Sequence record: OR896825.1
Source of the DNA: Escherichia phage Delraymugoa
Strand: one strand, 5' to 3'
Length of the DNA: 64,000 nucleotides
Part shown: positions 1 to 64,000 of the stretch, in pieces
Layout of the letters: the number at the start of each line of letters is the position of its first letter
Numbering within the stretch: the stretch's first letter is position 1
Made by a program: the position numbers and the translations under genes
The notes under the pieces: model-generated
Seen by the model: only the letters and a program-made list of their open reading frames with translations
Told to the model about the DNA's origin: nothing
The model's database searches: none

Positions 1-1014
1 AATGCGGATTCTACCAAACCAGCAAGGATTAGATTTAATGGAGTGGAGATCGTTGGCACTGGCTATGAAAATGGCCTAAATTTTAAAGTTCTTACTCCAA
101 CTGGACAGCTACACGAAGAAAAGGTATTCTATGGTCGCGGTGCTGTTTTGGCAATGCGTGATTATCTTTCTTTGCTGAAAGGTGACTATATCATTGCGAT
201 GGCAACGCATGGAGAATTGTTTGCAGATCCGATAAGTGATGTTGTATTTTCTAAGATGGGATCTGTATCATTCCCGAATCACATTTTGTTACAGCAAATG
301 CCTCGTGTATCCTATGCAGCAATTTATTCTACTAAAATGGGTAAAATTGTGTGCGAAGGGATGCAAGCGACCAACGGGGAAGGACAAGATTCATCTATAC
401 AAATTGAGAAAGTCTATGATACTATAGATGATCTTGCTATAACAGGAACACCACAACGATTTTTAGATTATCCGGTTGAGTATGTTAGCGAAGATGCCGA
501 ACATTTCGAGCTAATACAATGGCCTCATGATGAGATCAGCGCACCACTTGAAGATTTTAACATAAAAGCAGGTGACAAACTATCAATATCTTTTGAATTG
601 TTCCGTGATAGTGCCGCAGCCGCAGCCAACGTAACAGCGCGTTTCTATCACAACTACTTCACCGATGGACAATATAAAACTGGTGTTCGATACAATGCCA
701 GCAAAAAAGATCAATGGGAAAAGTTTGAAGCCGTCTATACCGTACCGGAAGGAGTTGATAGTGTTACCACTGGTTGCGTTAGATATCCAACCAACTCAAA
801 TGAAGGTATTGTTAAAGTTAGAAACATACTAATAACGCCGATCAGTGGAGTTGTCAAAACGACTGGTCCTACTTCCTTTGGTGTTAACGGTGTTAGAACA
901 ACTCACATTCAGGATAACGGTGATTTTACTAACCCTGTAATGAGTCTTCTTAAACTACCCAGAGACAATAAACATATCACATCCAACAACTTTAAAGAGT
1001 TCGATGTTGATTAA
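1..1014 (+). CDS. long tail fiber protein, gp35-like (5' end lies outside window)
   Basis: Frame 1 is open from nt 1 to TAA at 1012-1014 (338 codons); sits directly upstream of gp36/gp37 homologues; a terminator follows. Confidence 0.5.
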   Translation, partial: NADSTKPARIRFNGVEIVGTGYENGLNFKVLTPTGQLHEEKVFYGRGAVLAMRDYLSLLKGDYIIAMATHGELFADPISDVVFSKMGSVSFPNHILLQQMPRVSYAAIYSTKMGKIVCEGMQATNGEGQDSSIQIEKVYDTIDDLAITGTPQRFLDYPVEYVSEDAEHFELIQWPHDEISAPLEDFNIKAGDKLSISFELFRDSAAAAANVTARFYHNYFTDGQYKTGVRYNASKKDQWEKFEAVYTVPEGVDSVTTGCVRYPTNSNEGIVKVRNILITPISGVVKTTGPTSFGVNGVRTTHIQDNGDFTNPVMSLLKLPRDNKHITSNNFKEFDVD

Positions 1015-1025
1015 CATTTTTAACA

Positions 1026-1056
1026 AGCCGATCCATGTGGTCGGCTTTATTTTTAT
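1026..1056 (+). terminator. rho-independent terminator after gp35-like gene
   Basis: Hairpin AGCCGA-N9-TCGGCT followed by TTTATTTTTAT; nearly identical element occurs inverted at 11381-11412. Confidence 0.6.
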
Positions 1057-1174
1057 ATAGTTGGTTAAAATGTAACCAAAACGAAGAAAGATCTTTAGAA
1101 TATAGAAAATTTGTTTCGGTTAAAAATTAGTCAGTGCCTCCGGCACGTCGCGAAGCGATATTTTGTTAACATTC

Positions 1175-1182
1175 TATAAATA
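1175..1182 (+). promoter_or_regulatory. T4-type late promoter (TATAAATA) upstream of gp36
   Basis: Exact TATAAATA about 34 nt upstream of the gp36 ATG; GAGG Shine-Dalgarno at 1205-1208. Confidence 0.6.
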
Positions 1183-1215
1183 CTCGGAACTATAACTAAT
1201 TTTTGAGGTTACTTT

Positions 1216-2706
1216 ATGGCAGATTTGAAACATGGATCTACTGTAGGCGGATCTCCCATTTGGACGCAAGGAAACTTGACGATCCAGCCAGCGGGGGATC
1301 AGCTTTTCTACAAAGGTCATAAAATCTATACCGCTTTTGATAGACCTTCGGCTACCGATTTTGATGCTGTTAGCGCATCCGAAGGTGGAACATTTCAAAA
1401 GCAAGTTCATTTCGAGGAAGGTTTAAGCGTAGGTAGCGCATCGGCGGGTGAAACCAAAAAGAATGGTATCTTTAAAGGCCAGAGTGATGCTGCTAATTTT
1501 GACGGTGTAAGCTGGGGTTTGCATTCATGGAAGTCAATCGGCTTTGTTAATGCCCGTGATGGCGTTATCATGGCGTATATTGACACCACAACGGGCGAAT
1601 TTAAGTCTAAAGGGACTATCGAAGGGACAACCATTAAAGACACTGGTCAACGCGTCTATAGCCCTGTTAATAAACCAACGAATAATGATTTAGATTTGGT
1701 GTCTCGTCGCGGTGATACTCTCACAGGAACATATAATTTAAACACTGTCACTGTTAAACTATCGGTTGATTCGAAATTAATTGCAAGGGAACGTGATTTA
1801 ATTAATTTTGATGCGACTAAGATCTATTATGGTAACGTTCTTGACACGTTGGTCTTCCGAAGTAAAGATGAGCCTACCATTTTTGTTAATGGCAGAGAAG
1901 GTCGTTTTTATCACACCAACAATAAACCAACTAAAGCCGATGTTGGGCTAGGCAATGTCACCAATGATGCACAGGTTAAACGTGCTGGTGATATTATGGA
2001 AGGTAACTTGCAAGCGCCTAGAATGTTGGCGACAAACGATCCTGCTGGTCCTAATGAATTGGTTCGTTTGAGCTACTTTGAGAGAAAATCAATGGTAGCA
2101 AATCCAACCATCATTGGAAACGTTGATTGGAACACTCTTATTAATCGCGGTATCTATCGTGTGGAAAATGCTGGATCCGGTACTAATAAACCGTCTGATA
2201 GCTATTATAACGGCGTTTTGATGGTATATCGCCCAGAAGATGCGGTCGGTACTCGTCGAATTGTTCAAGTGTATTATCCTGAATCTATTGACCATCCGAT
2301 GTGCTGGCGTTCGTGTTCTAATGAATCATGGACTGCATGGAACTATGTAGATCACCGTAAATTAGCCGATATTCGCTATGTTAACGTCACTGGCGATACA
2401 ATGACAGGACCGTTAACTGTTCCGGCTGCAAACGGTGTTAGAACAGCTAAAACTAACTATAACGGGGATAACTGTTATGCGGCGTTAAGCGGTGCTGATG
2501 GTACTGCTATGATTCACCGCATTAGTGATATTAAAGGGACCGAAAAGCTGGGGATCACCCACGACTCAAAGGTCGTGTTTTTCCGTTCTAGAAACAATAC
2601 TCAAACCGTGGACCGCTATCAGCTTTATCATGAAGGTAATAAACCTACTCCGGCTGATGTTGGCGCGGTTCCACTTAATGCGGTGATTGATTTTGGTACT
2701 TTCTAA
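1216..2706 (+). CDS. 36: long tail fiber subunit gp36-like (496 aa)
   Basis: N-terminus MADLKHGSTVGGSPIWTQGN matches recalled gp36 N-terminal consensus; internal YHxxNKPT repeats shared with gp37; synteny 35-36-37. Confidence 0.75.
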   Translation: MADLKHGSTVGGSPIWTQGNLTIQPAGDQLFYKGHKIYTAFDRPSATDFDAVSASEGGTFQKQVHFEEGLSVGSASAGETKKNGIFKGQSDAANFDGVSWGLHSWKSIGFVNARDGVIMAYIDTTTGEFKSKGTIEGTTIKDTGQRVYSPVNKPTNNDLDLVSRRGDTLTGTYNLNTVTVKLSVDSKLIARERDLINFDATKIYYGNVLDTLVFRSKDEPTIFVNGREGRFYHTNNKPTKADVGLGNVTNDAQVKRAGDIMEGNLQAPRMLATNDPAGPNELVRLSYFERKSMVANPTIIGNVDWNTLINRGIYRVENAGSGTNKPSDSYYNGVLMVYRPEDAVGTRRIVQVYYPESIDHPMCWRSCSNESWTAWNYVDHRKLADIRYVNVTGDTMTGPLTVPAANGVRTAKTNYNGDNCYAALSGADGTAMIHRISDIKGTEKLGITHDSKVVFFRSRNNTQTVDRYQLYHEGNKPTPADVGAVPLNAVIDFGTF

Positions 2707-2710
2707 TTTT

Positions 2711-2738
2711 AGCGGGGATTATCTCCCCGCTTTTCTAA
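2711..2738 (+). terminator. rho-independent terminator or attenuator after gp36
   Basis: Hairpin AGCGGGGA-TTATC-TCCCCGCT followed by TTTCT. Confidence 0.5.
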
Positions 2739-2776
2739 ATAATATTATTCTAATAACCGTTTAAGGATTTTATAAA

Positions 2777-5683
2777 ATGGCAGATTTAAGCAGAATCCAA
2801 TTTAAACGTACTAGCACTAAAGGCCGTCGACCTGATGCTGGTACGATGAATCCGGGGGAATTGGCAATCAACCTTGCGGATCAATATCTTCTTACTAAAA
2901 ATGATTCCGGTGCTATTATCAATTTAAGTTGTCCTCCGGTTTATGACAGCGATGTTACAATGGCGGGTAAGGTTAAAGGAAATAATTATATTTTAAGTAA
3001 AACCGCTAATTATTTTGAAGACCAAACCGCGCGAGATCTTAATTATTTTGGTGCGTTTCGACCGAATAATGCTGATGGTTGGTCTAACTTGATTCTGAAC
3101 ATTCCTCATCCCAGCGGTAAAGCACACGGTCGCGGGTTTGAATTTGAATATGGTTCTAGTTCCTCTCAGGTTAAAACCTATGGCTTTGATAAGGATGGTA
3201 ACAAGAGATTCAGCTTTCGCATGTATCACGAAGGTGATAAACCTACCCCATCGGAATTGAACGTTTATAGCAAACAAGAAGTTGACCGCATGTTTGTTAA
3301 AAACGTTAAAATGTCAACTCCTGCTGATGTAAGTAGAGGATATTTCAAAATTGCTACCGCTATGATCCCACAGCAAGGAAGAATGGCATTTATTCGTATC
3401 TATGGTGGTAATGGATATAACGTAAACTATATGGATCAAGTTGACTTTGTAGAAATCGTGATTCGTGGTGGGAATGGAAATCCTAAAGGTGTTAGTATTG
3501 CCGCATATCGACGAAATGCTTTAAATCAGCTTGAAGTATTTGCTATTAATACATCTGGTGATAACTATGATATCTATGTAAAATATGGTCGATACACCGA
3601 TAACGTTATTGTAGAATTTGGAAAAACGGTCGATGTTAATTTAACGGTTCATGATGTTCCGGCTTTTTCGGAAGCAAAACCTGCTGGTACTACCTTTGAA
3701 GGTCGTATTATTACCATGTTCAACACCGAAAACAAAGCAGGAACGTTGATGTTTGATAATAACTCACAAGCAACCTATGATATTGTGAGTCTTAGCAATG
3801 CACCTGATAATAGCCGAAATTATCTGCGTAAATTCCGTAGCAAAGCGAATGAAACAATATGGCATGAAACTGTTCAAGGTGATGTGTATCGTTTGGCTAC
3901 TGGTTCCACCGACCAAAAAGAAGTATTAAAAATTGTTGGTAGTGATGGTTTATTTGTCAATAGACTTCATCTGCAAGGCAATAACGCGATTCGTATGTGG
4001 CGTCCTACTGGTTGTAGTAACTATTTTGAATATATGGATCAGCGAGACGGGGCTAATAAACGTCAAGGGTGGTTTGGTTTTGGTTCTATAGAAACCAACG
4101 ATTTTCAATGGTATAGTGACGAAGGTAAAAACTTTGTTAAGCTAGAAGCAAGTGGTCAAGTATCTTTAAGCGCAGGTGCAACCAAAATTGTATACACTAA
4201 TGGTCAATATGTAGCTGCCAATTCTGATGCATACCGTATGATCTTTGGTAATTATGGTGCATTCTGGCGTAATGACGGCATTAAAGTTTATCTTCTGTCT
4301 ACTGCCGAAAATGATAGATTTGGTGGCTGGAACGGCAACCGACCATTCATTTACGATTTAACAACTGGTAAAGTTACTTTAGGTGGCGACGGTAACGAAG
4401 GCGCATTAGTTCTCGAAAGAGATAGCCGTGCTGCCCGTTTTGTGGGTGACATTTATGTCGGTAACGGAATGTTAACCTTTGATGCCGGACGATTAAATTC
4501 TCGCGATTACTTCCGGTTTAATCATTGGGGTGATAGCAATAACGCGCGTGATAACATCTTACAGCTTGACGATAGCATGGGTGCACACTTCACCACTGAA
4601 CGTACTTTAGCAACTGGTGCGATTAAAACTAAATTCTTCGGTGATTTGGAATCTGCTGGTCAAATTAAATGGGGTAAAGGGACCGCCGCATCTACGTTTA
4701 CTCTACGTGTATGGGGTAACGATAGTCGTAAACAAATATTTGAATGCGGCGATGAAAGCGGGTGGCATTGGTATACCCAACGCGCGGGCGGTCCGGATAC
4801 TTCTGCAATTGAGTTTGCCATCAACGGTACTGTTAAGCCTCAAGCAATTCACACTGGCGGTAATATCACGCTTAACGGTGCTGATATTGAATTTAAACGA
4901 AGCGGTAACAAGCATTTATGGTTTAGAGATCCGAACGGCTTAGAGTTGGGTCTGTTGTACTGCGATGATGCTGGTGTTATGCGTATTCGTGGGGAGAAAT
5001 CGACCGAAGTATGGAAATTCTCAGCAAAACAGATTCATCTGGAAACTGGTACTGCCGGAAATGGTGTAGGCTTGCTTCGTGGTGCTGTAGGTGGTGGCGC
5101 ATGGACTCAATGGCGAGATCGTGGCACTGGCTTGCAGGTTGATTGTCAGCAATCTGAAAACTCAGCGCATAACGTATGGAGAGCTACGCATCAAGGAAAA
5201 TACCACATCGCGGCAATGGGTGTACACGTTCCTGGTGGTACTATCGGAAATGCTATGGTGCGTATTCATGTACACGATGCAACTTTTGACTTTAGCGCAA
5301 CTGGTGATTTCCAAGCAGGTCGTAACGGTAATTTTAACGATGTGTACATTCGTTCTGATGCTCGCCTGAAAATCAATAAGGAAGAGTATAAAGAGAATGC
5401 CACCGATAAAGTTAATCGCTTGACGGTATACACCTATGACAAGGTTAAATCTTTAACCGACCGTACTGTCATTGCTCATGAAGTTGGTATTATTGCTCAG
5501 GATCTTGAGAAAGAATTGCCAGAAGCAGTAACAACCTCGAAGATCGGCGACGGTGATACACCAGAAGAGATCTTAACAATTTCTAACTCTGCTGTCAACG
5601 CTCTTTTAATTAAGGCGTTTCAGGAAATGAGCGAAGAATTGAAAGCCGTTAAAGCTGAACTAGCGGAACTTAAAAAGAATTAA
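2777..5683 (+). CDS. 37: long tail fiber distal subunit gp37-like with C-terminal intramolecular chaperone (peptidase S74-type) domain
   Basis: N-terminus RIQFKR..RP..GELAINL..DSG.II matches gp37; C-terminus has SDARLKINKEEYKENATDKVNRL autocleavage-type motif plus coiled-coil tail. Confidence 0.85.
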   Translation: MADLSRIQFKRTSTKGRRPDAGTMNPGELAINLADQYLLTKNDSGAIINLSCPPVYDSDVTMAGKVKGNNYILSKTANYFEDQTARDLNYFGAFRPNNADGWSNLILNIPHPSGKAHGRGFEFEYGSSSSQVKTYGFDKDGNKRFSFRMYHEGDKPTPSELNVYSKQEVDRMFVKNVKMSTPADVSRGYFKIATAMIPQQGRMAFIRIYGGNGYNVNYMDQVDFVEIVIRGGNGNPKGVSIAAYRRNALNQLEVFAINTSGDNYDIYVKYGRYTDNVIVEFGKTVDVNLTVHDVPAFSEAKPAGTTFEGRIITMFNTENKAGTLMFDNNSQATYDIVSLSNAPDNSRNYLRKFRSKANETIWHETVQGDVYRLATGSTDQKEVLKIVGSDGLFVNRLHLQGNNAIRMWRPTGCSNYFEYMDQRDGANKRQGWFGFGSIETNDFQWYSDEGKNFVKLEASGQVSLSAGATKIVYTNGQYVAANSDAYRMIFGNYGAFWRNDGIKVYLLSTAENDRFGGWNGNRPFIYDLTTGKVTLGGDGNEGALVLERDSRAARFVGDIYVGNGMLTFDAGRLNSRDYFRFNHWGDSNNARDNILQLDDSMGAHFTTERTLATGAIKTKFFGDLESAGQIKWGKGTAASTFTLRVWGNDSRKQIFECGDESGWHWYTQRAGGPDTSAIEFAINGTVKPQAIHTGGNITLNGADIEFKRSGNKHLWFRDPNGLELGLLYCDDAGVMRIRGEKSTEVWKFSAKQIHLETGTAGNGVGLLRGAVGGGAWTQWRDRGTGLQVDCQQSENSAHNVWRATHQGKYHIAAMGVHVPGGTIGNAMVRIHVHDATFDFSATGDFQAGRNGNFNDVYIRSDARLKINKEEYKENATDKVNRLTVYTYDKVKSLTDRTVIAHEVGIIAQDLEKELPEAVTTSKIGDGDTPEEILTISNSAVNALLIKAFQEMSEELKAVKAELAELKKN

Positions 5684-5725
5684 GGAAAAATCCCAGGGAA
5701 GGGAAACTACTAAGGAGAAACGGCT

Positions 5726-5965
5726 ATGGTCTATAATATCGTCATTGGTGCTTTGTCTAATTTCGGAATGAAATTATTGTCAAAGTTAATTAGTGAAAAG
5801 ATGCTCACTAAAATTTTCTTCTATTGCGCTCGTCGTCTTGCGGCTTATACCAATACGCCAATTGATGATCGTTTTGTGGAAGAACTTTATAAGGAGTTTA
5901 ATAAAGATCAGTCAGAAGATAGTAACGAGCAAGATAAACCTAGTGATAGTCAACTACCTAAATAA
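5726..5965 (+). CDS. hypothetical protein (79 aa) between gp37 and holin
   Basis: ATG with AAGGAG Shine-Dalgarno; hydrophobic N-terminus, acidic C-terminus. Confidence 0.4.
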   Translation: MVYNIVIGALSNFGMKLLSKLISEKMLTKIFFYCARRLAAYTNTPIDDRFVEELYKEFNKDQSEDSNEQDKPSDSQLPK

Positions 5966-5998
5966 GAGTACACTGTCATAGTTATCTTAGGGCATTAT

Positions 5999-6655
5999 AT
6001 GCAAGTTTCTGAAAAAGGGAAAGACTTTGCTATCTCAAATGTCCTGCGCGCTATTTTCACAACTAAAAGCACGGAGTTGCTCGTACTTCGTGTTTTTGCT
6101 GCCGTCGTGTTGTCCATATTAGCATTTGTCGTTTATAGTAAAAACGAGTTATTTGCGCTTTATAAAGAGACTCGTTATGAGACTTATGCTCACATTCTCC
6201 AGGTAGAGAAAGACCGCAATTTTGATAATGCAGCACAGGAGCAGTTACAGATAGTTCATGTGTCGGCTGATGCCGATTTTTCTGCTGTTTTTAGTTTTCG
6301 TCCGAAAAACCTAAACTATTTTGTTGATTTGGTGGCATATGAAGGAAAGCTACCTCACACAATCGATGAAAAAAATTTAGGCGGATTCCCTATCAATAAA
6401 ACGAGTGAAGAATATCGTAGGCATCTTTTAGGTAAATCATATTTTACCGATAAAGATTTCCAGTATATTCCATCAAGAGAAAAGAAATTAGAGAATATCG
6501 ATATAGGTTTCATGTATTCTTGTCCTATATTCAATCTCGATAATGTCTATTCTGGTAGTATCGCCATTTCATGGAAGAATAAACCGGATATTGACATTGA
6601 GAATTTAGATACTCTTTGCAATCAATCTGCCAGAATCCTCGGAAGGATTAGATAA
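5999..6655 (+). CDS. t: holin t (218 aa)
   Basis: Same length as T4 gpt; shares YETY, LQIVH.S.(D/E)ADFSAV(F/Y)SFRPKNLNYFVD and ARILGR motifs; N-terminal transmembrane segment. Confidence 0.9.
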   Translation: MQVSEKGKDFAISNVLRAIFTTKSTELLVLRVFAAVVLSILAFVVYSKNELFALYKETRYETYAHILQVEKDRNFDNAAQEQLQIVHVSADADFSAVFSFRPKNLNYFVDLVAYEGKLPHTIDEKNLGGFPINKTSEEYRRHLLGKSYFTDKDFQYIPSREKKLENIDIGFMYSCPIFNLDNVYSGSIAISWKNKPDIDIENLDTLCNQSARILGRIR

Positions 6656-6660
6656 CTTAA

Positions 6661-6692
6661 AGGGGAAGCCTTTCGGCCTCCCCTTCTTTTTA
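6661..6692. terminator. bidirectional rho-independent terminator at the late/early convergence point
   Basis: AGGGGAAGCC-TTTC-GGCCTCCCCT hairpin flanked by T-runs; lies between convergent genes t(+) and the 6690-6938 ORF(-). Confidence 0.6.
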
Positions 6693-6938
6693 TTGGCGCA
6701 TAGAAGCCCCTGAATCGCATTTTGACGCTGTATGATGAAAACAGGTAGCGTACCAGTCATCGGCTTGTTTGTCTTCGTCAGAAAACTCATAATTTCGTTG
6801 TATGCCGTTTTCTACTTTGACCAGTTCAATAGCTGTTTCTGGAAGATCAATCAGTCGGACAAAATCACCATCTTCCCACTCTACACGAGCAATATCATAT
6901 CCCATCTCAAAGTATACAATCGCTTGTTCTAATTTCAT
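6690..6938 (-). CDS. hypothetical protein (82 aa)
   Basis: ATG-initiated ORF in compact minus-strand array. Confidence 0.45.
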   Translation of the reverse strand: MKLEQAIVYFEMGYDIARVEWEDGDFVRLIDLPETAIELVKVENGIQRNYEFSDEDKQADDWYATCFHHTASKCDSGASMRQ

Positions 6939-7264
6939 TCTGGAAACTTCCCGTAAACATTCTCTGCCAGCTTACGTGCATCTTTTACAATATCTTTCAT
7001 GTAATGACTATAATTTTTAGCTAGATCAATGATGCAATCAACAAAGAAGTAATAGCGTCGCAGTGCTACCAGCTCAACATCTTCAAGATGACCATTTTCT
7101 CCAATCGCTGAAATATGTTTAAATTCCTTTCGGATCGCGTCCATCGCTACATTAACTTCTTTTATAATATCTTTCGTATTATATGCACCTCGACTAATCA
7201 AAATTTTGGTTAGGTCTTCTGCTTTTTCGTGAAAGTTGTCAATTTCAAACTCGATCATAATCAC
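6935..7264 (-). CDS. hypothetical protein (109 aa), paralog of 7373-7705
   Basis: GAGGTGA Shine-Dalgarno; C-terminus ..AENVYGKFPE resembles ..TENIFGKF of the neighbour. Confidence 0.5.
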   Translation of the reverse strand: MIMIEFEIDNFHEKAEDLTKILISRGAYNTKDIIKEVNVAMDAIRKEFKHISAIGENGHLEDVELVALRRYYFFVDCIIDLAKNYSHYMKDIVKDARKLAENVYGKFPE

Positions 7265-7372
7265 CTCTCATAATTTCACTCTGTTGTGTCAACATTTTTT
7301 CGTGGTTTGCTAATTCTATACCTTGTAATAGCATAACCAGTGCAATTTTCAATGATTCATCATCTTTCATAA

Positions 7373-7705
7373 TCAAAATTTACCGAAAATATTCTCTGTC
7401 ATAATTCTTGCTTCGTCGATTATTTTCGTCATGTTCATGGTGTAGTTATGATCATTTAGTGCCTTAATGACAACGAGCAAGGAATCTAAAAACACTCGAT
7501 ACCGGGTATATTCTACGCTATTTGTGAATACCGATGTTTTCTCTACTTTATCGATCAGATAGCCTAAAACCGATAGCGCCTCGTTTACTTCCCTTGTTAC
7601 TTTATCTGCGCTAAACAACACCGGATAAAGACGCGGTGTGATTAACCGCGCTGCCTCTTTCAATTCGGTCGCTTTCCATGATTCATATTTGTCATAGTTA
7701 AACAT
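7373..7705 (-). CDS. hypothetical protein (110 aa), paralog of 6935-7264
   Basis: ORF with C-terminal similarity to adjacent gene. Confidence 0.5.
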   Translation of the reverse strand: MFNYDKYESWKATELKEAARLITPRLYPVLFSADKVTREVNEALSVLGYLIDKVEKTSVFTNSVEYTRYRVFLDSLLVVIKALNDHNYTMNMTKIIDEARIMTENIFGKF

Positions 7706-7717
7706 TGTATAATCTCC

Positions 7718-8050
7718 TTACAGATGAAAACCTGTTACGATCACCGCATCGATCTTACCGCTAGGAATAAACGGTTCGCCCTCTTTTATTTCAACTTTGA
7801 ATTGATGCCATTTCGCTAATACTTCTTCCGGTACACCCAGCGATTCGGCGTCTGCTTTAGTTTCATCCATAATCCAACTAGGCTGCATGAGAGCATAGTT
7901 TACATAGTCCATTTCTGGGGTCATGTCATCAATGTTAATATATTTGCAGTTGACGCGTTTCAGAATTTCAAATTCTTTATTGTCAACCTGTACCATGTAT
8001 AATTCAGTAGTTTCTGGAATCAGTTCCCACACAATCAGTACATTTTTCAT
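7718..8050 (-). CDS. hypothetical protein (110 aa)
   Basis: ORF in array. Confidence 0.45.
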   Translation of the reverse strand: MKNVLIVWELIPETTELYMVQVDNKEFEILKRVNCKYINIDDMTPEMDYVNYALMQPSWIMDETKADAESLGVPEEVLAKWHQFKVEIKEGEPFIPSGKIDAVIVTGFHL

Positions 8051-8058
8051 AGTTCACC

Positions 8059-8427
8059 TCACTTAACAAAGATTTTCTTTAATGCTTTCAGGATCGTTGC
8101 TTCCGGCGCTTCTTCCGGTGGAGGAAGCAATTCTACCACTTCCTCTTCCAACTCGATATAGTCTACCAGATATTCTACATAGAATGCAAGTGCTTCCATG
8201 AAATTAGATGCTACATCCGATTCACCACAAGCGCCTACATGCATTGTATAAACATCACTGCGATCAAGTTTGTGGATGCTTCCCAGATAGTTTCGGTTAT
8301 ACCAGACTTCCCACACTTTCAGCTTTCCGGTTTTGGTTGCTGTTTTATAATCGGTTTCGTAATGATGCAATTGACGTTGCAGATCATTGATAATAACACA
8401 TTTTTCGTAATTATTTTGAATTTCCAT
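8059..8427 (-). CDS. hypothetical protein (122 aa)
   Basis: ORF in array. Confidence 0.45.
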   Translation of the reverse strand: MEIQNNYEKCVIINDLQRQLHHYETDYKTATKTGKLKVWEVWYNRNYLGSIHKLDRSDVYTMHVGACGESDVASNFMEALAFYVEYLVDYIELEEEVVELLPPPEEAPEATILKALKKIFVK

Positions 8428-8437
8428 GATGTAATCC

Positions 8438-8629
8438 TCACTTATCGTTAAGAAGTTCTAAAACTTTCTGTCGTACTTTGTCAATATTAGTTGATTCAAA
8501 AACTGTACGGTATCCCCAGCTTTGACCGTATGAGCGGTTGCAATCTCCATATCCCCATTGTTCAACCTGATAGTATTCAAGGAATGGGTGCTGCCGAACT
8601 ATGATACCATCGCGATTAAAAATTACCAT
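8438..8629 (-). CDS. hypothetical protein (63 aa)
   Basis: ORF preceded by GAGGATTATATTATG-type initiation context. Confidence 0.4.
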   Translation of the reverse strand: MVIFNRDGIIVRQHPFLEYYQVEQWGYGDCNRSYGQSWGYRTVFESTNIDKVRQKVLELLNDK

Positions 8630-8652
8630 AATATAATCCTCACGTCAACAAC

Positions 8653-8940
8653 TTATTTTCTGTTGTGGTCACGATATGTTTTAAAATATCCCTCGTACCA
8701 CGGTAAAATATCTGGATTTTTACCACTATACAGACCTTTAACCATCATGTCAATAAGGCCATCTGGTGTTTGATAGTTTCCAGCTTTTATAAGCTCTCTG
8801 ATTAAAATCTCTCTGTATATGTCTTTCGGATCTTCGTAATCAACTTGTATTGTGGTTGTGGTCTCATTCAATTTGGTTTCTGGATTATCTCGCATCGCAT
8901 CCCACCAATCTTTTGTGCTCTTCATGTTATTGAATTGCAT
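8653..8940 (-). CDS. hypothetical protein (95 aa)
   Basis: ORF in array. Confidence 0.45.
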   Translation of the reverse strand: MQFNNMKSTKDWWDAMRDNPETKLNETTTTIQVDYEDPKDIYREILIRELIKAGNYQTPDGLIDMMVKGLYSGKNPDILPWYEGYFKTYRDHNRK

Positions 8941-8951
8941 AATTTAACCTC

Positions 8952-9710
8952 TTACTTGCAAACGTATTGATCTACATCAATTGCGCCACCGAATGTAGGA
9001 TGACGTTTTTCAAATCTAATAGTTCCGTCGTTTGGTTCGAAAACGGAGTATTCATATAGATCTTTCTTGCCAACATTCTTATAAAACCCGCCTTTAGTCA
9101 TAACGGTTTCTTGTACGTTTGCTTTGTGTACGTTGTATTCGTCAATGTATACAAAATCAACCATCTTCCCATTTTTAATGGTTACTTTAAGATCTCCTGG
9201 TTGATTTCCATATTTGGCATACAGTGGCGCTTCTTTAATTTTTGTGGAAATTCCATCTTTCATACTCCACTCATAACGAACGGTGCATTGATAGGTAAAA
9301 GTTTCGACCTTCGGTTCTTCGACCACTTTTGCTTCCTGTTTCGGTTGTTCTTCTTCAACCTTCGCAGAAGTCTCTGAATCGCTTTCTGACGCGGTTTCTT
9401 CTTTAGGTAATACATTCATCAAGTTTTGGATTTGAGCGTTATATACAGCCTCCAGTGGCTGAATCTGCCCGATATTGATCATTGTATCACGAACAGTTTT
9501 ATTCCAGTTTCGTTGCTCTTGTTTCAGAGACGGATCAATCTTAACAGCCTTAACATACACCTCATGAAGTTTAGAGTCCAGTGCGGAGATAGACTCATTA
9601 GCACAAATAAACTTCTCTGATTTGGTAGTAGCTTTAGCGCAATCAAAGGACGCAGCGTTAGCACCGAAAGCAGTAGCAGAAAGAACGATAGCAGCGATAA
9701 TGTTTTTCAT
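8952..9710 (-). CDS. secreted protein with DUF1311/LprI-like (lysozyme-inhibitor-type) N-terminal domain (252 aa)
   Basis: Signal peptide MKNIIAAIVLSATAFGANA; then FDCAKA..E.FIC....L..LD..L..VY....QRNWNK..RD pattern; GAGGAA Shine-Dalgarno; own early promoter. Confidence 0.6.
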   Translation of the reverse strand: MKNIIAAIVLSATAFGANAASFDCAKATTKSEKFICANESISALDSKLHEVYVKAVKIDPSLKQEQRNWNKTVRDTMINIGQIQPLEAVYNAQIQNLMNVLPKEETASESDSETSAKVEEEQPKQEAKVVEEPKVETFTYQCTVRYEWSMKDGISTKIKEAPLYAKYGNQPGDLKVTIKNGKMVDFVYIDEYNVHKANVQETVMTKGGFYKNVGKKDLYEYSVFEPNDGTIRFEKRHPTFGGAIDVDQYVCK

Positions 9711-9744
9711 AATATATTCCTCACTGTTTTGTCTTGATGGGAGT

Positions 9745-9773
9745 ATCTTACTACTCCCTTAATCCGGTGTCAA
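9745..9773 (-). promoter_or_regulatory. sigma70-type early promoter with stem-loop (PeSL-like)
   Basis: Minus strand TTGACA-N17-TAAGAT; -10 lies in GGGAGTA..TACTCCC hairpin (9738-9757). Confidence 0.6.
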
Positions 9774-9784
9774 CTACTTTTAAA

Positions 9785-10084
9785 TTATTTTCGCCATTCA
9801 CCGGAAACAATAAAGTTTGTAAAGTGATCGTGGTCCATGATAACGTCATTAAGTACCATATGTGGATACACTTTAGTGATAATTTTACTAAGTACCATAT
9901 GCGGATATGCTTTAGTGTAATCACGTTTACGATCAGTCATCCAGCCAACGAAAGTTGGTGCAAAGTACGGTACACCGTCAGACGATGCCATATTAAACCC
10001 TTTATCAACCATAAATGCAGCCGCCCTAAGATTTTTAATTGAAGTAGTGCGACTAATTTCAAAAACTTTATCGGTAAAATTCAT
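9785..10084 (-). CDS. hypothetical protein (99 aa)
   Basis: Start moved to internal ATG (MNFTDKV) with GGGGG Shine-Dalgarno, which removes overlap with upstream gene. Confidence 0.45.
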   Translation of the reverse strand: MNFTDKVFEISRTTSIKNLRAAAFMVDKGFNMASSDGVPYFAPTFVGWMTDRKRDYTKAYPHMVLSKIITKVYPHMVLNDVIMDHDHFTNFIVSGEWRK

Positions 10085-10085
10085 T

Positions 10086-10295
10086 TTAAGCCCCCGCTCG
10101 TGCATTAATACGCATTTTCTGTATAGCCATGATCTGGTTTACTGCTTCTTCTTTACGTTCTTGCGTGATAATGTGACCAGATTCCGCAAACTCTCCAGCA
10201 ACTTCTTCTACGATCTCGCGAACTTGAGAACGTCCAAAGATGCGGTTTCCTTCGTAGCTCATAAACTCTGTTACTACTTGCTCGATAGATTTCAT
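10086..10295 (-). CDS. hypothetical protein (69 aa)
   Basis: ATG with GGAGAATCA leader directly downstream of promoter. Confidence 0.45.
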   Translation of the reverse strand: MKSIEQVVTEFMSYEGNRIFGRSQVREIVEEVAGEFAESGHIITQERKEEAVNQIMAIQKMRINARAGA

Positions 10296-10324
10296 GTGAT
10301 TCTCCTTTCGTTTGGTATGGGAGT

Positions 10325-10353
10325 ATGTTACTACTCCCTTATCTTTACGTCAA
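10325..10353 (-). promoter_or_regulatory. sigma70-type early promoter with stem-loop (PeSL-like)
   Basis: TTGACG-N17-TAACAT; GGGAGTA-GTAACA-TACTCCC hairpin over the -10. Confidence 0.6.
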
Positions 10354-10360
10354 CTAGTTT

Positions 10361-10603
10361 TTAGAAATTTTTCGCTTCTTCTTCGGTCATCATCACCGCG
10401 CATTCGTGCATAACTTTGAAAACCGGGTCAATCATATCGAATGCTTCGCTGGACAGTTTACGAGAAGCGATTTTGATTGCTTCAACGTCTTCTACTACAG
10501 GAACAAAAACAGTTTTCAGTTCGTCGAGCACGGCAGCTTCTTTTTCATTCAGGAAGATCCCAGCGTCGTACAGTGCAACTTCGATAACATTAACTTTAAC
10601 CAT
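10361..10603 (-). CDS. hypothetical protein (80 aa)
   Basis: Start set at internal ATG (MVKVNVIEV) with GGAGG Shine-Dalgarno downstream of promoter; track ORF began inside the upstream gene. Confidence 0.45.
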   Translation of the reverse strand: MVKVNVIEVALYDAGIFLNEKEAAVLDELKTVFVPVVEDVEAIKIASRKLSSEAFDMIDPVFKVMHECAVMMTEEEAKNF

Positions 10604-10637
10604 TTTTATTTCCTCCAGTTCGTTTCGGTATGGGAGT

Positions 10638-10666
10638 ATAATACTACCGATGACCTTTGGCGTCAA
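10638..10666 (-). promoter_or_regulatory. sigma70-type early promoter
   Basis: TTGACG-N17-TATTAT with A-rich upstream region. Confidence 0.55.
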
Positions 10667-10868
10667 CTGCTTTTTTATTATTTTCGTGAAAATTTTTCGT
10701 CGCCTCATGTGCTTTTCGCTGGGCTTCTTGTTGTGCTTGCTGGCGTGCTGCCTCTTGTGAAGCCATAACGGAAGCATTTGCAGCAGTTACAGCCGCTACC
10801 ATCGCTGCGGTATTAGCATTTACAGTACATGCACTAGCCAGCAAAGCAATTGCAATCATTTTCTTCAT
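10644..10868 (-). CDS. small secreted or lipoprotein-like protein (74 aa)
   Basis: Signal peptide MKKMIAIALLASAC; Ala/Gln-rich mature part; GGGGA Shine-Dalgarno; ATGA overlap with upstream gene. Confidence 0.5.
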   Translation of the reverse strand: MKKMIAIALLASACTVNANTAAMVAAVTAANASVMASQEAARQQAQQEAQRKAHEATKNFHENNKKAVDAKGHR

Positions 10869-11035
10869 AGTTTCCCCTTTAGGTTATCTTCGACCTTCAC
10901 CCATTCCGCGTATTCTTGCGCGGCTACTTTCGGATTTAGTCCGTCTTCGTACATTGCTTCAAGTAATTCTTCGTCGGTGGGCTTATACCCTAGATAAGCC
11001 TCCACCTGATTTTTCCAAATTTTATACCAGTTCAT
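10865..11035 (-). CDS. hypothetical protein (56 aa)
   Basis: Start moved to internal ATG (MNWYKIW) with GGTGA Shine-Dalgarno. Confidence 0.4.
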   Translation of the reverse strand: MNWYKIWKNQVEAYLGYKPTDEELLEAMYEDGLNPKVAAQEYAEWVKVEDNLKGKL

Positions 11036-11039
11036 ATTA

Positions 11040-11312
11040 TCACCAGTCAAGAGCGCGTGTCTCTGCGTCTTCCCATGCTTGATCCATAACAGCCTTGAAA
11101 ACATATTCTAAAGTATCATCTTTAGAGAATCCGAAGACCTTAGACGGAATATCTTCAATTGCTACTCCCGCGACTTCTGCATTACGCGCTTGGCAATAAT
11201 GCAACTCTAAGTTATCGAGATAGCGACCGCCTAATTTCTCCATATCATCCCAGCATTTCCAGTAACCTACTTTATTTGCAATCGCTAACACCTTGCTGTT
11301 TTCGTTGTTCAT
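11040..11312 (-). CDS. hypothetical protein (90 aa)
   Basis: Start at ATG (MNNENSK) with GGAGAATCAAAG leader downstream of promoter. Confidence 0.45.
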   Translation of the reverse strand: MNNENSKVLAIANKVGYWKCWDDMEKLGGRYLDNLELHYCQARNAEVAGVAIEDIPSKVFGFSKDDTLEYVFKAVMDQAWEDAETRALDW

Positions 11313-11343
11313 CTTTGATTCTCCTTTTGTTTGGTATGTGTGT

Positions 11344-11372
11344 ATTATGCAATGATGGATTTGTGAAGTCAA
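11344..11372 (-). promoter_or_regulatory. sigma70-type early promoter
   Basis: TTGACT-N17-CATAAT followed by conserved leader ACACACATACCAAACAAAAGGAGAATCAAAG-ATG. Confidence 0.55.
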
Positions 11373-11380
11373 CAACTTTT

Positions 11381-11412
11381 TAAAATAAAAAAGCCGACCA
11401 CACGGATCGGCT
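11381..11412 (-). terminator. rho-independent terminator
   Basis: AGCCGA-TCCGTGTGG-TCGGCT then TTTTTTATTTT on minus strand; inverted copy of the 1026-1056 element. Confidence 0.65.
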
Positions 11413-11422
11413 TAATAATCAG

Positions 11423-11818
11423 TTACTTACTAAATTTCTTTTTGGCTTCGTCTACCGCATGAGATGCCAGTACCGCAGCCGCATGTGCACTTTTATCTGT
11501 GTTGCAGAGAACGCCCAGATAAACATCACGCCAAAGTTTAATCATCTCGTAGATCATATCAATATCATTTTCTTGTTTGTTGGCGATGCTATTCGTCGTT
11601 ATCTGGTAAGGTAACGGCTTGATCTGTACTGGTTCCGCCATCGGGCTAATCGGTTTCGGATCAGTCATAATAGGTGCTGTTGTGGGTGGTGTTTTCCATA
11701 CGTCATTATTCCACGGTTTAATCGTTGTATCGTAAAGTTTATAAGGATTTTTGTCTGGATTAACCATCCAGGCATGATGAGTACCCAAACCATTTGAAGT
11801 GATGCGTCGTTCAGTCAT
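11423..11818 (-). CDS. hypothetical protein (131 aa)
   Basis: ORF downstream of gp52. Confidence 0.45.
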   Translation of the reverse strand: MTERRITSNGLGTHHAWMVNPDKNPYKLYDTTIKPWNNDVWKTPPTTAPIMTDPKPISPMAEPVQIKPLPYQITTNSIANKQENDIDMIYEMIKLWRDVYLGVLCNTDKSAHAAAVLASHAVDEAKKKFSK

Positions 11819-12020
11819 ACTTTCCCTCCAAAAATTCTTTCATCAAATAGTCTATCGTTGCTCTGTGTTCTGGTGTGTTTGTTATCTCTGCTAACTTAGT
11901 CAGAGATTCAATAGTGATCCGGTTGGCTTCTTCCATAGTCTCAACGACCATTGGCACAATCTTTTTATTGTTGTACACAAATGCAATATAACCGCCTTCT
12001 GGATATTCTTTCATAATCAA
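11811..12020 (-). CDS. hypothetical protein (69 aa)
   Basis: ORF with 4-nt overlap with gp52 stop. Confidence 0.4.
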   Translation of the reverse strand: MIMKEYPEGGYIAFVYNNKKIVPMVVETMEEANRITIESLTKLAEITNTPEHRATIDYLMKEFLEGKYD

Positions 12021-13363
12021 CCCTTCTTAAGTTCTTTAAGATCTTTCTTATATTCCTTCATTGCGGTCGTCTTTGTCCAATACTCATATTCACTATGATG
12101 TTTATCGGCATCTTTGACCAGTCGATCATACTCTTCTTGAGTAACGCTATACAATGGCATAGAAACTAGCTTATCGGCGTATGGACGCAGTTTTTCATGT
12201 CCATTGATGGATTGCATTACCTCGGCCTTTTTCTTGCCCTGTAGCTCGATTTCGCCCTTAATTACGCGGTCGATAAATTCAGCTTTAGCCATTGCATAAT
12301 TGTATGCTTCCAGTGTTTCCGCTTGCATCAATTCAATGCGTTTATCGACATACCCTAATCGGATTTCGACGAATCGACGGATCAGATCGCTCGCTTTCTC
12401 GAATACTTCAACTAAACCACGTTCATTAACCACTACGATATTCTGGGCTACTAACTGCGTTAGTTTAAAATCCTTCATGATTTGCTCATGTCGAGCGGAT
12501 TCATCTTCGCTTTTGAAATAATCGCGTTTCAGTGTTACTTCAAATCTGAATCCGTCCTTAGAGCAACGGTCATTATACGATACAATCAGATCTTTTTCTT
12601 CCAGTGCATCAAGTACCGCTACATATTCTTCACGGTCGAACTTATAAGGAACTTCTGATATTGTCAGCTTAGTCTTGCCGTTTAGTTCATATGTACCCTC
12701 AAGAATCACACCATCGCGATCATCTCGCGGGATAACTTTACCCGTGAATTTCGGGAATTGAACACTAGGTTCTTTATCCAGTTTTCCGGCAAGTGCTAGC
12801 TCTGTGCATTCAATGAGGCTTTCCAGTGAATGCGGTAAAATGTCAGTTTTATACCCTGTAGCAATACCACTAATACCATTAGCCAATACCATTGGCACAA
12901 CTGGCAAGTAGAACGCTGGCGGGATGTGTTCCAGATCTTCGTGCTTGGGTGCGCAATTCATATCTTTATAGATTTTAAAGAAGTTTTCATGCACGCGAGC
13001 AAAGATATAACGTGCCGCACCTGCTTTCTGGACTAAACGCGATCCGAAGTTACCTTGACCGTCAAGCAGTGGAGTATTATTGCTCCATGTATTCGCCATA
13101 AGTGATCCGGCTTCTACGGCATTAGTTTCCCCGTGGTGATAACCCAACTCGGCAACACCAGATCCAATATCTGCCATCTTACGGAATTTCTTACGGTCGC
13201 CTTTACTCTTTTGCAAAGCACATTCCATAACAAAGCGTTGCACTGGTTTAAGCCCATCTACTAATTGAGGAATCCCGCGTTCCTCGGCAGAATAGATCGC
13301 ATATTCCTTAGCTTCATTATGTACAATGCTTTCAAGGCTGCGGTAAGTAACTGATTTATTCAT
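12017..13363 (-). CDS. 52: DNA topoisomerase II medium subunit gp52 (GyrA-like)
   Basis: DGLKPVQR motif, GVAELGYHHGE, QGNFGSR; start moved to ATG (MNKSV) overlapping GAGGTGA Shine-Dalgarno; T4 synteny. Confidence 0.9.
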   Translation of the reverse strand: MNKSVTYRSLESIVHNEAKEYAIYSAEERGIPQLVDGLKPVQRFVMECALQKSKGDRKKFRKMADIGSGVAELGYHHGETNAVEAGSLMANTWSNNTPLLDGQGNFGSRLVQKAGAARYIFARVHENFFKIYKDMNCAPKHEDLEHIPPAFYLPVVPMVLANGISGIATGYKTDILPHSLESLIECTELALAGKLDKEPSVQFPKFTGKVIPRDDRDGVILEGTYELNGKTKLTISEVPYKFDREEYVAVLDALEEKDLIVSYNDRCSKDGFRFEVTLKRDYFKSEDESARHEQIMKDFKLTQLVAQNIVVVNERGLVEVFEKASDLIRRFVEIRLGYVDKRIELMQAETLEAYNYAMAKAEFIDRVIKGEIELQGKKKAEVMQSINGHEKLRPYADKLVSMPLYSVTQEEYDRLVKDADKHHSEYEYWTKTTAMKEYKKDLKELKKG

Positions 13364-13370
13364 CTTCACC

Positions 13371-13733
13371 TCATACACGCTTACAAATCACATTCTTTAC
13401 TTTATCAGATTTATCAGCCCAATCCAATAGCCATTTTAACGGAAGGATTGACACAATAAACGGGGCAGCAATCAAAGCAAACATGATACACCTGATAATC
13501 AGGAAAACGCAAGTGACAAAACTAGCGATAGTGATCCCGACAAAACAAAATACCATAGAAAACAGAGTAATGATATAGAAAGGCCAGAATACCCACTCCC
13601 GCATCTTAACGCCTTTGTATTCTCTGAATTGCTTAAAATCTACAAACAACTCTCGGATAGACGCGTACAGGACAGAAAAATCATCTTTCATTGCTCTGAA
13701 TGAGCAATCTTCTATTTTAGAATGACCTAGCAT
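13371..13733 (-). CDS. membrane protein (120 aa)
   Basis: Two to three hydrophobic helices (FYIITLFSMVFCFVGITIASFV, IMFALIAAPFIVSIL). Confidence 0.45.
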   Translation of the reverse strand: MLGHSKIEDCSFRAMKDDFSVLYASIRELFVDFKQFREYKGVKMREWVFWPFYIITLFSMVFCFVGITIASFVTCVFLIIRCIMFALIAAPFIVSILPLKWLLDWADKSDKVKNVICKRV

Positions 13734-13735
13734 TA

Positions 13736-14029
13736 TTAACCGCCTTTAACCATTGATACAGGAATTGTTTTCTGATTTGTGTATAAGTGGCCTACTTCAA
13801 TTTTTTCTTGAATCACCACGACGTTACAATATCCACTGTCTTTAAGTTTTCTGATAATGACTCGCTTTTGTTCGTCGGTGATAGGATTGACTGTTCTCAC
13901 CAATTCACCGCAAATAATAGCACCATCTTTACAATTACCAGTAACTTTCATGCTACGACCGTGAACAACAACCACGTCACCGTAAATCACATTTTCGTCG
14001 TCGTATTTGGTAATAACCGTGACCGTCAT
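13736..14029 (-). CDS. hypothetical protein (97 aa)
   Basis: ATG preceded by GAGGGAA Shine-Dalgarno. Confidence 0.45.
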   Translation of the reverse strand: MTVTVITKYDDENVIYGDVVVVHGRSMKVTGNCKDGAIICGELVRTVNPITDEQKRVIIRKLKDSGYCNVVVIQEKIEVGHLYTNQKTIPVSMVKGG

Positions 14030-14043
14030 AATGTATTCCCTCT

Positions 14044-14066
14044 AAGAAAGGCCGCGCAAAGCGGCC
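14044..14066 (-). promoter_or_regulatory. intergenic RNA hairpin (possible weak terminator or processing signal)
   Basis: GGCCGC-GCAAA-GCGGCC perfect stem between two minus-strand genes, followed by TTTCTT. Confidence 0.4.
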
Positions 14067-14074
14067 TATGTTGA

Positions 14075-14407
14075 TTATTGTTCTACAGTATAACCGTTGT
14101 TTTCAAGCCATGCAATAACAATCTTTTCGCCAATTTCATCGAGCATTTCATCAGCGCCATATTCTTTAATGAAAGTCGATGGATCATTATTGCTTACTAC
14201 GTGCTGGATCACAACATGTTCAGGAATTGCGTCTAGTAGTTCGCTATGATCATACTCATTAACGATATCTTCAACACTAACATTATTAACCAAATCAACA
14301 TCATCCATAGTCACAGTAACGCGACCGGACGGACGCAATGAATATTGGCTACTTTCAACTTCAACATGTGCACTTTCGCAAGTAACTTTCATATCAACCA
14401 TAATCAA
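14075..14407 (-). CDS. hypothetical acidic protein (110 aa)
   Basis: ORF downstream of rIIB. Confidence 0.45.
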   Translation of the reverse strand: MIMVDMKVTCESAHVEVESSQYSLRPSGRVTVTMDDVDLVNNVSVEDIVNEYDHSELLDAIPEHVVIQHVVSNNDPSTFIKEYGADEMLDEIGEKIVIAWLENNGYTVEQ

Positions 14408-14415
14408 TTCCTCTG

Positions 14416-15417
14416 TTAGTAATGGCTAAAACCTTCGGTCACATCTTCAACCACATAGTAACGATGACAGCGCATTTTGGCATTTGCATAATCTTTCGGG
14501 ATACTTACAACGTGACGCGGATCAACTTTGCATTTAATGATTCGGCCTCGTCCACCGCCATAGTGCGGAATATAGTGTTTCGCTGCAACGTGGAGGCCAT
14601 TAGAGCAAGTGCGATCATCATCTGGGTCCACGTCTTTACGCTTCATTTTAACCGTGCGACCTGGGCTATTATCAAACGTATGCGTAAAGAAATCTTTATA
14701 ATCAACATCAACACGTTTCCATGCATAGAAACAACCATCTTCCACGATCTCAATGTCGTTGTGCTCTAAGAAGTCAAATAGACGATCTACGGCCTTACGG
14801 CTAGGGTTTTTCTTGCACTTCTCAAAGAAGTTCAGATAGTGCGTATATGGCTTATTCTCTTTAATCGACTCCACAACTCGACGAGTCAGATTATTATCAA
14901 GAACAATATTATGATAATACACAATACCATTTTCGATACGGAAAGCACCGTGATAATATACTTCAACCGCTTTCTTAATGTCAATCAGCGTAATAGCTTT
15001 GATGAAATCATTATGTTTAATCGCTTCCAGTGCTTCATTAAAGTTAACATGTGATGGATCAGCAGTATAAACAATGTCACCACATGTAATAGTAATAAAC
15101 TTAGTTGAGGCTATGGCTACGATTTTTGAGGAAGTAGTCACGGGCTTTTTTGCGCGTTCACCGCCTTTTCCTTTACTGGTTTTACGGCGTGCTTTACGTT
15201 TTTCTAGTGCCTTACGACCTTCCGCTACTGCGTCTTTCTGAATCAGTAATACGCGGGAAGCAGTACGACGAGATACACCAAATGCTGCCGCAAGTGCTTC
15301 GCGGGTAGTAAACTTACCTTCACCCCACTGTTTAGCCAGTTTGATTTGTTTCGCAGAATCCAGGCATTGAACGTTACGGTCAGAGACGGTGATTTTTGCT
15401 TTAGTCATAGTATTCAT
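14416..15417 (-). CDS. rIIB: rIIB-like protein (333 aa)
   Basis: Directly downstream of rIIA; size close to T4 rIIB; N-terminal HTH-like segment; conserved SRLFDFL..NDIEI.EDG.FYAWK block recalled from rIIB. Confidence 0.7.
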   Translation of the reverse strand: MNTMTKAKITVSDRNVQCLDSAKQIKLAKQWGEGKFTTREALAAAFGVSRRTASRVLLIQKDAVAEGRKALEKRKARRKTSKGKGGERAKKPVTTSSKIVAIASTKFITITCGDIVYTADPSHVNFNEALEAIKHNDFIKAITLIDIKKAVEVYYHGAFRIENGIVYYHNIVLDNNLTRRVVESIKENKPYTHYLNFFEKCKKNPSRKAVDRLFDFLEHNDIEIVEDGCFYAWKRVDVDYKDFFTHTFDNSPGRTVKMKRKDVDPDDDRTCSNGLHVAAKHYIPHYGGGRGRIIKCKVDPRHVVSIPKDYANAKMRCHRYYVVEDVTEGFSHY

Positions 15418-15470
15418 TCCTCTATTAGTTGGGCGACTATCGCCGCCCGATTCACATCATTATACCAGAA

Positions 15471-15602
15471 TTACTTTGCTTCGACAACCTTGCGGATTGT
15501 GCGGTCTGATACATTATAGATTCGTGCCAGTTCGCCTTTAGTCAAGCCGCGAGCGTATTGTTTACGGATGGTTTCTTTCTGGATAGCGGTCAGTTTAGTC
15601 AT
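15471..15602 (-). CDS. small HTH protein (43 aa) between rIIA and rIIB
   Basis: ATG with GAGGTGA Shine-Dalgarno 11 nt after rIIA stop; product MTKLTAIQKETIRKQYARGLTKGELARIYNVSDRTIRKVVEAK has a helix-turn-helix signature. Confidence 0.45.
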   Translation of the reverse strand: MTKLTAIQKETIRKQYARGLTKGELARIYNVSDRTIRKVVEAK

Positions 15603-15613
15603 AATATCACCTC

Positions 15614-17722
15614 TTAAAATTTAACATTCTTAACCAGTTTCATAAAGTCTTGTGCGCGTTTGTCGTTATGCAGAATACGATACCAGTTATCTACAATATC
15701 ATACAGTAACGGGCTATTCTCTTTAAACTTCTCACAAACTGCTTTAATTCGTTCGTTTGCTGCCGTGAATTTTTCATCACAGATCTTTTTAGTTTCTTCG
15801 TCCATAATCCAACGAGTATGAAGGAGTAACTTGGAAACCTCTTTATTATAATGACGACCGTACAGTCTGTCAATAAATTCTGGAATACAGCGTTCTAGTT
15901 CATCGTCATGAAACAACATAGTGATCACACCCAGATATTCGCCATACCCCAGATGATTGGTCTTAACCTTCTTAGCCAGACCAGCCAGCTTACCGCGAAC
16001 AAATTCTAGCGCACATTCCAATTGTTCGTCAACGAGATATTTTTGTGTCTCGTTTCGAGTAATAATATACTTTGTTACCCCGAAGTAGTCAAGCGCCGTG
16101 TGTAATGTATTTTCACTATGGATCGATTTACGACTACGGCTTTCGAATGCATCACCTACGCGGAACATGTGCAAGCCTGATAACTCGCGAATCTCTGCCG
16201 CTTTCATGTGATGGCTGGTTTTATGCCAACTGTCACCAATCTTTTCCATGATATACACGTTAGGCAGCTTAGGAGTCGCTTCACGTTGTGTACGCTCGGT
16301 CTTTTCCGGCTTAACTGCTTTAGCACGCAGATCATCGGCCTCGGACACTTTAATCACGGTCATTTCAGAATCATCATAATACTGTTTGATGTACTCGAAA
16401 GTCTCCATATGTTTTTCGTTGCGCTGACGGAACACAAGTACCTTTTTATTGATGCCGTATTCCTGGACCATACCGTTAAGAGTCAGTGCACGCAGTTTCG
16501 GTTTATCGGTATCATCAATAAGACACGTAATATCTTCTTTATGCATCCATACAAAATGCGTAATGTTGTATTGACTGCTAACGAAAGCAGGGCGCAATTT
16601 ACTGATTGTGTGACGAGTACGATACAGAGTATACACCTGACCTTCTACGTCATTAGGCGAATCTTTACCCGCATTCACAAACTTATTATAGATTGCTACC
16701 GGATCATCCCACTGCCCGATCTTACCCATCTTGCTAATAATATTGCGTTGAGTCGATGAATACTCGCTCATAAATTGCGCAAGTTTACGCTCTGTTTTAA
16801 TGTTGGCGATCTTCTCTTTAACCTTTTCCAACATCATTTCATTGATTTCTGCAATGCGTTTTTCGATGTTCGCTTTAGTCTCAATTGACAAGTGAACTTC
16901 TTCACGCGATGGCATCAGGTCCAGATCACCCAACTCAAAATTAATGTAAATGGTCTGGTGCTGGCGGTTTACAGCTTCTAACCATGTTCCGCGAACATAT
17001 TCATACGGGATCGGGTACTGGATCTTACCCATGATTGCATATACCACATAGGAATCGTTATCACGCCCATTACAAACATAATAATTATCAAAGCTAGGGA
17101 AATAATTAATTTCGATTGCATTGATATTAGGTTTGTGTTCCCCAAAATGACGCAGTACAAACTGTGCTTCTCGATGCCATGTCTGAATATCTTTCTCTTT
17201 CACCGGAATAGTGATTTTCAGACCATTGTCTTCATATGTCGGTTCGTCGAAAATCTGCACCATTTTCGGCATCGAGTTTTGCACAAATGCCGTAAAGCCA
17301 TAAGCGCGACCATTGTAATAGTTTACGATTGTAAAGGTGTCGGTATAGCTATAAGCAGACTTCGCACCCAAACCAAAAGACCCGATATAGTCATTAGTCT
17401 GGTCTTTTGTTGATTCAAAGTAAACCGTAAACAGTTGTTCTAATTCTTTCTTAGACGGAATACCAGTACCATAATCACGCACAGAAAAATACGGTTCGAT
17501 TGCAGTCGGTAAATGAATATCAAACGGACGATCTAAGGTTCCGGCTTCTTTGTGAGTGTCGGTAGCATTGCACGAATACTCACGGACGCAAGCACGCTCA
17601 CAATATTGATAAGTGTTCTTAGAAAGCACCATAAAAGCCTTGCTACTTGCTTTCAGTGAAAAATCAACCGCACCGCTCAAGTCACTGCCAAATACTTCTT
17701 CATTATCAATATGCATTTTCAT
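15614..17722 (-). CDS. rIIA: rIIA protein (702 aa) with GHKL-type ATPase-like N-terminal region
   Basis: GSFGLGAKSAYSYTDTFTI motif as in T4 rIIA; length and position upstream of rIIB. Confidence 0.85.
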   Translation of the reverse strand: MKMHIDNEEVFGSDLSGAVDFSLKASSKAFMVLSKNTYQYCERACVREYSCNATDTHKEAGTLDRPFDIHLPTAIEPYFSVRDYGTGIPSKKELEQLFTVYFESTKDQTNDYIGSFGLGAKSAYSYTDTFTIVNYYNGRAYGFTAFVQNSMPKMVQIFDEPTYEDNGLKITIPVKEKDIQTWHREAQFVLRHFGEHKPNINAIEINYFPSFDNYYVCNGRDNDSYVVYAIMGKIQYPIPYEYVRGTWLEAVNRQHQTIYINFELGDLDLMPSREEVHLSIETKANIEKRIAEINEMMLEKVKEKIANIKTERKLAQFMSEYSSTQRNIISKMGKIGQWDDPVAIYNKFVNAGKDSPNDVEGQVYTLYRTRHTISKLRPAFVSSQYNITHFVWMHKEDITCLIDDTDKPKLRALTLNGMVQEYGINKKVLVFRQRNEKHMETFEYIKQYYDDSEMTVIKVSEADDLRAKAVKPEKTERTQREATPKLPNVYIMEKIGDSWHKTSHHMKAAEIRELSGLHMFRVGDAFESRSRKSIHSENTLHTALDYFGVTKYIITRNETQKYLVDEQLECALEFVRGKLAGLAKKVKTNHLGYGEYLGVITMLFHDDELERCIPEFIDRLYGRHYNKEVSKLLLHTRWIMDEETKKICDEKFTAANERIKAVCEKFKENSPLLYDIVDNWYRILHNDKRAQDFMKLVKNVKF

Positions 17723-17736
17723 AATATAATCCTCAC

Positions 17737-17994
17737 TTAATTAAAATCTTCTTTGTCCATCTCTGCGTAGATTACATCCCACGCCCATAAATCAATAAAC
17801 GCATTATATGTCACGGTGCAATCGTTGTCAATCACTTCTTTCGCATATTTCTTGATGTTTTCGTAGGAAACTTGCGGGTCAATTTTGTGTTTACGAAGGT
17901 GCGCATATTCATATCTCAGACATTTCATAAACAGGTCCATCGATTTCTTTTCTCGATGACACTTGGCGATCATAAAATCAAAACTTCGACTCAT
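17737..17994 (-). CDS. hypothetical protein (85 aa)
   Basis: ORF immediately upstream of rIIA. Confidence 0.45.
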   Translation of the reverse strand: MSRSFDFMIAKCHREKKSMDLFMKCLRYEYAHLRKHKIDPQVSYENIKKYAKEVIDNDCTVTYNAFIDLWAWDVIYAEMDKEDFN

Positions 17995-18005
17995 TTTTCT
18001 ACTCC

Positions 18006-18200
18006 TTATACATTTTCAATTACCCATTGCAGATGGGCTTCTGCGTCAACCAGTTCAGCGCGGCTTTTCTCTAAGCACTTGCTGTATTCTTTACGTTCCC
18101 ACTCGGTAATTTCGTTTTTCAGGACTTCTTCATAGTAAGCAATTACGCCTTTCAGGTCTGAAACTTTACGGCTTGCCAATTCGATGTAATGGTTACGCAT
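18006..18200 (-). CDS. hypothetical protein (64 aa)
   Basis: ATG with GGAGAATCAAA leader. Confidence 0.4.
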   Translation of the reverse strand: MRNHYIELASRKVSDLKGVIAYYEEVLKNEITEWERKEYSKCLEKSRAELVDAEAHLQWVIENV

Positions 18201-18387
18201 TTTGATTCTCCTTTGTTACTAGATAACGAATTTGGTCTTGCATTGCGATCAGTTCCCAGCGTGCTACTTTCATCATGGAAACTGACTCTTTGAACATAAT
18301 ATTAGCTTTTTCCTTCTCCCCTGTCAAGTAGATTTCTGCAATTTTTTCACAAAATTTTTGAGTTTCTTCATTCTTAAACGGTTTCAT
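18193..18387 (-). CDS. hypothetical protein (64 aa)
   Basis: Start moved to ATG (MKPFKNE) downstream of promoter. Confidence 0.4.
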   Translation of the reverse strand: MKPFKNEETQKFCEKIAEIYLTGEKEKANIMFKESVSMMKVARWELIAMQDQIRYLVTKENQNA

Positions 18388-18417
18388 ATAAGTCAACCTT
18401 TTGTTTTCGATGGGGAC

Positions 18418-18446
18418 ATTATGATATATCCCCGATCCAGTGTCAA
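18418..18446 (-). promoter_or_regulatory. sigma70-type early promoter
   Basis: TTGACA-N17-CATAAT; GGGGA..TCCCC inverted repeat across the -10. Confidence 0.55.
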
Positions 18447-18453
18447 CAGATTT

Positions 18454-18753
18454 TTAATCTTTTTTCAGTGCATCCATTACTCGCTCTGCGATCAGTTCTC
18501 GTAAGCACTGATAACCATGATATTTGATGGCAATGTCACGCAGATCATTAACCAGTTCCCGTACTTCATGGTCTTTCAGATCGTCTCTGTATTTCGATTT
18601 AACCGTGTCTTTAGGTGGATTGCGGATAACCTGAAAACCTTGTTCTGCAATCACTGCGGCTTCGCGCTGGCGTTCATGTTGTACTGTATTTTTGATCAGG
18701 TCTGCTTCCATGAACTTTGCCATACTCATCATCATGTTATTCTTTTTGCTCAT
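18454..18753 (-). CDS. hypothetical protein (99 aa)
   Basis: Start moved to ATG (MSKKNNM) with GAGGA Shine-Dalgarno downstream of promoter. Confidence 0.45.
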   Translation of the reverse strand: MSKKNNMMMSMAKFMEADLIKNTVQHERQREAAVIAEQGFQVIRNPPKDTVKSKYRDDLKDHEVRELVNDLRDIAIKYHGYQCLRELIAERVMDALKKD

Positions 18754-18787
18754 TATTAAATCCTCATAAAAGAAAAGGGAGACTCCC

Positions 18788-18815
18788 ATTATAGAGAATC
18801 TCCCTTGTATGTCAA
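18788..18815 (-). promoter_or_regulatory. sigma70-type early promoter inside terminator-like stem-loop (PeSL-like)
   Basis: TTGACA-N16-TATAAT; -10 in loop of GGGAGA..TCTCCC stem followed by TTTTCTTTT; -35 abuts gp39 stop. Confidence 0.6.
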
Positions 18816-18818
18816 GTG

Positions 18819-20642
18819 TTATGATTGCATCCAAATTTTGCGCTGATCTGCATCTTCACTATAGAGCAAATCGAATAGCTCTTTATAGTTTTCCGGTAAC
18901 GTGATGATCTCCATGACAGGATCGTTGATCACGCGATGATAGTCTGATTCTGTGAGCGATGCTAAACCTTTGATATATCGAATGCTATAACCTTTGATAT
19001 TATCTCGGTCGTTCTCGAAATCTTCTAGGTCATAATACCATCGAACATCATCACCTTTCTTTGGTTCCGCAATGATAATAGGTGTTTTGATAAACCGGAT
19101 TCGTCCATCTTCGAACAATTCAGGCCAACGTGCAAAGAAAGAGATCAGACTAGGTTTAATAGACCCGATCCCGTCAGTATCAGCGTCGGTCATAATCGCA
19201 ATATTTTTGTATTGCATAACTTCCAATGCATCAACACCAAATTGCAAGCCAGTGATCGCCATGATGTTAAAAATTTCGGCGTTCTTAACGATCTTTGCCT
19301 CCGGTTGTTCCCACGTTGTAAGAGTTTTGCCTCGCAACGGGAAACCTCCATGTAAATCTTGATCGCGTACAGAGATCAGATAGTTGATCGCGGAATCACC
19401 TTCCGTCAAAAACAGGGTAGTTTCTGCGTCAGTTCCAATAAGGTTAGCTTTAACGTGTTTTGCCACCTTAGCCCGTTTCGCTGCCTTTGCTGCCTTAGTC
19501 GCTGCCGCTTTATCTGCTGCCTCTTTGCGTGCCAGGACTACAGCAATAATAGGCATGATAATGTTTTCTTTCTTAGCAATGGCTTTAGCCAGCTTTTTAA
19601 AATCAAGATCAATATGACGCTTGATATCACCAGTTGGATTAGTCAATCGTTCTTTTGTCTGTGAATCAAAACGAAGGTTAGGCAATTCACGAACAATAAG
19701 AATACAGGTCAATCCAGACTTAACCGCAGCTTTAGTAACATCAACCTTATATTCTTTCTTGATTCGTTTTACAATCTCTTCACAAAGATCATCTGTCACA
19801 TAATCAACGTGTGTTCCCCCGTTTTTGGTAAACAGACCATTAGCAAAGGATACTGATTTAAAACCTTCTCCCTCGACCGCAGGAACTAGGGCAAGTGAAA
19901 AGTTTTTATCTTCAATGACAAACGGATCATCATTGTATAGTTTAGCATAATCCTTGAACTTACTAACAATACGTTTACCATTAAACTTAAACGTGATCTT
20001 AGGAAAGATTACGCTCAATGATTGCAGACGATCATGAACAATATCTAAAACAGAGTTGTCCATCATATAACCTTCGAAGTGGTCGAAGTCTGGACAAAAT
20101 GTAACCTTCGTTCCCTTCAATTTTGATGGTTTTGATGACCATGTGATATTTTCAGCACCGTTTGTGCACTGTACGGTCATTTCTGTTTCGCCGTCACAGG
20201 TCACACCAGTAAACCAATCGCTAAAGAAATTTGACAACGACGACCCCACACCGTTCATCCCTTGCGTTAATCGATTGGTATCATCAAAGTTAGACCCTGC
20301 TTTTGTTCGTGTCCATGCGGCTACAGGTTGCGGAATCTGCGTGCCCTCTGGGGTAGTAACCATATGTTGAGGAATACCGCGACCATTGTCTGTTACCGTA
20401 ACAATATTGTTTTGGATATCGACGCTAATCACATTGGCAAATTCAAAATTAGTGCGGATCGCCTCGTCTACAGAGTTGTCGATAATCTCATCAATGATTT
20501 TAACCAGCCCAGGAACATATGAAATTTTTGTCCATTTACCGAACAGGAAACGTTGATGTTCTTCGTAAGTTGTTGATCCTATATACATTCCTGCACGCTT
20601 AAGGACATGTTCACGATCAGATAAAATGCGGAACTCACTCAT
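18819..20642 (-). CDS. 39: DNA topoisomerase II large subunit gp39 (GyrB-like ATPase, fused gp39+gp60 form)
   Basis: GHKL/GyrB N-terminal motifs; 607 aa is about T4 gp39+gp60 combined; T4 synteny. Confidence 0.9.
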   Translation of the reverse strand: MSEFRILSDREHVLKRAGMYIGSTTYEEHQRFLFGKWTKISYVPGLVKIIDEIIDNSVDEAIRTNFEFANVISVDIQNNIVTVTDNGRGIPQHMVTTPEGTQIPQPVAAWTRTKAGSNFDDTNRLTQGMNGVGSSLSNFFSDWFTGVTCDGETEMTVQCTNGAENITWSSKPSKLKGTKVTFCPDFDHFEGYMMDNSVLDIVHDRLQSLSVIFPKITFKFNGKRIVSKFKDYAKLYNDDPFVIEDKNFSLALVPAVEGEGFKSVSFANGLFTKNGGTHVDYVTDDLCEEIVKRIKKEYKVDVTKAAVKSGLTCILIVRELPNLRFDSQTKERLTNPTGDIKRHIDLDFKKLAKAIAKKENIIMPIIAVVLARKEAADKAAATKAAKAAKRAKVAKHVKANLIGTDAETTLFLTEGDSAINYLISVRDQDLHGGFPLRGKTLTTWEQPEAKIVKNAEIFNIMAITGLQFGVDALEVMQYKNIAIMTDADTDGIGSIKPSLISFFARWPELFEDGRIRFIKTPIIIAEPKKGDDVRWYYDLEDFENDRDNIKGYSIRYIKGLASLTESDYHRVINDPVMEIITLPENYKELFDLLYSEDADQRKIWMQS

Positions 20643-20704
20643 TATTAAACCTCTTCATAACATAACCATAACTTACTGCAACCGCCACAAAGACGGCTGC
20701 AACA

Positions 20705-20732
20705 ATCATATTAAAAATTGAGTGATTGTCAA
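20705..20732 (-). promoter_or_regulatory. candidate early promoter upstream of gp39
   Basis: TTGACA-N16-TATGAT on minus strand. Confidence 0.35.
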
Positions 20733-20741
20733 GTATATGAC

Positions 20742-20915
20742 TCATGACACGCGCACATTTTTATCATAGTACCCGCCATTAATCCCGCGCGGGGCAGTTA
20801 ATCCCTGTTTGCATTCTTTACCACATTCAGGGCATTCTGCCTTTTCACGTTCGGAAATTTTGCGGATTTTCTGAAATTGACCGTGTTCTTCACAAGAATA
20901 ATCATATAATGGCAT
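20742..20915 (-). CDS. small zinc-ribbon protein (57 aa)
   Basis: Start at ATG (MPLYDYSCEEHG) with GGGGA Shine-Dalgarno; CxxH..CxxC pattern; begins 1 nt after dexA stop. Confidence 0.45.
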   Translation of the reverse strand: MPLYDYSCEEHGQFQKIRKISEREKAECPECGKECKQGLTAPRGINGGYYDKNVRVS

Positions 20916-20916
20916 A

Positions 20917-21585
20917 TTATCCCCTTTGTTTCTTAACTGAATTTGGATCTGGATTTTCTGGTAGGTCTTCCAGACCCATAGCATAACGTTGTGCATAGAT
21001 TAGCATAAGAATATCGCGAGCGCAATCATGAATTGCATCATGTGCGATAAAACCATCTAGCGTACCCATTGGTAACGGACACTCACACATCCCGCGATGC
21101 ATCAATGTACGCTCAATGGCGGTGCGAACATCTCGGATATTCCAGAATCGCACAGGTTCAAGGCTGAACGTCTCTCGTGTATTGTGTGCACGTCGAATCA
21201 TATCAACTAGTAATGGAATATCAAACGCATTACCGCGTGACCACATTACGGATTTAACCGGATCTACCCCTACGGATTCACAGAATGCGTTAAAACGCGC
21301 TAAACCTTCTTTAGTTGATACTTCCGTACCATTTGTGATTAATTGCTTTCTCATGCCTTCTGAGGCGGTATTCTTCCACCATTCAACCACACCATGATCA
21401 AACACCCTTACACCTTTCTGGGAAGGAATATCAAATTTTACCAGAAAGGAATTGTCAACCAGTTCTTTAAATGTAGGTGGATTGTGCGGATCTTCTTTAA
21501 ATCCGATTGCCGCCATATTGATAACCGCCCCATCAGGCGGATAACCTAAACTTTCAAAGTCAATCATTAAATCCACTGGAAGCAT
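20917..21585 (-). CDS. dexA: exonuclease DexA-like (DEDD/DnaQ-type 3'-5' exonuclease)
   Basis: N-terminal MIDFESLG (Exo I D-x-E) motif; about 222 aa as T4 dexA; position between 39 and dda; GGAGGA Shine-Dalgarno. Confidence 0.7.
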   Translation of the reverse strand: MLPVDLMIDFESLGYPPDGAVINMAAIGFKEDPHNPPTFKELVDNSFLVKFDIPSQKGVRVFDHGVVEWWKNTASEGMRKQLITNGTEVSTKEGLARFNAFCESVGVDPVKSVMWSRGNAFDIPLLVDMIRRAHNTRETFSLEPVRFWNIRDVRTAIERTLMHRGMCECPLPMGTLDGFIAHDAIHDCARDILMLIYAQRYAMGLEDLPENPDPNSVKKQRG

Positions 21586-21586
21586 G

Positions 21587-21829
21587 TTAAATATCCTCCG
21601 CGATATGCCGGAACAACTCCAGATCGTTTTTATCCAGAATGAAACCGCTACAATCAATAATCCCGTTACCGTAATTATCGGTTAACAGTCGTTCCGTTGC
21701 CATGTATGCGCGTACTTTGTTGTTAAAATTCATTACATGTTGTGCATAGTCACAATGAATCTTTTGACGGTTCCACGCGACAATTGATTGTAGATGTATT
21801 ACATTAGCCACATTATTAATAACAACCAT
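21587..21829 (-). CDS. hypothetical protein (80 aa)
   Basis: Start at ATG (MVVINNV) with GAGGG Shine-Dalgarno inside a duplicated initiation cassette. Confidence 0.45.
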   Translation of the reverse strand: MVVINNVANVIHLQSIVAWNRQKIHCDYAQHVMNFNNKVRAYMATERLLTDNYGNGIIDCSGFILDKNDLELFRHIAEDI

Positions 21830-21830
21830 A

Positions 21831-22007
21831 TCAAAACCCTCGCTTAGTGGAATGTTCTGGCATTTTATTGATACATTCAGCTTGGTAGTCACGAGATTTT
21901 TTTGACGAATTAAGAGCTACAGCCAAAAAATCCTGTAACTGTTCGTTTGTCATTTTTGGCTTACACCGCGTATCTAAACCCTTCGTTCTTCTAGCTTCAT
22001 TAGCCAT
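21831..22007 (-). CDS. small hypothetical protein (58 aa), paralog of 22009-22176
   Basis: Below the track threshold; ATG with GAGG Shine-Dalgarno; C-terminus ..CINKMPEHSTKRGF matches the neighbour. Confidence 0.4.
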   Translation of the reverse strand: MANEARRTKGLDTRCKPKMTNEQLQDFLAVALNSSKKSRDYQAECINKMPEHSTKRGF

Positions 22008-22008
22008 A

Positions 22009-22176
22009 TCAAAAACCTCGCTTAGTGAAATGCTCGATCATTTTATTGATACATGCAGCTTCACTATCGCCGGACACGTTCCAGCCGTATAGACCCCATC
22101 TAAAGCACATGGTAACAGTTCCATTGTGACGGCTTACCGTCACATCATTAAATTCTGGGATACTTCGCATAATCAT
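22009..22176 (-). CDS. small hypothetical protein (55 aa), paralog of 21831-22007
   Basis: ATG with GAGGAA Shine-Dalgarno just after dda stop; C-terminus ..CINKMIEHFTKRGF. Confidence 0.4.
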   Translation of the reverse strand: MIMRSIPEFNDVTVSRHNGTVTMCFRWGLYGWNVSGDSEAACINKMIEHFTKRGF

Positions 22177-22186
22177 AATAATTTCC

Positions 22187-23578
22187 TCAAATATAGTCTA
22201 CTCGATACCTCGCACGGGTAACACCCACATATAATAACTGCATTGCCAATTCAAAGTCAACATTGTCTGTACACATGCAAGGAGTATACAGGAACACGCG
22301 GTCTACGCTGATCCCTTGTGACTTATGAATGGTGCAAGCTGGTAATGCTTTTACATTCAAGAACATACGCTTCATCGTCCAGAAGGAATCCCAATCTGGT
22401 TTAAATTTTGGATTCTCTTTCTTCATTTCGCGATATTGTCCGGCGACCGTATTCAGATAGATAGAGAAAATGTTCTTCTGACGTTGTTCTGTCAGAATGT
22501 TGATTTCTACTAAATCTGGTTTATCTGTAGTGATTCCGACTGCATCTAAACCGACTTTCTGATTTAGGATTTCTTTGTCTTCGTCATCATCGACGCTTTC
22601 CACTTTCAGAGTATATCCTAAAACTGGTTGCGGATCTACCCCCGTGCAACGTAATGTAAATTCACGCGGGATGACCTCTTTAACTCGGATCATCTCACCA
22701 TTGTTAAAAATAACATTGGGAATCTTCTTCCCGCGTTCATCTCGCAGATATTCGATCAATGGTTCCTGAGTAACCAGAATTTCATCTACAATCACTGGTT
22801 CATCGGTGTTATAAACGCGCTTACGTACAATTTCATTGAGTTTTTCGACGCTCTTGTTAGTGTAGGCCAGAATACGGTTTTCTAGAAGGTCTTCCGGCGT
22901 TTTAACGGTTTCGAAATAATGCTTCATAAACTCCGGCAGAGTTGAGCTATGGAATACACCCTCGTTACCGCACTGCTTTTCGAATACCCATTTACCATTA
23001 CGGACAGCGGTCGCCACATCAATTATTGGAGCATTAGATCGTTTAATCTCTGTAAGTTCTACATTCTGAAACCTTTCATCGGTGAAGAAAGGAGAGATCG
23101 ACGTTGCACCGCTCGGATCAACTGGTCGTAACTGGTTCAGATCACCCACGGCAATAATAACAATTCGACCGTTGATACTCTTCATGAGAATATCAAATAG
23201 TTTCTTATCGACCATACTCGCTTCATCAACAATGATGATCTGAACATCATCTAGCTTAGGAGTATCTTTTTGCTCAAATACTTGAGTATCTTCATAGTTG
23301 GTCGGGTTTAGTCGCAGTAGTGCATGTAAAGTAAATGCTTGACGACCTACCGCTTTACTCAAAACTTTTTTAGCCTGGTGGGTAGGCGTTGCCAAAACCA
23401 CACCAGTTACCCCACGACGGACCATTTCCTGAACAATGAATTTCATCATTGCGGTTTTACCAGTACCCGCCGCACCACGGACAGTTGTATGCTTCTTTTG
23501 TTCAATACGTTTCATTAGAACATCAAAAGCATGTTTTTGCCCGTCTGTTAACATATCGAAAGTTAATACTCTGCTCAT
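22187..23578 (-). CDS. dda: Dda DNA helicase (SF1)
   Basis: GAAGTGKT Walker A, IIVDEASM Walker B, VGVTRAR motif VI; T4 synteny. Confidence 0.9.
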   Translation of the reverse strand: MSRVLTFDMLTDGQKHAFDVLMKRIEQKKHTTVRGAAGTGKTAMMKFIVQEMVRRGVTGVVLATPTHQAKKVLSKAVGRQAFTLHALLRLNPTNYEDTQVFEQKDTPKLDDVQIIIVDEASMVDKKLFDILMKSINGRIVIIAVGDLNQLRPVDPSGATSISPFFTDERFQNVELTEIKRSNAPIIDVATAVRNGKWVFEKQCGNEGVFHSSTLPEFMKHYFETVKTPEDLLENRILAYTNKSVEKLNEIVRKRVYNTDEPVIVDEILVTQEPLIEYLRDERGKKIPNVIFNNGEMIRVKEVIPREFTLRCTGVDPQPVLGYTLKVESVDDDEDKEILNQKVGLDAVGITTDKPDLVEINILTEQRQKNIFSIYLNTVAGQYREMKKENPKFKPDWDSFWTMKRMFLNVKALPACTIHKSQGISVDRVFLYTPCMCTDNVDFELAMQLLYVGVTRARYRVDYI

Positions 23579-23892
23579 TATCCTAAAATCCTCACCTTGC
23601 GAACACAGATAGTATTGAGTTCTCGCCGTACCCGTTCTTTTTCATATTCAGGAATTTTATATTCGATACCATCCCGAACAATTTCAGAAGACCGGATTAT
23701 GCCAAATTTTCGTTTAGGTACAACCTTGTATTTCGGTTCACCCGCCAATAGACTCTCACAATAATCTATCTGATCACACATTGACGCTAACGCAGCATCA
23801 TGTGTTTCGCAAGTTAGGACGCGACCCTTCGCGTCCACTGAGTATTGAAAGAATCCGTCTTTATCACGATAACATACAGCAAATACATGCAT
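23578..23892 (-). CDS. hypothetical protein (104 aa)
   Basis: ORF overlapping dda start by 1 nt. Confidence 0.45.
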   Translation of the reverse strand: MHVFAVCYRDKDGFFQYSVDAKGRVLTCETHDAALASMCDQIDYCESLLAGEPKYKVVPKRKFGIIRSSEIVRDGIEYKIPEYEKERVRRELNTICVRKVRILG

Positions 23893-24647
23893 TATAAACC
23901 TACCTTCGCTTTCATCAATTCAATCCACGACGCATCAATCGGAAGCCCGTATTTCACGCGTTCTTTTTGTGCTGGCGTTAAGTTCTCGTACTTAGAAAGA
24001 GATTCAATCAAAACGCTGGTATATTTTAGCACGATTTCGGTATTGTTTGCAATAGCCTTAAGTTTTTCTTCTTTCTTGTTGATTTCGCTAAGTGCTTGCT
24101 TGAGATCTGCAATTTTCTGATAACGTTCTTCCATACGGAAGAGAGTATTTTTAATCGCTCGCTCGGCTGCCTCTGCTTTCTCCGGTTCGTTGTGCTTTTT
24201 ATGGCGCTCGATTGCTAATTTCTTTTCTTCGATTGCCATTTCCTGATTTTTGATGCGATTCTCGTTAAGTTCGATCCACTCGATGTACTTCGCACGTAGG
24301 GCAATTTCATCATCAGAAAGTTTACCGTTAGTTCCTAGTTCCTGGATCTCTTTAAGAGATTCGATAGTGTGATTGCCACGGAAAGAATTGTATTTCAGTT
24401 TAACCGGAATTACATTGCCATCAACATATCCCAGATTGCAATCAATGCGCTCTAAGGAGAGTCCGTCATCACCTTCACCGAAAGCCTCACCTGAATAGGC
24501 ACAATGAGTCTGACGGTAAATGTTACGAACAGTGACTAAGCTCATAGAGAAGTCTTTGTTGCGACGTGAAGCACCAGCCATGATAGAGTTCAGCCGGAAA
24601 ACAACCAGCGCCAATTCTTCGTTAGATTTAAAAGCAAACAGTTTCAT
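23892..24647 (-). CDS. hypothetical protein with coiled-coil C-terminal half (251 aa)
   Basis: AAGGAG Shine-Dalgarno, own promoter; Cys/His-containing N-domain (HCAYSGE..LSLERID..GYVDGNV) and Lys/Glu-rich helical C-terminus. Confidence 0.5.
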   Translation of the reverse strand: MKLFAFKSNEELALVVFRLNSIMAGASRRNKDFSMSLVTVRNIYRQTHCAYSGEAFGEGDDGLSLERIDCNLGYVDGNVIPVKLKYNSFRGNHTIESLKEIQELGTNGKLSDDEIALRAKYIEWIELNENRIKNQEMAIEEKKLAIERHKKHNEPEKAEAAERAIKNTLFRMEERYQKIADLKQALSEINKKEEKLKAIANNTEIVLKYTSVLIESLSKYENLTPAQKERVKYGLPIDASWIELMKAKVGL

Positions 24648-24676
24648 AATTGATTCTCCTTAGTTGGTATGTGTGT

Positions 24677-24705
24677 ATTATTGTCTATCTGGTTTGTGCT
24701 GTCAA
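24677..24705 (-). promoter_or_regulatory. sigma70-type early promoter
   Basis: TTGACA-N17-AATAAT followed by leader ACACACATACCAACTAAGGAGAATCAATT-ATG. Confidence 0.55.
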
Positions 24706-24708
24706 CAC

Positions 24709-25212
24709 TTAAATTAAAGAAAATTTGTAAATCTCTATCAGATCGCCATTACACGCGTAAACTTCCTCGATCTCATCAAGGATCATGGTCGTCCCTGTCT
24801 TGTATATGCACTCGCGCTCATCTGCCAACATAGCATACAAAGACAGTCGAGTAGTCGGATTGTCATACTCTTTAGACACCACTCGGTCAATAGCATGTTC
24901 GTAATAATTCATGCAAGGCTTGGTAGGTTTTATTGCAATAATCTTTCCTGTTGCATAAACATCGGTCGCAAAGTCCTCTGCTGTTGATTGCAGTGGCGTA
25001 AAGCTCATAGGACGCTCTACAACGAAAGAATCGCCTACAATTAAGGTATCCAGCTTACGACCTTCTCTTTTGCTCACACCGCGATACAAGGCTTCATGAT
25101 GCACTAACCGCTCAGTCTTTTCGATCAATCCATTAAGGATCGACATATCGATATTTTCTTTAGAGTTCATCACTTCATCAATGATGTTAAGTTCTTCTGG
25201 TGTAAATTGCAT
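24709..25212 (-). CDS. putative ADP-ribosyltransferase (Mod-like)
   Basis: R-S-E-like motif set (LYRG, SFT, ERE); size and position after dda as T4 modA/modB. Confidence 0.45.
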   Translation of the reverse strand: MQFTPEELNIIDEVMNSKENIDMSILNGLIEKTERLVHHEALYRGVSKREGRKLDTLIVGDSFVVERPMSFTPLQSTAEDFATDVYATGKIIAIKPTKPCMNYYEHAIDRVVSKEYDNPTTRLSLYAMLADERECIYKTGTTMILDEIEEVYACNGDLIEIYKFSLI

Positions 25213-25245
25213 AATAAAAAAGCCTCCAATCTTTCGACGGGAGGC
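25211..25245 (-). promoter_or_regulatory. hairpin plus U-run that sequesters the Shine-Dalgarno of the Mod-like gene (terminator or translational control)
   Basis: GCCUCC-N12-GGAGGC stem; the 3' arm is the Shine-Dalgarno sequence; followed by UUUUUUAUU-AUG. Confidence 0.5.
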
Positions 25246-25274
25246 ATAATAAAACCATTATAGAGTAGTGTCAA
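25246..25274 (-). promoter_or_regulatory. sigma70-type early promoter
   Basis: TTGACA-N17-TATTAT immediately upstream of the hairpin; predicted start site falls in the hairpin loop. Confidence 0.5.
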
Positions 25275-25282
25275 CTAATTTT

Positions 25283-25801
25283 TTAGTAGCCGCGTTCTTG
25301 ACGGGCGAAGTTTTCAGCATTTTTCAGATAGTACAGAATAAAGAGTTCTTGAGCGTCAATACCCAGCGGGATCATCTTTGACAGAATGAAGTGGATCGCG
25401 TCCACAAATTCAAATTTCACTTCAAGCTGATCTTCCGGTGACAGTTCAGAGAATTTACGCGCTCGCGCTTCTCCGTGGTTCTTTTTCCACATTTTCCAGA
25501 TTGCACTTGCATCTTTACCATTGGACATTCCACCCAGCGATGTGTAAAGCTCTCGTGTTTCGTCTGCGATAGCGTCATCCATCCGTTGCATCCAATCCAG
25601 CATTTCACCGCAAGTCTCTAGCTTAGTTGGATTTGGGACCCAATCAAATTTTTCGGATAATGCAACCTGCAAACCAGTTTGCATTTCGAGCATCACCTGA
25701 AACGGATCTTTACCTTCTGCAATAGCGTGATGATATGCGGCGATAGCCGCGTTAATATCTTTTTCGTTAACCAGACCAGCACAAGAATTAAATTCTGACA
25801 T
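25283..25801 (-). CDS. 56: dCTP pyrophosphatase gp56 (MazG-like)
   Basis: Shared T4 gp56 blocks DPFQVML(E/D)MQ, KLET.G(E/D), SPEDQLE.KFE, YYLKN.ENFARQ.RGY; start moved to ATG (MSEFNSC) with GAGGTGA Shine-Dalgarno. Confidence 0.85.
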   Translation of the reverse strand: MSEFNSCAGLVNEKDINAAIAAYHHAIAEGKDPFQVMLEMQTGLQVALSEKFDWVPNPTKLETCGEMLDWMQRMDDAIADETRELYTSLGGMSNGKDASAIWKMWKKNHGEARARKFSELSPEDQLEVKFEFVDAIHFILSKMIPLGIDAQELFILYYLKNAENFARQERGY

Positions 25802-25815
25802 ATTCACCTCATTAA

Positions 25816-26844
25816 TTAAAATTTACAATATTTCATAAACCGCATTTTAGCCATCAGACCTTGTACGGTGTTCTCTTTGATGTATTCCATGATCTGGTCG
25901 CGTGTAGCGCCCTCGTCCTGAATCATGGCGTTAACGTCTTTAGAATGCCACGGGCAACGATCCCACAATACAATCTTTTCCCCTGCATTGATAAACTTTT
26001 CCAGTCGGTGCATTGTATCGGCAGACCGTGGTTCCGCATCAAGTACAAACACTCGCTGGTCTGGGAAAGGGATTTCATCTAATCCCAAAGTACCGCCAGT
26101 AATTGCACACCCGTTATCAATAAACAATGAATCGATCGGACCTTCTAAGAAATACACTGGTTTACTCGGATCGGCGCGTTCAAGACCATAGACCTTACTC
26201 GCTAACTCGTGAGTTTTAATCGTCATATATTTGGTCTTTCCGTAATCCTTTCTCAATGCTCGCCCCTGAATGGATTCTATCTTGTTCTCGCGGTTAAAGA
26301 TAGGAATCACTAAACGCGGTTCAGGTTGTGGATTCTTGAAAGTATCAGCCTTAATGTGATTTGCTACCTTTTGCCATTCTCTCGTGAAATACAGAAGATC
26401 CCATTTATCGTGAGGAATACAGCGATCACTGACATACTTTATTATAGGATGATTAGCCGGAAGAGTATCTAATCTCTCGCAGAAAGGCAATGTTTGCACT
26501 TTCTTAATCTCCGGCTTTTCTACCTTTTTCAGTGGCTTGAACGTGGTGTTCTTGTGGTCGCCTTGTTCCTTCCGTCGTTCCATAAGCCATTCCCTGAATA
26601 GGTCCGGCTTATACTGTTTGAGAAATTCACCTAACGGCTGATTGTAGTTACAGTTGAAACAGCCGCAACGCAAACTATCCTTATAGGTATAGATACGGAA
26701 TCGCGCTTGAGTATGATTTTTCTTTGAGTCACCGCAGATCGGACAACTACAGACCAGCGTAAATGAGCTAGTATGCAACCGTTTAAAATTTCGTTCGCCG
26801 TATATGGCTTTTTCCGCTATTTCATAATCTGCGTAGTAAATCAT
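25816..26844 (-). CDS. 61: DNA primase gp61
   Basis: Zinc finger CPICGDSK, PRLVIPIFN, LEGPIDSLFIDNGCAITGG, GLMAKMRFMKYCKF blocks shared with T4 gp61; 342 aa. Confidence 0.9.
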   Translation of the reverse strand: MIYYADYEIAEKAIYGERNFKRLHTSSFTLVCSCPICGDSKKNHTQARFRIYTYKDSLRCGCFNCNYNQPLGEFLKQYKPDLFREWLMERRKEQGDHKNTTFKPLKKVEKPEIKKVQTLPFCERLDTLPANHPIIKYVSDRCIPHDKWDLLYFTREWQKVANHIKADTFKNPQPEPRLVIPIFNRENKIESIQGRALRKDYGKTKYMTIKTHELASKVYGLERADPSKPVYFLEGPIDSLFIDNGCAITGGTLGLDEIPFPDQRVFVLDAEPRSADTMHRLEKFINAGEKIVLWDRCPWHSKDVNAMIQDEGATRDQIMEYIKENTVQGLMAKMRFMKYCKF

Positions 26845-26853
26845 ATTAACCTC

Positions 26854-27057
26854 TTATAGCTCAAATTTCATGAAAGTTCCCACACTTTCATTTTCATTCT
26901 CTCCGTTCTCATCTAAGCCAAATTTGTAGACACTACCATCTGGCGATGTGTAAGAGAATACACGAAAACGGCCTACCGAATCAAGTTCTGTAAATTCATA
27001 TTCTTTTCCGGCTTCAAAAAGTGCATATGTGCTTTTAAGACATTTCATCGTAATCAT
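26854..27057 (-). CDS. hypothetical protein (67 aa)
   Basis: ORF in array. Confidence 0.4.
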   Translation of the reverse strand: MITMKCLKSTYALFEAGKEYEFTELDSVGRFRVFSYTSPDGSVYKFGLDENGENENESVGTFMKFEL

Positions 27058-27212
27058 TTAAGCGCCACCGACAACAGAATGAGAACTACACCAACATACA
27101 TTGTGATCTCGGATAACTTTTCTGTTTTTGTTTTGTGTCCAGATAATCCGAAAACAACAACACCGACAATAGCGGACAGCAAGCCAACGATAAACATGAT
27201 GATACTAAGCAC
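27054..27212 (-). CDS. small membrane protein (52 aa)
   Basis: Start moved to GTG preceded by AAGGAG; two hydrophobic helices. Confidence 0.4.
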   Translation of the reverse strand: MLSIIMFIVGLLSAIVGVVVFGLSGHKTKTEKLSEITMYVGVVLILLSVALK

Positions 27213-27381
27213 CGTCTTTCTCCTTTTTGCGTTTTTCTTTACCAACTACACTAGGTCCACGATTGGTAATAGATCCGCTCGTTTCCCCTGCTGCGATCTT
27301 CTCAGGATTGCCGCCAGCATCGCCAGCGGTCATATCTTCTTTGAGTTTATTTTCTTCAACAAACTGTTTAAATCCAATCAT
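27205..27381 (-). CDS. small hypothetical protein (58 aa)
   Basis: Below the track threshold; ATGA overlap with upstream stop; open frame across an otherwise unannotated 130-nt gap. Confidence 0.3.
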   Translation of the reverse strand: MIGFKQFVEENKLKEDMTAGDAGGNPEKIAAGETSGSITNRGPSVVGKEKRKKEKDGA

Positions 27382-27755
27382 AGAATAATCTCTTTCAGTA
27401 AGTCAACAATCTGGTCTTTCGTCAGTTTATCCTGATTCTCTACAATCTTGATAACACAAGCATTAACATCTTTTCGAGTCACGCGGGAGATCGTTTTAAT
27501 ACGATGAAACGGTTCGTAGAAATATACTGCTTCATTATAGAGCGCAGCAATTTTTCGACGCATTTGATCTTTATCTGACAAGAAAACAAGTGCTGTTTTA
27601 TGACCTTCTACACCCGCCACGTTATATAGTTCAGCAACACCCCAGCGACCTTCCGGTTCAATCATTCCGGCGTGTTTACCGTCGATAAAAATAAGAATAT
27701 CTCCGTTGAATGCGGTTTTGAATGCTACATCTTCCGGCGTAATCATATTTTTCAT
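27378..27755 (-). CDS. hypothetical protein (125 aa)
   Basis: ORF in array. Confidence 0.45.
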   Translation of the reverse strand: MKNMITPEDVAFKTAFNGDILIFIDGKHAGMIEPEGRWGVAELYNVAGVEGHKTALVFLSDKDQMRRKIAALYNEAVYFYEPFHRIKTISRVTRKDVNACVIKIVENQDKLTKDQIVDLLKEIIL

Positions 27756-27785
27756 AATATAGTCTCCTTAGAGTTTCATTATAGA

Positions 27786-28421
27786 TCAATCGAATGTAGA
27801 AAGCAAATGTTTTGTTTCTTTCAGTTGTCGTTCAAGATTTTTGCGTTTCTCTTTAAGTTGCATTTTAGCATTATTTCGCTCTCTTGTAACCTCTTTATCA
27901 ATACTCTTATTCCAGTTATCAATATCAGAATAAGTTGGCATACCCAATTCTAGACCTAATGCGGTTGGATACAAGGTAACAGTCCATAAACCGCTAATCT
28001 TCTTAAATAGGTCGGGGTGTAGTGTACTACCTACATCTTCCGGTGTCAACTCTTTTTCTTCTTTCAGTGGTGGGATCTCGTCATATGGTTCCAGTGCATT
28101 TACTTTAATATCAGATACCTCATCAAAGAATCCGCGTACATCCGCAGGAAATACACAAGCAATTTCCCAACCGTGATCACGCAGAGAAGTAATATTTTTC
28201 ACTCCCCCACCATGTGTGATGATTGATGTGACATTGCCATCAAGGTCCACCGAATTTACGAGAAATGGCTTATCGTCTGTCAGATCATTATAAAACTGTG
28301 CTTCGGCTGTAGTCATCTCCAGAAACAGATCTCGGATCGGACGACCATCAGGTGCGTTACCTTCCTTGAGAGTATAAAAGCGACTTACGATCCATTTTGG
28401 CGGTAAAGCATTAGCGATCAT
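27786..28421 (-). CDS. hypothetical protein (211 aa)
   Basis: ORF between gp41 and gp61. Confidence 0.5.
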   Translation of the reverse strand: MIANALPPKWIVSRFYTLKEGNAPDGRPIRDLFLEMTTAEAQFYNDLTDDKPFLVNSVDLDGNVTSIITHGGGVKNITSLRDHGWEIACVFPADVRGFFDEVSDIKVNALEPYDEIPPLKEEKELTPEDVGSTLHPDLFKKISGLWTVTLYPTALGLELGMPTYSDIDNWNKSIDKEVTRERNNAKMQLKEKRKNLERQLKETKHLLSTFD

Positions 28422-28471
28422 GTTATATCTCCTATCAAATCATTCACCAGCGCCCCGTAGGGCGCATTTTA

Positions 28472-29884
28472 TTAGAAAGTCATGTTATTTGCTAGCTCGT
28501 CGAGTTTTTCTCGTTTCTCGGCTTGCTGTGCGCTTTGTGGTTTAACTTGTGCATTCTCCTGATCTGCGATCTGGTTTGGGACTTCATACCAACGCTGATT
28601 GCCTTTTTTCACACCAACGTTAAACCGTGAATAATAGTTCTTATCACCGTAACGAGACTTGATCTGCTTCATGAGTTGGACGCCCATTTTAGCCAGGTCT
28701 TCGGTTTCGATAACACCCAACATAAAGTCGGCAGTAGCCGGAAGACCTGCTGATTCAGCGGTATCACTCATGTTAAGGTCGGAAGCATCCCAACCAGCAC
28801 GGGTAGTTTGTGCCGCAGTCCAACCAACAACATCCCACTTAACAAAAAATCCGCGAAGTTCTTCCGCAATCGCTTTAACGAGAGTGTAGCTATTCTCAGA
28901 GTATACACGCAAGCGAGACGATGCGCAAATCCCCAGATAGTCAACAATCACAACATCAGGTTTAAACTGTTTCTTGAGTCGCAATTCATTCATTAACGCC
29001 TCAAAGTGATTGGAGTTCGCGCCACCAGTCGGATACTGCTTGATCATCAATTTTCCAACCGGACGATCTCCGATCTTCTTATTCTTAACACGCTTCATAC
29101 GTGCGGAATATTCCGCAAAAGAAACATTACCATTATCCAATTCATCTAATGTAATGTCAAGCAAGTTTGCGTCGATACGTTTGGCTACGACATGCTCTGC
29201 CATCTCCATTGAGATATACAATACATCATAACCACATTCCATATAATCCGCAGCAAGAGAACATAATCCAAGCGATTTACCAACATTTACACCAGCAAGC
29301 AACACATTTAGCGTTTTTCTTTCCGCGCCTCCTTTCGTGATTTTATTCAACATCGGCAGCTTAAACGGGATCTTATTCGCCTTAGTCTGATATAGCAAGA
29401 ATCGTTTTTCAAAGTCATTAAACCAGTCATGACCTACATCAGAATCAAACGTAATGGATAGTGCTTCCTGCATAATCTCAGGAATAGCGCCCTCACTCGG
29501 CAATTTCTTATTCTGTTTCTCTTTTGGTAGTTGTGCGTTCGCCTGAATCTCTAGCGCCCGTGACATTGCATTATACATGGCACGGTCACGAATAAATTTT
29601 TCTGTTTCCTTCATTAACCAATCAAGGTCTTCCGGTGTATTCTCCAGCGAATCGAGAAGAGTTTTAGCCCCTTCATATGTTGTCTGATTGCCTCTCTCCT
29701 TGTCTAAAGCAATCTGTAATGCAGTTGGCGTAGGAATGTTGGAATATTCGTCTACGTGCTTTTTAATCAGTTTATAAATCAGTTTTTCTTCGTCTTCGGT
29801 GAAGTAGTCCGCTTTAAGGTGAGGCCATACATTCGTAAAGAATGCGCCATTGTAAATCAACTGTGAAAAGATAGTTTTAATCAT
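28472..29884 (-). CDS. 41: replicative DNA helicase gp41 (DnaB-like)
   Basis: Walker A GVNVGKS, RecA-fold motifs, about 470 aa; T4 synteny 61-41-uvsX. Confidence 0.9.
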   Translation of the reverse strand: MIKTIFSQLIYNGAFFTNVWPHLKADYFTEDEEKLIYKLIKKHVDEYSNIPTPTALQIALDKERGNQTTYEGAKTLLDSLENTPEDLDWLMKETEKFIRDRAMYNAMSRALEIQANAQLPKEKQNKKLPSEGAIPEIMQEALSITFDSDVGHDWFNDFEKRFLLYQTKANKIPFKLPMLNKITKGGAERKTLNVLLAGVNVGKSLGLCSLAADYMECGYDVLYISMEMAEHVVAKRIDANLLDITLDELDNGNVSFAEYSARMKRVKNKKIGDRPVGKLMIKQYPTGGANSNHFEALMNELRLKKQFKPDVVIVDYLGICASSRLRVYSENSYTLVKAIAEELRGFFVKWDVVGWTAAQTTRAGWDASDLNMSDTAESAGLPATADFMLGVIETEDLAKMGVQLMKQIKSRYGDKNYYSRFNVGVKKGNQRWYEVPNQIADQENAQVKPQSAQQAEKREKLDELANNMTF

Positions 29885-30198
29885 ACATAGCCCCCAACTA
29901 CACGCATAACAAAGGTCTTGAGTTTATACCAGAAAGTTTCTTTTTTCAACTTTTCTTCTGCTTCTTTGATCTGCGCGGTTAACGCCTTAATGACGTGTGG
30001 ATATACCACATCACGATCTGACGGCGTGGAGTAGTCGACCACAATACCTTTAGTGTCTGGATCGTATTCAACATTATGAATATAGACAATATGATGTTCT
30101 CCCTCTTCATCAACAATTATCAGTTCCTGAATAACTGTCTTCATTGCTTCTTGAATCAAGCCGTGTGCTTCTTCTAAACTTGTTGGTTTCTTATCCAT
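29881..30198 (-). CDS. hypothetical protein (105 aa), gp40 position
   Basis: Occupies the T4 gene 40 slot between 41 and uvsX; assignment by synteny only. Confidence 0.4.
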   Translation of the reverse strand: MDKKPTSLEEAHGLIQEAMKTVIQELIIVDEEGEHHIVYIHNVEYDPDTKGIVVDYSTPSDRDVVYPHVIKALTAQIKEAEEKLKKETFWYKLKTFVMRVVGGYV

Positions 30199-30215
30199 AA
30201 TATAATCCTCTCTAG

Positions 30216-30240
30216 ATATGAAAAAGGGGCACGTAGCCCC
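30216..30240 (-). terminator. rho-independent terminator after uvsX
   Basis: GGGGC-UACGU-GCCCC followed by UUUUUCAU on minus strand. Confidence 0.55.
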
Positions 30241-30253
30241 TTTACTACCATTG

Positions 30254-31324
30254 TTATGCTAACATATCTTCGATTTCTTTGTCAACTGCTTCGTCGCTGA
30301 TCACTTGCCCCAGCTTATAATGATCGTTGATTGCTTCGTTAAACTTATCGTTTGTCAGAAGTGGTTTCCAGAACTCAATGCTATTGGTTTCTTTAGCACG
30401 GAACTTGCGTTCTTCGGTTTCCATCTCTCCGGTCTCGGTATTTAGGATTGAACGAGAATACCAGCCGTTTGACGGTTTCACTACCCAGCCTAACTCTACA
30501 GCCAATTCCAGCAACCCGGAATAAGGATCGATACCACCGCTAAATGTTACGCTAATCGGGAACTTAGATTTTTCTTTAACGGTTCGTGATTTTTCCGCAT
30601 TCAGGATAAAATCATAACCAGTAATTTCGGTTCCTTCTTTCTGCTGACGACGACCAATAATGAAAACTTCATTGGCTGAATACATCGCGCCCGTACCGCC
30701 GGACATAACGGTCTTACTAAACATTTCTTGCGTTTCGTAAGTGTGGTTAATAGCGATGCACGGGATATCATTCATAGTCAGATACGGCGTAACCATACGG
30801 AACAAGCCTTTAAGTGCTTTAGCTCGCGTCATATCCTGCGCTGATTTCTCATTAATCGCGTCTTCAACTTCTTTTTTGCTTGCTAAGTTACCGATTGAGT
30901 CAATAAAGATGATCACTTTATCTTCACGGGTAATTTGCTCAAGCTGGTTCATGATTTCAAATTTCAGTTCTTCGATGTTCTTGATTGGAACATGCACCAC
31001 GCGATCAGGATCTACACCCATAGATTCAAGATAAGCGGACGTAATACCAAACTCAGAATCAAAGAACAAGCACGCCGCATCAGGATTCTGTTTCATGTAT
31101 GCACTAACGCAAGTTAATCCCATGTTTGATTTAAAGTGCTTAGACGGACCAGCAAAGAAAATCAGACCAGATTGAAAGCCTTTTTTAAGATCACCTGAAA
31201 ACGCAATATTCAGCATCGGGATCTTAGTGCGAGTATTTGTTTTTTCGTTAAAGAAGCTGGATTTAGACAGTACCGCAGTAGTTTTCAGGGTAGAGTTCTT
31301 TTTCAGTTTTTCCAGTACAGACAT
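30254..31324 (-). CDS. uvsX: recombinase UvsX (RecA-like)
   Basis: Long identity blocks with T4 UvsX (KIPMLNIAFSG, CIAINHTYETQEMFSKTVM.GGTG, RTVKEKSKF). Confidence 0.95.
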   Translation of the reverse strand: MSVLEKLKKNSTLKTTAVLSKSSFFNEKTNTRTKIPMLNIAFSGDLKKGFQSGLIFFAGPSKHFKSNMGLTCVSAYMKQNPDAACLFFDSEFGITSAYLESMGVDPDRVVHVPIKNIEELKFEIMNQLEQITREDKVIIFIDSIGNLASKKEVEDAINEKSAQDMTRAKALKGLFRMVTPYLTMNDIPCIAINHTYETQEMFSKTVMSGGTGAMYSANEVFIIGRRQQKEGTEITGYDFILNAEKSRTVKEKSKFPISVTFSGGIDPYSGLLELAVELGWVVKPSNGWYSRSILNTETGEMETEERKFRAKETNSIEFWKPLLTNDKFNEAINDHYKLGQVISDEAVDKEIEDMLA

Positions 31325-31335
31325 TATTAATACCT

Positions 31336-31563
31336 CTATTCAGTTAATCCGTAATACTTTAATTGCTTCATTGTTATTCGATCTTTGTAGTGCTCTTGAA
31401 TTAACTTTTTCATCGCATCAACATCGATCGTCACAAATACTTCGTTGCTGTGATTTCCGTGAACTTTCTTGAAATGCTCTATGCCTTCCTCACGTTCACG
31501 TTTAATCTTTTCAATGTCTCTCATCGTATATTTCTCACGTTGGCGGGTATCGTCACCCAACAC
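31336..31563 (-). CDS. hypothetical protein (75 aa)
   Basis: Only ORF between uvsX and gene 43. Confidence 0.4.
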   Translation of the reverse strand: MLGDDTRQREKYTMRDIEKIKREREEGIEHFKKVHGNHSNEVFVTIDVDAMKKLIQEHYKDRITMKQLKYYGLTE

Positions 31564-31585
31564 CCGCCATTATACACACTTTATC

Positions 31586-34264
31586 TTAAATGTCAAACAG
31601 GTCAGTCAGAGAAGCAACTTTCTCATATTGCAGCTTTGCAGCCGTGGTAATGTTCTCCAGTGGTTTGACGAAAGTCTTATTAAACAACAAAGGCCAGTCT
31701 AACCACTTTAACACCTCTGATTCAATTTCTGGAGGAATACGAGTACCGGACAACCAACCAAAACAGATTTCTCCAAACGGATTTCGATCTTTCAGCGGTA
31801 CAATCATAACCTTCTCGCCCTCACGAATTGGATCTAGTCCGAATTTTCGAGCATTACGATTATAACACAATACACTCTTAACCGCATACGGACAACCCTT
31901 AATCGGATACCCGTTTGAATCGCTGTATTTCTGTAGGTTGTTTGCAGATGATACCGCAGCAACCTCAAGATAATCAAGTTTTCTAAATTCTTGCTCAAAA
32001 ATACCGTAGTATTCCTGCAATGACTCTTCACCTTCCTGCAACATACGGCGAATACATTCTTTCAGTGATTTCTGACATGCTTTAGGGGTGGAGCTACGTT
32101 GCGTTTCCAAGCCCATGATTTTTAGCTTAGGTTCAGCAAAGCGCGTTCCTTCCATATCCCAAACATTAAGAGCATAACGCTTTTTGCCAGTCCAGAATCC
32201 ACCGATACCCGCAGATTTCAACGGAGGACCAGCAATTGCCTCACGGTCCATAAACATCAAGTGCTCATAGTTGTTCATGTACTCGCATAACTCGCGATAT
32301 CCCTTGTCGATAATAGGTTCCATTCGATGTTTACCGAAATTATCAAGGAAGTCAACAAGTTTTTCGGTATCGTCGAAACGGTCTTCCCCGCCAACCTTAT
32401 CAACAACATTGTTAACCAGCACATAAACGGAGTCAGTATCACAATAACGAACATATGCAAAATCGGTTGTTCCGCAAAGCTCGTTTAAGTATTCGTTAAT
32501 CTTACGCTCAATCCACTGAATTGCAAGCTGACCAAACAAGGTGATCGCACTAGCGTTACGGAGATCATAAAAACGGAATTTAGGATTCCCCAACGCACCA
32601 TAAAGGGAGTTGATCAAAACTTTTCGAGAAAGCTGGTTTGTATTGCACAAGATCGACTCGTCTTTACATTCTTCCAGCAATTTCTCTAAGGCATCTTTAC
32701 TTAATTCAGAAAGCATCGATTTAAACGCTTCATCAAAGTCGTGACGTACTTCAACGCTATAGCTAATGGTTCCCCCATAAACATGATTTTCATCGTGTAG
32801 AATCGCTTTACAGAGTTCAGCATTGCGATCACATGCCAACATCATGTTTTTGTACTGCTTACGCTGATCGAATACCTTTTTAATCTCAATCGGTACGATA
32901 CCGTGAATATCTTTTCTATACATCCATCCGTTAGGAGAGCAAGAATACTCATCACTCGGACGTGGTGCAGTTTTATTGATATACTCGTGCATCGGTGCAG
33001 CATCAAAAGATCCGGCGATTGTTTCCGGCGAAATGTTAACCTGTCGAATAATAGATGGGTACAGACTTGTTAAGTCAAAGCTCATCATCCAACGGTAAGC
33101 ATTCGGCACAGGTTCTTTTACGAATGCGCCTGGATACGTCTGCTTAGGCTGTATCTTATTTTCCGGTACTACTTTACCCTCAGCTTTCAGAGATCCGAAG
33201 ATAATAGCATCCCATACTTTCATCGGGTTATAAACATGGTTAAATTTAATCTTTGCATAGAAACATAGACTATACACCAGATCGATAAATCCACGCTTTT
33301 TATCAATCGCCAGCACACGATCAACGTCGCCGATGTTATAATCGATGTAAAGTTGATGGTTGTCATCACGCAATTTCTTTAACGGACCATCATAATCAAC
33401 CTTACCGATTCCTGTCTCATATTCAGCAACATAATCTAACGCATATGTTGGTTGAGTCGTAAAGCTAAATTTCTTGTATAGGTCAATATAATCAAGGCTT
33501 TCGATCCCCATGATCGTAAATGCTTCACGCTCGTTGCCAAAATCATCCTGTGAGATTCGGGATTTAATCTTACCGCACGGGCTTAGACGGTTAGCGGTTC
33601 TACTTCCGAACTTATTACTGATACGTTTAATGATATATGGAATATCGAATGTTTCTGTGTTCCAGCCAGTGAAACCAACGGGTCGGTTTTCCTCAAAGAA
33701 TCGGATGTATTCTAACAGCAATTCATCTTCTGTGTCATAGACGTTATAAACAACGCGATCTACAATATCAGGTCGAAGAATAGACTTGCTTGCTTCCCAG
33801 ATTTCACCGTTTTTTCCTTTCAAATCAAATACAAAGAAACGATCATGTACGGAATCATAATGCGTAATTGCATCGATAGGATATTTCGCTTCTTCTGGTT
33901 TAGGAAATTCCGGTGCAGTGACCTCGATATCAACCCATGCTACACGGATTTTATTTCGGTCATATCGAATCTCGCCTTTATACGTATCAGACAGATAGGA
34001 GATGATAAAATCATCCATCCCTAGCGCCTCTTGCCCCATTTCTCCCATCTTTTTACGCCATTTGTTGGCCTCGTTCATAGAGGGGAATTTTTTAGCAATG
34101 CAAGGCTTGCCATAGATATCTTTATAATTCGTAACCATACCAGGCGCGGCATGATGAAATAAAGTTGGCGTATATTCAACGTAACGCTCTTGTTCTTGTC
34201 CAGCATCATCAATATAACGCTCGTAGATCTTATCACCCACTCGCTCACATGACAGAAAATACAT
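31586..34264 (-). CDS. 43: DNA polymerase gp43 (family B)
   Basis: Exo and Pol motifs shared with T4 gp43 (YPSIIRQVNISPETI, NSLYGALGN, YCDTDS); start moved to ATG (MYFLSCERVG) with AAGGAG Shine-Dalgarno. Confidence 0.95.
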   Translation of the reverse strand: MYFLSCERVGDKIYERYIDDAGQEQERYVEYTPTLFHHAAPGMVTNYKDIYGKPCIAKKFPSMNEANKWRKKMGEMGQEALGMDDFIISYLSDTYKGEIRYDRNKIRVAWVDIEVTAPEFPKPEEAKYPIDAITHYDSVHDRFFVFDLKGKNGEIWEASKSILRPDIVDRVVYNVYDTEDELLLEYIRFFEENRPVGFTGWNTETFDIPYIIKRISNKFGSRTANRLSPCGKIKSRISQDDFGNEREAFTIMGIESLDYIDLYKKFSFTTQPTYALDYVAEYETGIGKVDYDGPLKKLRDDNHQLYIDYNIGDVDRVLAIDKKRGFIDLVYSLCFYAKIKFNHVYNPMKVWDAIIFGSLKAEGKVVPENKIQPKQTYPGAFVKEPVPNAYRWMMSFDLTSLYPSIIRQVNISPETIAGSFDAAPMHEYINKTAPRPSDEYSCSPNGWMYRKDIHGIVPIEIKKVFDQRKQYKNMMLACDRNAELCKAILHDENHVYGGTISYSVEVRHDFDEAFKSMLSELSKDALEKLLEECKDESILCNTNQLSRKVLINSLYGALGNPKFRFYDLRNASAITLFGQLAIQWIERKINEYLNELCGTTDFAYVRYCDTDSVYVLVNNVVDKVGGEDRFDDTEKLVDFLDNFGKHRMEPIIDKGYRELCEYMNNYEHLMFMDREAIAGPPLKSAGIGGFWTGKKRYALNVWDMEGTRFAEPKLKIMGLETQRSSTPKACQKSLKECIRRMLQEGEESLQEYYGIFEQEFRKLDYLEVAAVSSANNLQKYSDSNGYPIKGCPYAVKSVLCYNRNARKFGLDPIREGEKVMIVPLKDRNPFGEICFGWLSGTRIPPEIESEVLKWLDWPLLFNKTFVKPLENITTAAKLQYEKVASLTDLFDI

Positions 34265-34296
34265 AATATAAACTCCTTCACTTACGAAAGACACTC

Positions 34297-34325
34297 ATTA
34301 TAGGGGAATCGACTTAGTTTGTCAA
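34297..34325 (-). promoter_or_regulatory. sigma70-type promoter for gene 43
   Basis: TTGACA-N17-TATAAT between regA stop and gene 43; flanked by ATAGGGG..CCCCTAT inverted repeat. Confidence 0.55.
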
Positions 34326-34346
34326 TACCCCTATCCCATCAGTATC

Positions 34347-34709
34347 TTATCGCCCGATCTGATATTTCTCGATCAGCGTCCACTCTTCTTTCTGTTTGAA
34401 AGACAGTACACGGAAATTATTAACTTCGGTAGTTTCAAAATCACTATCAATCAGGGTACACAGATTCCACTGCGCAAGAAGTTTTGCAATGTTATTACGG
34501 CGTAATTCATCTTCCCACGTCATTTTAACACTACGACCATCTAATTTCAACAACTCCTTGAAATGAACGATGTAATAGCGCCCTTTCTTCTGGAGAATAT
34601 GACAAGACTGATACAGTGTCTTGTCACGATTGTTGGCAATGCCGCAGCGGGTTAAAGTTTCCTTAATTTTAAGGAAGTTTTCAGGACTAATCAAATTAAT
34701 TTCAATCAT
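34347..34709 (-). CDS. regA: translational repressor RegA
   Basis: About 60 percent identity to recalled T4 RegA (KETLTRxGIANN.DK.LYQSCHILQKKG.YYIVHFKE). Confidence 0.9.
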   Translation of the reverse strand: MIEINLISPENFLKIKETLTRCGIANNRDKTLYQSCHILQKKGRYYIVHFKELLKLDGRSVKMTWEDELRRNNIAKLLAQWNLCTLIDSDFETTEVNNFRVLSFKQKEEWTLIEKYQIGR

Positions 34710-34710
34710 T

Positions 34711-35289
34711 TTACCACCTTTCTATAATCTTTTTAAGTCGTTTCCTTTCTGTCTGATTCTTAGTAACACCCGCCAAAAGTTCATCGGTCGCATACGGTTT
34801 AATGTGCTTCAATAACTTGTCCATATATCCCTTTTCATTAGCCAAATCGAGATAAAACCGGGCGTCATCCATATTTACACAATATGCTTTCGCCACTGCC
34901 ATTAAAACCAATTTTTGGTCCAATTCTTCTGTTAGTTTAGCCCATTTACCGTATCGTTTCCCCTTAGAAATACTCTGTAAGAGATAATCAAAATGCATTT
35001 GATCTGGGAGGCCATGACCGATTAAATTCATCACATACGCGCTATATAGACAATCTGCGTGCTGCGAAAGAGCGGTATTAATCCATCTCTGATTGTATGC
35101 AGAATTGTTTCCCACATTAACGCGCTGTTTATCTAAGGTGATATGATCCATCAGAGCAAATAATGCATTGTCGGTTTTCTCGGTGAATGTATCCGCTAAT
35201 TCAGACACTTTTTCCCAATCACGAGAGCGCCATGCAATTTCATGCTCGTTTAATTGTGTATCATCTTCACCGAAAAATTGACCTAACAT
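34711..35289 (-). CDS. 62: clamp loader small subunit gp62
   Basis: QLNEH..AW.S.DW, RYGKWAKL blocks as T4 gp62; synteny. Confidence 0.85.
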   Translation of the reverse strand: MLGQFFGEDDTQLNEHEIAWRSRDWEKVSELADTFTEKTDNALFALMDHITLDKQRVNVGNNSAYNQRWINTALSQHADCLYSAYVMNLIGHGLPDQMHFDYLLQSISKGKRYGKWAKLTEELDQKLVLMAVAKAYCVNMDDARFYLDLANEKGYMDKLLKHIKPYATDELLAGVTKNQTERKRLKKIIERW

Positions 35290-36263
35290 TATACGAACTC
35301 CAATTCAACCATTAATTGCATTAACAAAAAGACAATGTGAATCTCTTTATCAGCCGCGTGCGCAAACATCTGATTATTTTCACCGATAATCTCAGTGAGA
35401 CGAATAATAGAAGCTGGCTTAACTTGAGTATACAACTCATTATAAAGTTTCTTGACAAATTGAGCGTATGTATTGGTATATCGCGGTGCAAGTTTACGCA
35501 CATTAGCAAACTGTTTAGTTTTCAGTGCTTCCACCACATCGGTTACTTCGGTATTGCTACTTTCGATAACCATGCTTAATACGCCAGCATCAATTTTACC
35601 ATGTTTAGCGTAGCGGTCCAAAAGTTTCATTACGCGTCGGAAGTCTGGGAAGTTCTGTTTAACCAGTTCCGCTAATACGCGCATTTCTTCTACTGGAACA
35701 CCTTCTTTATCAAGAATTGCTTTACACCGGACGATCATTTCTTTCATCATGCGAAGCTGATCATCTTTAGTCGGAGATCCAAACGTGATGGGATCAAATC
35801 GAGATCGCAATGCCGGGATAATACCTTCTAGATCGTTTGCTGTGATAATGAATGTCACGTTGTTTGAGTATGCCTCAGAGAAACTACGCAAGTGTCTTTG
35901 AGCGTCAGCCAACCCCACTCGGTCATACTCATCGATAATAACAACTTTGCCTTTTTCTCGTTTTTCTTCATCGAGTGATACACTCTGCGCAAAGCGTGTA
36001 ATCTCATCGCGGATAAAATCAATCTTACAATCTGCGCCGTTAACAAACAGATAATCAACACCCACATCTTCGCAAAGCGCCTTAGCAACGGTTGTTTTAC
36101 CAGTACCCGGCGATGGGCTATGCAGGATCATAGAAGGGATTCGGCCTTGCTTAACAATCTGCGCGAAGATCTTTTTATCTGCTTCCGGCAGAATACATTC
36201 AGAAATTGATTTCGGACGGTATTTCTGTTCCCACTGAAACTCATTTTCATTAACACTCAGCAT
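35289..36263 (-). CDS. 44: clamp loader large subunit gp44 (AAA+)
   Basis: HSPSPGTGKTTVAKAL Walker A, VIIDEYDR, SRxxxI; start moved to ATG (MLSVNENEF) with GAGGTGA Shine-Dalgarno. Confidence 0.9.
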   Translation of the reverse strand: MLSVNENEFQWEQKYRPKSISECILPEADKKIFAQIVKQGRIPSMILHSPSPGTGKTTVAKALCEDVGVDYLFVNGADCKIDFIRDEITRFAQSVSLDEEKREKGKVVIIDEYDRVGLADAQRHLRSFSEAYSNNVTFIITANDLEGIIPALRSRFDPITFGSPTKDDQLRMMKEMIVRCKAILDKEGVPVEEMRVLAELVKQNFPDFRRVMKLLDRYAKHGKIDAGVLSMVIESSNTEVTDVVEALKTKQFANVRKLAPRYTNTYAQFVKKLYNELYTQVKPASIIRLTEIIGENNQMFAHAADKEIHIVFLLMQLMVELEFV

Positions 36264-36296
36264 ATAATCACCTCTCACAAATTACATCATTAAAAC

Positions 36297-36316
36297 GGGG
36301 AGTATTTACACTCCCC
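36297..36316 (-). promoter_or_regulatory. intergenic stem-loop between gp45 and gp44
   Basis: GGGGAGU-N6-ACUCCCC; same stem family as the promoter-associated hairpins but with no -35 element. Confidence 0.4.
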
Positions 36317-36328
36317 ACAAACATTATA

Positions 36329-37015
36329 TTAGTCGGTGTAGCTGGAGTCAAGGTCACACGCGATCATATAAGATACGGTTTCACTTGCCAGCCATACAGC
36401 CTTACGGCGAGTGAAGCTCAGTTTGTAATCGCCGAAGTCAGTAGCAACCAGTTTCATGTTATCTTTACGAATAAAGAAATGGAAGTCTGCGGTTCCGGTA
36501 TATTCGCCCATATCAAGACAAAACATCTCATTAGGATTATTTTTGTCAATCTCTTCCCAACCTTTGATCATCAGACGACCATCAATCGGGAGAAATTCAA
36601 GGCGGTCCACTTTAAGCTGATTGCTCATTTTCATAAGCTGTTTCAGATCGTCGTTGCTCAGTTCGTAATCTACATCGCTTGCGGGTGGAGTAACTCGGCC
36701 TTTCGGTGATACGATGGCGGCAGCACTAGCACCAGGATAATTAATTTTCAGACGATCGTTAGACACACGAATGTTACCAGTGCGGTCATCAACCGTAATA
36801 TCTGCTTCATCGCCTACCAGATTCAGAATACCCAAGAAAGAGTTAAGATCATAGATCCCAATTTCGTGTTCCAGTTCTTGATTCAGAGTCGCTTCACCAT
36901 ATACAACGTTTGTCATGTTTTTGGTGATCAGGACGTTTCCTTTTTTCAGGATGATACCTGGGTTAATAGCGGAAAAGTTTTTCAGGGTAGCAATGGTTTC
37001 TTTAGTCAGTTTCAT
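36329..37015 (-). CDS. 45: sliding clamp gp45
   Basis: MKLTKETIATLKNFSAINPGI matches T4 gp45 N-terminus; 228 aa from the ATG. Confidence 0.9.
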   Translation of the reverse strand: MKLTKETIATLKNFSAINPGIILKKGNVLITKNMTNVVYGEATLNQELEHEIGIYDLNSFLGILNLVGDEADITVDDRTGNIRVSNDRLKINYPGASAAAIVSPKGRVTPPASDVDYELSNDDLKQLMKMSNQLKVDRLEFLPIDGRLMIKGWEEIDKNNPNEMFCLDMGEYTGTADFHFFIRKDNMKLVATDFGDYKLSFTRRKAVWLASETVSYMIACDLDSSYTD

Positions 37016-37045
37016 CAAATCACCTTTATCATGTTAATCAATTAA

Positions 37046-37444
37046 TTACGGGTTTACTTCGTGCTCATTTTGAATCTTTAGCATTCTTTCGATAAATTTT
37101 TTCTCGGCTTCCTTGTCGGATGAGTGAGTATACTTCAATCCAATGTAAGCTGTCAAGTATTGTTGCAGAGCATAGACAGTAACAGGATTCTTTGCGGTCT
37201 TTTTGCCGTCGAGATATACCAGATCACCACGAACATCAAACGCAAGTTTACGACGAATCACATCATCAACAAATTTATCTAGGACAAAATACCACTCAAT
37301 ACATTCTATCCCGTGACGGTAGTTCATTACATCGTTATCTTTGATATAGTCAAACGGAATATGACATAATTTACGATTTTGTAGGATGAATAGCATTTGT
37401 TCTTTTAAGCTCATACGTTTCATTCCATCACTTCCCATCAGCAA
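37046..37444 (-). CDS. hypothetical protein (132 aa), rpbA position
   Basis: Occupies the T4 rpbA slot next to gene 45; assignment by synteny only. Confidence 0.4.
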   Translation of the reverse strand: MLMGSDGMKRMSLKEQMLFILQNRKLCHIPFDYIKDNDVMNYRHGIECIEWYFVLDKFVDDVIRRKLAFDVRGDLVYLDGKKTAKNPVTVYALQQYLTAYIGLKYTHSSDKEAEKKFIERMLKIQNEHEVNP

Positions 37445-37820
37445 TTGCGATCAGACGAGTTACTACTACGCTAGCGGCTTCAATCAGCAGTTCATCAGTG
37501 TCAATCTGATAACCCTTTTCGAGAATATCTTTACCTCGAATAGTTTTAGCACCTTTAGCAATTGAATCATCGTAATACTTGCGCATTGCCGCGATCCATT
37601 CTTTTTGCACCATATCATCAATATGCGCGTACAGTTCAAAGCGTGCTTGCTGCGGGATAACCTTCATTTTAGCTTTCTCGCTTTCTGGCATTTGTAGTAC
37701 CCACGCTTTACGGATCTTGTTCATTGCTCGGTCAAATTCGAGACTGGTTTTCTTGTTCTGAATGTCTGCTACAGTAATTTTAGCCAGGTTTGCGGAAGTA
37801 GTCATAATATTAATCTCCAA
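37428..37820 (-). CDS. hypothetical protein (130 aa)
   Basis: ORF in array. Confidence 0.45.
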   Translation of the reverse strand: MEINIMTTSANLAKITVADIQNKKTSLEFDRAMNKIRKAWVLQMPESEKAKMKVIPQQARFELYAHIDDMVQKEWIAAMRKYYDDSIAKGAKTIRGKDILEKGYQIDTDELLIEAASVVVTRLIAIADGK

Positions 37821-37835
37821 AATAAAATCAGTATA

Positions 37836-38066
37836 TCACGTTCTAAAGTTTGTTGCAACCCCAGCATCAGGGTAATCAAGTTTATCAAAGTTGGGGACCA
37901 GCATAAACTCATGATGACGGCAAGACAACATTTTTGTTATGTCTTCATCGCTGTATATGCTGTTTTTCATATCCCACATACTAACTACATATTCTTCACC
38001 GGAATATAGATTGATTAAGGTATACAATTCTAACTCCGGCTGCGTTACTCTGTCAAATGTTAACAT
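37836..38066 (-). CDS. hypothetical protein (76 aa)
   Basis: ORF in array. Confidence 0.4.
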   Translation of the reverse strand: MLTFDRVTQPELELYTLINLYSGEEYVVSMWDMKNSIYSDEDITKMLSCRHHEFMLVPNFDKLDYPDAGVATNFRT

Positions 38067-39735
38067 TCATTTCAGTGAATCGCCCACGTTTAACCATCTT
38101 GAGATGACGGCTAAAATCATCAGGGTTATGGTCACGATGGCTGATAATATACACGTTATCATCTAACTCGTCAATGATGGAATCAAGTGCTTTTACGCCT
38201 TGAACGTCCGTAGCCCCATCATAAATTTCGTCGAGTACCAACAAAGAAATATTAGTACCAGATACTTTACCAGCAACATCACGCCATGTAAAGAGCATCG
38301 CAAGGTCAATACGTGCTTTTTCGCCTTGACTGAATGATGTATACGAAAACGATTCACGCCCCCGTGATTTGATTGTTTCGTTAAACTCTTCATCTAGCGT
38401 AAAGATATAATCCGCTTCCATGATATCTAGATAATACGCAATCCGATCATTGAAATATGGAATATATTTCTTGACGATAGACGCCTTAACACCGGAATCC
38501 TTCAACATTTCTGTTACAAATCCACGATGATATTTTTCAAGAACTAGCTTTGATTTTTCATTAGTAATCTCTACCAGTTCGTGTTCCAGTTTAGCAAGTT
38601 CTTCGGAATTGTCAACCCTTTCTTTTTGTAATTCCTGAATTGCTTTCTGGATCTGTTTAGCCCGACCTACAGATGCCGTTAAATTCGCTCTCTGTGACTC
38701 TATAGCGCGTTTAATTTCCAAGACCTTAGTTTGTGCTGTCTGGAAAGAATTGGCTTTCTCTGCGTATTCTACGCGTTTCTCGTCAATAAGAGACAGTTTA
38801 TGTTCGGCTTGTGCTTTTTGTTCGCGTACAGCCTGATCATTACCCTGAATGATCGGTTGTGTGCACGTAGGACAGATCCCGCCTTTCTCGTGCATATGGA
38901 TAACACGGTCAAAGTTCTGGATCTGCTCACCAATCTGTGCGATAGCAGTATTAATTTTAGCCAATGCTGCGCTAGGATCTTCCGGCATAACAACAGCCAA
39001 TAGCTCATCGGTCAAGCGCGTTTCTTCGGCTTTAAACGCTTTAGCTGATTCTACTTCTTTCTCGTACATATTCTGCAAACGCTGTAGATTCTCGGCACTC
39101 GCCTTGCTAGCGTCTTCTATGTACTTTTTATGAGTGTTGATTTGTTGCTGAACGTGATTAGCTTTCATTTCCTGCATTTGGATATTCTGGGTAATCTCTC
39201 GCACATACGCTTTATTCAGTTTATCCATTTCGCCTAGCGTAGCAATATCAAGCAAATCCTCGACCAGTTTACGGCGACCCGCTGCCGGAAGACTCATAAA
39301 CGGAACATAACCAGCAGTGCCTAAAACAACGATCTGTTTAAAGCTGGCTAGGTTCATGCCTATGATACCTTCAAAATATTCCTGAAAGTCTTTGGTGCTT
39401 GCGCTCTCGTCGATCTTTTGACCGTCGCGATGCACTTCGAATACTTCCGGTTTTTGACCACGTTTGATATAAAACTCTTTCCCGTCCAGTTCAAACCAGA
39501 CTTCGACTAACAGTTTCTTTTTGTTGACGCTGTTAATCAATTGGCCTTTCTTGATACTACGAAACGGTTTACCGAACAACACAAAGCAAAGCGCCTCGAT
39601 CATTGTTGATTTACCAGCACCGTTAACACCAGTGATTAGTGTCTTTTTGAATCCGTCTAGCTGAATCTCTACAGGTTCAGCACCCACGCTCATTATATTT
39701 TGATAGCGCAAGGTTTTAAAATTTAACTTTGCCAT
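38053..39735 (-). CDS. 46: recombination endonuclease subunit gp46 (Rad50/SbcC-like)
   Basis: N-terminal Walker A GVNGAGKST, coiled-coil middle with CPTC zinc hook, C-terminal signature; start moved to ATG (MAKLNFK) giving 560 aa as in T4. Confidence 0.9.
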   Translation of the reverse strand: MAKLNFKTLRYQNIMSVGAEPVEIQLDGFKKTLITGVNGAGKSTMIEALCFVLFGKPFRSIKKGQLINSVNKKKLLVEVWFELDGKEFYIKRGQKPEVFEVHRDGQKIDESASTKDFQEYFEGIIGMNLASFKQIVVLGTAGYVPFMSLPAAGRRKLVEDLLDIATLGEMDKLNKAYVREITQNIQMQEMKANHVQQQINTHKKYIEDASKASAENLQRLQNMYEKEVESAKAFKAEETRLTDELLAVVMPEDPSAALAKINTAIAQIGEQIQNFDRVIHMHEKGGICPTCTQPIIQGNDQAVREQKAQAEHKLSLIDEKRVEYAEKANSFQTAQTKVLEIKRAIESQRANLTASVGRAKQIQKAIQELQKERVDNSEELAKLEHELVEITNEKSKLVLEKYHRGFVTEMLKDSGVKASIVKKYIPYFNDRIAYYLDIMEADYIFTLDEEFNETIKSRGRESFSYTSFSQGEKARIDLAMLFTWRDVAGKVSGTNISLLVLDEIYDGATDVQGVKALDSIIDELDDNVYIISHRDHNPDDFSRHLKMVKRGRFTEMNVNI

Positions 39736-39979
39736 TAATCCACTCCGCAATCACACATTCCATAATATTAAATGCTAACACATCTTCATCAATGTTGTAA
39801 ACACTTGCCGCCTTCACTTTAACTAATGTGTCTCTGCGATCTGGCAGCATGACCACATAATCCAGTGTCACAGGATCATATGTCATAAAGGGATCAACAT
39901 AAATCCCTTTATTCAATGCCAGATATTCGCGAAGACCTTCTATAACCCTGTGTCGAAGGTAGGTCATCGATAGAATCAT
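39716..39979 (-). CDS. hypothetical protein (87 aa)
   Basis: ORF between 46 and 47. Confidence 0.4.
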   Translation of the reverse strand: MILSMTYLRHRVIEGLREYLALNKGIYVDPFMTYDPVTLDYVVMLPDRRDTLVKVKAASVYNIDEDVLAFNIMECVIAEWINGKVKF

Positions 39980-40548
39980 TTTAGTTTATGTTCCTCTAAA
40001 AATTCTTCAATTTCACCTTGCAGATCTTCCGCTTGTTGTTCCAGAATGTCACGAAATTCACCTACAGTCAAGCGGTAATCACATTTCACCAGTCGATGCG
40101 GGAGAATATACCCTTTATACATTGTCTCTGACGCTTCCAGGAATACCCCACTATGCATGACAGAGATCCAACCTGTTAGCGTCAATGGAGTATTCGGAAA
40201 ATAATACTTGCTGGATTGTTTCCACTGGACGAAAGCACCATATACAATCGGATTATATTCACCAACCACACTCTTAATAATGGATTCTACTTTGTCTTTT
40301 ACAAATACGCCCATATCCATAGTGGTCATCAATTCTTGTGGATGAATCACTTTAAGGTAACGACGATAGTCATCATCATAATACAGCTTAACTACTGGTT
40401 CACCCCACATTTGAGCAATATTCGCTTTCAGATATCCATAGATCGGATTCTTATCATATGATTGTTTTAGCGTGTAGGTATGCAACAGCGTAATAAAATG
40501 TCGCATTACCAGTTTATCTGGATCAACCGCGCCCATAGTCGTATTCAT
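39976..40548 (-). CDS. hypothetical protein (190 aa)
   Basis: Start moved to ATG with GAGGAA Shine-Dalgarno. Confidence 0.45.
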   Translation of the reverse strand: MNTTMGAVDPDKLVMRHFITLLHTYTLKQSYDKNPIYGYLKANIAQMWGEPVVKLYYDDDYRRYLKVIHPQELMTTMDMGVFVKDKVESIIKSVVGEYNPIVYGAFVQWKQSSKYYFPNTPLTLTGWISVMHSGVFLEASETMYKGYILPHRLVKCDYRLTVGEFRDILEQQAEDLQGEIEEFLEEHKLK

Positions 40549-40840
40549 AATATGTTCCTCGTTCAATTTCATATTGTTTCAGGTCTTCTAAGAGTTCATC
40601 CACTGCTTGTTTCAGCACATGACGCAGCGTAAAGTAATAGCTTTCATCAAATTCTATTTCCGCGCGAGGAATAGAGCGAAACTTACACTTAACGGTAGTA
40701 TCAGTTAGTCGCTTTTCGACCATCATCCGAACTTCTTCATGCTCTTTGGAATACCATACATCAACGGAGACCCCCTTACGTCGAGCAAACATAGGCAATG
40801 CCGCATTAAATTCCATTACCTTTTGTGCAAGTGTTTTCAT
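40523..40840 (-). CDS. hypothetical protein (105 aa)
   Basis: ORF in array. Confidence 0.45.
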   Translation of the reverse strand: MKTLAQKVMEFNAALPMFARRKGVSVDVWYSKEHEEVRMMVEKRLTDTTVKCKFRSIPRAEIEFDESYYFTLRHVLKQAVDELLEDLKQYEIERGTYYEYDYGRG

Positions 40841-41088
40841 CGTACAGACTCCATAGATCCACGCGCAATAACATTCTGGGTAATATCAGCAATCTTACGG
40901 GATACGATGTTTGTTAGCCCCTCTTTGGTGATATTTTCACGATCAAATGGGATTTCGTCATGAGTCCACAAACCATAGTTAGATCGAAATGATAGCATAT
41001 ACTGACCATCTCGCACAACCTCAAATACATGGATCTTAGTGAATTTCGATAAACCTTCGTTGATTTCTTTCAGTGCATTAGTAATCAT
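40837..41088 (-). CDS. hypothetical protein (83 aa)
   Basis: Start moved to ATG (MITNALKE) with GGAGG Shine-Dalgarno downstream of promoter. Confidence 0.45.
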   Translation of the reverse strand: MITNALKEINEGLSKFTKIHVFEVVRDGQYMLSFRSNYGLWTHDEIPFDRENITKEGLTNIVSRKIADITQNVIARGSMESVR

Positions 41089-41113
41089 AACAACCTCCAA
41101 TCAATTTTTAGAG

Positions 41114-41142
41114 AGTATAACGGGGATTTCTCCCCGCGTCAA
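41114..41142 (-). promoter_or_regulatory. sigma70-type early promoter with palindromic spacer
   Basis: TTGACG-N17-TATACT; spacer contains CGGGGA-TTTC-TCCCCG. Confidence 0.55.
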
Positions 41143-42168
41143 CTAACTTTTTGCGCTATTTACCTCGGCTAAAAGTTCATCAGAAATACGCTTGACCGCC
41201 GCAAGTTCTTCCGGTTCTAGGTTTTGTTCTTCCAGATATTCATAGACCATCTGAATAGTGCTTTTAACTTCAATAACACCTGTTTCCTGTGATGCGCTAC
41301 TCTCCAGCTTATGGACCACTTTTAGCTTGTGTACAACGGCCTCTAACGCGCTTTCTAACTTAGTTAACCCATTATCAGCGACCGTTGCAATAAGACGCAC
41401 ACTAAGCCCCTTAAAGCGTTCTACATCGATTTTATCATCTGACGGGTAAGTGATACGCACATGATAAGTTTTGTCATTCTGGATAAACTCCTTTTTGTGT
41501 GTATCGGTATCGAATACCCAAAACCCACGCGGATCGTTTTCGTCACCCGCCGTTAGTGTGTATGGTGTACCTATATACGTTACGTTACCGCCATCGCTGA
41601 TAGTATGAAAGTGACCAGAAAACACTTCACGGTATTTCTTGAGGAAGTCCGCGCTATAACCTTCGGATTTTAGTCCTTTATAGAAATAGTAGCCAGACAA
41701 TTCCCAATGGCCTACACAATATTCGCTGAATGAGTTTTGAATAAACTCTAAAATCTCTGATTTATTGTCATCACAAAACCACGGGAACAGATCAAATGAT
41801 ACACCATCAAAGGTAACTGTTTCCGGTTTATCGATAACCTTAATGCAATCATACTGGCTTAACACTTCACGCGGTGCGTTAGGCTGGATCTTGTTTCGTT
41901 TAAACATATCATGATTCCCGACCGTGGTATAACAAGTAATACTAGCCTCTTCCAGTAACGGGATGATCTTAGTACGGTTAAATTTCATGGTTTCATGGGT
42001 AATTGCTTTTCGGCAATCAAACCAATCCCCTGTTTGAATCCATGTCTTAATATTATGCTCTTTGGAGTATTCAACCGCTTTCTTGATGGTGTCAAGAATA
42101 TACTCATGCACCCACGGATCATCGCCACCGATACCAGTATGCAGATCACCTAAAAGCAAAATTTTCAT
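41143..42168 (-). CDS. 47: recombination endonuclease subunit gp47 (Mre11/SbcD-like phosphoesterase)
   Basis: MKILLLGDLHTG, GNHD, GHxH phosphoesterase motifs; 341 aa; synteny. Confidence 0.9.
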   Translation of the reverse strand: MKILLLGDLHTGIGGDDPWVHEYILDTIKKAVEYSKEHNIKTWIQTGDWFDCRKAITHETMKFNRTKIIPLLEEASITCYTTVGNHDMFKRNKIQPNAPREVLSQYDCIKVIDKPETVTFDGVSFDLFPWFCDDNKSEILEFIQNSFSEYCVGHWELSGYYFYKGLKSEGYSADFLKKYREVFSGHFHTISDGGNVTYIGTPYTLTAGDENDPRGFWVFDTDTHKKEFIQNDKTYHVRITYPSDDKIDVERFKGLSVRLIATVADNGLTKLESALEAVVHKLKVVHKLESSASQETGVIEVKSTIQMVYEYLEEQNLEPEELAAVKRISDELLAEVNSAKS

Positions 42169-42206
42169 AGTCTCTTCCTCTCTTCGTTTTCGATGCTCTC
42201 ACTATA

Positions 42207-42236
42207 TCACAGAAAAATAAAAAGGGAAACCCCTTT
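42207..42236 (-). terminator. rho-independent terminator upstream of gene 47
   Basis: AAAGGG-GUUU-CCCUUU hairpin followed by UUAUUUUUCUG. Confidence 0.45.
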
Positions 42237-42259
42237 CAGAGTCTCCCTTATAAAAGCCA

Positions 42260-42547
42260 TTACAGCATACTTAATACCGTTTGCCGTGTACTAATCCACA
42301 TAGCAGAAAGCAGTTCTGGCGTGTGTGGCTGTTTGTAGATATCACGTAACTTTCCGATAGCGTAGATATACGCATCACGGTTATCATCGATGATAGCTTG
42401 TTCAGCCCACAGCTTAAGGCGTGCAATCTCTCGCGAGTTCTTACGCAAGATCTTTTCCGCTTTCTTAGAGGCTTTCGCCTCTAGTTCTGCTTGTACTTTG
42501 TCTACTTCATTCACTACAATCTGGTCATGTTGTTCATCGTAAGTCAT
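42260..42547 (-). CDS. hypothetical protein (95 aa)
   Basis: ORF in the slot where T4 carries alpha-gt. Confidence 0.45.
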   Translation of the reverse strand: MTYDEQHDQIVVNEVDKVQAELEAKASKKAEKILRKNSREIARLKLWAEQAIIDDNRDAYIYAIGKLRDIYKQPHTPELLSAMWISTRQTVLSML

Positions 42548-42548
42548 A

Positions 42549-42782
42549 TTATTTTCCTTCTGGGATATAGTCGATGATTAAAGAAAATTCATCTTCTGAT
42601 ACATTATAGCTATGTGAGATTGTACCCGTAAAGACCTCAAGATCCGGTGATTTGATATTGCACGGATCGATAATCACCGGAACGCCGCAATCTCTCAAAA
42701 ATAATTTGGCGAAATACGGCACGAGGTCAGTTTCAAACTCTGCTTCTTCCAGCAAACGGGAAATGTTAATTTTCAATCTCAT
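42549..42782 (-). CDS. hypothetical protein (77 aa)
   Basis: ORF in array. Confidence 0.4.
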
Positions 42783-43299
42783 AAAATTGGTCCAGGCTAG
42801 GCAATTCCTCGGTCAATACATCTTCAACCTTTGGCGCTTTCGGTTTATTGACCGATTCCTCGTAGTTGTTGATTTTATCGTAAATGTCCTGTATGAATGC
42901 CTCATCAGCAATCTGGCACATATCAGCGTCGCGTTCGTCATATACATGATGCACAAAATATTTGTATTTTGCGGCTGTCGCTGTTCTCTCTTTTTTAATG
43001 CGCTGTACAAAAGCATTAAAGCACGCTTGCGTGATGTAAGCATGAGGATTTTTATACTTTGTCTCGTCAAAATTAATCAAACCCTTGACCGCCGCTTCGA
43101 TTCCGTCGTCGATCATTTCTTCGCGCCATGTTTGACTATAACCAGAAAAGTTAAAACGACGTGATAGATTTTTAGAGATTTGCATAATTGCTAGGCCGAT
43201 TTGATCGCTCATTGGAACTTGCCGACCTTCTGCTGCAATTTGTTGTTTCCAACGGCAAATTTCTTCGTAAAGCTCTTTATTGTTTACATAATCAGACAC
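42766..43299 (-). CDS. 55: late transcription sigma factor gp55
   Basis: [57 protein letters not shown] near-identical to T4 gp55; GTG start with GAGGG Shine-Dalgarno. Confidence 0.95.
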
Positions 43300-43339
43300 T
43301 TCGCACCCTCGCTATTATTTAGGAAATAACCCTTTCGGG

Positions 43340-44809
43340 CTATTCCCCATTGCCATTATACTTTCTTTGCTTAGTTATCCACACTCTAACCATCTCTACA
43401 GATTCGCCGTCAGACGGATCAAGAGTTTTTCCCTTTTTCTTCATGCGGTACTTAAATCCGTTAAATCTTGCATTCTCTTGCTCGTTAAAATCGAACATCT
43501 TTTTAAATGATTTTCGCCCTTTACGCTCACCACATTCTAGCGGAATCATTCGGTCTGTTATTACATTGGCATTAGGTAGAAACGTTTTTAGATAATCTAC
43601 CAACGCCCAATCAGGAACATATAGATTAACATTCTCCTTGCTCTCGTTGTCTCTCAGGTTACAACGCAAACATAATTGAAATGCTGGTTCCAGATAATCA
43701 GACACATGACGCGCTTTCAAAAACTCATTTGTCGGGAGATCACAACTATTAGCAAGACCTTTTAAAATATCAATCTCCCATCGTTGAGGGTTAAAGCTGA
43801 ACATCACAGCAACATTTTTATGATGAATGTAAGAGTTAAGACCATAAGACCCGTAAGGTATCCGCTCACCAATACCATTTGTACACGCTTCACGGTCCCG
43901 ATTCACGGTATAAATGAAGTCATCGCCACATTCATTTTTAACCATATCAACAAGACGTTCAAAGGTATTGTTTGTTTCTGACTGGTGACGCGACCATCGT
44001 TCAGAGTCCGTCATAAGGATGATATTAACTCTATCTGTATTTTTATACTCTTTGAAATATAGTCTGGATTCTAGCGCACTCGGAACAAAATCGCAATTTG
44101 CATAGTATCGTAGATACTTCCCACTATATGTATCAAAGAGATTTGCACATGCTATCGTAACCTTTTTAAAGTCTCCCCACGTACCGTGTTTGTTATCGTT
44201 CAAGAAAACAATTTTCGACCCATTCTTCCGGTGTCCTTCGTTATGTTTTACCATAACGTTGATTTTCTTCTCTAATAACGCCTCATAAAGCCCTCTAAGA
44301 GAAGAATCGATCATATCAGTACCATCCTTCGCACTTTCTATCTTTTCTTTGATAGCGGCCTTCTCAGAGTCTTTTAGAACTAAGTTCTGTAGGCATTCCG
44401 ATTCGTCGGCGATTGGTTCGCAATGCTTCGTGATAAGTTCAAGATTAGACTTAAACGGATACTCATTAAATTCAACCAGTTGAGGAACTTCATCAATGTA
44501 AAGAGCATATTCACCAAACATTTTTGAACGTTCCATATTAGATAACGCTGTATGTGTAATGAATATCACATCAGCACCGTCTTTAACTGATTGCATTATC
44601 GACGCTTGCACTGTCTTAAGGCTTCTTAGTCTTGTGCTATCAATCAAGACAGCACGACCGCCCATTCTTTTAAACTTATTGTAAGATTGTTCACTTAAAA
44701 CACGAGATGGCGAAGCAATAACCGCTTTTTCTTTTGTCTCTAGGACGTGGGAAAGTATAGCATCAGTTTTCCCTGCCGCTGGCAATGCGATTAATGTTTC
44801 AATCTTCAT
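43340..44809 (-). CDS. P-loop NTPase with helicase-like N-terminal domain (489 aa), function unknown
   Basis: Walker A LPAAGKTD, motif Ia-like VIASPSRV, Walker B-like YIDEV in first 110 aa; C-terminal 370 aa without recognisable motifs; no T4 counterpart at this position. Confidence 0.6.
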   Translation of the reverse strand: MKIETLIALPAAGKTDAILSHVLETKEKAVIASPSRVLSEQSYNKFKRMGGRAVLIDSTRLRSLKTVQASIMQSVKDGADVIFITHTALSNMERSKMFGEYALYIDEVPQLVEFNEYPFKSNLELITKHCEPIADESECLQNLVLKDSEKAAIKEKIESAKDGTDMIDSSLRGLYEALLEKKINVMVKHNEGHRKNGSKIVFLNDNKHGTWGDFKKVTIACANLFDTYSGKYLRYYANCDFVPSALESRLYFKEYKNTDRVNIILMTDSERWSRHQSETNNTFERLVDMVKNECGDDFIYTVNRDREACTNGIGERIPYGSYGLNSYIHHKNVAVMFSFNPQRWEIDILKGLANSCDLPTNEFLKARHVSDYLEPAFQLCLRCNLRDNESKENVNLYVPDWALVDYLKTFLPNANVITDRMIPLECGERKGRKSFKKMFDFNEQENARFNGFKYRMKKKGKTLDPSDGESVEMVRVWITKQRKYNGNGE

Positions 44810-45096
44810 TAGAAACCCTTACGTCGTGCTTTCTGGCATTTCTTGATCATTTTATCAGAAATTTCGCGCTTAGGTGCAATCTCTTTCACACCGAAAGCAC
44901 TAATGCCAAATTCAGAGAGAATATATTCAACCAACAATTCACGCACACGCGCTTTACCGATATTCACGCCGTTATTTTTCAGATATGTCTGGCCTTCGAC
45001 TTGCATCAGATCTAAATCTGCGTCGGTAATATTGATTTCTTCCATGCGCCCAAATCGAGAATAAACCATGTGTGCGATTGCATTGTGTACTAACAT
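44809..45096 (-). CDS. hypothetical protein (95 aa)
   Basis: Start moved to ATG (MLVHNAI) with GAGGA Shine-Dalgarno. Confidence 0.45.
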   Translation of the reverse strand: MLVHNAIAHMVYSRFGRMEEINITDADLDLMQVEGQTYLKNNGVNIGKARVRELLVEYILSEFGISAFGVKEIAPKREISDKMIKKCQKARRKGF

Positions 45097-45117
45097 AATA
45101 TATTCCTCACTCAAGAA

Positions 45118-45276
45118 TTACTTAATGATACTTACTTTACCAGATCCGTGACAATGAGCACAACACCCATCACCACGCAATCCTGTTCCGTTACAGTGTT
45201 TACACTTCTTCAACGGTAAAGCCATTATAGCAAATAAAGCAATAATGAATACCGAAACTAAATTCTCAATAATCAT
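45118..45276 (-). CDS. small membrane-anchored zinc-ribbon protein (52 aa)
   Basis: Below the track threshold; hydrophobic N-terminus then CKHC..CCAHC; overlaps upstream stop by 11 nt. Confidence 0.35.
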   Translation of the reverse strand: MIIENLVSVFIIALFAIMALPLKKCKHCNGTGLRGDGCCAHCHGSGKVSIIK

Positions 45277-45535
45277 AAATCGCCCTCAGTTCTTTATAGC
45301 CTCCAATGTGCTCGTTGTCAATGAATATCTGGGGGTATACAAATCGGAGGCTCTTTGAGTTCAGCCTCCCCGCCAGTTCTTCAATCATATCACGGTCGGG
45401 AATAATGTCAACCCCGACCTGCTTGAATACTGGTTTAAGTGTATACGGAATACCCAGATCATCCAGTAGCTTCATTGCACTAATACAACCATAACAATGA
45501 TAAGCCTCTTTCGGTATGCCGTATATCTCGATCAT
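45266..45535 (-). CDS. glutaredoxin/thioredoxin-like protein (NrdC/NrdH family)
   Basis: CYGC active site and C-terminal PQIFIDNEHIGGYKEL as in T4 nrdC-type thioredoxin; sits at the T4 nrdH position. Confidence 0.75.
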   Translation of the reverse strand: MIEIYGIPKEAYHCYGCISAMKLLDDLGIPYTLKPVFKQVGVDIIPDRDMIEELAGRLNSKSLRFVYPQIFIDNEHIGGYKELRAIYDY

Positions 45536-46008
45536 TTTTCAGCCTTTAATCTTTCTAGTTCTTCTTCCAGTTCCTTGATCCGTTGGTCACGTTCAAAGTC
45601 ACGCTGCAACTTAGTGGCGAATACTCGTTTAAACTGATTGTAATCATCGATTTTAAACACTTCTTCTTCGCCATAGCGACGCACAGAAACTTCGTAGTTA
45701 TTGAAGAATTGTTGCATCATTGCTTCGGATGATAGCTCTGCTGATACCACTTTAAAATATTGATCTTCTGTAGGCGAAAACCAATTACAAGCATAAAGAT
45801 AAACCTTTTCATTGTCTGGACACTGGTAAGCCTTACCATCGATTTCAATCACAGAAACATATTCAGGTATACTAGATGAATCAATAGCTAAGACTTTAAA
45901 CGCACGGTCCCCGATAAACTCGGAGATCACACGATTCGCATCACTGGTTGCAAATGCTTTACGCGCTTGTTCGTTTTTCCACTGATAGGTCATGCCAACA
46001 ACAAACAT
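45532..46008 (-). CDS. paralog family A member (158 aa; one WKxE..DRKFF-type domain plus coiled coil)
   Basis: MTYQWKNEQARKAF...VIEIDGKAY pattern shared with next three genes; start moved to ATG with GAGG Shine-Dalgarno. Confidence 0.5.
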   Translation of the reverse strand: MFVVGMTYQWKNEQARKAFATSDANRVISEFIGDRAFKVLAIDSSSIPEYVSVIEIDGKAYQCPDNEKVYLYACNWFSPTEDQYFKVVSAELSSEAMMQQFFNNYEVSVRRYGEEEVFKIDDYNQFKRVFATKLQRDFERDQRIKELEEELERLKAEK

Positions 46009-46009
46009 A

Positions 46010-46834
46010 TTACCAACCTCGCTCTTTACCAATCAAAAATTCAACTTCACGACGTTTAATGTCTTCTTGAAGGTCTTTAATCTTCTGGCGATCTTGCATG
46101 ATTTCATCCATCTTGTCAAGTGCCGCAATGAAATCATCGAAACGTTCAAAGGTTTTACCTTCATTTGCTTCGCCAAATTTAACCATTGTCAGGCCGTAAC
46201 GACTACTAAACAGACGTTTCAACTGTCCAACGATTTTAGAATCAGTGGTTATAACTTCCAATTCTTCTACTTCACGAAAGAATTTTCTATCAGAATCAAT
46301 AAACCAGCTAGTTCCTTTATGGTCTCTATCTTCGGTTGCGCTCATTAGAGTATGGTCTTTACCATCAATTTCAATTACATCAATTTGCCCACATGGACGA
46401 ACATTTTTAACAGTAAAAGGTCTATAATTTATTGCTCGTGCAATAACATAATTAAGGTTAGATACGTTTTCAGCATAATGGCAGAAGTCGGTCATAGCAT
46501 TCACATCTTTCCAAGTATAAGTTTTACCAACTTCCCATTTCTGGGGAACTTCTTCAACTTCACGAAAGAATTTTCGATCGAATGGACTAAAGAAATATGT
46601 TGCAGTCCAAATGTCTTTTCCTGTAGCAGTTTTCGCCGTATGATAAACACCGTCTAGCTCTATTGCATTAATCCAACCGTTACCCTCGATCTCGATGATG
46701 GTAAATGGCTTGTCACCAATAGCTGCACTAATATCGCTGTTAAGCGGAGAAAGAACACCTTCTCCGTTAGTAATAAACTCAGTTTTAGCGTTTTCATCTT
46801 TCCAAGTGTAAGTTTTACCAATTTCCCATTTCAT
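46010..46834 (-). CDS. paralog family A member with internal tandem duplication (274 aa)
   Basis: Two copies of WE.GKTYTWKD...IEIDG...DRKFFREVEE within one ORF. Confidence 0.55.
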   Translation of the reverse strand: MKWEIGKTYTWKDENAKTEFITNGEGVLSPLNSDISAAIGDKPFTIIEIEGNGWINAIELDGVYHTAKTATGKDIWTATYFFSPFDRKFFREVEEVPQKWEVGKTYTWKDVNAMTDFCHYAENVSNLNYVIARAINYRPFTVKNVRPCGQIDVIEIDGKDHTLMSATEDRDHKGTSWFIDSDRKFFREVEELEVITTDSKIVGQLKRLFSSRYGLTMVKFGEANEGKTFERFDDFIAALDKMDEIMQDRQKIKDLQEDIKRREVEFLIGKERGW

Positions 46835-46846
46835 AATATATTCCCC

Positions 46847-47311
46847 TTAACCGATTTTATCAAGTTCGTTTAATGCTTTCTCAGCTTCCTGTATAGCTTG
46901 CACTCTTTCCGGCATTTTGTCAAGAAAATCTTTCAACTCTTCAAAACTGGAGATATGACGCAAGGCGTTAGCACCGATAGCCGCATGTGATTTGCATTCA
47001 AAGCGGATTTTATAATTATCCATCGCCAATTTGAGAAGATCAATTAATTTAGATTCTTCTGGAATAATAATTTCTTCAAATCTGCTACGGTCATGATCCA
47101 GAAACCAACAAGATAGACCTACATCGGTTGAACTCATATAAGTTCCATCATGAAGATAAACAGACCGCACGTATCCTTTTTTCGCATCAACCGACGCAAC
47201 TTTAAACGGTAATCGCAGATATTTCAAATAATCAACATCATACCATTTAAAAAATTGGTTTGCATCTTTTACATCTTTCCACGCATAGGTCTTACCAGCT
47301 TCCCATTTCAT
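46847..47311 (-). CDS. paralog family A member (154 aa)
   Basis: MKWEAGKTYAWKDVKDANQF N-terminus; start moved to that ATG. Confidence 0.5.
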   Translation of the reverse strand: MKWEAGKTYAWKDVKDANQFFKWYDVDYLKYLRLPFKVASVDAKKGYVRSVYLHDGTYMSSTDVGLSCWFLDHDRSRFEEIIIPEESKLIDLLKLAMDNYKIRFECKSHAAIGANALRHISSFEELKDFLDKMPERVQAIQEAEKALNELDKIG

Positions 47312-47315
47312 AATA

Positions 47316-47843
47316 TCATCTCTCATTTTTGATACGTGATTCTAATTGGATCATACGGTCGCGCGTTTGTTTGTATTCTCGGATAGCACCGATCCGGCTA
47401 GGCATACCATCCAGTACGCTCTTAATACCTTCTAGGGTAGTAATTTTGGCAATGCTATTATGTAACCCCATCTTATCGATCAACTGAATGTCGTAGGCTT
47501 CCATAAGCAGACCCAGGCGTTCTAAAGTTAGGTCTTCTTCTTTTTCTTCTGAATCTGGAATCTTAGGTTCAATAGTAACTTCGGTAAAGAAACGACGCTC
47601 ACCCGACCAAAACCACACACCAGAACAACCAATAGGGGATTCTTTTAACGTCATAGAGTCGAAATCACTACCAATAATAGTAATTTCTCTAACATCACCA
47701 TCATCGTCAAGGTCTTCTACCCTAAACGGGCGACCAGCCAACAAGTCAACAATACATCTGTTAATAGACGACGAAAATTTAGTCAGTTCGGCTTTCGACG
47801 CTTCGCATTCAATCTTGTAAGTTTTACCAACTTCCCATTCCAT
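47316..47843 (-). CDS. paralog family A member (175 aa)
   Basis: MEWEVGKTYK N-terminus with GAGGTGA Shine-Dalgarno; ..GERRFFTEV motif. Confidence 0.5.
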   Translation of the reverse strand: MEWEVGKTYKIECEASKAELTKFSSSINRCIVDLLAGRPFRVEDLDDDGDVREITIIGSDFDSMTLKESPIGCSGVWFWSGERRFFTEVTIEPKIPDSEEKEEDLTLERLGLLMEAYDIQLIDKMGLHNSIAKITTLEGIKSVLDGMPSRIGAIREYKQTRDRMIQLESRIKNER

Positions 47844-47853
47844 AATAATCACC

Positions 47854-48357
47854 TCAAATAATTTTCACTGGAATACTATTAACAATCTTGTATTGTACTT
47901 GATTGTCAGATCCCCGCCACGGCTTCTTCGTTGGCATATCTTTAATATAACGCCCATCGATGAACATGTCAACTGATTCTACAATTTTTCTTTGCTCATC
48001 ATTCAATTGGTCAAGGGTATAACCGGACCATAGCCAAATATCTTTATTTGGCATCCATGATTTTACTTCATCGATGATCCGCTGTACACCCTTTAAATTG
48101 CGTTTATACAGTGGATCGCCACCTAAGAATGTTAGCCCCTGAATAAAATCAGGTCTAAGCAGGTCCAGAATCAATCCCATTGTATCATCGGTGAATGGTT
48201 CCCCGTTCTTAGGATTGAGTAGGCTAGCATTAAAGCAACCATCACATGCGTGTGAACATCCGGTAACGTAAAGGGAGACTCTCACTCCCTCACCGTTAAC
48301 CATATCACAATCTTTAATATCGGCATAGCGTAGTTTGCCGTATGTATCAGAACTCAT
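47854..48357 (-). CDS. nrdG: anaerobic ribonucleotide reductase activating protein NrdG (radical SAM)
   Basis: CSHACDGC radical-SAM cluster motif; about 167 aa; adjacent to nrdD. Confidence 0.85.
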   Translation of the reverse strand: MSSDTYGKLRYADIKDCDMVNGEGVRVSLYVTGCSHACDGCFNASLLNPKNGEPFTDDTMGLILDLLRPDFIQGLTFLGGDPLYKRNLKGVQRIIDEVKSWMPNKDIWLWSGYTLDQLNDEQRKIVESVDMFIDGRYIKDMPTKKPWRGSDNQVQYKIVNSIPVKII

Positions 48358-48499
48358 ATTCAATTACCCCGAACTCGTTTACAATCTGCGCTTTATAGTA
48401 ACCACCGCGAGATGCTAATAGATAAGCTGGGCTTAGGTATTCGTATTCACGGATTTCTACTTGTGCGTTTTCAGTTTCCCAAATCAGTAAAGTCCACAT
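48347..48499 (-). CDS. small hypothetical protein (50 aa)
   Basis: Start moved to ATG (MWTLLIW) with GGAGAA leader downstream of promoter. Confidence 0.35.
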   Translation of the reverse strand: MWTLLIWETENAQVEIREYEYLSPAYLLASRGGYYKAQIVNEFGVIEYEF

Positions 48500-48541
48500 A
48501 TTTGATTCTCCTGTAAAGTTGTATCTCGTCTTGATGAATAT

Positions 48542-48570
48542 AGTATAGGGGATCTCGCGATCCCCGTCAA
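48542..48570 (-). promoter_or_regulatory. sigma70-type early promoter with GATC-containing palindromic spacer
   Basis: TTGACG-N17-TATACT; spacer GGGGATC-TCGC-GATCCCC carries two GATC sites. Confidence 0.55.
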
Positions 48571-48574
48571 GCAT

Positions 48575-49102
48575 TTATTTTAAATTTTTTCGAATGTATT
48601 CAGACCATTCCTTCCCTGTCATTTCGGACCCGTTCTGGAAACTGAAATATTCATACGGCATCGAGTCAAGATAAAACAGGATCATACATCGCGCCATATA
48701 ATACCAATCACGATTAAAGTAAACTACGTTATCACCAGTACCATCAACCCCTTTATCATAACCATCGCGGGTACGGGCGACCCATTGAATAGTATCATTT
48801 TTCTCGCGGATCGTAACAGGTTCCCAATATCCAGCACATCCAGCATGACCACACGAACAAGTCAGGAAATATTGACCTTTTGCTTTGTTGTCATCCCATT
48901 CACGATGGATTGGTTCGATCTCGTGAAACAGTGCTAAGCAATCATGATTATGCAACACTGGCTTACCATCAATCAATGCATGGAATGTATACAAACGACC
49001 AGTAGACAAATAGCTATCCTCACGCTCAACCAGTTCAATAGCAATCTTTTTAGCTCGTTCTTTGTGTCGTTGTGCTTTACGCTTACGGTTTAATGATTTC
49101 AT
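48575..49102 (-). CDS. hypothetical Cys/His-rich protein (175 aa)
   Basis: Start moved to ATG (MKSLNRKRK) with GAGGTGA Shine-Dalgarno; CSCGHAGCAGY segment. Confidence 0.45.
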   Translation of the reverse strand: MKSLNRKRKAQRHKERAKKIAIELVEREDSYLSTGRLYTFHALIDGKPVLHNHDCLALFHEIEPIHREWDDNKAKGQYFLTCSCGHAGCAGYWEPVTIREKNDTIQWVARTRDGYDKGVDGTGDNVVYFNRDWYYMARCMILFYLDSMPYEYFSFQNGSEMTGKEWSEYIRKNLK

Positions 49103-49119
49103 ATTCACCTCACACATTA

Positions 49120-49665
49120 TCAAAGGTCGCGATATAGTACATTATGAAAATGAGAACTTGCATTACCAATATTGTAGATAATAAATTCTTCATCCGGCGC
49201 TTGCGCTACAAATTGAGTACGAGCAACCGCCACAACCTTAAAAATACGATCCGTGATCTTGTGTTTAATTTCGGCTCCTACTTCCATAGGAACATATTCA
49301 TGTGTTTCTGTTTCAGTCGCAAAACAGCCATCTTCTTCATAAGCACGAACAAATCGATCGCAATCAGTACGCTTAACAAATTCAAGAGTATACAATTCTC
49401 GTGAATTGTCGGTATAGACTAATACAGAATTATTCTGATAGCGAATCACATACAGGTTATTATCATCGTCAATTACGCAAAAGCTACGGATTTGTGTTCC
49501 TTCGCCTTTACTCCAGCAGATATTAACCACAGTTCCTCTAATAAAAAAACTTTCCTTTAAATTAAAACTAGCCAATGTGCTAGCGTGCATTTTAACAACA
49601 ACACCATCGCCAATTTCCAGTTTACGAAGTTTAACTTCTTTGCTCAGTACACAAAACATCATCAT
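49120..49665 (-). CDS. hypothetical protein (181 aa)
   Basis: ATG triplet start with GAGGA Shine-Dalgarno downstream of promoter. Confidence 0.5.
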   Translation of the reverse strand: MMMFCVLSKEVKLRKLEIGDGVVVKMHASTLASFNLKESFFIRGTVVNICWSKGEGTQIRSFCVIDDDNNLYVIRYQNNSVLVYTDNSRELYTLEFVKRTDCDRFVRAYEEDGCFATETETHEYVPMEVGAEIKHKITDRIFKVVAVARTQFVAQAPDEEFIIYNIGNASSHFHNVLYRDL

Positions 49666-49694
49666 GTTGTCCTCTCGTTGTTTTCGATGTGAGC

Positions 49695-49722
49695 ATTATA
49701 CATTAGCTAATCATGTTGTCAA
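49695..49722 (-). promoter_or_regulatory. sigma70-type early promoter
   Basis: TTGACA-N16-TATAAT immediately downstream of the nrdD terminator. Confidence 0.55.
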
Positions 49723-49726
49723 CACC

Positions 49727-49760
49727 CCAAAACGAAAAAGCCGACCCTTTCGGATCGGCT
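49727..49760 (-). terminator. rho-independent terminator after nrdD
   Basis: AGCCGA-UCCGAAAGGG-UCGGCU followed by UUUUUCGUUUU. Confidence 0.65.
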
Positions 49761-49765
49761 GAAAT

Positions 49766-51628
49766 TTACATGTGCTTAACGCGGTTTACCATCTCGGAGT
49801 GTTTCCCGTGGTTAAATGGACGCAGATCAACAGATCCAAGATATCCACTAACGCGACGGATAACATTCATCTTTTCCAGATTGTCATTGCCGCAATCAGG
49901 ACAAACAAAACCAGACTCGGTTGCTCTCATTTCCTTAGTAGATCCGCATACATGACATACATCAGAAGGAGTATTAACACCGAAGTAGTGCAATTTATCC
50001 ATTGCATAGTCTACTACAGTTTCAAGACCTTTCAGGTTGTTTTTCATGTCTGGGAACTCAACATAAGAGATCATGCCACCGGACGCCAGCCAGTGATAAT
50101 CTTTCTCAAAGTCGATTTTCTCAAATGGAGTGACTTTCCGGTCTACGTCAAGGTGGAATGAGTTGGTGTACCAGTCTTTATCGGTAGCACCCTTAACAAT
50201 ACCAAATTTCTCTCTGTCCAGTCGATTAAATCGATAGCAAAGACTCTCGGCTGGCGTACCGTAAAGACTAAACCCAAGTCCGGTTTCGTCCTTCCATTTT
50301 TCAGTATAATGACGCAAGATCTTAAGAATATGTTTACCGTATCGCTGCGCATCTTCCGAATCAAACGGATGAACACCAAACAGGACGCTCAATACCTCAT
50401 GTAAACCAATATATCCAAGAGAGATACTAGCGCGACCATCTTTCAGCACTTCCAAAATTTCATCGTTTTGATGAATACGGAAAAATGCACCTTCTGTATA
50501 CAGCACCGGAGCAACATTGGCTTTAGCCCCTTTTAAAGCGTCTACGCGACTCATGAGCGCATCAAAGCAAATAGGCATACGATTAGCTAGCTCTTGTTCG
50601 AATAGCTCAATTCTGCGCATTACAGACGCTTTACCAGCACGACGAGCGACAATAAGGGCAATACGCGGAAGATTCAGAGTCACAACACCTAAGTTATTAC
50701 GTCCGTCTAATACTTCTTCGCCTTTCTCATTATGCCACACACCCAGGAAGCTACGACAACCCATCGGGCTAACCGGAACACTAGATCCAGTGATGCTACG
50801 GTTATTCTTCGCAGAGATATAATCAGGGTAAAGACGCTTACTAGAACATTCCAATGCAAGTTGCTTAATGTCGTAGTTCGGATCTTCCGGTTTAAGGTTT
50901 AATCCTTCTTCTAAGAACATCACCAGCTTAGGAAACACCGGAGTGATACCATCTTTACCTAAACCTTTAGTTCGAACGTTCAGGATCGCTTTCTGAATCA
51001 GTTTTTCTTCCCAGCTAGTACCCATACCAAAGGTTAAAGTCACAAAAGGCGTTTGACCGTTGGTGGAGAACAAAGTGTTGATTTCATATTCCAACGCTTG
51101 ATACCCGTCTAAAGTTTCTTTTTCTGTCTTCTCTTGTGCATAGAGAGTATCAGCTTTGATTCCGTAGGTTTCGGCATCAGCAAGGTGTTTATGATATGTT
51201 TTCTCAACATACGGTGCTAACACCTGATCGATGTTTGCGATTGTGGTCCCGCCATATTGATGACTTGCCACCTGTGCGATAATTTGAGCGGTTACAGCAC
51301 AAGCAACGCCGATTGATTTCGGACTTTCGATTTGTGCGCTACCCAATTTAAAACCATTCTCTAACATGTCTTTGAGATTAACAAGACAGCAGTTAGTAAA
51401 CGGCATAGCGGGTGCATAATCCATATCATGATAATGAATGTCACCGTCTACATGCGCTTTATAGATGTGCTCAGGTAACACGGTGTTAGCAATCTGTTTA
51501 GACACAGCACCAGCAATCAGATCTCGACGTGTCGGGAATGTTCGCGCGTCTTTGTTCGCGTTCTCTTTGCTTACTTCGTTTTCTTTACCCGTTGCGATCT
51601 CTGTAATGTCTTTGATTAGTTTTTCCAT
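49766..51628 (-). CDS. nrdD: anaerobic ribonucleoside-triphosphate reductase NrdD
   Basis: C-terminal glycyl-radical motif RVSGYLG and CxxC zinc ribbon; 620 aa; GGTGA Shine-Dalgarno. Confidence 0.9.
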   Translation of the reverse strand: MEKLIKDITEIATGKENEVSKENANKDARTFPTRRDLIAGAVSKQIANTVLPEHIYKAHVDGDIHYHDMDYAPAMPFTNCCLVNLKDMLENGFKLGSAQIESPKSIGVACAVTAQIIAQVASHQYGGTTIANIDQVLAPYVEKTYHKHLADAETYGIKADTLYAQEKTEKETLDGYQALEYEINTLFSTNGQTPFVTLTFGMGTSWEEKLIQKAILNVRTKGLGKDGITPVFPKLVMFLEEGLNLKPEDPNYDIKQLALECSSKRLYPDYISAKNNRSITGSSVPVSPMGCRSFLGVWHNEKGEEVLDGRNNLGVVTLNLPRIALIVARRAGKASVMRRIELFEQELANRMPICFDALMSRVDALKGAKANVAPVLYTEGAFFRIHQNDEILEVLKDGRASISLGYIGLHEVLSVLFGVHPFDSEDAQRYGKHILKILRHYTEKWKDETGLGFSLYGTPAESLCYRFNRLDREKFGIVKGATDKDWYTNSFHLDVDRKVTPFEKIDFEKDYHWLASGGMISYVEFPDMKNNLKGLETVVDYAMDKLHYFGVNTPSDVCHVCGSTKEMRATESGFVCPDCGNDNLEKMNVIRRVSGYLGSVDLRPFNHGKHSEMVNRVKHM

Positions 51629-51640
51629 TGTATCACCTAT

Positions 51641-51662
51641 GAAAAAGCGGGATTTCTCCCGC
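51641..51662 (-). terminator. hairpin plus U-run upstream of nrdD (attenuator or terminator)
   Basis: GCGGGA-GAAA-UCCCGC followed by UUUUUCAU. Confidence 0.45.
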
Positions 51663-51672
51663 TCGTTGATAG

Positions 51673-52167
51673 TTATTTTACCAGTTCTGCTAATTCTTTT
51701 TCTTTAGCTTCTAGTTCAGCTTTAAGCTGTTTAATCTCTTGTCGCTTCTTATTAGCGGCTTCTTGCTTACTATTTCGGATAACCTGATCTAGATACAACT
51801 CCCAATCCTGAATATTTTTGATAATGTAACCGTCAACATTAATTGGTCGGAGATTCAGTACAGCTTCCAGTTTAGTCGCAAAAACTTTAATTGCTGGCGT
51901 GAAGTATTCATATTCGTTATCTTCAAACCAATAACCTAGACTTGCATTATCAATACGAAGACGAAGTTCAAGATCAAGGTCTTTATCTTCGGTGTAAAGA
52001 TCTTTCACCTGACCCAGCGAACTAACAACAACTTTAAAACGAATTTTATCTACACCACCAAACACATCAGTAAGGATACCAGCAATTGAGCTATTAGCGC
52101 AAGATTGGTCGCTGAATGCGTCAAGGTTTTCTTTAGTTACAGTATACCAAACATCTTGTACCCACAT
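51673..52167 (-). CDS. hypothetical protein with C-terminal coiled coil (164 aa), possible family B relative
   Basis: Own promoter; C-terminus QEIKQLKAELEAKEKELAEL. Confidence 0.45.
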   Translation of the reverse strand: MWVQDVWYTVTKENLDAFSDQSCANSSIAGILTDVFGGVDKIRFKVVVSSLGQVKDLYTEDKDLDLELRLRIDNASLGYWFEDNEYEYFTPAIKVFATKLEAVLNLRPINVDGYIIKNIQDWELYLDQVIRNSKQEAANKKRQEIKQLKAELEAKEKELAELVK

Positions 52168-52197
52168 AATATAATCCTCTCGTTGTTAAGTGGGAGT

Positions 52198-52225
52198 ATT
52201 ATAGCATACTCCCTTCGCATGTCAA
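52198..52225 (-). promoter_or_regulatory. sigma70-type early promoter with stem-loop (PeSL-like)
   Basis: TTGACA-N16-TATAAT; -10 inside GGGAGTA..TACTCCC hairpin; -35 overlaps upstream stop codon. Confidence 0.6.
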
Positions 52226-53400
52226 GCACTAACTTTTTTCTTTACTGCTTTCACCTTCTGGCGAATTGCTCGAATCTCTTCGATCTCTTTTTCAGTATCT
52301 TTAACAATTTCTTTGCGATTCTGAATATCTTTATCGAGATTATCATCAAGTTTAGGCAGCATGTCAATCAAGAACTTTTTAAGGTCTTTCAGGTTGCGAA
52401 TAACAGTACCTTCACCCATTACCGCCACGCCTACACCATCCGGCAGATCACCAAACAGTTTAACCAGTTCAGACAGATGATCATGATCTTCTAGTGCTTC
52501 TTCCGGTTCAGATGGCAGTTCAACAAAGTAATAACGTTCATCATTGCTGATCAGGTGATACCAGCAAAGCCCAAAAGATTTAGGAGTATATTCTACACCA
52601 CCAACTTCAACTGCATCAACACTTCCGAAAGAATCTACTTTAGTTACCTTAAATCCATGTTCCAGCGTTTTAATAATTTCAATAACATGACTGGATACGG
52701 TTTCAGTATTAAACCAATGAGGCAAATTATGTGGATTTGGCTTGTATCGTTCGCCTACTTTAAATCTCTGACCACGCTCTTGCATACGGACATATTCAAC
52801 TCGCGTGATTTCCGCGAAGTATTCAAATTCGCTACCGTCAAACAAGCAATTCCATTGATCACAAAAACGGTCCGCCTTGACGGTTTCACCTTTCGCGGTG
52901 ATCATGGTAGCTGATCCGTGCAATTCTTCTTCAACTAAAAAGCCATATTCGACAAAATCAACAAGTTTCATGGCTTCTTTGTGCTCTGGGTCATGCTCTC
53001 CCCAGAATCGCTTAAATTCTTGCAAACCTTCTGGGGTAAACGAATAACATTTACCTTTTTCAAAGTAAGTCGGCATTGCATCCTCTTTCTTGTTCATCGC
53101 TTCGTATGCCTCTTTTGAGATACGTTTAAAGTATTTGCGCTCATTGTGCATAATCATAGTAGACCAATAATAAACGATATCCTCAGCGGAATAAACTACA
53201 TCTCCAGCTTCAATAGTAATAACATGACCGTGGTCATCTTTTTCTAATACTTTAAAGCCCTTTTCTACGATTTCAGCAACCCGAATATGACCACGGCGCG
53301 AAGCATCGGTCAGAATAATTGAATAGCGAGAAAAGTCTAGAAACTCATCTTTACCGCCTTCACGGAATGCATAGTAATGACCTTCAAAGAATTTAGCCAT
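52222..53400 (-). CDS. paralog family B member with three internal repeats (392 aa)
   Basis: Repeats containing GFKV(L/T)..D..G.V and (N/D)ER(K/Y)YF motifs; Lys/Glu-rich coiled-coil tail. Confidence 0.55.
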   Translation of the reverse strand: MAKFFEGHYYAFREGGKDEFLDFSRYSIILTDASRRGHIRVAEIVEKGFKVLEKDDHGHVITIEAGDVVYSAEDIVYYWSTMIMHNERKYFKRISKEAYEAMNKKEDAMPTYFEKGKCYSFTPEGLQEFKRFWGEHDPEHKEAMKLVDFVEYGFLVEEELHGSATMITAKGETVKADRFCDQWNCLFDGSEFEYFAEITRVEYVRMQERGQRFKVGERYKPNPHNLPHWFNTETVSSHVIEIIKTLEHGFKVTKVDSFGSVDAVEVGGVEYTPKSFGLCWYHLISNDERYYFVELPSEPEEALEDHDHLSELVKLFGDLPDGVGVAVMGEGTVIRNLKDLKKFLIDMLPKLDDNLDKDIQNRKEIVKDTEKEIEEIRAIRQKVKAVKKKVSA

Positions 53401-53431
53401 AATATAATCCTCTCGTTGTTTAGACGGGAGT

Positions 53432-53460
53432 ATCTTACTACTCCCGTTTCATCATGTCAA
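53432..53460 (-). promoter_or_regulatory. sigma70-type early promoter with stem-loop (PeSL-like)
   Basis: TTGACA-N17-TAAGAT; CGGGAGTA-N6-TACTCCCG hairpin. Confidence 0.6.
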
Positions 53461-54023
53461 GCGTTAAATGACTTTTGGATCTCTTTCAGTTCAGCTACTT
53501 TATCGGCGCTGAATTTAGCGTAGGCATCATGTCGAATAATTTCACTTTCAAGAAAGGTTTCCAGCCGAGATCTATTTTCAATAAGGAACTCTTTCAGGTC
53601 TTCCGCGTTCTTGATAAAGATTTTATTGTCGGTAATGTCATCTTCAATCGCAAAGGAGATAGAGCGAACTTTACCAAACAAGTTAATCAGATCTTCCAGA
53701 GATTCTTCTTTCTTAACTGGTTTCATTTCTTCAAACTGCTTTTTAGTGATGCGTTTAAAGTATTTGCGCTCGTTTGCAGCAATCAGAACAGATGCACCTT
53801 CATACCCATGAGTTTCTACCAGATACACACGCCCCATCGCATCAACAGTGAGAACTTTAAAGCCGTTACAAAGCACGTCATACAAGAACTTATTATGTTG
53901 CGGACATCGCTTGATAAATTCTGCGGCTGTTTCTGCATTACGGAAAGTGTAATAACGACCTCGTTCAAAAACAGCATCATTTGAAGACTTAGCCGGATAC
54001 AATTTATACGTTTTCTGTACCAT
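53457..54023 (-). CDS. paralog family B member (188 aa)
   Basis: GFKVLTVDAMGRV...NERKYFKRITKKQFEEM; start moved to ATG with GAGGA Shine-Dalgarno. Confidence 0.5.
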   Translation of the reverse strand: MVQKTYKLYPAKSSNDAVFERGRYYTFRNAETAAEFIKRCPQHNKFLYDVLCNGFKVLTVDAMGRVYLVETHGYEGASVLIAANERKYFKRITKKQFEEMKPVKKEESLEDLINLFGKVRSISFAIEDDITDNKIFIKNAEDLKEFLIENRSRLETFLESEIIRHDAYAKFSADKVAELKEIQKSFNA

Positions 54024-54037
54024 AATATAATCCTCTA

Positions 54038-54310
54038 TCATTTCACTAATTGAACAGCACGGAACAGAATGCGCTCACACGGAAGCAGCATAAATTCCCA
54101 ACGCGGATCAAAGTCTTTAGCGGTGTATGTTTTCCCATCAACCGAGATTTCACTTACATAACCAACAGGTGACACTTTAAGAACAGTAAACCCATTCTTG
54201 ATGACTTCGTAGGTATCTTTCACCCCTTCGTATTCATCATCTAAGAAGTCTTTATGTGCTTGCTCAGATTTAAAAACATAGGCCACACCGGATTTAAACA
54301 TCTTACGCAT
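54038..54310 (-). CDS. paralog family B member (90 aa)
   Basis: GFTVLKVSPVGYV motif; start moved to ATG (MRKMFKS) with AAGGAG Shine-Dalgarno downstream of promoter. Confidence 0.45.
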   Translation of the reverse strand: MRKMFKSGVAYVFKSEQAHKDFLDDEYEGVKDTYEVIKNGFTVLKVSPVGYVSEISVDGKTYTAKDFDPRWEFMLLPCERILFRAVQLVK

Positions 54311-54341
54311 TGTTGATTCTCCTTCTTGATTAGATGGGAGT

Positions 54342-54370
54342 ATTTTACTACTCCCATTTCTTATTGTCAA
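54342..54370 (-). promoter_or_regulatory. sigma70-type early promoter with stem-loop (PeSL-like)
   Basis: TTGACA-N17-TAAAAT; GGGAGTA-N6-TACTCCC hairpin. Confidence 0.6.
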
Positions 54371-54373
54371 CTA

Positions 54374-54847
54374 CTATCTTAATCTTTGTATGAATTGTTT
54401 CTTATACTTCTTCGTGATCTCTTCTCTTGTATCCGCGTCACAGTAATCGAAACCTTCTGCGTCCATAATAGCAACCATCTCCGCTCGTGTCAAGCGTGAA
54501 AATCGTTTTACTTTATCAACAGCATATTGAGGATGTAAATGATTGTTGGTGTAGTCTCCTTTGATGTAATTAACATAGTTTGTAGCCCAAACAACGAAAT
54601 CAGCACCTAAAGCACCAACACCAAACCGTTTAAAGTCTCCGGTCAACGATCCTTCTAGGCGGTTGCAACACGAATGAAGCAATCCCCTTACGCGGCCTTG
54701 CCCTTTCCCATCTAGATCATGATCATGGTCAAGATGGTTTTTGCTCATATCCTCAAAAAGTGGCAATTGACAAAGGGGGCAAATGCCCCCCTGTTTTTCG
54801 AATAGTTCTTGTTTGTACTCTTTAGCACTCTTAGCAGTCAGTAACAT
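54374..54847 (-). CDS. 49: endonuclease VII gp49 (Holliday junction resolvase)
   Basis: NHLDHDH...G..RGLL..CN..EG and C-terminal blocks as T4 endo VII; 157 aa from ATG with GGAGGGTGA Shine-Dalgarno. Confidence 0.9.
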   Translation of the reverse strand: MLLTAKSAKEYKQELFEKQGGICPLCQLPLFEDMSKNHLDHDHDLDGKGQGRVRGLLHSCCNRLEGSLTGDFKRFGVGALGADFVVWATNYVNYIKGDYTNNHLHPQYAVDKVKRFSRLTRAEMVAIMDAEGFDYCDADTREEITKKYKKQFIQRLR

Positions 54848-54871
54848 AAATTCACCCTCCAAAGAAGGTAT

Positions 54872-55153
54872 TTAACCATTAATCTTGTTTTTGACTACAA
54901 AGGATCGGAACTCATCAAAGCCACCGATATAATCACCATCATAGAAAATCTGCGGCATGGTGGCAATAACTTCTACCCCTGCGCGATCCTGAATATCGGC
55001 AATGATAGAATCAATCTTTACCGGACGACCGTTTTCGTCCACACCATCATTAACCGGAATGTAGATGTAAGGGATCTTACGCGCTTCACAAAGGCGCTTT
55101 GCATTCTGGCAATACTTACAGTTGTAACCTTCAAAACCAAAAATTTCTACCAT
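54872..55153 (-). CDS. nrdC: thioredoxin/glutaredoxin NrdC-like
   Basis: CKYC active site, MPQIFYDGDYIGGFDEF as T4 NrdC; start moved to ATG (MVEIFGF). Confidence 0.8.
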   Translation of the reverse strand: MVEIFGFEGYNCKYCQNAKRLCEARKIPYIYIPVNDGVDENGRPVKIDSIIADIQDRAGVEVIATMPQIFYDGDYIGGFDEFRSFVVKNKING

Positions 55154-55161
55154 GTTATACC

Positions 55162-55974
55162 TCAATCTACGTTAGTTACATAAACTTCTTGCGTATCAGA
55201 AGACTTACCACCTGAACGATCTAGGCAATAGGTCTTATTCAACAGGACGCAGTTTAAATCATTCCGCTTGATAAAGTCAAGGAGATGATCATTTACCTTT
55301 CCCTTATGATGTGTGACATTACTGATACCAAACTGAAAACCACGCGCCATAATAGATTCTACCCACTGATAGAATTTAATCTCTTCCTCGTCACTCCAGA
55401 ACTTATTGTATTCCGCAGAAGTGATAAGGTACGGCGGGTCCAAATAAACGAAATCACCTGGCAAGATCTCGATCTCGTCATAACGACCAGACGTAAAACT
55501 GATTCGACCGTCTTTGTTTTCTTCCTTAAAATTCAGGACACGCTCTATCGCGTTTTCGTTAAAAGTCCGGCGACCAAAATTAGCATTAAATTCTCCCTTC
55601 CGGTTATGGCGGTTAAGGTTGCTAAAACTGTGCTGAATCAACACAAACAGCGATAGAGGGTCTGGATTCTCGTTATACTTCTTACGGAATGTCATGTAAG
55701 CGTCTTTATCTTCGCGAGACAAACCATTTTCGGCAATAATACGCTTGATCGTAGAAACCGGATCAGGACACTCGTCAATCGCTTTGTACGCGTCTATTAA
55801 GCGGTGATCATAGTCATTAGCCAACACATCCCCTTCGACGTACATAGACACGCTCAAGCCGCCACAAAAGGCATCAACAAAGCGGTTATAGTGCTTAGGG
55901 AAATACTTACTAACACCCGGCAATAACTTTTCCTTATTGCCAGTATAGGGAATTAAACCTAATGCTTTCTTCAT
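55162..55974 (-). CDS. dam: DNA adenine methyltransferase Dam (N6-adenine, GATC-type)
   Basis: FCGG AdoMet motif, DPPY catalytic motif, FVYLDPPYLIT..YNKFWS..EE block shared with T4 Dam. Confidence 0.9.
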   Translation of the reverse strand: MKKALGLIPYTGNKEKLLPGVSKYFPKHYNRFVDAFCGGLSVSMYVEGDVLANDYDHRLIDAYKAIDECPDPVSTIKRIIAENGLSREDKDAYMTFRKKYNENPDPLSLFVLIQHSFSNLNRHNRKGEFNANFGRRTFNENAIERVLNFKEENKDGRISFTSGRYDEIEILPGDFVYLDPPYLITSAEYNKFWSDEEEIKFYQWVESIMARGFQFGISNVTHHKGKVNDHLLDFIKRNDLNCVLLNKTYCLDRSGGKSSDTQEVYVTNVD

Positions 55975-56405
55975 TATCCCTTCCTCACATAAGTTCGCTC
56001 AATCTCTACCAGTTCGAAAAATTCTTGCCAATCACACGGAAAATTGCAGTTTCCGAAATGATCCTCTTTGTAAAGTTCTTTACCGGATAGCAGCTTAATA
56101 TCTGTTACGCTGTAGTATCCGCAACAATCGCAATCACCCTCTGTATATTCTGTTTTAGTAGGAATATCCATCATTGCCAGATACAAAGGTACATCGTCTT
56201 GCTCAAAGTTCATGTAACCTTCATGGTCGAATGAAACAAAGTTATCATCGCCACCGAAAGGGATATAATGGTCATAATCGGTTACAGATTGACCGTGCAA
56301 TTCCCATTCTACAATTTTAACATTACCACTAAAATTGATACCCATAATTTCAACAAGAAAATGAGTATCGTCAATGTAAATCTTACTAGGGGTTGGATAA
56401 ACCAT
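55974..56405 (-). CDS. hypothetical Cys-rich protein (143 aa)
   Basis: GAGGA Shine-Dalgarno; CDCCGY and CNFPC segments. Confidence 0.45.
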   Translation of the reverse strand: MVYPTPSKIYIDDTHFLVEIMGINFSGNVKIVEWELHGQSVTDYDHYIPFGGDDNFVSFDHEGYMNFEQDDVPLYLAMMDIPTKTEYTEGDCDCCGYYSVTDIKLLSGKELYKEDHFGNCNFPCDWQEFFELVEIERTYVRKG

Positions 56406-56415
56406 TATATAATCC

Positions 56416-56712
56416 TCATATCTCAGAGAATAGAATCTCTGTTAGCTTCACTGACTGCTCTCTGAATGTTAGCGTATACTCGAAAGGAAAGTCAACACCC
56501 AACTTCAAAAGAGAATAGCCTACCGCCTCTTTATGCTTATCGGTTAGGGCGATCCTAACCAATTCCCGTTGAATCTCTTTAGGCGGTGAATGGATAGTAA
56601 CACGGGTATCATGTAATGTCCAGTCACCATTTCGAATTAAGATTAACGGTTTATCATCATTGAAGATCACCGACCCCTTTCCGGTCGGTGAATGTTTTAT
56701 ATTAATCATCAA
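56416..56712 (-). CDS. hypothetical protein (98 aa)
   Basis: ORF in array. Confidence 0.45.
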   Translation of the reverse strand: MMINIKHSPTGKGSVIFNDDKPLILIRNGDWTLHDTRVTIHSPPKEIQRELVRIALTDKHKEAVGYSLLKLGVDFPFEYTLTFREQSVKLTEILFSEI

Positions 56713-56923
56713 ATTCTAAGAAATATTCTGGAACGATATAACCGTTAAAGTCATTGCACTTATAAAAATGTGGTGCATTTAATGCTGGATGGGCATTAGT
56801 AAAGAGTTTACCCTCTAGAAACAGAATGTAATTAATCGGTCTAATACCGACAGAATCAGGGTCTAAACCTTTTTCTTTCAGTTCAGCCAGCGTTAAAACT
56901 CGTCCAGATCTTAACTTAGCCAT
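56702..56923 (-). CDS. hypothetical protein (73 aa)
   Basis: ORF in array. Confidence 0.4.
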   Translation of the reverse strand: MAKLRSGRVLTLAELKEKGLDPDSVGIRPINYILFLEGKLFTNAHPALNAPHFYKCNDFNGYIVPEYFLEFDD

Positions 56924-57209
56924 GATTTACCCCCAATTCATCAAGATTATGTCGCAGCATTTCAGAGTATTTTTCTACTTCCTTAATCTTAGTGTGGATC
57001 TCCACGATCTCATCCACACTATCAGAAATTTTAATGGCATTCGCGAGCGTGCTTTTACCCGCTTTCACAGTCTCTTTCATTTCAACCAACATGTCCGCGT
57101 GTTTCAATAGTAATTCTTCACGTCGAACATAAGCGGCGGTCAAAGCCTCATCAGCGATTTCTAAAGCATTTTCAGCGACACCAACAACCATTTTACGAGT
57201 AGACAGCAT
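56916..57209 (-). CDS. hypothetical protein (97 aa)
   Basis: ORF in array. Confidence 0.45.
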   Translation of the reverse strand: MLSTRKMVVGVAENALEIADEALTAAYVRREELLLKHADMLVEMKETVKAGKSTLANAIKISDSVDEIVEIHTKIKEVEKYSEMLRHNLDELGVNHG

Positions 57210-57223
57210 AAATTCACCTCACA

Positions 57224-57532
57224 TTATTTCACGTTAACGCCGTCATCAATCCAGCCGACGCTATTTGGTTTAACAGTTTTACCATAGGATGCATACTTAA
57301 TCAAGCATGGTTTAACATCATTATCAAATCTTCCTAAACGTACTCCCAAATCAGGAATATCCATGTATGCGGCTTTATATCCCCATGTGCCATATTCAGA
57401 ATCAATCTCAACCGGACGGCCTTTAAAAGCATACACTACACCGTGACGGTCAACGATAACATAGCGATAGCCAGCCGGAAGATACACAGTTTCGCCGTAA
57501 ACTTTAACTGGAGTAGCAGAAGAGATAAACAT
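57224..57532 (-). CDS. hypothetical protein (102 aa)
   Basis: Start moved to ATG (MFISSATP) with GAGGA Shine-Dalgarno downstream of promoter. Confidence 0.45.
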   Translation of the reverse strand: MFISSATPVKVYGETVYLPAGYRYVIVDRHGVVYAFKGRPVEIDSEYGTWGYKAAYMDIPDLGVRLGRFDNDVKPCLIKYASYGKTVKPNSVGWIDDGVNVK

Positions 57533-57566
57533 AATATAATCCTCACATCGTTCATTTGATGCGGTC

Positions 57567-57595
57567 ATTATATGATAACCGCATTTTCATGTCAA
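57567..57595 (-). promoter_or_regulatory. sigma70-type early promoter
   Basis: TTGACA-N17-TATAAT; GCGGT..ACCGC inverted repeat across the -10. Confidence 0.55.
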
Positions 57596-57601
57596 CAGTT
57601 T

Positions 57602-57910
57602 TTAAAAATCTTCTTCCGGTTTATATCGACCGTCATCGACTGGTTTTGGACTGAATCCTTTATGCGTGCGCGGCTTCGCTTCCGGTTTACCAGCAATCAT
57701 CAAACCAAAACATTTCAGCCCCTTATAACACATAACAATATCAACCACGGTCCACGTTATAGGCCAGACGATTGCAGCAATACAAAATGCTCCTGTATCG
57801 ACCTCTTTGGTGTCCTTGTCGAATCTGGCATACAAGCAGAATACTAGATACGAGATCATTGCACCAGTAATCCAGATATAAAGCACATTAACAATATCTT
57901 GTGTTGTCAC
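57602..57910 (-). CDS. membrane protein (about 102 aa)
   Basis: GTG start 5 nt after GGAGG; two transmembrane helices. Confidence 0.45.
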   Translation of the reverse strand: MTTQDIVNVLYIWITGAMISYLVFCLYARFDKDTKEVDTGAFCIAAIVWPITWTVVDIVMCYKGLKCFGLMIAGKPEAKPRTHKGFSPKPVDDGRYKPEEDF

Positions 57911-57920
57911 ATTATCCTCC

Positions 57921-58199
57921 TTACATGTCTTGCAGTGCATAAAAGCATTTTTCTTCGTAGTCATAGAAAATGTCAAAGTATGCTTTTTCTACATACTCAC
58001 CATTAATCCAAGCGGCAGTAACAATCAGAGTGGTCCAGTTAGATCCGCTCTCAACGGTAAAGGTTTTAATACCCAGCTTCGCTGCCAAGTCGAACGCAAA
58101 CCGGACGCAACCACGGCAGGAAGTGATATTGGAAGTTTTGATTTTAAAGCCACCGCGAGTTTTAGAAATTTCTACTTTAGCGAAAGACAGGTTGCTCAT
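57921..58199 (-). CDS. hypothetical protein (92 aa)
   Basis: Start at ATG (MSNLSFAK) with AAGGAGAATCAA leader downstream of promoter. Confidence 0.45.
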   Translation of the reverse strand: MSNLSFAKVEISKTRGGFKIKTSNITSCRGCVRFAFDLAAKLGIKTFTVESGSNWTTLIVTAAWINGEYVEKAYFDIFYDYEEKCFYALQDM

Positions 58200-58241
58200 T
58201 TTGATTCTCCTTAAGAAAGTGTGTTTCGTTTTGATGTGTGT

Positions 58242-58270
58242 AGTATAGGGGATCACCGATCCCCTGTCAA
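58242..58270 (-). promoter_or_regulatory. sigma70-type early promoter with GATC-containing palindromic spacer
   Basis: TTGACA-N17-TATACT; spacer GGGGATC-ACC-GATCCCC. Confidence 0.55.
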
Positions 58271-58279
58271 CAACTTTTT

Positions 58280-58543
58280 TTATGATTTTAGTGAATTAAC
58301 TACTACATCAAAATGATGTACAGAGTACACCTTATTAAACACATACTCATCGTGTTTAGGAATAGCCCCTAATCGCTCTATTTCGCTCGCTAACACGATA
58401 AACTGTTTATCCGGTGCATTTACCTTATATGCTTCAACAACGCACGGAAAACGCGTTTTAGCGAGTTCGGGATAGTTTTCTGACTCCATCAGGACAATGA
58501 ATACTCTGTTACATTGATTGTAGAATCCTGTTTTTGATTTCAT
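58280..58543 (-). CDS. hypothetical protein (about 87 aa; start uncertain)
   Basis: ORF overlapping the upstream gene; start placed at internal ATG. Confidence 0.35.
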   Translation of the reverse strand: MKSKTGFYNQCNRVFIVLMESENYPELAKTRFPCVVEAYKVNAPDKQFIVLASEIERLGAIPKHDEYVFNKVYSVHHFDVVVNSLKS

Positions 58544-58850
58544 CAAGTTTTCTTCTATGTTCAAGTCGCGCAATCTTCTTTTCATGATTTCGTTGGTTCT
58601 TGTCTTCACAGTTTACCCACTCAACAAGATCTTTACCTAACTCGAAAGCCCATTCTCGGTCCTGCTTTACGTTTTGTAGGTATGGACTTTCTGACACTCT
58701 ACGAAGTGATGTTGTCGTAACAAGAATGATCTCAGGAATGGTCGGATGTTCTTTTCCATATACAATAGGACGCGAGTCACTATCAATACCTTGTAAGAAG
58801 GTGTATCCTGAATCACTTAGAATCATATACTTTTTCATTTCACACATCAC
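58509..58850 (-). CDS. hypothetical protein (113 aa)
   Basis: ORF in array. Confidence 0.4.
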   Translation of the reverse strand: MMCEMKKYMILSDSGYTFLQGIDSDSRPIVYGKEHPTIPEIILVTTTSLRRVSESPYLQNVKQDREWAFELGKDLVEWVNCEDKNQRNHEKKIARLEHRRKLDEIKNRILQSM

Positions 58851-59104
58851 AGTTTCCTCAACCAGTTATTCAAGCGAGTAAACCATGATGCTTTTCGTGC
58901 TTCTTTTACTTTATGTGCACGTAAACCACTGAAACACCATTCATAATCATCACTGAAACATGATTCAACAGGAACACCCGCATTTCGTAGTTCTCTGGTC
59001 TTTATCATGAATCCTTGACATAAGGGGCGACCTTCAACAATGATAGGAAGTTTAACTTTTTCCATGAAAGTATACCCAGCACGGTCAATAATTTCAATTT
59101 TCAT
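58847..59104 (-). CDS. hypothetical protein (85 aa)
   Basis: ORF in array. Confidence 0.4.
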   Translation of the reverse strand: MKIEIIDRAGYTFMEKVKLPIIVEGRPLCQGFMIKTRELRNAGVPVESCFSDDYEWCFSGLRAHKVKEARKASWFTRLNNWLRKL

Positions 59105-59349
59105 TTTACATTATCTCCATAGATCTTTCCATCAATATCAATTTCACCAGCGCGAACATCTAGGATAAGATGCGGTAGGTGTATGCAGTTTTCCCACCCT
59201 ACTCGCTTCATTTCTGAAACAGTGACGTAAGCCCACCCGTTCGCTGTAATAAAGTCTACTTCAACCTTGAGAGGAAAGCAAGACTTTTCTATGTCTTCGA
59301 ATCCGATAATGTGTTTTGTCGTTGAATATGGAATATATCCGATGATCAT
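59101..59349 (-). CDS. hypothetical protein (82 aa)
   Basis: ORF in array. Confidence 0.4.
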   Translation of the reverse strand: MIIGYIPYSTTKHIIGFEDIEKSCFPLKVEVDFITANGWAYVTVSEMKRVGWENCIHLPHLILDVRAGEIDIDGKIYGDNVK

Positions 59350-59780
59350 TTTGTGATCTCCTTATACTCAACACACCATAAGCGGGTAGCCCATGATAAA
59401 CGCTCATAACGCTGGCAGAAATCGGACCATAGATATTGTGTACCGTCTTGCATGGTTGAAATATGCGTTTTCTCACCTACTTTCACGAAAGAAGTATTCG
59501 ATTTTGTGATCTCGACCGGAGTATATCCGAAAGCGGGTTCCAAGTCAACATCTGAACTAAATGCCAATTTAACAGAATTTGTTTTTCTGACCGCTGTCCG
59601 GTTTCCTTCTGGGTACAGCACAGCAGGTTTAGCGCCTAAGCGGATAAACTCAGTATTTTTAATGAACAGAATATCATGATAACCGTCATATTCCGACACT
59701 TCCATAGTAACAGGAAAATCGACATGTGCTAAACCTGGTAGATCTCGCATATCATGAAAGGTCGCCATCAACTTTTTCAT
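59346..59780 (-). CDS. hypothetical protein (144 aa)
   Basis: Start moved to ATG (MKKLMATF) with GAGGA Shine-Dalgarno. Confidence 0.45.
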   Translation of the reverse strand: MKKLMATFHDMRDLPGLAHVDFPVTMEVSEYDGYHDILFIKNTEFIRLGAKPAVLYPEGNRTAVRKTNSVKLAFSSDVDLEPAFGYTPVEITKSNTSFVKVGEKTHISTMQDGTQYLWSDFCQRYERLSWATRLWCVEYKEITK

Positions 59781-59790
59781 TCTATATTCC

Positions 59791-59988
59791 TCACTCTTCT
59801 GTTTCATTTCTTTTATATGGTACTATAACAGGATTAATACAGCAAGCACCAATTACGTTATGAGCACCACAATTTAAACATTTATAGTCATGGAACTTAT
59901 TAAGGAATCGACCAAACTCATAACCGACTAGCGCCGCATGTACTTGAGTCTCGATCTCATCCATATCAGCCAATGTTTTAACCTTCAT
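59791..59988 (-). CDS. small zinc-ribbon-like protein (65 aa)
   Basis: CLNCGAHNVIGACC segment; GAGGA Shine-Dalgarno. Confidence 0.4.
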   Translation of the reverse strand: MKVKTLADMDEIETQVHAALVGYEFGRFLNKFHDYKCLNCGAHNVIGACCINPVIVPYKRNETEE

Positions 59989-59998
59989 AATATAATCC

Positions 59999-60289
59999 TC
60001 AAATTGTAGTTTTGCGAAGATGGTTATTACATGCTTTTAATGCATCATTCGCGGTGTCATAGCGAGTATTATCATAGCACCAATAACCATCTGTCAACCG
60101 ATAAATTAATCCATCCTTTTTAGCTTCAATGAAAGACAATTCTTTGAAAGTTTCTACTTTCTTTGCTGATACTCCACGGTCACGGCGCTTATAGAGTTTA
60201 GCCAAAATGCGTTCAGCTTGTTCCTCTTTATCACCAGACAGATCCCAGATGATGTTTCGGATATGCTTGATTAATTGTTCAGTGGTCAT
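59999..60289 (-). CDS. hypothetical protein (96 aa)
   Basis: ATG with AAGGAGAATCAAAG leader downstream of promoter. Confidence 0.45.
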   Translation of the reverse strand: MTTEQLIKHIRNIIWDLSGDKEEQAERILAKLYKRRDRGVSAKKVETFKELSFIEAKKDGLIYRLTDGYWCYDNTRYDTANDALKACNNHLRKTTI

Positions 60290-60318
60290 CTTTGATTCTC
60301 CTTAGTTGGTATGCGTGC

Positions 60319-60346
60319 ATTATAGCATTGTGATTATCTTTGTCAA
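60319..60346 (-). promoter_or_regulatory. sigma70-type early promoter
   Basis: TTGACA-N16-TATAAT immediately after terminator. Confidence 0.55.
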
Positions 60347-60350
60347 CACA

Positions 60351-60383
60351 CAAAAACAAAAAAGGCTACCCCGAAGGATAGCC
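60351..60383 (-). terminator. rho-independent terminator after gp38-like gene
   Basis: GGCUAUCC-UUCG-GGGUAGCC with UUCG tetraloop, followed by UUUUUUGUUUUUG. Confidence 0.65.
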
Positions 60384-60390
60384 CATAAAA

Positions 60391-61176
60391 TTACACGCGA
60401 GCACCGTAGATCGTGCCTACTTTATCCCAGCGAGGGGCATTACCAGTAACAGCTTTACCCGCAGCACCACCCGAGTGAACAGTTCCACCAGTACCACCTT
60501 TAATATATGAAGATTTGCCAGCAGCTCCCAAATCTCCACCATCTCCTCCATAATGAACCCCAGAAACAGTGCCTTTACCTGGGGCAGAAATTGTACCAGC
60601 AGATGCTGCCGCTGCGCCGCCTCCTGCCGCACCCGCAGCACCAAATGGACGGCCTCCACCGCCGCCAAATTTCATATCCATTTGAGGGAAAGGATTGTAT
60701 CTAGCACCAGCACCGCCACCACCGCCACCACCAATAATACCATTATTGTTTATTCTTAAACGAGTTCCAATTCCGTTATTTATTGCATTTCCTCCTGCTC
60801 CACCAGCAGAGTTACTTCCGCCATTTCCTCCACGACCTAATACATGAACACCAGAGTTAATAATGAGTGTTACATATTCGTTTGTCAGTGAGCTAGGGAA
60901 ATCAAGACAAGGAACGCCAGTAGATTGGGAAACAATATTACCCGTGATAGTAATTACTACCGGAGTAGATCCTTGTGCTTTCATCCAGTTAATAAGAGTG
61001 TCTTTATTGTAAGAGTTACTAGCACCAATGCTATAATGAATCTCTTTAGAGCGTCCGACCATTGCCGACATATACGCCGGACGACCTAAGCGAACAGCTT
61101 GCATTGCGGCGCTCATCCACCGTTGACCAGTCTCGGACACAGCAGATGATCCTACCCATCCAGAAGATATTGCCAT
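60391..61176 (-). CDS. 38: glycine-rich gp38-like receptor-recognition adhesin (T2/T6 type), 261 aa
   Basis: N-terminus GWVGSSAV.ETGQRWMS and polyglycine motifs (GRGGNGG, GGGGGGG, GGGGRPFG) separating short variable segments, as recalled for T2/T6 gp38; GAGGAAA Shine-Dalgarno. Confidence 0.6.
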   Translation of the reverse strand: MAISSGWVGSSAVSETGQRWMSAAMQAVRLGRPAYMSAMVGRSKEIHYSIGASNSYNKDTLINWMKAQGSTPVVITITGNIVSQSTGVPCLDFPSSLTNEYVTLIINSGVHVLGRGGNGGSNSAGGAGGNAINNGIGTRLRINNNGIIGGGGGGGAGARYNPFPQMDMKFGGGGGRPFGAAGAAGGGAAAASAGTISAPGKGTVSGVHYGGDGGDLGAAGKSSYIKGGTGGTVHSGGAAGKAVTGNAPRWDKVGTIYGARV

Positions 61177-61190
61177 AAAATTTCCTCACA

Positions 61191-61212
61191 AGAAAAGCCC
61201 CAATTAAGGGGC
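61191..61212 (-). promoter_or_regulatory. hairpin (weak terminator or attenuator) upstream of gp38-like gene
   Basis: GCCCC-UUAAUU-GGGGC followed by UUUUCUUG. Confidence 0.35.
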
Positions 61213-61230
61213 ATTGATTGATAATATTAC

Positions 61231-61452
61231 TTAGATGACCTCTGCTTCACCATTCAGGAAGAAAGACCATGTTTTGTTAGGATAGCGAAGCGCCCATGAT
61301 TCAGCGGTTTTAACACCAGCTTCGAACAATTGACGGCTGGTTACTTTAGCCATACCATCTTCGATGGCAACGTTTTCAATAATCATCGGGTACTTAGCGC
61401 CACGCATGAAACCGAAGCCAGCGGAAGATTTGATAATTTTAACCGTTGCCAT
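61231..61452 (-). CDS. hypothetical protein (73 aa) co-transcribed with gp38-like gene
   Basis: ATG with GGAGAATCAAAA leader downstream of promoter. Confidence 0.45.
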   Translation of the reverse strand: MATVKIIKSSAGFGFMRGAKYPMIIENVAIEDGMAKVTSRQLFEAGVKTAESWALRYPNKTWSFFLNGEAEVI

Positions 61453-61493
61453 TTTTGATTCTCCTAGAAAGTGTATCTCGTTTCGATGTGTGT

Positions 61494-61522
61494 ATTATGC
61501 AATAACACCGGATCGCTGTCAA
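61494..61522 (-). promoter_or_regulatory. sigma70-type early promoter
   Basis: TTGACA-N17-CATAAT with conserved leader. Confidence 0.55.
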
Positions 61523-61541
61523 CACTTTCTAAGAAAAATTT

Positions 61542-61826
61542 TTAAACTAATCGAATATAGCCCAGAATTTCAGCACCTTTAGCCAGTCCTAAAACTTCCC
61601 ATTCAAGGTCTCCATAGTCATAATTTGCAACCATCAACTGACCATTTTTCATGCAGCAATCATGAGAGAAAATTTGCCCCGCATAAACTACGATAGTGAT
61701 AAACTTTCCTGATTCTGGCGGTGTGGAAGACAAAGCGACCATATGACCATTCAGCTTAGTCACCAGTGATGGAACAATAAAATTCGGGCTTACCTTAATA
61801 CCGTTAAATTCGTTTGTGTCTTTCAT
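61542..61826 (-). CDS. hypothetical protein (94 aa)
   Basis: ORF in array. Confidence 0.45.
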   Translation of the reverse strand: MKDTNEFNGIKVSPNFIVPSLVTKLNGHMVALSSTPPESGKFITIVVYAGQIFSHDCCMKNGQLMVANYDYGDLEWEVLGLAKGAEILGYIRLV

Positions 61827-62173
61827 GCCAGACCTCGCAAAACACTAATAGCATAATCATGCTGGTTATTCATAATATCAATTGCATTGTGATAACGAGC
61901 TAAACCATCAAGGATAAATTCTTGTTTATCTTGTTTCAGTTTGGTATCACGCGCAGCCATAAGAGCATCAAGAACAGGTCCAAAGTGATTATCTAATTCA
62001 TCTTCGGTTGCAATGTTTCCTATTGCCTCGTCGATCCGTGATTCTAATGCTTGCTTTTCGTTGATCACTTGCTGGGTATATTCCAACACATCAAGAATAT
62101 CGCGGGTAACATCGCCATGATAAGGTATTCCCGCATGAAGATGATCAATTAGTCGTTGAATGTCAATGTTCAT
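61823..62173 (-). CDS. hypothetical protein (116 aa)
   Basis: ORF in array. Confidence 0.45.
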   Translation of the reverse strand: MNIDIQRLIDHLHAGIPYHGDVTRDILDVLEYTQQVINEKQALESRIDEAIGNIATEDELDNHFGPVLDALMAARDTKLKQDKQEFILDGLARYHNAIDIMNNQHDYAISVLRGLA

Positions 62174-62508
62174 TTGTAACCCTCCTCTGAAAGCACATCC
62201 CAGATCGTTGAGTCAAGGTGCATTAAATTCCACATAATAGAGTCATAACTACCGAAGCCAGAAGTAAAAATTACATCACACTGGCGATAGGTCTTATGAA
62301 AATCGGTGGCTGTCTCTGCATCAATAGGCATATCGTCACCGGAAAGCACCAGACATTTAAGAATCATAACTCTGTTAGCCGTTGGCGCTTGCTTAGTCTT
62401 TTCAGCATATTTTTCGATGATCCGTTTTGCCTTTTCTTCTTTGATACGTCCAGACCAAATCCGGTTTCGGTATTGATTCATAATAATTTCAATCACATCA
62501 TTTTGCAT
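62170..62508 (-). CDS. hypothetical protein (112 aa)
   Basis: ORF in array. Confidence 0.45.
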   Translation of the reverse strand: MQNDVIEIIMNQYRNRIWSGRIKEEKAKRIIEKYAEKTKQAPTANRVMILKCLVLSGDDMPIDAETATDFHKTYRQCDVIFTSGFGSYDSIMWNLMHLDSTIWDVLSEEGYK

Positions 62509-62707
62509 TCTTCACGGTCTCCATAATTGTTTTGTAAGCCAGTTTAAGATGATCACCGAAAAACTTTGCGGTGTTACCCTTCGGATCGCGGAGCATGGTT
62601 TCTACGATCTCATCGGCAGTAACAATTTCTCCTTTCTTTGCTGCATGTTCTACCATATACTTCAAAGTTTCTTCGGAAGCAAGTGCTGCCGCTACTGGAT
62701 TAATCAT
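62498..62707 (-). CDS. hypothetical protein (69 aa)
   Basis: ATG with GGAGAATCAAAA leader downstream of promoter. Confidence 0.4.
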   Translation of the reverse strand: MINPVAAALASEETLKYMVEHAAKKGEIVTADEIVETMLRDPKGNTAKFFGDHLKLAYKTIMETVKNAK

Positions 62708-62737
62708 TTTTGATTCTCCTTTGTTGTCGATGTGTGC

Positions 62738-62766
62738 ATTATGCTATACCCTATTCCGGTTGTCAA
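62738..62766 (-). promoter_or_regulatory. sigma70-type early promoter
   Basis: TTGACA-N17-CATAAT. Confidence 0.55.
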
Positions 62767-62771
62767 CACCT

Positions 62772-62810
62772 AAAAACGAAAAAGCCACCCTTTCGGATGG
62801 CTTTTGATTA
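62772..62810. terminator. bidirectional rho-independent terminator
   Basis: GCCACCC-TTTC-GGATGGC hairpin with T-runs on both sides; same family as the 49727-49760 element. Confidence 0.55.
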
Positions 62811-63035
62811 TATTTTATTCACGTCCATTTGTATAGTAGTGTTTGAATCGACCTTTGCTAAACTAGTTAAACATAGTAACCAATTCACCATCCCTTTCCA
62901 ATGATAACCCTTCCTCGTCTTAGACGGGTCTTCCGATTCGGCAGTAATTGAACACGCGAAAGTATGAGGAAGCCAAATAGTTGTGTTAATGCTAGTATTC
63001 TTTTACTTCTGGTATGCATCCCACGGTGACTAACA

Positions 63036-63434
63036 TTAAGACAGTCGAGTGAGTTTATAAATTGTTTTAAAACATAGAGCTTTGATATCGTCTAAAACGC
63101 TCTGTAACGAGCTATCAACATCATTATAAATCTCACTAGCCATTTGCGTTAACTCTTGCAAATAGGCAATTTCGCTAATCTCCTTGCGGACGACCAACGT
63201 TGGCTGATAACGACCAGTGATCCCAATATTGGTTTCAGTGAAATCATCAACCAATTCTTGCATTTCAAGATAGAACTCTTCTAGAGCCTTATGTTTTGCA
63301 TAAGATCCAGGACCAGTTACCCCAAAATGCGCAGAATGCATATAAGTAACACTCATCAGACATTCACCGATAAAGCGGTCAACTTTATTAGCTTTCCCCT
63401 CTTCGGACGTCTTTCGAAAATCACTGAATTTCAT
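63036..63434 (-). CDS. hypothetical protein (132 aa)
   Basis: Start moved to ATG (MKFSDFRK) with GGAGAA Shine-Dalgarno; lies downstream of rI. Confidence 0.45.
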   Translation of the reverse strand: MKFSDFRKTSEEGKANKVDRFIGECLMSVTYMHSAHFGVTGPGSYAKHKALEEFYLEMQELVDDFTETNIGITGRYQPTLVVRKEISEIAYLQELTQMASEIYNDVDSSLQSVLDDIKALCFKTIYKLTRLS

Positions 63435-63723
63435 GTTCTCGATTCTCCATATTATGCAACATAACAAACTGTTGTGCGGCATATTCCCCCATAATAAAAC
63501 ACTGCTTAGAATCCATACATTTACTACGAGCATACATCTTCATAATATGGGCATGAAATTTCTGGCTGGTTTCAATGGAAGGAGATATTTTGTTTACATA
63601 TACTATCATTGCACCGTCGAAATAATCAGTAAAGTCACCAGTTGGATCATATTGATCAGCACTGACACTTCCGACCGCAGTCAAGCATATTGCCGCTGTT
63701 AGAGTTTTACGAATAAATGACAT
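63421..63723 (-). CDS. rI: lysis inhibition regulator rI-like secreted protein (100 aa)
   Basis: Signal peptide or anchor MSFIRKTLTAAICLTAVGSVSA; about 100 aa; adjacent to tk as in T4; late promoter upstream. Confidence 0.6.
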   Translation of the reverse strand: MSFIRKTLTAAICLTAVGSVSADQYDPTGDFTDYFDGAMIVYVNKISPSIETSQKFHAHIMKMYARSKCMDSKQCFIMGEYAAQQFVMLHNMENREHEIQ

Positions 63724-63732
63724 AAGTCATTC

Positions 63733-63772
63733 CCCCAGATTAAAAATATTCAGTTATATTTATAATCTGGGG
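63733..63772 (-). promoter_or_regulatory. 10-bp perfect inverted repeat that sequesters the rI Shine-Dalgarno in read-through transcripts
   Basis: CCCCAGATTA (63733-63742) pairs with TAATCTGGGG (63763-63772); the Shine-Dalgarno GGGGGA lies in the 3' arm. Confidence 0.55.
63757..63764 (-). promoter_or_regulatory. T4-type late promoter TATAAATA for rI
   Basis: Exact TATAAATA on minus strand about 35 nt upstream of rI ATG, inside the inverted repeat. Confidence 0.6.
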
Positions 63773-63791
63773 CTTTATTTATGATTAACTC

Positions 63792-64000
63792 TTATTTGGT
63801 AGTACCGTCAATAAAATGTTTACGGCACACAGAGACATATTTATCCTCTGCACCAACTTCTATTTGAGCACCATCGCGAATAACATTACCCTCTTTATCT
63901 ACACGAAGGACCATTGTTGCTTTCTTGCCACAATGACAAATACCCTTCATTTCGACCAGTTTATCAGCAAATGCCATTAATGCCGCAGATCCTTCAAATA
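63792..64000 (-). CDS. tk: thymidine kinase, C-terminal part (5' end outside window)
   Basis: ORF open to window end; C-terminal zinc motif CHCGKKA...CRKH typical of thymidine kinases; adjacent to rI as in T4. Confidence 0.6.
   Translation of the reverse strand, partial: FEGSAALMAFADKLVEMKGICHCGKKATMVLRVDKEGNVIRDGAQIEVGAEDKYVSVCRKHFIDGTTK

Follow-up and report, generated by a model that had tools for sequence, protein, structure and literature searches.

A Peptidase_S74 chaperone domain at the C-terminus of gp37 and a displaced gp38 adhesin in the RB49-like Escherichia phage Delraymugoa

Introduction

A distal long tail fibre subunit, gp37, that is cleaved and then capped by gp38 is the predominant T-even design, known from the S16 crystal structure and from T2/T6 biochemistry. 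Both gp37 cleavage and gp38 capping have been published for T2 and T6 (PMC3157838), and the C-terminal intramolecular chaperone (IMC) of the S16 fibre is removed by autoproteolysis (PMC7289586), exposing a docking surface for gp38 (PMC7917993). S16 gp38 itself comprises an attachment domain, a beta-helix and a polyglycine sandwich. T4 gp37 occupies the homologous fibre position with a similar N-terminal and shaft architecture but has no S74 domain, binds the receptor by an extension of its own and depends on gp57A and a gp38 that is not part of the virion structure as chaperones; the first-pass annotation of the DNA studied here had correctly stated this need for gp38 and gp57 (PMC3157838, PMC7289586). 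In RB49, a self-cleaving gp37 domain, stated on the basis of citations and homology, and a gp38 cap have already been described (PMC9569957), and g38 has been relocated far from g37, a small ORF standing where it would otherwise lie (Trojet 2011). Host-range mutations of RB49-like phages have been found in gp38 (PMC9569957), and in Krischvirus the similarity of gp38 determines which receptor is recognised (PMC12032242).

Here we analyse the long tail fibre genes of Escherichia phage Delraymugoa (OR896825.1) in a window of 64,000 nucleotides, the whole stretch of DNA under study. The gp37 chaperone and displaced g38 of this phage are real and ordinary, and these features, with gp37 self-cleavage and the gp38 cap, are already published for RB49 and its relatives. 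The co-occurrence of a gp37 chaperone and a separate gp38, which the first-pass annotation had called unexpected, is the standard T2/T6/S16 arrangement and has been stated for RB49 (PMC9569957).

Gene 37 and its neighbours

The window contains the following tail fibre genes and associated elements:

43..1014 (+): gene 35 (hinge), truncated on its 5′ side where the window begins (PHROG 1154, profile positions 53-379 of 520)
1175..1182 (+): T4-type late-promoter motif TATAAATA upstream of g36-g37 (exact consensus match only)
1216..2706 (+): gene 36, distal connector of the long tail fibre, 496 aa (PHROG 16472 full-length, PHROG 1425)
2777..5683 (+): gene 37, long tail fibre distal subunit precursor, 968 aa (ORF with ATG start)
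5726..5965 (+): small ORF, 79 aa, Dc5/RB49ORF251w-like (PHROG 402, RB49 annotation)
60391..61176 (−): gene 38, encoding a monomeric adhesin of the tail fibre, 261 aa, separated by ~55 kb from gene 37

Judged by its sequence, the ORF at 2777..5683 (+) is the gp37 of an RB49-like Krischvirus, and its first-pass assignment stands: it matches PHROG 1699 (‘long tail fiber protein distal subunit’) with an E value of 5e-175 in a profile search, its nucleotide identity to gene 37 of the Krischvirus phages W115, MIZ6 and RB49 is 82-92%, and its surroundings follow the RB49 gene order. RB49, which belongs to the same genus, has the same succession of genes 35-36-37, a small Dc5-like ORF and then holin t; its gene 35 is 1140 nt long, and the counterpart of the ORF at 1216..2706 is annotated there as gene 36. 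The small ORF at 5726..5965 occupies the g38 slot of T2/T4/T6. Within gp37 we delineated the following features:

4025..4354 (+): Gp34_trimer-like domain in the shaft, residues 417-526 (Pfam PF21446, 99.2 bits)
4577..5296 (+): variable mosaic distal shaft, residues ~601-840 (W115 versus MIZ6 comparison)
5297..5353 (+): conserved tip of the mature protein (residues 841-859, ...GRNGNFNDVYIR), on which gp38 is predicted to dock
5354..5680 (+): Peptidase_S74 domain, the intramolecular chaperone at the C-terminus (109 aa, residues 860-968)
5354..5356 (+): Ser860 codon TCT, predicted catalytic nucleophile, with the expected scissile bond Arg859^Ser860 just 5′
5369..5371 (+): Lys865 codon AAA, predicted general base of the Ser-Lys dyad (Ser+5)
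5585-5677 (+): predicted C-terminal helix, residues 937-967 (AF2 model)

Delraymugoa gp37 is a new mosaic allele, MIZ6-like over residues 1-480 and W115-like over residues 521-600 and 681-968. Segments 361-480 and 681-840 share only 49-63% identity with RB49 gp37, whereas the junction is the same and the chaperone domain, also of 109 aa, is 96% identical; the differences from RB49 are allelic and not in kind. As for T4, gp34-like domains are present in the shaft (residues 417-526 match the T4 gp34 structures 4uxe and 5nxf in a PDB search), and PDB sequence and fold searches with gp37 yielded no T4 gp37 chain. Over the 120 residues that precede the expected cleavage site there are 7 His, 18 Gly and one HxH motif (HVH 831-833), the only such motif in the whole protein. 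The stretch previously described as His/Gly-rich, which falls inside the variable distal shaft (residues ~601-840), is thus mildly so, but because of its single HxH motif it is not a needle of the T4 type. A T4-type gp37, that is, a self-binding needle folded by a chaperone in trans, was rejected given this one HxH motif, the lack of a T4 gp37 match in the PDB and the presence of the S74 domain.

The C-terminal chaperone domain

The Peptidase_S74 profile (PF13884) matches gp37 residues 860-919 over its full length (positions 1-58 of 58) with 44.9 bits (E 1.4e-11), and because the curated Pfam cut-off is 22 bits this match is not attributable to chance. PF13884 is present in all 52 database relatives, and the chaperone module as such matches 1,057 phage records. 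The domain sits at the extreme C-terminus (860-968 of 968 residues), downstream of the fibre-shaft domains, and the motif SDARLKINKEEY...TVYTYDK is present. Ser860 and Lys865 are invariant across 44 aligned homologues, with a spacing equal to that of the T5 dyad Ser1264/Lys1269 (PMC4690869). Through the S-D-x-R-x-K motif that the S16 IMC shares (PDB 6F45), the C-terminus aligns to crystallised S16 gp37 (6f45_A), Ser860 being aligned to the S16 SDRRIKK motif. Conservation of the domain is 94-98% within Krischvirus, and its identity to T6, whose IMC is 113 aa long instead of 109, is 68.5%.

An AF2 monomer model of the chaperone domain, with pLDDT values mostly of 83-93, displays the mixed alpha/beta body and long C-terminal helix of S74-type architecture. 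Using Foldseek, we observed that the predicted fold matches the MyRF, K1F and GA-1 chaperone domains (7dc3, prob 1.00, TMt 0.71; 3gw6, prob 0.95-0.98; 3gud, prob 1.00). A PDB sequence search with the C-terminal 268 aa of gp37 returned only S16 gp37 (E 2e-4), with 8jov and MyRF below threshold, so that 3gw6 and 3gud were reached by fold search only. Upstream of the chaperone, the monomer model is of low to moderate confidence (pLDDT 34-84), and the weak gp34-like fold matches that it gave (prob 0.3-0.7) were disregarded.

Profile matching, dyad conservation and the predicted fold confirm, at the level of sequence and model, that the C-terminus of gp37 is a Peptidase_S74 intramolecular chaperone whose Ser/Lys dyad is intact. 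A C-terminal chaperone of this kind is what the first-pass annotation had proposed, and the two computational checks it named agree: the domain search for peptidase S74 scored above the cut-off, and prediction of the C-terminus, as an AF2 monomer, gave an S74-type fold with a helix at 937-967. The domain is indeed C-terminal, although it comprises the last 109 residues (860-968) and not the last 130. Endosialidase K1F CIMCD and T5 pb1 IMC, founding members of Peptidase_S74 in MEROPS and Pfam, have the same Pfam family, Ser-x4-Lys dyad and fold class, and by analogy their folding-dependent autoproteolysis logic would be common with that of gp37. In contrast to these two proteins, in which the unmasked mature product is itself an enzyme or receptor binder, the tip unmasked here would serve as a socket for a separate adhesin.

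The expected cleavage site

The scissile bond of T5 is Thr1263-Ser1264, N-terminal to the catalytic Ser (PMC4690869), and the S16 cleavage site is DLNVS^SDRRIKK (PMC7917993). Since these solved family members cut N-terminal to the catalytic Ser, gp37 is expected by analogy to be cut at Arg859^Ser860, before Ser860 and not after the Ser of SDARLK as had initially been suggested. The gp37 junction NDVYIR^SDARLKI differs very little from that of the fPS phages, DVYIR^SDGRLKI, which has been aligned with the experimentally defined S16 site (PMC7917993), and from that of T6 (SDVYIR^SDSRLKI, continuing NKEE). The residue preceding the cut would be Arg here and is Ser in S16, whose shaft is unrelated before its last five residues; the alignment to 6f45_A begins only at the junction. 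Autoproteolysis of gp37 and the exact bond are thus predicted from homology to S16, T2/T6 and T5. A literature search on gp37 processing in RB49-like phages found no direct biochemical or virion mass-spectrometry evidence.

The gp38 adhesin and the gp37 tip

The separate gp38-like gene that had been noted elsewhere in this DNA is indeed present, at 60391..61176 (−). Its 261-aa product scores 238.3 bits against Pfam GP38 (PF05268) and 65.6 bits against Gp38_N (PF21721), matches S16 gp38 (6f45_D, E 8.6e-49) and is 53% identical to T6 gp38, with the N-terminal motif conserved. Trp7 and Trp20, the ‘prongs’, are both present within a conserved GWxGSSxVxETGQRWMS motif, and the W115 counterpart is annotated ‘tail fiber adhesin Gp38’.

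The T6 genome has g38 immediately after g37, and the two genes adjoin in S16 as well. Unlike in T6, g38 of Delraymugoa is on the opposite strand from g37 at a distant locus, as it is in RB49, while the 79-aa ORF fills its slot. This displacement is the documented RB49 exception and concerns gene order, not a functional requirement. The displaced gene is surrounded by small early-type genes and, in terms of consensus matches only, is flanked by terminator-like hairpins, with a sigma-70-like site at 61522..61494 (−). There are only two exact TATAAATA matches in the window; by this consensus criterion the late-promoter motif is absent within ~2.5 kb upstream of g38, the nearest match being at 63764..63757 (−). 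We assume that g38 is co-expressed with g37.

The gp37 tip (residues 841-859) is 79-100% identical among Krischvirus, and its conservation extends across genera, T6 reading NGSFSDVYIR where gp37 here reads ...GNFNDVYIR. Four of its residues, D855, V856, I858 and R859, do not vary among the 44 homologues. Such conservation fits a docking surface rather than a specificity determinant, and by analogy to S16 and the fPS phages (PMC7917993) we predict that residues 841-859 form the surface on which gp38 docks. On the contrary, residues 681-840 are 99% identical to W115 and 12% identical to MIZ6, while all three phages have the same gp38 (100% identity), so that unrelated distal shafts, sharing only the tip and the chaperone domain, go with an identical gp38. 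Searches of Pfam, PDB sequences and folds detected no carbohydrate-binding or enzymatic domain in residues 601-840. The receptor binder is the gp38 adhesin (60391..61176) and not the gp37 region before residue 860: the earlier placement of the receptor-binding tip in that region is contradicted by the conserved tip and the intact gp38 adhesin in the window.

Discussion

We consider it highly probable that Delraymugoa assembles the T2/T6/S16-type tip of an RB49-like phage, in which a cleaved gp37 is capped by gp38. According to this model, gp37 would be made as a 968-aa precursor whose chaperone, the last 109 residues, would trimerise through a helical bundle and template the folding of the trimeric distal shaft. 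In the correctly folded trimer, the Ser860/Lys865 dyad would cut Arg859^Ser860 in each chain and the chaperone would leave, so that the conserved ...NDVYIR strands would be exposed as a flat, trimeric tip. A single gp38 would then dock on this tip through its N-terminal attachment domain (Trp7, Trp20), and its polyglycine-sandwich loops would be presented to the host receptor. Docking and the 3:1 stoichiometry are here extrapolated from S16, T2/T6 and T5.

The lack of direct Krischvirus cleavage data in the literature could be taken to favour an S74 domain that is a degenerate remnant, uncleaved and retained on the fibre. We rejected this interpretation, which is scarcely credible given the invariant Ser860/Lys865 pair and the strong conservation of the domain both in the genus and in T6; moreover, a retained chaperone would occlude the gp38 docking site, and in T5 an uncleaved IMC blocks function (PMC4690869). 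Hardly more plausible is a T5 pb1-like fibre, in which gp37 just upstream of residue 860 would be the receptor-binding tip and gp38 an unrelated extra. The mature tip of pb1, unmasked by IMC cleavage, does bind O-antigen (PMC4690869), residues ~601-840 vary strongly between the gp37 proteins of Krischvirus, a frequent property of receptor-binding regions, and a related fibre at a Salmonella locus (L008) has no gp38-like sequence within 6 kb. This reading is nevertheless at odds with the last ~20 residues before the cut, which are conserved across genera with four of them invariant, and with an intact gp38 whose attachment domain is conserved. Furthermore, RB49 host-range mutants map to gp38 (E230K; PMC9569957), the receptor recognised is set by Krischvirus gp38 similarity (PMC12032242), and the S16 crystal structure 6f45 shows gp38 capping the corresponding gp37 tip.

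A less remote, though still unlikely, proposal retains gp38 as the primary adhesin and adds the swappable gp37 shaft (residues ~601-840) as a second, lateral determinant of host range that would weakly bind O-polysaccharide alongside gp38. The association of unrelated shaft modules (12% versus 99% identity) with a 100% identical gp38 suggests selection on the shaft, and swaps of g37 fragments altered host range in gp38-encoding T4-like phages, according to a review that also speculates about polysaccharide-binding motifs in gp37 (Letarov 2023, PMC10743462). Efimov 2022 finds the recognition of multiple O-antigens by a small gp38 ‘counter-intuitive’. On the other hand, the above searches of residues 601-840 returned no domain with a carbohydrate-binding or enzymatic role, shaft mosaicism can also come from recombination or from antibody or defence escape with no binding needed, and the proposal already exists in the literature as speculation. 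If true, a role for the shaft would partly vindicate the earlier idea that the pre-chaperone part of gp37 matters for recognition, and our observation of an identical gp38 on unrelated gp37 shafts bears on the existing speculation that the shaft influences host range.

The main relevance of these results is to annotation: in RB49-like phages, host specificity is to be read from, or engineered in, gp38 at its distant locus and not the C-terminal part of gp37. As a folding module, the last 109 residues are disposable in the finished fibre, but recombinant fibre constructs must retain them, with Ser860 and Lys865 intact.

The C-terminus of gp37 is an S74-type chaperone

In a megablast search the window falls into Krischvirus, the genus of RB49-like relatives of T-even phages, with gene 37 sharing 82–92% nucleotide identity with W115, MIZ6, RB49, Phi1 and others. 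PHROG and Pfam scans agree on genes 35, 36, 37 and t and on the small ORF between 37 and t, and the gene order from 35 to t matches that of RB49.

Long-tail-fibre locus and adhesin gene
gene 35, truncated by the window edge: first in the RB49-like order
1216..2706 (+): gene 36, encoding gp36 of 496 aa
2777..5683 (+): gene 37, the ORF of 968 aa that the first-pass annotation had reported
5726..5965 (+): Dc5/RB49ORF251w-like ORF of 79 aa (PHROG 402, function unknown)
5999..6655: holin t, last in this order
60391..61176 (-): g38, complete gp38 adhesin gene (261 aa, 23% Gly)

While gp36 reaches 496 aa in the window and in RB49, the T6 protein has 216 aa (gene of 651 nt). The N-terminus of gp36 in the window (MADLKHG...) is similar to that of gp37 (MADLSRI...), and the two proteins share hits to several PHROG fibre families. 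The 79-aa product has a hydrophobic N-terminus and an acidic, Ser-rich C-terminus; its ORF lies between g37 and holin t in every Krischvirus locus retrieved, the slot in which T2, T4 and T6 carry g38.

An S74 chaperone had been proposed at the end of gp37, and Pfam, alignment, AlphaFold2 and Foldseek agree in confirming it. Peptidase_S74 (PF13884) matches residues 860–919 over the whole profile (44.9 bits, cut-off 22). SDARLK begins at residue 860, so that Ser860 and Lys865 share the Ser-x4-Lys spacing of the family, and the chaperone domain comprises the final 109 residues. Ser860, Asp861 and Lys865, as well as the directly preceding D855, V856, I858 and R859, are invariant among 44 aligned database homologues, all PF13884-bearing. 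In an AlphaFold2 monomer model of residues 680–968, the chaperone part has pLDDT mostly of 83–93 and ends in a long helix (937–967). Foldseek searches of the PDB with the modelled C-terminus retrieved 7dc3, which is the ICA domain of MyRF (prob 1.00, TMt 0.71), as well as 3gud, the chaperone of GA-1 (prob 1.00), and 3gw6, the intramolecular chaperone of the K1F endosialidase (prob 0.95–0.98), the last two identities being confirmed in PMC9608196. By tblastn the module alone occurs in 1,057 phage records, including T6 (68.5% identity), many T4-like phages of Escherichia, Salmonella, Klebsiella and Aeromonas, and T5-like pb1 proteins.

Predicted cleavage and the gp38 adhesin

In T5 pb1 the bond cut is Thr1263-Ser1264, the catalytic Ser departing with the chaperone and being activated by Lys1269 (PMC4690869). 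The S16 site is DLNVS^SDRRIKK, with DVYIR^SDGRLKI as counterpart in other T-even relatives (PMC7917993). The junction reads NDVYIR-SDARLKI in the window and SDVYIR-SDSRLKI in T6. By analogy with the T5 and S16 sites, cleavage is predicted before the Ser, at Arg859^Ser860, rather than after it as initially annotated, and mature gp37 would correspond to residues 1–859.

The adhesin matches GP38 (238.3 bits) and Gp38_N (65.6 bits) in Pfam and the crystallised S16 gp38 (6f45_D, E 8.6e-49). It is 53% identical to T6 gp38, with the N-terminal attachment motif conserved and Trp7 and Trp20 present. The alignment of the gp37 C-terminus with S16 gp37 (6f45_A) starts at the junction and runs onward. In the published model, gp37 trimerisation is followed by autocleavage of the intramolecular chaperone, exposing a docking surface, the last beta-strand of gp37, into which gp38 Trp residues insert (PMC7917993; PMC7289586). 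For Krischvirus we infer gp37 cleavage, its exact bond and gp38 docking by homology; the literature consulted gave no demonstration of these for the genus.

Oriented opposite to the late gene g37, g38 is surrounded by small early-type genes. Terminator-like hairpins lie on either side (61212..61197 and 60384..60363) and a sigma-70-like promoter consensus nearby (61522..61494). On its strand the late-promoter motif (TATAAATA) has a single site, 63764..63757; this nearest exact match is 2.6 kb upstream of g38.

A conserved tip on a variable shaft

The region just before residue 860 had been proposed as a receptor-binding tip. Among five Krischvirus relatives, the chaperone domain is 94–98% identical to that of the window and residues 841–859 are 79–100% identical, with mosaic segments at residues 361–480 and ~601–840. 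Moreover, gp38 is 100% identical (261/261) between the window, MIZ6 and W115, while over gp37 residues 681–840 the window shares 99% identity with W115 but just 12% with MIZ6. One and the same adhesin thus appears to mount on unrelated shafts that have only the conserved tip and chaperone domain in common. A conserved tip and variable shaft under an identical, intact adhesin argue against a receptor-binding tip; they fit a docking socket, not a specificity determinant, as the probable role of the residues before 860. Host-range mutations of RB49-like phages are located in gp38 (PMC9569957). It is conceivable, though we consider it improbable, that the swappable shaft itself influences host range. 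Letarov's 2023 review (PMC10743462) raises such an influence as speculation, on the ground that T4-like phages encoding gp38 had their host range altered by swaps of g37 fragments. A search of the swappable shaft for binding or enzymatic domains found none. A T4-type needle before residue 860 was rejected, as this region holds one HxH motif only; T4 gp37 structures were absent from the matches of every search with gp37.

The gp37 allele resembles a recombinant. Residues 1–480 are 94–99% identical to MIZ6, and residues 521–600 and 681–968 are 95–100% identical to W115 (about 89% over 601–680); across the genus, mosaic hot spots lie at 361–480 and 601–840. A Gp34_trimer domain (PF21446, 99 bits) occupies residues 417–526 (4025–4354) and a second segment, residues 637–702 (~4685–4882), is similar to the C-terminal region of T4 gp34; fibre S of phage Mu (5yvq) is a further match. 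Proximal and distal fibre proteins thus have shaft modules in common.

Related fibres in other records

An E. coli assembly (GCA_031535085.1) encodes, at 5001–5912 of the retrieved locus, a 303-aa chimera that starts with Gp38_N and half of the GP38 adhesin (its first half) and continues into a gp37-type tip (...NDVYIR^SDRRLKIN) followed by Peptidase_S74. The chimera occurs on two contigs, directly downstream of a 1140-aa fibre also ending in S74. It may have arisen by recombination or may serve as an unusual adaptor. On a 1.15-Mb contig of Salmonella enterica (GCA_007030085.1), a gp37-like fibre (4150–7266 of the retrieved locus) ends in S74 and shows 45–50% identity along most of its length; the locus also encodes a lambda-type portal and an S78-capsid fusion. 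As the gene call takes in just the final 421 aa of the fibre, the gene is possibly split. Within 6 kb, nothing resembling gp38 was found. In phage Brandy (MZ504876.1), gene 37 (401–3330 of the retrieved locus) is annotated as two overlapping CDS (401–2038 and 1984–3330), pointing to a frameshift or else an error of sequencing in the record.

Chaperone and adhesin together

The first-pass annotation therefore holds for the chaperone and fails for the receptor-binding tip. It had also called an S74 chaperone alongside a separate gp38 unexpected, a view at odds with the literature: according to Trojet et al. 2011, gp37 is cleaved and capped by gp38 in T2 and T6, and the prevailing gp38 of the T4 superfamily is the adhesin rather than the form known from T4. 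The displacement of g38 in RB49, with a small ORF occupying its slot, is likewise published and is precisely how the window is laid out. For RB49-like and T2-type phages, an S74-ended gp37 paired with gp38 is commonplace and has been described before.

Follow-up and report, generated by a model that had tools for sequence, protein, structure and literature searches.

A phage gene that joins a near-invariant DUF1311 module to C-terminal domains swapped at sharp breakpoints

RB49ORF260c, a gene of an RB49-like Krischvirus, encodes a protein whose residues 1 to ~125 are nearly invariant among aligned homologues, whereas its C-terminal domain comes in classes that are swapped at sharp breakpoints. 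This pattern is new; the DUF1311 domain call by itself is routine and already public, with the protein named so in UniProt and RefSeq. We analysed the gene within a 64,000-nucleotide stretch of Escherichia phage Delraymugoa (sequence record OR896825.1; hereafter the window), where it is the minus-strand ORF 8952..9710, with an ATG start and a product of 252 aa. A sequence-only reading had described a signal peptide, a DUF1311 domain, an acidic linker, a beta-rich C-domain and an early promoter, and had proposed inhibition of lysozyme; the domain layout and the early-type promoter stand, but the argument for lysozyme inhibition does not.

The gene lies between t and 52, its Krischvirus neighbours are small phage ORFs, and the holin gene and the hypervariable gene 37 are found ~2.3 kb and ~3.3 kb away, respectively. 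We regard it as a real gene because it is kept in 113 phage records and is under purifying selection; essentially all Krischviruses retain it. The features of the locus are as follows:

9739..9773, minus strand: PeSL element, an early sigma-70-like promoter with a stem-loop (promoter scan, motif count and fold)
9719..9722, minus strand: Shine-Dalgarno sequence GAGG, 8 nt 5' of the ATG (read from the sequence)
9654..9710, minus strand: predicted signal peptide, residues 1-19, MKNIIAAIVLSATAFGANA, cleaved before A20 (hydrophobicity and AXA rule)
9408..9653, minus strand: DUF1311/LprI-N helical domain, residues 20-101, with the invariant Cys24 and Cys36; the constant module
9303..9407, minus strand: acidic, flexible linker rich in Pro, Glu and Lys, residues 102-136 (composition and low pLDDT)
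8955..9302, minus strand: variable C-terminal module, residues 137-252, predicted to be a beta-barrel and here of class A; its first and last strands hold Cys142 and Cys251, respectively
8952..8954, minus strand: stop codon, the right edge of the swapped segment in class B and class D prophage alleles
8885..8944, minus strand: right homology arm, made up of intergenic bases and the first ~19 codons of the downstream gene
8653..8940, minus strand: RB49ORF259c, 95 aa, without a signal peptide and with no Pfam match

The signal peptide was called by rule, and the result agrees with the earlier description: no 13-mer of the protein is more hydrophobic than residues 4-16 (mean Kyte-Doolittle 2.28), and A-N-A comes after them, ahead of A20. 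A hydrophobicity scan of the protein found no second hydrophobic stretch, and there is no lipobox—the cleavage region reads FGANA/ASFDC, which puts the first Cys at mature position +5. The signal is predicted to be of the signal peptidase I type and the protein to be soluble rather than a lipoprotein, with the periplasm as its likely location; the signal peptide is nearly invariant across all homologues in the alignment. Four invariant cysteines, arranged in two pairs, are consistent with oxidative folding in the periplasm, and they may well form disulfides.

The constant module carries the Cys-bracketed motif on which the LprI-like assignment had been built (SFDCAKATTKSEKFICANESISALDSKLHEVYVKAVKIDPSLKQEQRNWNKTVRD), and a domain search bears the assignment out: PF07007 matches residues 24-76 (E = 1.4e-5), and the score of 25.8 bits exceeds the cut-off of 22. 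The same family is matched by 15/15 variants and by the Marfa and CC2 homologues. Like PDB 3gi7, the N-domain is a short bundle of helices with two conserved, paired cysteines, and its dN/dS is only 0.00-0.07. The linker that follows is as acidic as had been proposed, with 12 D/E in 35 residues and a pI of 4.4, and residues 104-132 are disordered in the AlphaFold2 model (pLDDT <50). The protein as a whole has no sequence match in the PDB, and the PADLOC anti-phage defence models match it at noise level only.

Directly upstream of the gene we predict a PeSL-type promoter, which accounts for the early promoter of the sequence-only reading. Its -35 box (TTGACA, 9773-9768) and -10 box (TAAGAT, 9750-9745, minus strand) are separated by a 17-nt spacer, and a stem-loop, GGGAGTA-N6-TACTCCC (9758-9739), overlaps the -10 box, as in the PeSL class of RB49 and phi1 (PMC2839356); the hairpin is present in the minimum-free-energy fold. 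Its parts are those described for PeSLs: besides the sigma-70-like promoter and the stem-loop there are AT-rich bases upstream, a Shine-Dalgarno sequence and a position in a hyperplastic region (PMC2839356). A generic promoter scan of the window gave a count not above that of shuffles; only the composite PeSL motif was significant, with four copies in the window and none in 100 shuffles. The element forms part of a conserved left arm, since identity to the phi1 and JSE alleles begins at 9786. The PeSL-flanked ORFan cassettes of RB49 and phi1 lie in the same hyperplastic region and have the same promoter-plus-stem-loop upstream (Arbiol et al. 2010, PMC2839356); however, the published PeSL shuffling moves whole ORFs between PeSLs (PMC2839356), whereas here the 3' half of a gene is exchanged, alone or together with the next gene, at breakpoints inside the coding sequence.

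The beta-rich character of the C-domain is reproduced by the AlphaFold2 model, in which residues 135-251 form 8-9 strands with a pLDDT of ~88; a model of class E, of modest confidence, is also eight-stranded. Past residue ~125 the alignment across classes leaves only C142, G153 and C251 invariant, the two cysteines being kept in all five classes and placed by prediction in the first and last strands. A Cys142-Cys251 disulfide probably clamps the first strand to the last, as does the corresponding bond in ACP, PliC, MliC and PhiA, and in the models the module, predicted to be a small barrel of about eight strands, resembles these proteins in shape. They are periplasmic inhibitors of lysozymes and peptidoglycan hydrolases; ACP inhibits lysozyme with this fold in the absence of any MliC motif, and in vitro PhiA failed to inhibit the target proposed for it.

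The likeness of shape is not accompanied by likeness of sequence. The MliC family PF09864 gave no Pfam match at E <= 10 in any of 15 variants, and profile-HMM searches of the PDB with the C-domain retrieved neither MliC nor PliC. Alignment by hhalign to an MliC alignment, for which the E. coli MliC sequence was checked against 2F09, led us to reject the C-domain as an MliC homologue (4.3% probability with classes A-D, 2.5% with class E). Two motifs by which lysozyme is bound, SxSGAxY (loop 4) and YxxxTKG (strand 6), are absent from the C-domain, as they are from ACP and PhiA; all that class A offers is K-G-G-F-Y, located in the loop that joins strands 194-204 and 210-216, and this is not kept in the other classes. 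A phmmer search of 1.84 billion representatives found no C-domain homologues outside the family, the extra matches being two spurious repeat proteins. A common origin of class E and classes A-D found no support in hhalign (probability 2.4%, with the first 21 residues alone aligned); as this comparison fails and the class E model is of modest confidence, homology among the C-domain classes is unproven.

At least five deeply diverged C-domain classes can be distinguished, with variability spread over strands and loops alike and C-termini that read ...VCK, ...CEYKKG, ...MVDAE or ...CEEVK. Within classes the C-domain dN/dS is 0.19-0.34, and between classes dS is saturated. Class A within Krischvirus is strictly conserved (dN = 0 at dS 0.12), which argues for old alleles that are shuffled and against ongoing rapid diversification. 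The left breakpoints fall inside the linker, at 9303-9340; nucleotide identity to the other alleles ends at 9309 for phi1, at 9303 for JSE and the class B prophages, at 9332 for class D and at 9340 for class E. On the other side, class B and class D prophages keep the right arm as a truncated remnant of 82-92% identity that encodes MKFNSMKITKDWWDAMKANHQNDIN and then a stop. This cassette-like polymorphism, the most distinctive feature of the gene, had been overlooked by the sequence-only reading.

The prophage alleles belong to a chromosomal gene found in 26 of 5426 complete E. coli genomes, where prophage genes and hicAB surround it; each of the four loci examined places it at the prophage edge, adjoining a truncated hicB, and it stands alone, equipped with its own promoter-like and terminator-like sites. 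A survey of one genome per bacterial species returned no close relatives. Class E is common to JSE and prophage E275, and class B', in Krischvirus locus L016, is related to class B in prophages H2 and L018 (the C-domains of H2 and L016 are 57% identical). To judge from these comparisons, C-domain classes are exchanged among Krischviruses and one E. coli prophage lineage. GC content was considered as a pointer to the direction of transfer and is uninformative, the prophage being also ~40% GC.

Tentatively, and with somewhat less than an even chance of being right, we read the RB49ORF260c protein as a modular periplasmic binder for exclusion or immunity. A soluble periplasmic protein would be made early from the PeSL promoter and would carry two modules on a flexible acidic tether. 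The N-module would either dock onto a constant partner, such as part of the host envelope or a conserved enzyme, or drive self-assembly. The barrel cassettes would be exchanged by homologous recombination, with the promoter, N-module and linker as the left arm and the start of the next gene as the right arm; exchange would take place among virulent Krischviruses and with one E. coli prophage lineage, in which the gene stands alone at the prophage edge. The protein would bind and neutralise another protein that is active in the periplasm of an infected or lysogenic host. The most plausible target is a cell-wall hydrolase or other entry protein of a competing phage, and the choice of competitor would depend on the barrel class.

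Several observations bear on this binder reading. The C-domain class is coupled neither to the phage's own gp37 tip (class A tips are 46-97% identical to that of the window, and classes C and E are interspersed among them at 61-81%) nor to the holin, which is 98-100% identical across classes; both couplings were tried and rejected, and we argue from this for an external rather than an internal target. Prophage edges are typical positions of lysogenic-conversion and exclusion genes, so the location of the chromosomal copy counts for exclusion or immunity. The modelled likeness to the inhibitor barrels, with cysteines in the first and last strands, also counts in favour, as do the contrast between constant and variable modules with its sharp boundaries, the DUF1311 proteins reported or proposed as periplasmic immunity, and a syntenic RB49 site at which no spackle gene is annotated. 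The missing sequence or profile signal of MliC/PliC, the noise-level PADLOC match, the strict conservation of class A and the failure of PhiA to inhibit in vitro count against.

The characterised DUF1311 proteins offer several points of comparison, although no function has been reported in the literature for any phage member. The proposal of lysozyme inhibition had been taken from the family name; LprI, however, carries a second domain, MliC, and it is this part that was shown to suffice for lysozyme resistance, whereas experimental evidence of lysozyme inhibition by PF07007 itself is stated to be lacking (PMC7933661). Mycobacterium tuberculosis LprI (Rv1541c) is secreted and has PF07007 at its N-terminus with a small barrel of about eight strands behind it, a layout that the phage protein shares by prediction; however, LprI is a lipoprotein with an MliC barrel, whereas the phage protein lacks a lipobox and differs further in its long acidic linker and in a polymorphic barrel that does not match MliC. 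Salmonella ScwA is a DUF1311-only, soluble periplasmic protein and a DsbA substrate that raises MltD levels and causes lysis when overproduced; a scwA deletion mutant is no more lysozyme-sensitive than the wild type (PMC7933661). It shares with the phage protein the PF07007 domain and, as far as can be predicted for the latter, a soluble periplasmic state and disulfide-dependent cysteines, but its DUF1311 is at the C-terminus of an all-helical protein of 275 aa, and it is chromosomal, not polymorphic and without a barrel.

Stand-alone DUF1311 proteins have also been reported or proposed as immunity to cell-wall-targeting T6SS effectors: EHEC Etsi4 neutralises Etse4, a periplasmic effector described as targeting the cell wall; Pantoea LprI-domain proteins adjoin lysozyme-like T6SS effectors and are retained as orphan immunity genes; and the neighbours of WHIX effectors include DUF1311 proteins. 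Like the phage protein these have a signal peptide, and they are proposed neutralisers of hydrolases that act in the periplasm; the papers characterise them by the LprI/DUF1311 domain only. Their genes adjoin effectors or sit in immunity islands, whereas no effector gene adjoins an RB49ORF260c homologue in any phage or prophage context examined. A different comparison is with T4 Spackle (Sp, gp61.3), which is likewise phage-encoded and, as predicted for the present protein, early and periplasmic, an exclusion role being proposed for both proteins; Spackle, however, is a single small helical domain of ~93-97 aa, encoded at 41-61 rather than t-52.

The Spackle analogy is a reasonable hypothesis, and in its strict form it would have the DUF1311 domain or the barrel block the muramidase site of the gp5-type tail-tip lysozyme of superinfecting T-even phages. 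The naming of the family after LprI, a two-domain layout that mirrors the DUF1311 domain and MliC barrel of LprI, and the rescue of cells from Etse4 by Etsi4 all speak for it, as does the 41-61 locus of RB49: no spackle gene is annotated at this syntenic site, Dc1 and Dc2 there lack signal peptides, and a tblastn search with the distant Marfa Sp gave no match at E <0.17 in the window or in RB49 8-30 kb. We still consider such an inhibitor improbable, given the PF07007 and scwA results above and a C-domain that has neither MliC motifs nor profile similarity; gp5-type lysozymes are conserved, moreover, and would not explain five deeply diverged barrel classes, and in the Klebsiella phage Marfa a DUF1311 homologue occurs alongside a spackle gene, so that one does not simply stand in for the other. 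To a ScwA-like modulator we would assign a similarly low probability: here the protein would bind or stabilise a host periplasmic peptidoglycan enzyme, such as a lytic transglycosylase, and remodel the envelope in favour of infection, DNA entry, lysis timing or lysogen fitness. An invariant N-module suits a conserved host target, and the effects of ScwA on MltD and lysis, together with the nearby holin gene, fit this picture; a conserved host target, however, leaves the polymorphic C-domain unexplained, the uniformity of the holin across classes shows no co-variation with the lysis machinery, and ScwA is built differently.

Polymorphic C-domains would be expected if they matched polymorphic effectors, and the gene might then be an orphan immunity gene against T6SS or bacteriocin peptidoglycan hydrolases, a prophage fitness gene that is incidental in virulent phages. 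The Pantoea, Etsi4 and WHIX precedents and the prophage-edge location, which suits a host-fitness gene, are in its favour, but those precedents are described by their LprI/DUF1311 domain only, no effector gene is adjacent in any context examined, and the benefit to a short-cycle virulent phage is unclear, yet essentially all Krischviruses carry the gene under an early promoter; we think this explanation somewhat less likely again. Receptor masking or self-protection matched to the phage's own adhesin, in the manner of T5 Llp or Cor, would make use of an early, polymorphic and (by prediction) periplasmic protein encoded close to the hypervariable gene 37. It is hard to reconcile with classes that are uncoupled from the gp37 tip and recur in prophages with unrelated tails, or with a protein that by the rules applied is soluble rather than a lipoprotein, and we hold it to be very improbable. 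Equally improbable is a C-domain that forms a small outer-membrane beta-barrel, anchoring DUF1311 and varying in its surface-exposed loops: the domain has only ~115 residues, half of its strands are 4-8 residues long, and variability is not confined to loops. Outer-membrane barrels typically end in an aromatic C-terminal residue, whereas no class does so, and a cysteine pair linking first to last strand is typical of the soluble MliC/ACP fold.

The locus could be of wider interest for its architecture, in which a near-invariant and probably periplasmic module carries interchangeable barrels without sequence relatives, and these barrels pass between virulent T4-type phages and prophages that share a host. 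A constant scaffold with swapped barrels is the pattern to be expected where an interaction determines specificity in conflicts of phage with phage or of phage with bacterium, and with one gene and five natural alleles the system is easy to test. If the barrels inhibit virion-associated or secreted cell-wall hydrolases, the gene would supply RB49-like phages with a functional equivalent of Spackle, phages would be added to the range of the MliC/PliC/ACP inhibitor fold, and the locus would illustrate clearly how lytic and temperate phages exchange fragments of genes. At its most speculative, the proposal is that coliphages share a recombining library of periplasmic "specificity barrels" on a constant DUF1311 scaffold—a system of polymorphic exclusion or immunity that would mirror polymorphic toxins. 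When lysogens are infected, virulent T4-type phages would trade cassettes with the resident prophages, and the classes would differ in which incoming cell-wall hydrolase or entry protein they neutralise; the barrels would then define a new family that inhibits peptidoglycan hydrolases, sharing the MliC/ACP fold but unrelated to it in sequence, and would replace Spackle functionally in RB49-like phages. Taken in full, we judge this extended version unlikely.

A smaller observation concerns the downstream gene. RB49ORF259c is 49-52% identical between class A phages and phi1/JSE, whereas the flanking genes are 97-100% identical. Strict pairing with the C-domain class was considered and rejected, as the allele groups (A with B', and C with E) are not one-to-one with the classes and the prophages retain only a stub; RB49ORF259c diverges along with the cassette and is loosely linked to its class.

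The RB49ORF260c homologue occupies 8952..9710 as exactly one ORF, with an ATG start and a product of 252 aa, in a stretch (window 8000-11000) sharing 96-98% identity with RB49-like T4-type coliphages (genus Krischvirus; e.g. kaaroe, FL37, RB49). The genes t (holin) and 52 (topoisomerase) bound the hyperplastic region in which it is sited, as one of a series of small leftward ORFs. What the sequence-only reading had observed here is confirmed, with the gene on the minus strand, and its interpretation holds in part: it was right about the domain, the location signals, and the promoter. The cysteine motif SFDCAKA...FIC...QRNWNK..RD can be read in the ORF; the signal peptide comprises, by sequence rules, an N-terminal hydrophobic core followed by A-N-A, without a lipobox; the acidic linker is 35 residues long; and the C-domain, described as beta-rich, is all-beta in the AlphaFold2 model. 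A domain search placed DUF1311/LprI (Pfam PF07007) at residues 24-76, with 25.8 bits against a curated threshold of 22 and E = 1.4e-5, and the match was reproduced in all 15 homologues tested. The features of the gene and its modelled product are as follows:

9773..9745, minus strand: putative promoter TTGACA-17-TAAGAT, upstream of the 252-aa ORF
around the -10 box, minus strand: hairpin GGGAGTA-N6-TACTCCC, seen in the predicted fold
8 nt before the ATG, minus strand: Shine-Dalgarno-type GAGG, from sequence
residues 30-98: helices (AlphaFold2)
residues 104-132: disorder (AlphaFold2)
residues 135-251: 8-9 strands, pLDDT ~88 (AlphaFold2)

The claim that the gene has its own early promoter is well supported, because the composite motif of the promoter-early stem-loop (PeSL) is enriched over shuffles (4 in the window vs 0 in 100 shuffles) and the copy at this ORF corresponds to the published PeSL elements of RB49 and phi1 (PMC2839356); motif and precedent make this copy a putative promoter. 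Promoter and terminator activities have been demonstrated for other PeSL copies (PMC2839356). A generic promoter scan of the region was no richer than the region's own shuffles. Three more copies of the same subtype, TTGACA-N9-GGGAGTA-N6-TACTCCC, lie at 10319-10353, 53426-53460, and 54336-54370, all on the minus strand; they hold the -10 box in the hairpin loop, have 0 matches in 100 shuffles, and mark the sites of further early ORFan cassettes.

The protein combines a constant module with a cassette that can be exchanged. Aligning 15 homologues shows near-invariance up to residue ~125, and thereafter only C142, G153, and C251 are invariant; the C-domains fall into at least five classes:

class A: RB49 and the window
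class B and B': prophages and one Krischvirus contig
class C: phi1
class D: prophages
class E: JSE and prophages

Classes A-D are recognisably related (27-41% identity), whereas class E has no detectable relation to them beyond the first 21 residues; its model is also predicted to be eight-stranded. Between the PeSL (9786) and codon 134-136 (9309/9303), the window's DNA matches that of phi1 and JSE at 96-97.5% identity; no nucleotide similarity to either is detectable across the C-domain; similarity to other alleles resumes at the stop codon or inside the next gene. Values of dN/dS are 0.00-0.07 in the N-module (at dS 0.05-0.25) and 0.19-0.34 in the C-domain within classes, with dS saturated between classes. 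Judged by these comparisons, the polymorphism is one of old alleles shuffled onto a strongly constrained scaffold, not of one fast-evolving sequence. Two distant T4-type phages, Klebsiella phage Marfa (L006:2501-3259) and Aeromonas phage CC2 (L007:2474-3193), carry DUF1311 homologues with the same order of signal peptide, DUF1311 domain, linker, and Cys-pair C-domain, and the plan is therefore wider than Krischvirus; their C-domains show no sequence relation to the Krischvirus barrel and no obvious richness in beta structure.

The cassette is also shared with temperate phages. A chromosomal copy is present in 26/5426 complete E. coli genomes, with the first 371-408 nt 94-96% identical to the phage gene before divergence sets in; a search of one genome per bacterial species returned no close relatives. 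By match length the 26 copies form three groups (8, 12, and 6), whose class calls rest on sampled members—class B (prophage copy H2), class D (two loci), and class E (prophage copy E275). In all four E. coli loci examined, the copy is the last gene of a hicB-inserted prophage, with its own predicted promoter-like and terminator-like sites, and IMG/VR prophage contigs of ~35 kb have the same arrangement. Right after the stop codon, class B and D prophages keep 60-72 bp of the gene that follows in Krischvirus, as a stub (82-92% identical, encoding MKFNSMKITKDWWDAM...), so that virulent and temperate phages alike have homology on either side of the cassette; a Krischvirus infecting a lysogen would thus have a simple route of exchange. 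Identity between JSE and the E275 prophage is 85% at the nucleotide level and extends into the class E barrel. We found no earlier description of the cassette polymorphism or of its lytic/temperate sharing in the literature searched; shared in this way by coliphages, it offers a tractable experimental target.

Several observations concern the prophages themselves. Insertion of one lineage into hicB (L002:1-13000, L003, L023, L024) has left the antitoxin gene truncated, with hicA intact next to it. This lineage has ~40% GC vs ~49% in the flanking chromosome, and three different barrel classes occur in it at one edge position; the stub at L002:12774-12851, 3' of the gene homologue, spans 25 codons.

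Public records already carry the domain annotation: RB49ORF260c appears in Nolan et al. 2006 with a weak DUF1311 match (E = 0.2; PMC1524935), UniProt gives the RB49 protein an LprI/DUF1311-type name, and the E. coli copies are named "lysozyme inhibitor LprI family protein" in RefSeq; the PHROGs family, phrog_14799, is annotated as function unknown. The family name does not by itself imply lysozyme inhibition. In M. tuberculosis LprI, the part experimentally sufficient for resistance to lysozyme is the second domain, MliC, and PF07007 as a lysozyme inhibitor has no experimental evidence (PMC7933661). The lysozyme-inhibitor function suggested earlier follows weakly from the name and gains some independent help at the level of fold. 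MliC, PliC, ACP, and PhiA form one structural class, an eight-stranded barrel with a first-to-last-strand disulfide, and ACP inhibits lysozyme without sequence or motifs in common with MliC (PMC5507604, PMC8334348). The phage C-domain would resemble these in its roughly eight strands and its predicted disulfide: Cys142 and Cys251, invariant in every class, lie in the first and last predicted strands. Its sequence stands alone, with no relatives outside its own family among 1.84 billion representative proteins (two extra matches are repetitive proteins). Pfam MliC matched no variant tested, PDB profile searches retrieved neither MliC nor PliC, the SxSGAxY and YxxxTKG motifs are absent, and hhalign against homologues collected with E. 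coli MliC (sequence verified against 2F09) gave probabilities of 4.3% for classes A-D and 2.5% for class E. An outer-membrane barrel is unlikely given the size, short strands, non-aromatic C-termini, and Cys clamp.

We propose that an early, soluble protein, periplasmic by prediction, would dock to something invariant or assemble through its constant DUF1311 module, while the tethered barrel would confer specificity for a variable partner. A periplasmic target that is external and variable is suggested by predicted early expression, by the gene's stand-alone place at the prophage edge, by a polymorphism that is old and kept up through recombination, and by its independence of the phage's adhesin and holin; the protein would keep competitors out or confer immunity to proteins that act on the envelope, a reading we advance tentatively. 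Its leading candidate target is a cell-wall hydrolase, because the predicted barrel resembles peptidoglycan-hydrolase inhibitors and the family has links to cell-wall effectors. One main rival is orphan T6SS immunity: a periplasmic immunity function against cell-wall-targeting T6SS effectors is reported or proposed for DUF1311 proteins, Etsi4 (DUF1311) rescues Etse4 toxicity, and Pantoea and WHIX gene contexts also point to immunity to cell-wall effectors. The other is modulation of host peptidoglycan enzymes as by ScwA, a periplasmic DUF1311 protein whose deletion mutant is no more lysozyme-sensitive than wild type and which instead increases the amount of MltD, a lytic transglycosylase (PMC7933661).

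The narrower version of an external target, Spackle-like inhibition of gp5 lysozyme, we consider improbable. In its favour, no sp is annotated between genes 41 and 61 of RB49, where ORFs lack signal peptides or are unrelated; against it, Marfa carries both sp and a DUF1311 gene. The search for Spackle covered this RB49 locus and the window with a distant query. In the literature searched, no paper tied LprI/DUF1311 to phage superinfection exclusion. In the RB49 interval (L019:3000-4700), the position of T4 sp (61.3) is taken by Dc1, Dc2, 61.1, and two tiny ORFs, with a spackle-like gene neither annotated nor detected; ORF018c there is a 47-aa double-hydrophobic membrane peptide.

Three couplings within the phage were rejected. 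A Llp/Cor-like match to its own adhesin fails, because the gp37 tips of class A phages span 46-97% identity to the window's tip and class C and E phages fall among them; control of lysis via the holin fails likewise, the holin being 98-100% identical across classes. The downstream 95-aa gene RB49ORF259c (8653-8940, minus strand; no Pfam match) is 49-52% identical between allele groups vs 97-100% for neighbours; its two deeply split groups, A~B' and C~E, do not track barrel classes, and prophages retain the stub alone, which argues against an obligate partner. Its divergence alongside the cassette looks like hitch-hiking rather than partnership.

Gene 37 itself (2777-5683, plus strand) has a hypervariable C-terminal 350 aa of the distal tail fibre (46-97% identity) among otherwise near-identical Krischviruses, and the tip of one class A phage, G37-3, is as distant as those of top-scoring Tequatrovirus records. 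Upstream of the DUF1311 gene, a 106-aa ORF (9785-10105, minus strand) contains an internal direct repeat (...KAYPHMVLSKIITKVYPHMVLNDV...), not called by Tandem Repeats Finder; a repeat_region is annotated at the site in the kaaroe record, and RB49, phi1, and JSE have only a 51-aa ORF in its place. Further on, the N-terminus of a 74-aa ORF (10644-10868, minus strand) resembles a signal peptide or lipobox (MKKMIAIALLASAC...), and a helical stretch rich in Gln and Ala comes next; the ORF may encode a further small secreted protein or lipoprotein of the hyperplastic region; kaaroe has a hypothetical CDS annotated at the equivalent place.

Follow-up and report, generated by a model that had tools for sequence, protein, structure and literature searches.

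The repeated promoter and hairpin units found throughout the window, the 64,000-nt stretch of Escherichia phage Delraymugoa DNA analysed here, are very probably PeSLs (promoter-early stem-loops), composite regulatory elements that lie between the genes of RB49-type phages. The source of the window is a Krischvirus, an RB49-like T4-type coliphage, with 97-99% identity to RB49-group phages, and an orthologue of each of the 23 cassettes (Table 1), at least 90% identical, is present in RB49 or phi1, the phages in which PeSLs were defined (Arbiol et al. 2010, Genome Biol Evol 2:140, PMC2839356). The first-pass annotation had likened the units to the PeSL cassettes of T4-type phages, and this identification is correct; because these are the elements described in 2010 in close relatives of the window, it is a rediscovery rather than a new finding, and the interpretation is already published (Arbiol 2010; Comeau 2014). 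The same sites are independently annotated as promoter, -35, -10 or terminator in the GEC-3S GenBank record, and gene 43 is bordered by cassettes on both sides, as PMC2839356 states for g43. What the present work adds to PMC2839356 is the occurrence of crossovers in leaders besides those in the AT-rich part, the interchangeability of cores and leaders, the small share of indels with PeSL junctions (only 4/18), and the comparison with 14 relatives, in which mosaicism is no higher at cassette-bearing junctions than at others.

Table 1. Intergenic cassettes of the window, all on the minus strand (z, RNA fold z; promoters given as -35, spacer length, -10)
Cassette	Extent	Promoter	Hairpin or terminator	Leader	Start	z	Repeat family	Remarks
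9745	9711..9798	-35 TTGACA (9773-9768); -10 TAAGAT	-10 in GGGAGTA/TACTCCC loop (9739-9758)	end GAGGAATATATT-ATG	9710	-2.05		AT-rich TAAAAGTAG; contains indel junction E1 at 9781-9789
10325	10296..10378	TTGACG-17-TAACAT	-10 in GGGAGTA/TACTCCC hairpin (10319-10338)	CCCATACCAAACGAAAGGAGAATCAC-ATG	10295	-2.79		AT-rich part holds AV108 deletion junction, 10374
10638	10604..10690	TTGACG-17-TATTAT	degenerate half-hairpin (…GGTAGTATTATACTCCC), no intact stem	end GGAGGAAATAAAA-ATG	10603		D1	
11344	11313..11413	TTGACT-17-CATAAT	upstream terminator AAGCCGATCCGTGTGGTCGGCTT+T6 (11391-11413)	ACACACATACCAAACAAAAGGAGAATCAAAG-ATG	11312			hybrid of two PeSLs flanking extra ORF in LF73P4, SSG23
18418	18388..18470	TTGACA-17-CATAAT	-10 in GGGGATAT/ATGTCCCC hairpin		18387	-3.24		
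18788	18735..18840	TTGACA-16-TATAAT	-10 in loop of 12-13 bp stem (18775-18806), then T-tract		likely further downstream, around 18735, after GAGGATTTAATA	-4.07		acts as gene 39 terminator overlapping a promoter
20705	20643..20745	TTGACA-16-TATGAT	downstream of -10 (20673-20705)	gene 39 leader	20642			
24677	24648..24730	TTGACA-17-AATAAT	none	ACACACATACCAACTAAGGAGAATCAATT-ATG	24647 (srd)	+0.20		
25246	25213..25300	TTGACA-17-TATTAT	downstream of -10, imperfect (GCCTCCC…GGAGGCTTTTTT) + T-tract		25212 (ADP-ribosylase)			
31569	31525..31620	TTGACA-16-TATAAT	12 bp, downstream of -10					over gene 43 end; PeSL on downstream side of gene 43
34297	34265..34346	TTGACA-17-TATAAT (12/12)	GGGG…CCCC arms across -35 and spacer		34264 (gene 43, DNA polymerase)			immediately upstream of gene 43
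36323	36264..36375	TTGACT-17-TATAAT	GTGGGGAGTGTAAATACTCCCCGT+TTTT downstream of -10					in gene 45 end, upstream of gene 44
41114	41089..41165	TTGACG-17-TATACT	spacer hairpin GCGGGGAGAAATCCCCGT		41088	-1.57		promoter in GEC-3S annotation
48542	48500..48600	TTGACG-17-TATACT	spacer hairpin GGGGATCGCGAGATCCCC	long, end CAGGAGAATCAAAT-ATG	48499	-2.43	D4	
49695	49666..49765	TTGACA-16-TATAAT	preceded by terminator AGCCGATCCGAAAGGGTCGGCT+T5 after nrdD	end AACGAGAGGACAAC-ATG	49665		D6	
52198	52168..52250	TTGACA-16-TATAAT	-10 in GGGAGTAT/ATACTCCC hairpin (52192-52213)	AACAACGAGAGGATTATATT-ATG	52167	-4.13		
53432	53401..53485	TTGACA-17-TAAGAT	-10 in ACGGGAGTA/TACTCCCGT hairpin (53424-53447)	as in 52198	53400 (frd.2/goF)	-2.88		
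54342	54311..54395	TTGACA-17-TAAAAT	-10 in ATGGGAGTA/TACTCCCAT hairpin	end GAAGGAGAATCAACA-ATG	54310	-3.52		
57567	57533..57620	TTGACA-17-TATAAT	-10 in ATGCGGTTAT/ATGACCGCAT hairpin	end GTGAGGATTATATT-ATG	57532	-2.48		
58242	58200..58295	TTGACA-17-TATACT	spacer hairpin AGGGGATCGGTGATCCCCT	long, end TAAGGAGAATCAAA-ATG	58199	-2.84	D4	paralogous copy at 9.8-kb locus in RB49 and SSG23
60319	60290..60390	TTGACA-16-TATAAT	preceded by terminator GGGCTATCCTTCGGGGTAGCCT+T6 after gp38	GCACGCATACCAACTAAGGAGAATCAAAG-ATG	60289		D6, D7	
61494	61453..61541	TTGACA-17-CATAAT	none	long, end CTAGGAGAATCAAAA-ATG	61452	+0.32	D4	
62738	62708..62805	TTGACA-17-CATAAT	preceded by terminator AAAAGCCATCCGAAAGGGTGGCTTTT+TCGTTTTT	GCACACATCGACAACAAAGGAGAATCAAAA-ATG	62707		D6	

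All 20 sites listed in the first-pass annotation, when checked by eye, carry a sigma-70-type TTGAC(A/G/T)-N16/17 promoter on the minus strand, which is the gene strand, followed by a Shine-Dalgarno (SD) sequence and an ATG 26-45 nt downstream; the -35 element and the spacer are as claimed, but the -10 element is (T/C/A)AnnnT and not always TAnnnT. The family does exceed 20 members, with 23 intergenic cassettes counted, three of which (20705, 31569 and 36323) are absent from that list, as are about 13 further promoters that resemble the consensus and lie within upstream genes, at their 3' ends. Promoter matches were scored against the 12-position sigma-70 consensus with a threshold of at least 10/12, and beyond 6.7 kb there are 53 such matches on the minus strand compared to 5 on the plus strand (p=3e-11). 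The intergenic enrichment that had been anticipated for the motif is present in this search, at 7.03 matches/kb in intergenic sequence compared to 0.57/kb in coding sequence (odds ratio 12, p=1e-14), with 0.07-0.3/kb on the other strand. The pattern TTGAC-N18-TAnnnT is matched 25 times compared to an expected count of 3.4, with 24 of the matches on the minus strand, and an unbiased repeat search of the window independently recovers the same cassette families.

The searchable literature yielded no transcription data for this phage or for another Krischvirus, apart from primer-extension work which was reportedly published in 2002. Early-promoter work on RB49 that dealt with promoters alone is reported to have been done by Desplats et al. 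in 2002. The status of the predicted promoters as early promoters is supported by their consensus, orientation and position, together with published 5'-end mapping and lacZ fusions for RB49 and phi1: mapped 5' ends are in agreement with the early promoter consensus of RB49 (Nolan 2006, PMC1524935), and PeSL206/205 has high lacZ activity, about 13,000 Miller units (PMC2839356).

The units are about 80-110 bp long and share a layout of five parts, in which the upstream gene's stop codon, lying within an A-rich tract (TAAAAA..(T/A)G), is followed by a near-consensus host sigma-70 promoter (TTGACA-N16/17-TATAAT), a conserved start region that is C-rich from -3 to -1 and continues with CAT, the A of which is the likely +1, a short leader of 23-36 nt belonging to a few recurring types, and a strong ribosome-binding site (AAGGAGAATCAAA or GAGGATTATATT) with its ATG. 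The earlier count of about ten near-identical leaders is fair because the core GGAGAATCA-N0-5-ATG is present 10 times, in every case on the minus strand and at a start codon, but the exact form AAGGAGAATCAAAATG occurs only twice. The sub-motifs common to the units match exactly over no more than 23 nt and reach 65-90% identity across 40-70 nt.

The longest exact match between paralogous cassettes spans 23 nt, and the longest stretch that they share has a median length of 8 nt, which fits the rather unlikely alternative that the cassettes are ordinary promoters, terminators and ribosome-binding sites, each maintained independently, whose likeness reflects functional constraint alone (a strong sigma-70 promoter and a strong SD sequence) and which have no special role in shuffling. 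That alternative must contend with the fact that distant loci share sequence without an obvious promoter or ribosome-binding role: cassette 53432 has exact matches of 20 and 23 nt to 9745 and 52198, with a hairpin identical over 20 nt common to 9745 and 53432, some leaders are identical over 22-23 nt, and distant loci have ACACACATACCAA in common between the -10 element and the SD sequence.

Hairpins with G/C stems are present in 18 of the 23 cassettes compared to 2.06±1.39 expected from random segments, and their positions (upstream of -35, over -35, in the spacer, over -10, or just downstream) fit the five published PeSL subclasses. The assertion that at least seven sites carry a GGGAGTA-N6-8-TACTCCC hairpin was too high, since the exact form occurs at five (9739, 10319, 52192, 53426 and 54336; 0 expected); if other stem sequences are allowed, the -10 element lies inside a hairpin in eight cassettes, with 18418, 18788 and 57567 added. 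The RNA fold z ranges from -1.6 to -4.1 in 11 hairpin units, compared to +0.2 and +0.3 in two hairpin-less units. As had been noted, several cassettes directly follow a terminator, a hairpin with a T-tract preceding four of them (11344, 49695, 60319 and 62738). A canonical intrinsic-terminator U-tract (T-tract) follows only 7-8 of the 18 hairpins, and hairpins of the GGGAGTA and GGGGATC types do not qualify as canonical intrinsic terminators.

Evolution is slower in the stems than in their flanks (distinct substitutions 17/334 compared to 161/1440, p=5e-4) and faster in the loops (18/90). On the sense strand 9 of the 17 changes in stems preserve pairing, 4 via G·U, and on the antisense strand 6 of 17 do so, 1 via G·U, the sense-strand G·U signal amounting to just 4 events compared to 1. 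It is very unlikely that the inverted repeats act as DNA, either as operators at which a dimeric phage protein shuts off the early promoters or as cruciforms that modulate promoter melting or are cut by endonuclease VII to initiate recombination. In 11 cassettes the repeats overlap the -10 element or spacer, where RNA polymerase would be blocked or altered by a bound protein or an extruded cruciform. Most repeats have no terminator U-tract, the window encodes endonuclease VII (gp49), and Arbiol et al. speculated that GGGG…CCCC is the target of a DNA-binding protein, all of which would suit a role as DNA; but the stems differ among cassettes (GGGAGTA, GGGGATAT, GCGGTTAT, GGGGATC, CGGGGAG, GGGAGATTCTC), and the register that they take with respect to the -10 element varies by 1-2 nt. 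Since the pairing of the stems is kept and their sequence is not, the fit to a single sequence-specific protein is poor. In addition, several stems have T·G pairs, or T·G/T-A variation, on the sense strand, which would be A·C mismatches on the other strand, and four units have classic upstream terminators instead, while four others have the hairpin downstream of the -10 element.

Early transcription would be started at each unit by unmodified host RNA polymerase, as the consensus and the published 5' mapping and lacZ results suggest. In 15 of the 18 hairpin-bearing units no part of the hairpin extends past the predicted +1; the hairpin would therefore be absent from the unit's own transcript and could form only when transcripts of the upstream gene read through it. 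In this read-through RNA the hairpin may terminate, attenuate or 3'-stabilise the upstream message; one PeSL stem-loop has been shown to terminate (PMC2839356, where the PeSL211/210 stem-loop gives terminator-grade attenuation). Because the hairpin would act on upstream read-through RNA, each unit would insulate neighbouring small early gene modules from each other, and the proposal that the units delimit independently regulated modules is plausible, yet it must be set against the small number of hairpins with a U-tract. As a side effect, the shared sub-motifs occasionally serve as short-homology crossover sites, through which the flanked ORFs are inserted, deleted or swapped.

Comparison of the window with 14 relatives identified 18 structural differences, of which 4 involve cassette sequence, 6 are homing-endonuclease insertions, 3 involve paralogue or RBS repeats, and 5 are of other kinds. 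The four cassette cases are crossovers affecting flanked ORFs: three alleles are found at 9781-10093, with the junction in TAAAAA..TAG-TTGACA (E1); 10374-10878 is deleted in AV108 (E3); the PeSL-ORF-PeSL arrangement of LF73P4 and SSG23 has collapsed in the window to one hybrid PeSL, with the crossover in CCCATACCAAACAAAAGGAGA (E4); and KMB43 has, in place of the gp38 module and the promoter core of cassette 60319, another PeSL core that is joined within the leader (E17). The suggestion of recombination-based shuffling thus holds for these four clear indels, but most indels arose otherwise, and shuffling at cassettes is not the dominant source of variation. Identity-profile jumps are not larger at cassette-bearing than at other gene junctions (Mann-Whitney p=0.36 and 0.44), presence/absence changes show no excess at cassette-bearing junctions (4/20 compared to 11/66 at others, p=0.74), and cassettes account for no larger a share of indel junctions than of gene junctions (p=0.31). 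These results, and the fact that other short repeats mediate indels equally well (paralogue 5' ends and, in ECD7, an RBS repeat of 27 nt), are as would be expected of ordinary regulatory elements, whereas the mosaic make-up of the cassettes, whose cores and leaders are interchangeable (KMB43 is an example), the alternation of PeSL-ORF-PeSL alleles with single hybrid PeSLs, and the PCR-detected mini-circles reported in PMC2839356 point to a role in exchange.

The cassettes have no essential difference from the PeSLs of RB49 and phi1 (PMC2839356), which are orthologous elements at 90-100% identity in the same genus and likewise have a near-perfect TTGACA-N17-TATAAT promoter, an A-rich tract with the upstream stop codon, Gn-loop-Cn stem-loops in five positions and a 3'-end SD sequence with ATG, flank gene 43 and nrdD, and are linked to small ORFans and some indels. 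The PeSLs and PmSLs of T4/PST and KVP40/nt-1 (Comeau et al. 2014, PMC4122927) have the same composite promoter-terminator architecture, occur in hyperplastic regions and have likewise been proposed to play a role in modular exchange, but they carry T4-type (TTTACW…TAYWAT) or KVP40-type promoters and A/T-richer stems, in contrast to the RB49-type sigma-70 consensus and G/C stems of the window. The early promoters of T4 and those predicted in RB49 (Nolan et al. 2006, PMC1524935) resemble those of the window in being host sigma-70-dependent, with an A-rich upstream element, G at -33 in RB49 and C-rich positions -3 to -1, and in lying 5' to early genes and novel ORFs; that study covers promoters alone, with overlapping stem-loops and conserved leaders outside its description.

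Lambdoid morons and integron cassettes are also small accessory genes that carry or receive their own promoter and terminator and are placed between resident genes, but the morons, unlike the window cassettes, have no conserved flanking linker repeats. Integron gene cassettes need an integrase and attC sites, whereas no dedicated recombinase was seen in the window and, to our knowledge, none is known for PeSL cassettes. The hairpin-form early promoters of phage N4 also combine an inverted repeat with an early promoter, a superficial resemblance, since these are DNA hairpins without -35 and -10 elements which are read by the virion RNA polymerase, while the promoters of the window are plain sigma-70 sites with hairpins that vary in position.

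All 20 of the sites at which the first-pass annotation had proposed early promoters of the TTGAC type show the same minus-strand arrangement: TTGAC(A/G/T) and, after a spacer of 16-17 nt, a -10-like hexamer, with a Shine-Dalgarno sequence and an ATG further downstream. The list itself was incomplete: three sites (20705, 31569 and 36323) had been overlooked, and the count becomes 23 intergenic cassettes, that is, units of promoter and leader, mostly with a hairpin, each named here by its window coordinate. Every one of the 23 scores 9-12 of 12 against the sigma-70 consensus, with TTGACA as the -35 hexamer in 17, TTGACG in 4 and TTGACT in 2, and with a spacer of 17 nt in 17 cassettes and 16 nt in 6. 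A search of the window with the originally proposed pattern gave 25 matches, 24 on the minus strand, where 3.4 would be expected, and sigma-70 matches of at least 10/12 beyond 6.7 kb are divided 53 to 5 between the minus and plus strands (p=3e-11). The matches are concentrated between genes, as the proposal needed them to be, at 7.03/kb in 3.1 kb of intergenic sequence vs 0.57/kb in coding sequence (odds ratio 12, p=1e-14); 29 of the 37 minus-strand intergenic gaps of at least 25 nt contain a promoter-like match of the TTG type scoring 9/12 or better. A blind direct-repeat search, whose families are numbered with a D, placed the cassette units among its top families (D1, D3-D8, D10 and D13).

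These units are promoter-early stem-loops (PeSLs), the identity that had been suggested on grounds of resemblance. In RB49 and phi1, where they were defined, PeSLs consist of a near-perfect sigma-70 promoter preceded by AT-rich sequence, a Gn…Cn stem-loop that can occupy five alternative positions, and, at the 3' end, a start codon with its Shine-Dalgarno sequence; they number about 51-52 per genome, lie chiefly in hyperplastic regions before ORFans, border gene 43 and are associated with nrdD (Arbiol et al. 2010, PMC2839356). The cassettes were tied to the published elements through their RB49 and phi1 orthologues: across the regions retrieved, 70-79 of 78-79 positions agree between each cassette and RB49 and/or phi1, all 23 are at least 90% identical to one or both, and all of the listed defining features of sequence and location are present. 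The same sites are already annotated as promoters and terminators in the GenBank record of GEC-3S. The earlier interpretation was correct with respect to identity and regulatory role, and is only partly supported with respect to shuffling; promoter and terminator activity are taken from published work on other PeSLs of RB49 and phi1, in which one PeSL drove lacZ to about 13,000 Miller units and the stem-loop of one produced attenuation equal to that of rrnB T1 (PMC2839356). Nolan 2006 (PMC1524935), citing Desplats 2002, describes the RB49 early promoter consensus as in accord with 5'-end mapping; no Krischvirus transcriptomics was found in the literature search. The PeSL concept has since been widened to T4/PST and KVP40/nt-1 (Comeau 2014, PMC4122927).

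The setting of the cassettes was established by megablast of three window sections against GenBank phages, in which Krischvirus genomes (RB49, phi1, JSE, GEC-3S, kaaroe, FL37) are full-length matches at 95-99% identity, and by a strand-restricted gene map compared with the annotation of relatives. Late genes (tail fibre, holin) occupy the plus strand at 1-6655, and from about 6.7 kb onward every gene is on the minus strand, comprising the T4-type early and replication set (rIIA/B, topoisomerase, dda, srd, primase, uvsX, gene 43, clamp loader, 46/47, gp55, nrdD/G/H, endo VII, dam, rI, tk) with many small ORFans scattered among them. The T4 late-promoter motif TATAAATA is confined in the window to 1175 (+) and 63757 (-) and is absent from 6.7 to 63.7 kb. 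Nineteen of the 23 cassettes lie at 9.7-25.3 kb or 41-62.8 kb, amid small hypothetical ORFs, and those of the replication core adjoin gene 43 and gene 44, matching the published placement.

Each cassette usually begins with an A-rich tract carrying an upstream stop codon (…TAAAAA.(T/A)G), followed by TTGACA, N16/17 and TATAAT. The upstream consensus is t..a.aaa…g-TTGACA, with stop codons visible in the TAAAAA tracts, and the enrichment is modest (67% A+T over the 25 nt upstream of promoters vs 59.6% for the window); the four cassettes preceded by a terminator have T-tracts in place of the A-rich tract. After the -10 come a C-rich stretch at -3 to -1, a conserved CAT with its A 7 nt past the -10, and a leader of about 23 or 36 nt belonging to one of a few recurring types (ACACACATACCAAAC…, CACATCGAAAAC…, …AACAACGAGAGG…), which ends in an ATG after either of two strong ribosome-binding motifs, AAGGAGAATCAAA or GAGGATTATATT. 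In 20 of the 23 the -10 and the ATG are separated by 30-45 nt; the overall range is 26-63 nt. About ten near-identical leaders had been claimed; the exact 16-mer end that was given for them occurs only twice, but its core, GGAGAATCA-N0-5-ATG, is found 10 times, in each case at a minus-strand start codon.

A second translation-initiation motif, GAGGATTATATTATG, is present in 8 exact copies, all at start codons (see table), and because several of these stand at genes that lack a preceding promoter, it is a recurring ribosome-binding module independent of the promoter cassettes. Two annotations in relatives look wrong: the ATG at 18789, which is part of a -10 (TATAATG), and the 36-aa ORF at 20635-20745, which spans promoter 20705 and its hairpin. 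Consensus-grade sigma-70 promoters also occur inside coding sequence on the gene strand, two of them at 12/12 (15845-15873 and 17803-17831, the latter 81 nt ahead of rIIA) and others at 8725, 18299, 22231, 30256, 37127, 38146, 45125, 45384, 47944, 54938, 57947 and 60068. Of 31 in-gene matches, 13 are no more than 125 nt ahead of the following start codon vs 24% expected (p=0.02), and they may be real early promoters within the 3' ends of upstream ORFs.

Positions of gene 43, the second initiation motif, homing-endonuclease sites and paralogue runs in the window
Feature	Position	Strand	Remarks
Gene 43	31586-34264	minus	DNA_pol_B; cassettes 34297 and 31569 on its two sides
GAGGATTATATTATG copy	8627-8641	minus	
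GAGGATTATATTATG copy	17720-17734	minus	
GAGGATTATATTATG copy	30196-30210	minus	
GAGGATTATATTATG copy	52165-52179	minus	
GAGGATTATATTATG copy	53398-53412	minus	
GAGGATTATATTATG copy	54021-54035	minus	
GAGGATTATATTATG copy	57530-57544	minus	
GAGGATTATATTATG copy	59986-60000	minus	
Homing-endonuclease site	18815-18847		LF73P4
Homing-endonuclease site	20573-20655		phiS, PHB13
Homing-endonuclease site	25795-25807		phiS, AV108
Homing-endonuclease site	42165-42169		RB49, JK32
Homing-endonuclease site	50758		JSE, inside nrdD
Homing-endonuclease site	55167-55169		GEC-3S, KMB43
Tandem paralogue run	21826-22061		Repeat D12, 88% identity
Tandem paralogue run	46480-47848		Family D2, four gene 5' ends
Tandem paralogue run	53093-53774		frd.2/goF pair
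Tandem paralogue run	58847-59104		ORF073/074 family

Hairpins, defined by a stem of at least 7 bp with at least 4 G-C pairs, are present in 18 of the 23 cassettes, as against 2.06±1.39 in random genomic segments and 0.39 in shuffled cassettes. RNA-fold z-scores range from -1.6 to -4.1 in 11 hairpin cassettes and are +0.2 and +0.3 in two without a hairpin. Of the exact GGGAGTA-N6-8-TACTCCC hairpin, claimed at first for at least seven sites, only 5 copies were found; when the stem sequence is left free, 8 cassettes have the -10 inside a hairpin. The hairpin is in the spacer in 3 cassettes, downstream of the -10 in 3 and, in imperfect form, in 1 more, and over the -35, again imperfectly, in 1; it is absent or degenerate in 3. 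In another 4 it lies upstream with a T-tract, and these are the cassettes that follow a terminator. In cassette 18788 a stem of 12-13 bp with a T-tract has the shape of a bona fide terminator for gene 39, with the -10 in its loop. In the over-10, spacer and upstream classes the hairpin ends at or shortly ahead of the predicted +1, and the cassette's own transcript would therefore lack it; the hairpin could be expected to fold solely in RNA reading through from the upstream gene.

Orthologous cassettes compared at 17 loci indicate how the stems have been conserved. Distinct substitutions number 17 over 334 stem sites vs 161 over 1440 flank sites (p=5e-4), and 18 over 90 loop sites; they were tallied for each orthologue set, and a joint covariance alignment of the over-10 hairpins was dropped because their centres are displaced by 1-2 nt with respect to the -10. 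Of the 17 stem changes, 9 leave sense-strand pairing intact, four of them being U-A to U·G switches, and 6 leave antisense-strand pairing intact, one of them via G·U. Stem sequences vary from cassette to cassette with pairing retained, and a sequence-specific operator is rejected as the main explanation on account of this dissimilarity. Together with the substitution pattern, the retention of pairing across unlike stems favours a sense-strand structure, in either RNA or displaced single-stranded DNA, over a site for a sequence-specific protein, with the G·U asymmetry depending on few events. Rfam and tRNA scans gave no matches to the leaders or hairpins, which places them outside any curated RNA family. 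We consider it very improbable that the stem-loops, besides attenuating as RNA, also work in DNA, where inverted repeats placed about the -10 or spacer would extrude or be bound by a phage factor; this would either turn early promoters off later in infection or lead to cutting by a structure-specific nuclease such as endonuclease VII, which would make the cassettes active recombination hot spots instead of passive short homologies.

The suggestion that the cassettes drive shuffling was evaluated by mapping every structural difference between the window and the homologous regions of 14 relatives drawn from GenBank phage records (7 covering 5.8-27.2 kb, the other 7 covering 39.7-64 kb), which were used in place of an IMG/VR scan with the frd.2/goF protein that yielded only 3 loci. 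Against the 14 relatives there are 18 events, and 4 of these, numbered E1, E3, E4 and E17, have junctions inside cassette sequence. At E1, three alleles between 9781-9789 and 10093 are all joined in the TAAAAA..TAG-TTGACA tract: an empty allele (phiS, LF73P4, AV108, PHB13), one with a 99-aa ORF (window, kaaroe), and one with a second PeSL of the 58242 type and a 51-aa ORF (RB49, SSG23). At E3, 10374-10878 is absent from AV108, and the A-rich tract of cassette 10325 holds the junction. At E4, LF73P4 and SSG23 have a 68-aa ORF between two PeSLs where the window has one hybrid PeSL, the crossover lying within the shared leader CCCATACCAAACAAAAGGAGA. At E17, window 60313-61231 (gp38 and the core of cassette 60319) is missing in KMB43 and in IMG/VR contig L002; in KMB43, whose junction was the only one inspected, another PeSL core (CGGGGAGAAATCCCCG) stands in its place, joined within the leader.

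Homing-endonuclease insertions account for 6 of the other 14 events; these sites, empty in the window, hold free-standing HNH or HNH-AP2 genes in at least one relative, with the neighbouring gene ends recoded. Three events originated between tandem paralogues or copies of a 27-nt RBS repeat (21883-22004, 58932-59104, 59776-59802), and the remaining 5 of the 18 are of other kinds. Paralogous small genes also stand in tandem runs, from which one copy has been lost or gained in relatives through inter-paralogue recombination. Gene-boundary indels fall at cassette-bearing junctions in 7 of 13 cases vs 22% expected (p=0.012), and 2 of these 7 are endonucleases. Among the 18 events and 14 relatives, junctions inside cassette sequence are not enriched (p=0.31); in a gene-by-gene test, cassette junctions show no larger jumps in identity profile (p=0.36, 0.44), and presence/absence changes are no commoner there (4/20 vs 11/66). 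Paralogous cassettes share no more than 23 nt of exact homology, and in 9 pairs the shared stretch is at least 15 nt long. PeSL-mediated exchange therefore appears to be real yet occasional, and behaves as short-homology recombination ordinarily does. In the published work, PeSL mini-circles were obtained by PCR for other PeSLs of RB49 and phi1 (PMC2839356).

Nothing in these cassettes is new in kind. The small additions are that crossovers occur in leaders besides the AT-rich part, that cores and leaders are interchangeable, that hairpins would lie outside their own transcripts, that stems evolve slowly, and that the share of indels is quantified and in the minority. Botstein's modular theory of phage evolution proposes conserved "linker" sequences, for which PeSLs are one of few concrete candidates, and PeSLs also explain how, without T4 middle-mode transcription, the long early regions of RB49-type phages are punctuated into small, separately expressed units. 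The 14 relatives add the caution that PeSL exchange is a minority route to change in gene content, behind homing endonucleases and other short repeats. For the window the practical value is one of annotation: 23 predicted early promoters, their terminators and likely true start codons.

Several features of the surrounding genes were also observed. The tail-fibre adhesin gp38 (60391-61176; Pfam GP38, E=1e-70) lies in the early region, shares the strand of the early genes and is bordered by a hairpin and cassette 60319. A 968-aa tail-fibre protein at 2777-5683 (+) combines a Gp34_trimer-like domain with a C-terminal Peptidase_S74 intramolecular-chaperone domain, and the phage encodes the gp38 adhesin elsewhere despite this fibre. 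The rIIA-rIIB intergenic gap (15409-15613, 205 nt) contains a 43-aa ORF annotated in relatives and a weaker, TG-extended promoter, TTGTCG-17-TATAAT, with the hairpin GGGCGGCGATAGTCGCCC after it, immediately ahead of rIIB. Within the 328-nt non-coding gap at 62708-63035, the stretch 62815-63017 looks like a deletion remnant, and the gap appears to keep both ends of a 715-aa gene which is intact in the Shigella phages SSG23 and JK32; coordinate arithmetic on the alignments places about 2 kb of extra sequence in these two phages between window 62853 and 62925. At the same locus phi1 has a different filler of 154 nt, with ORF84.1.
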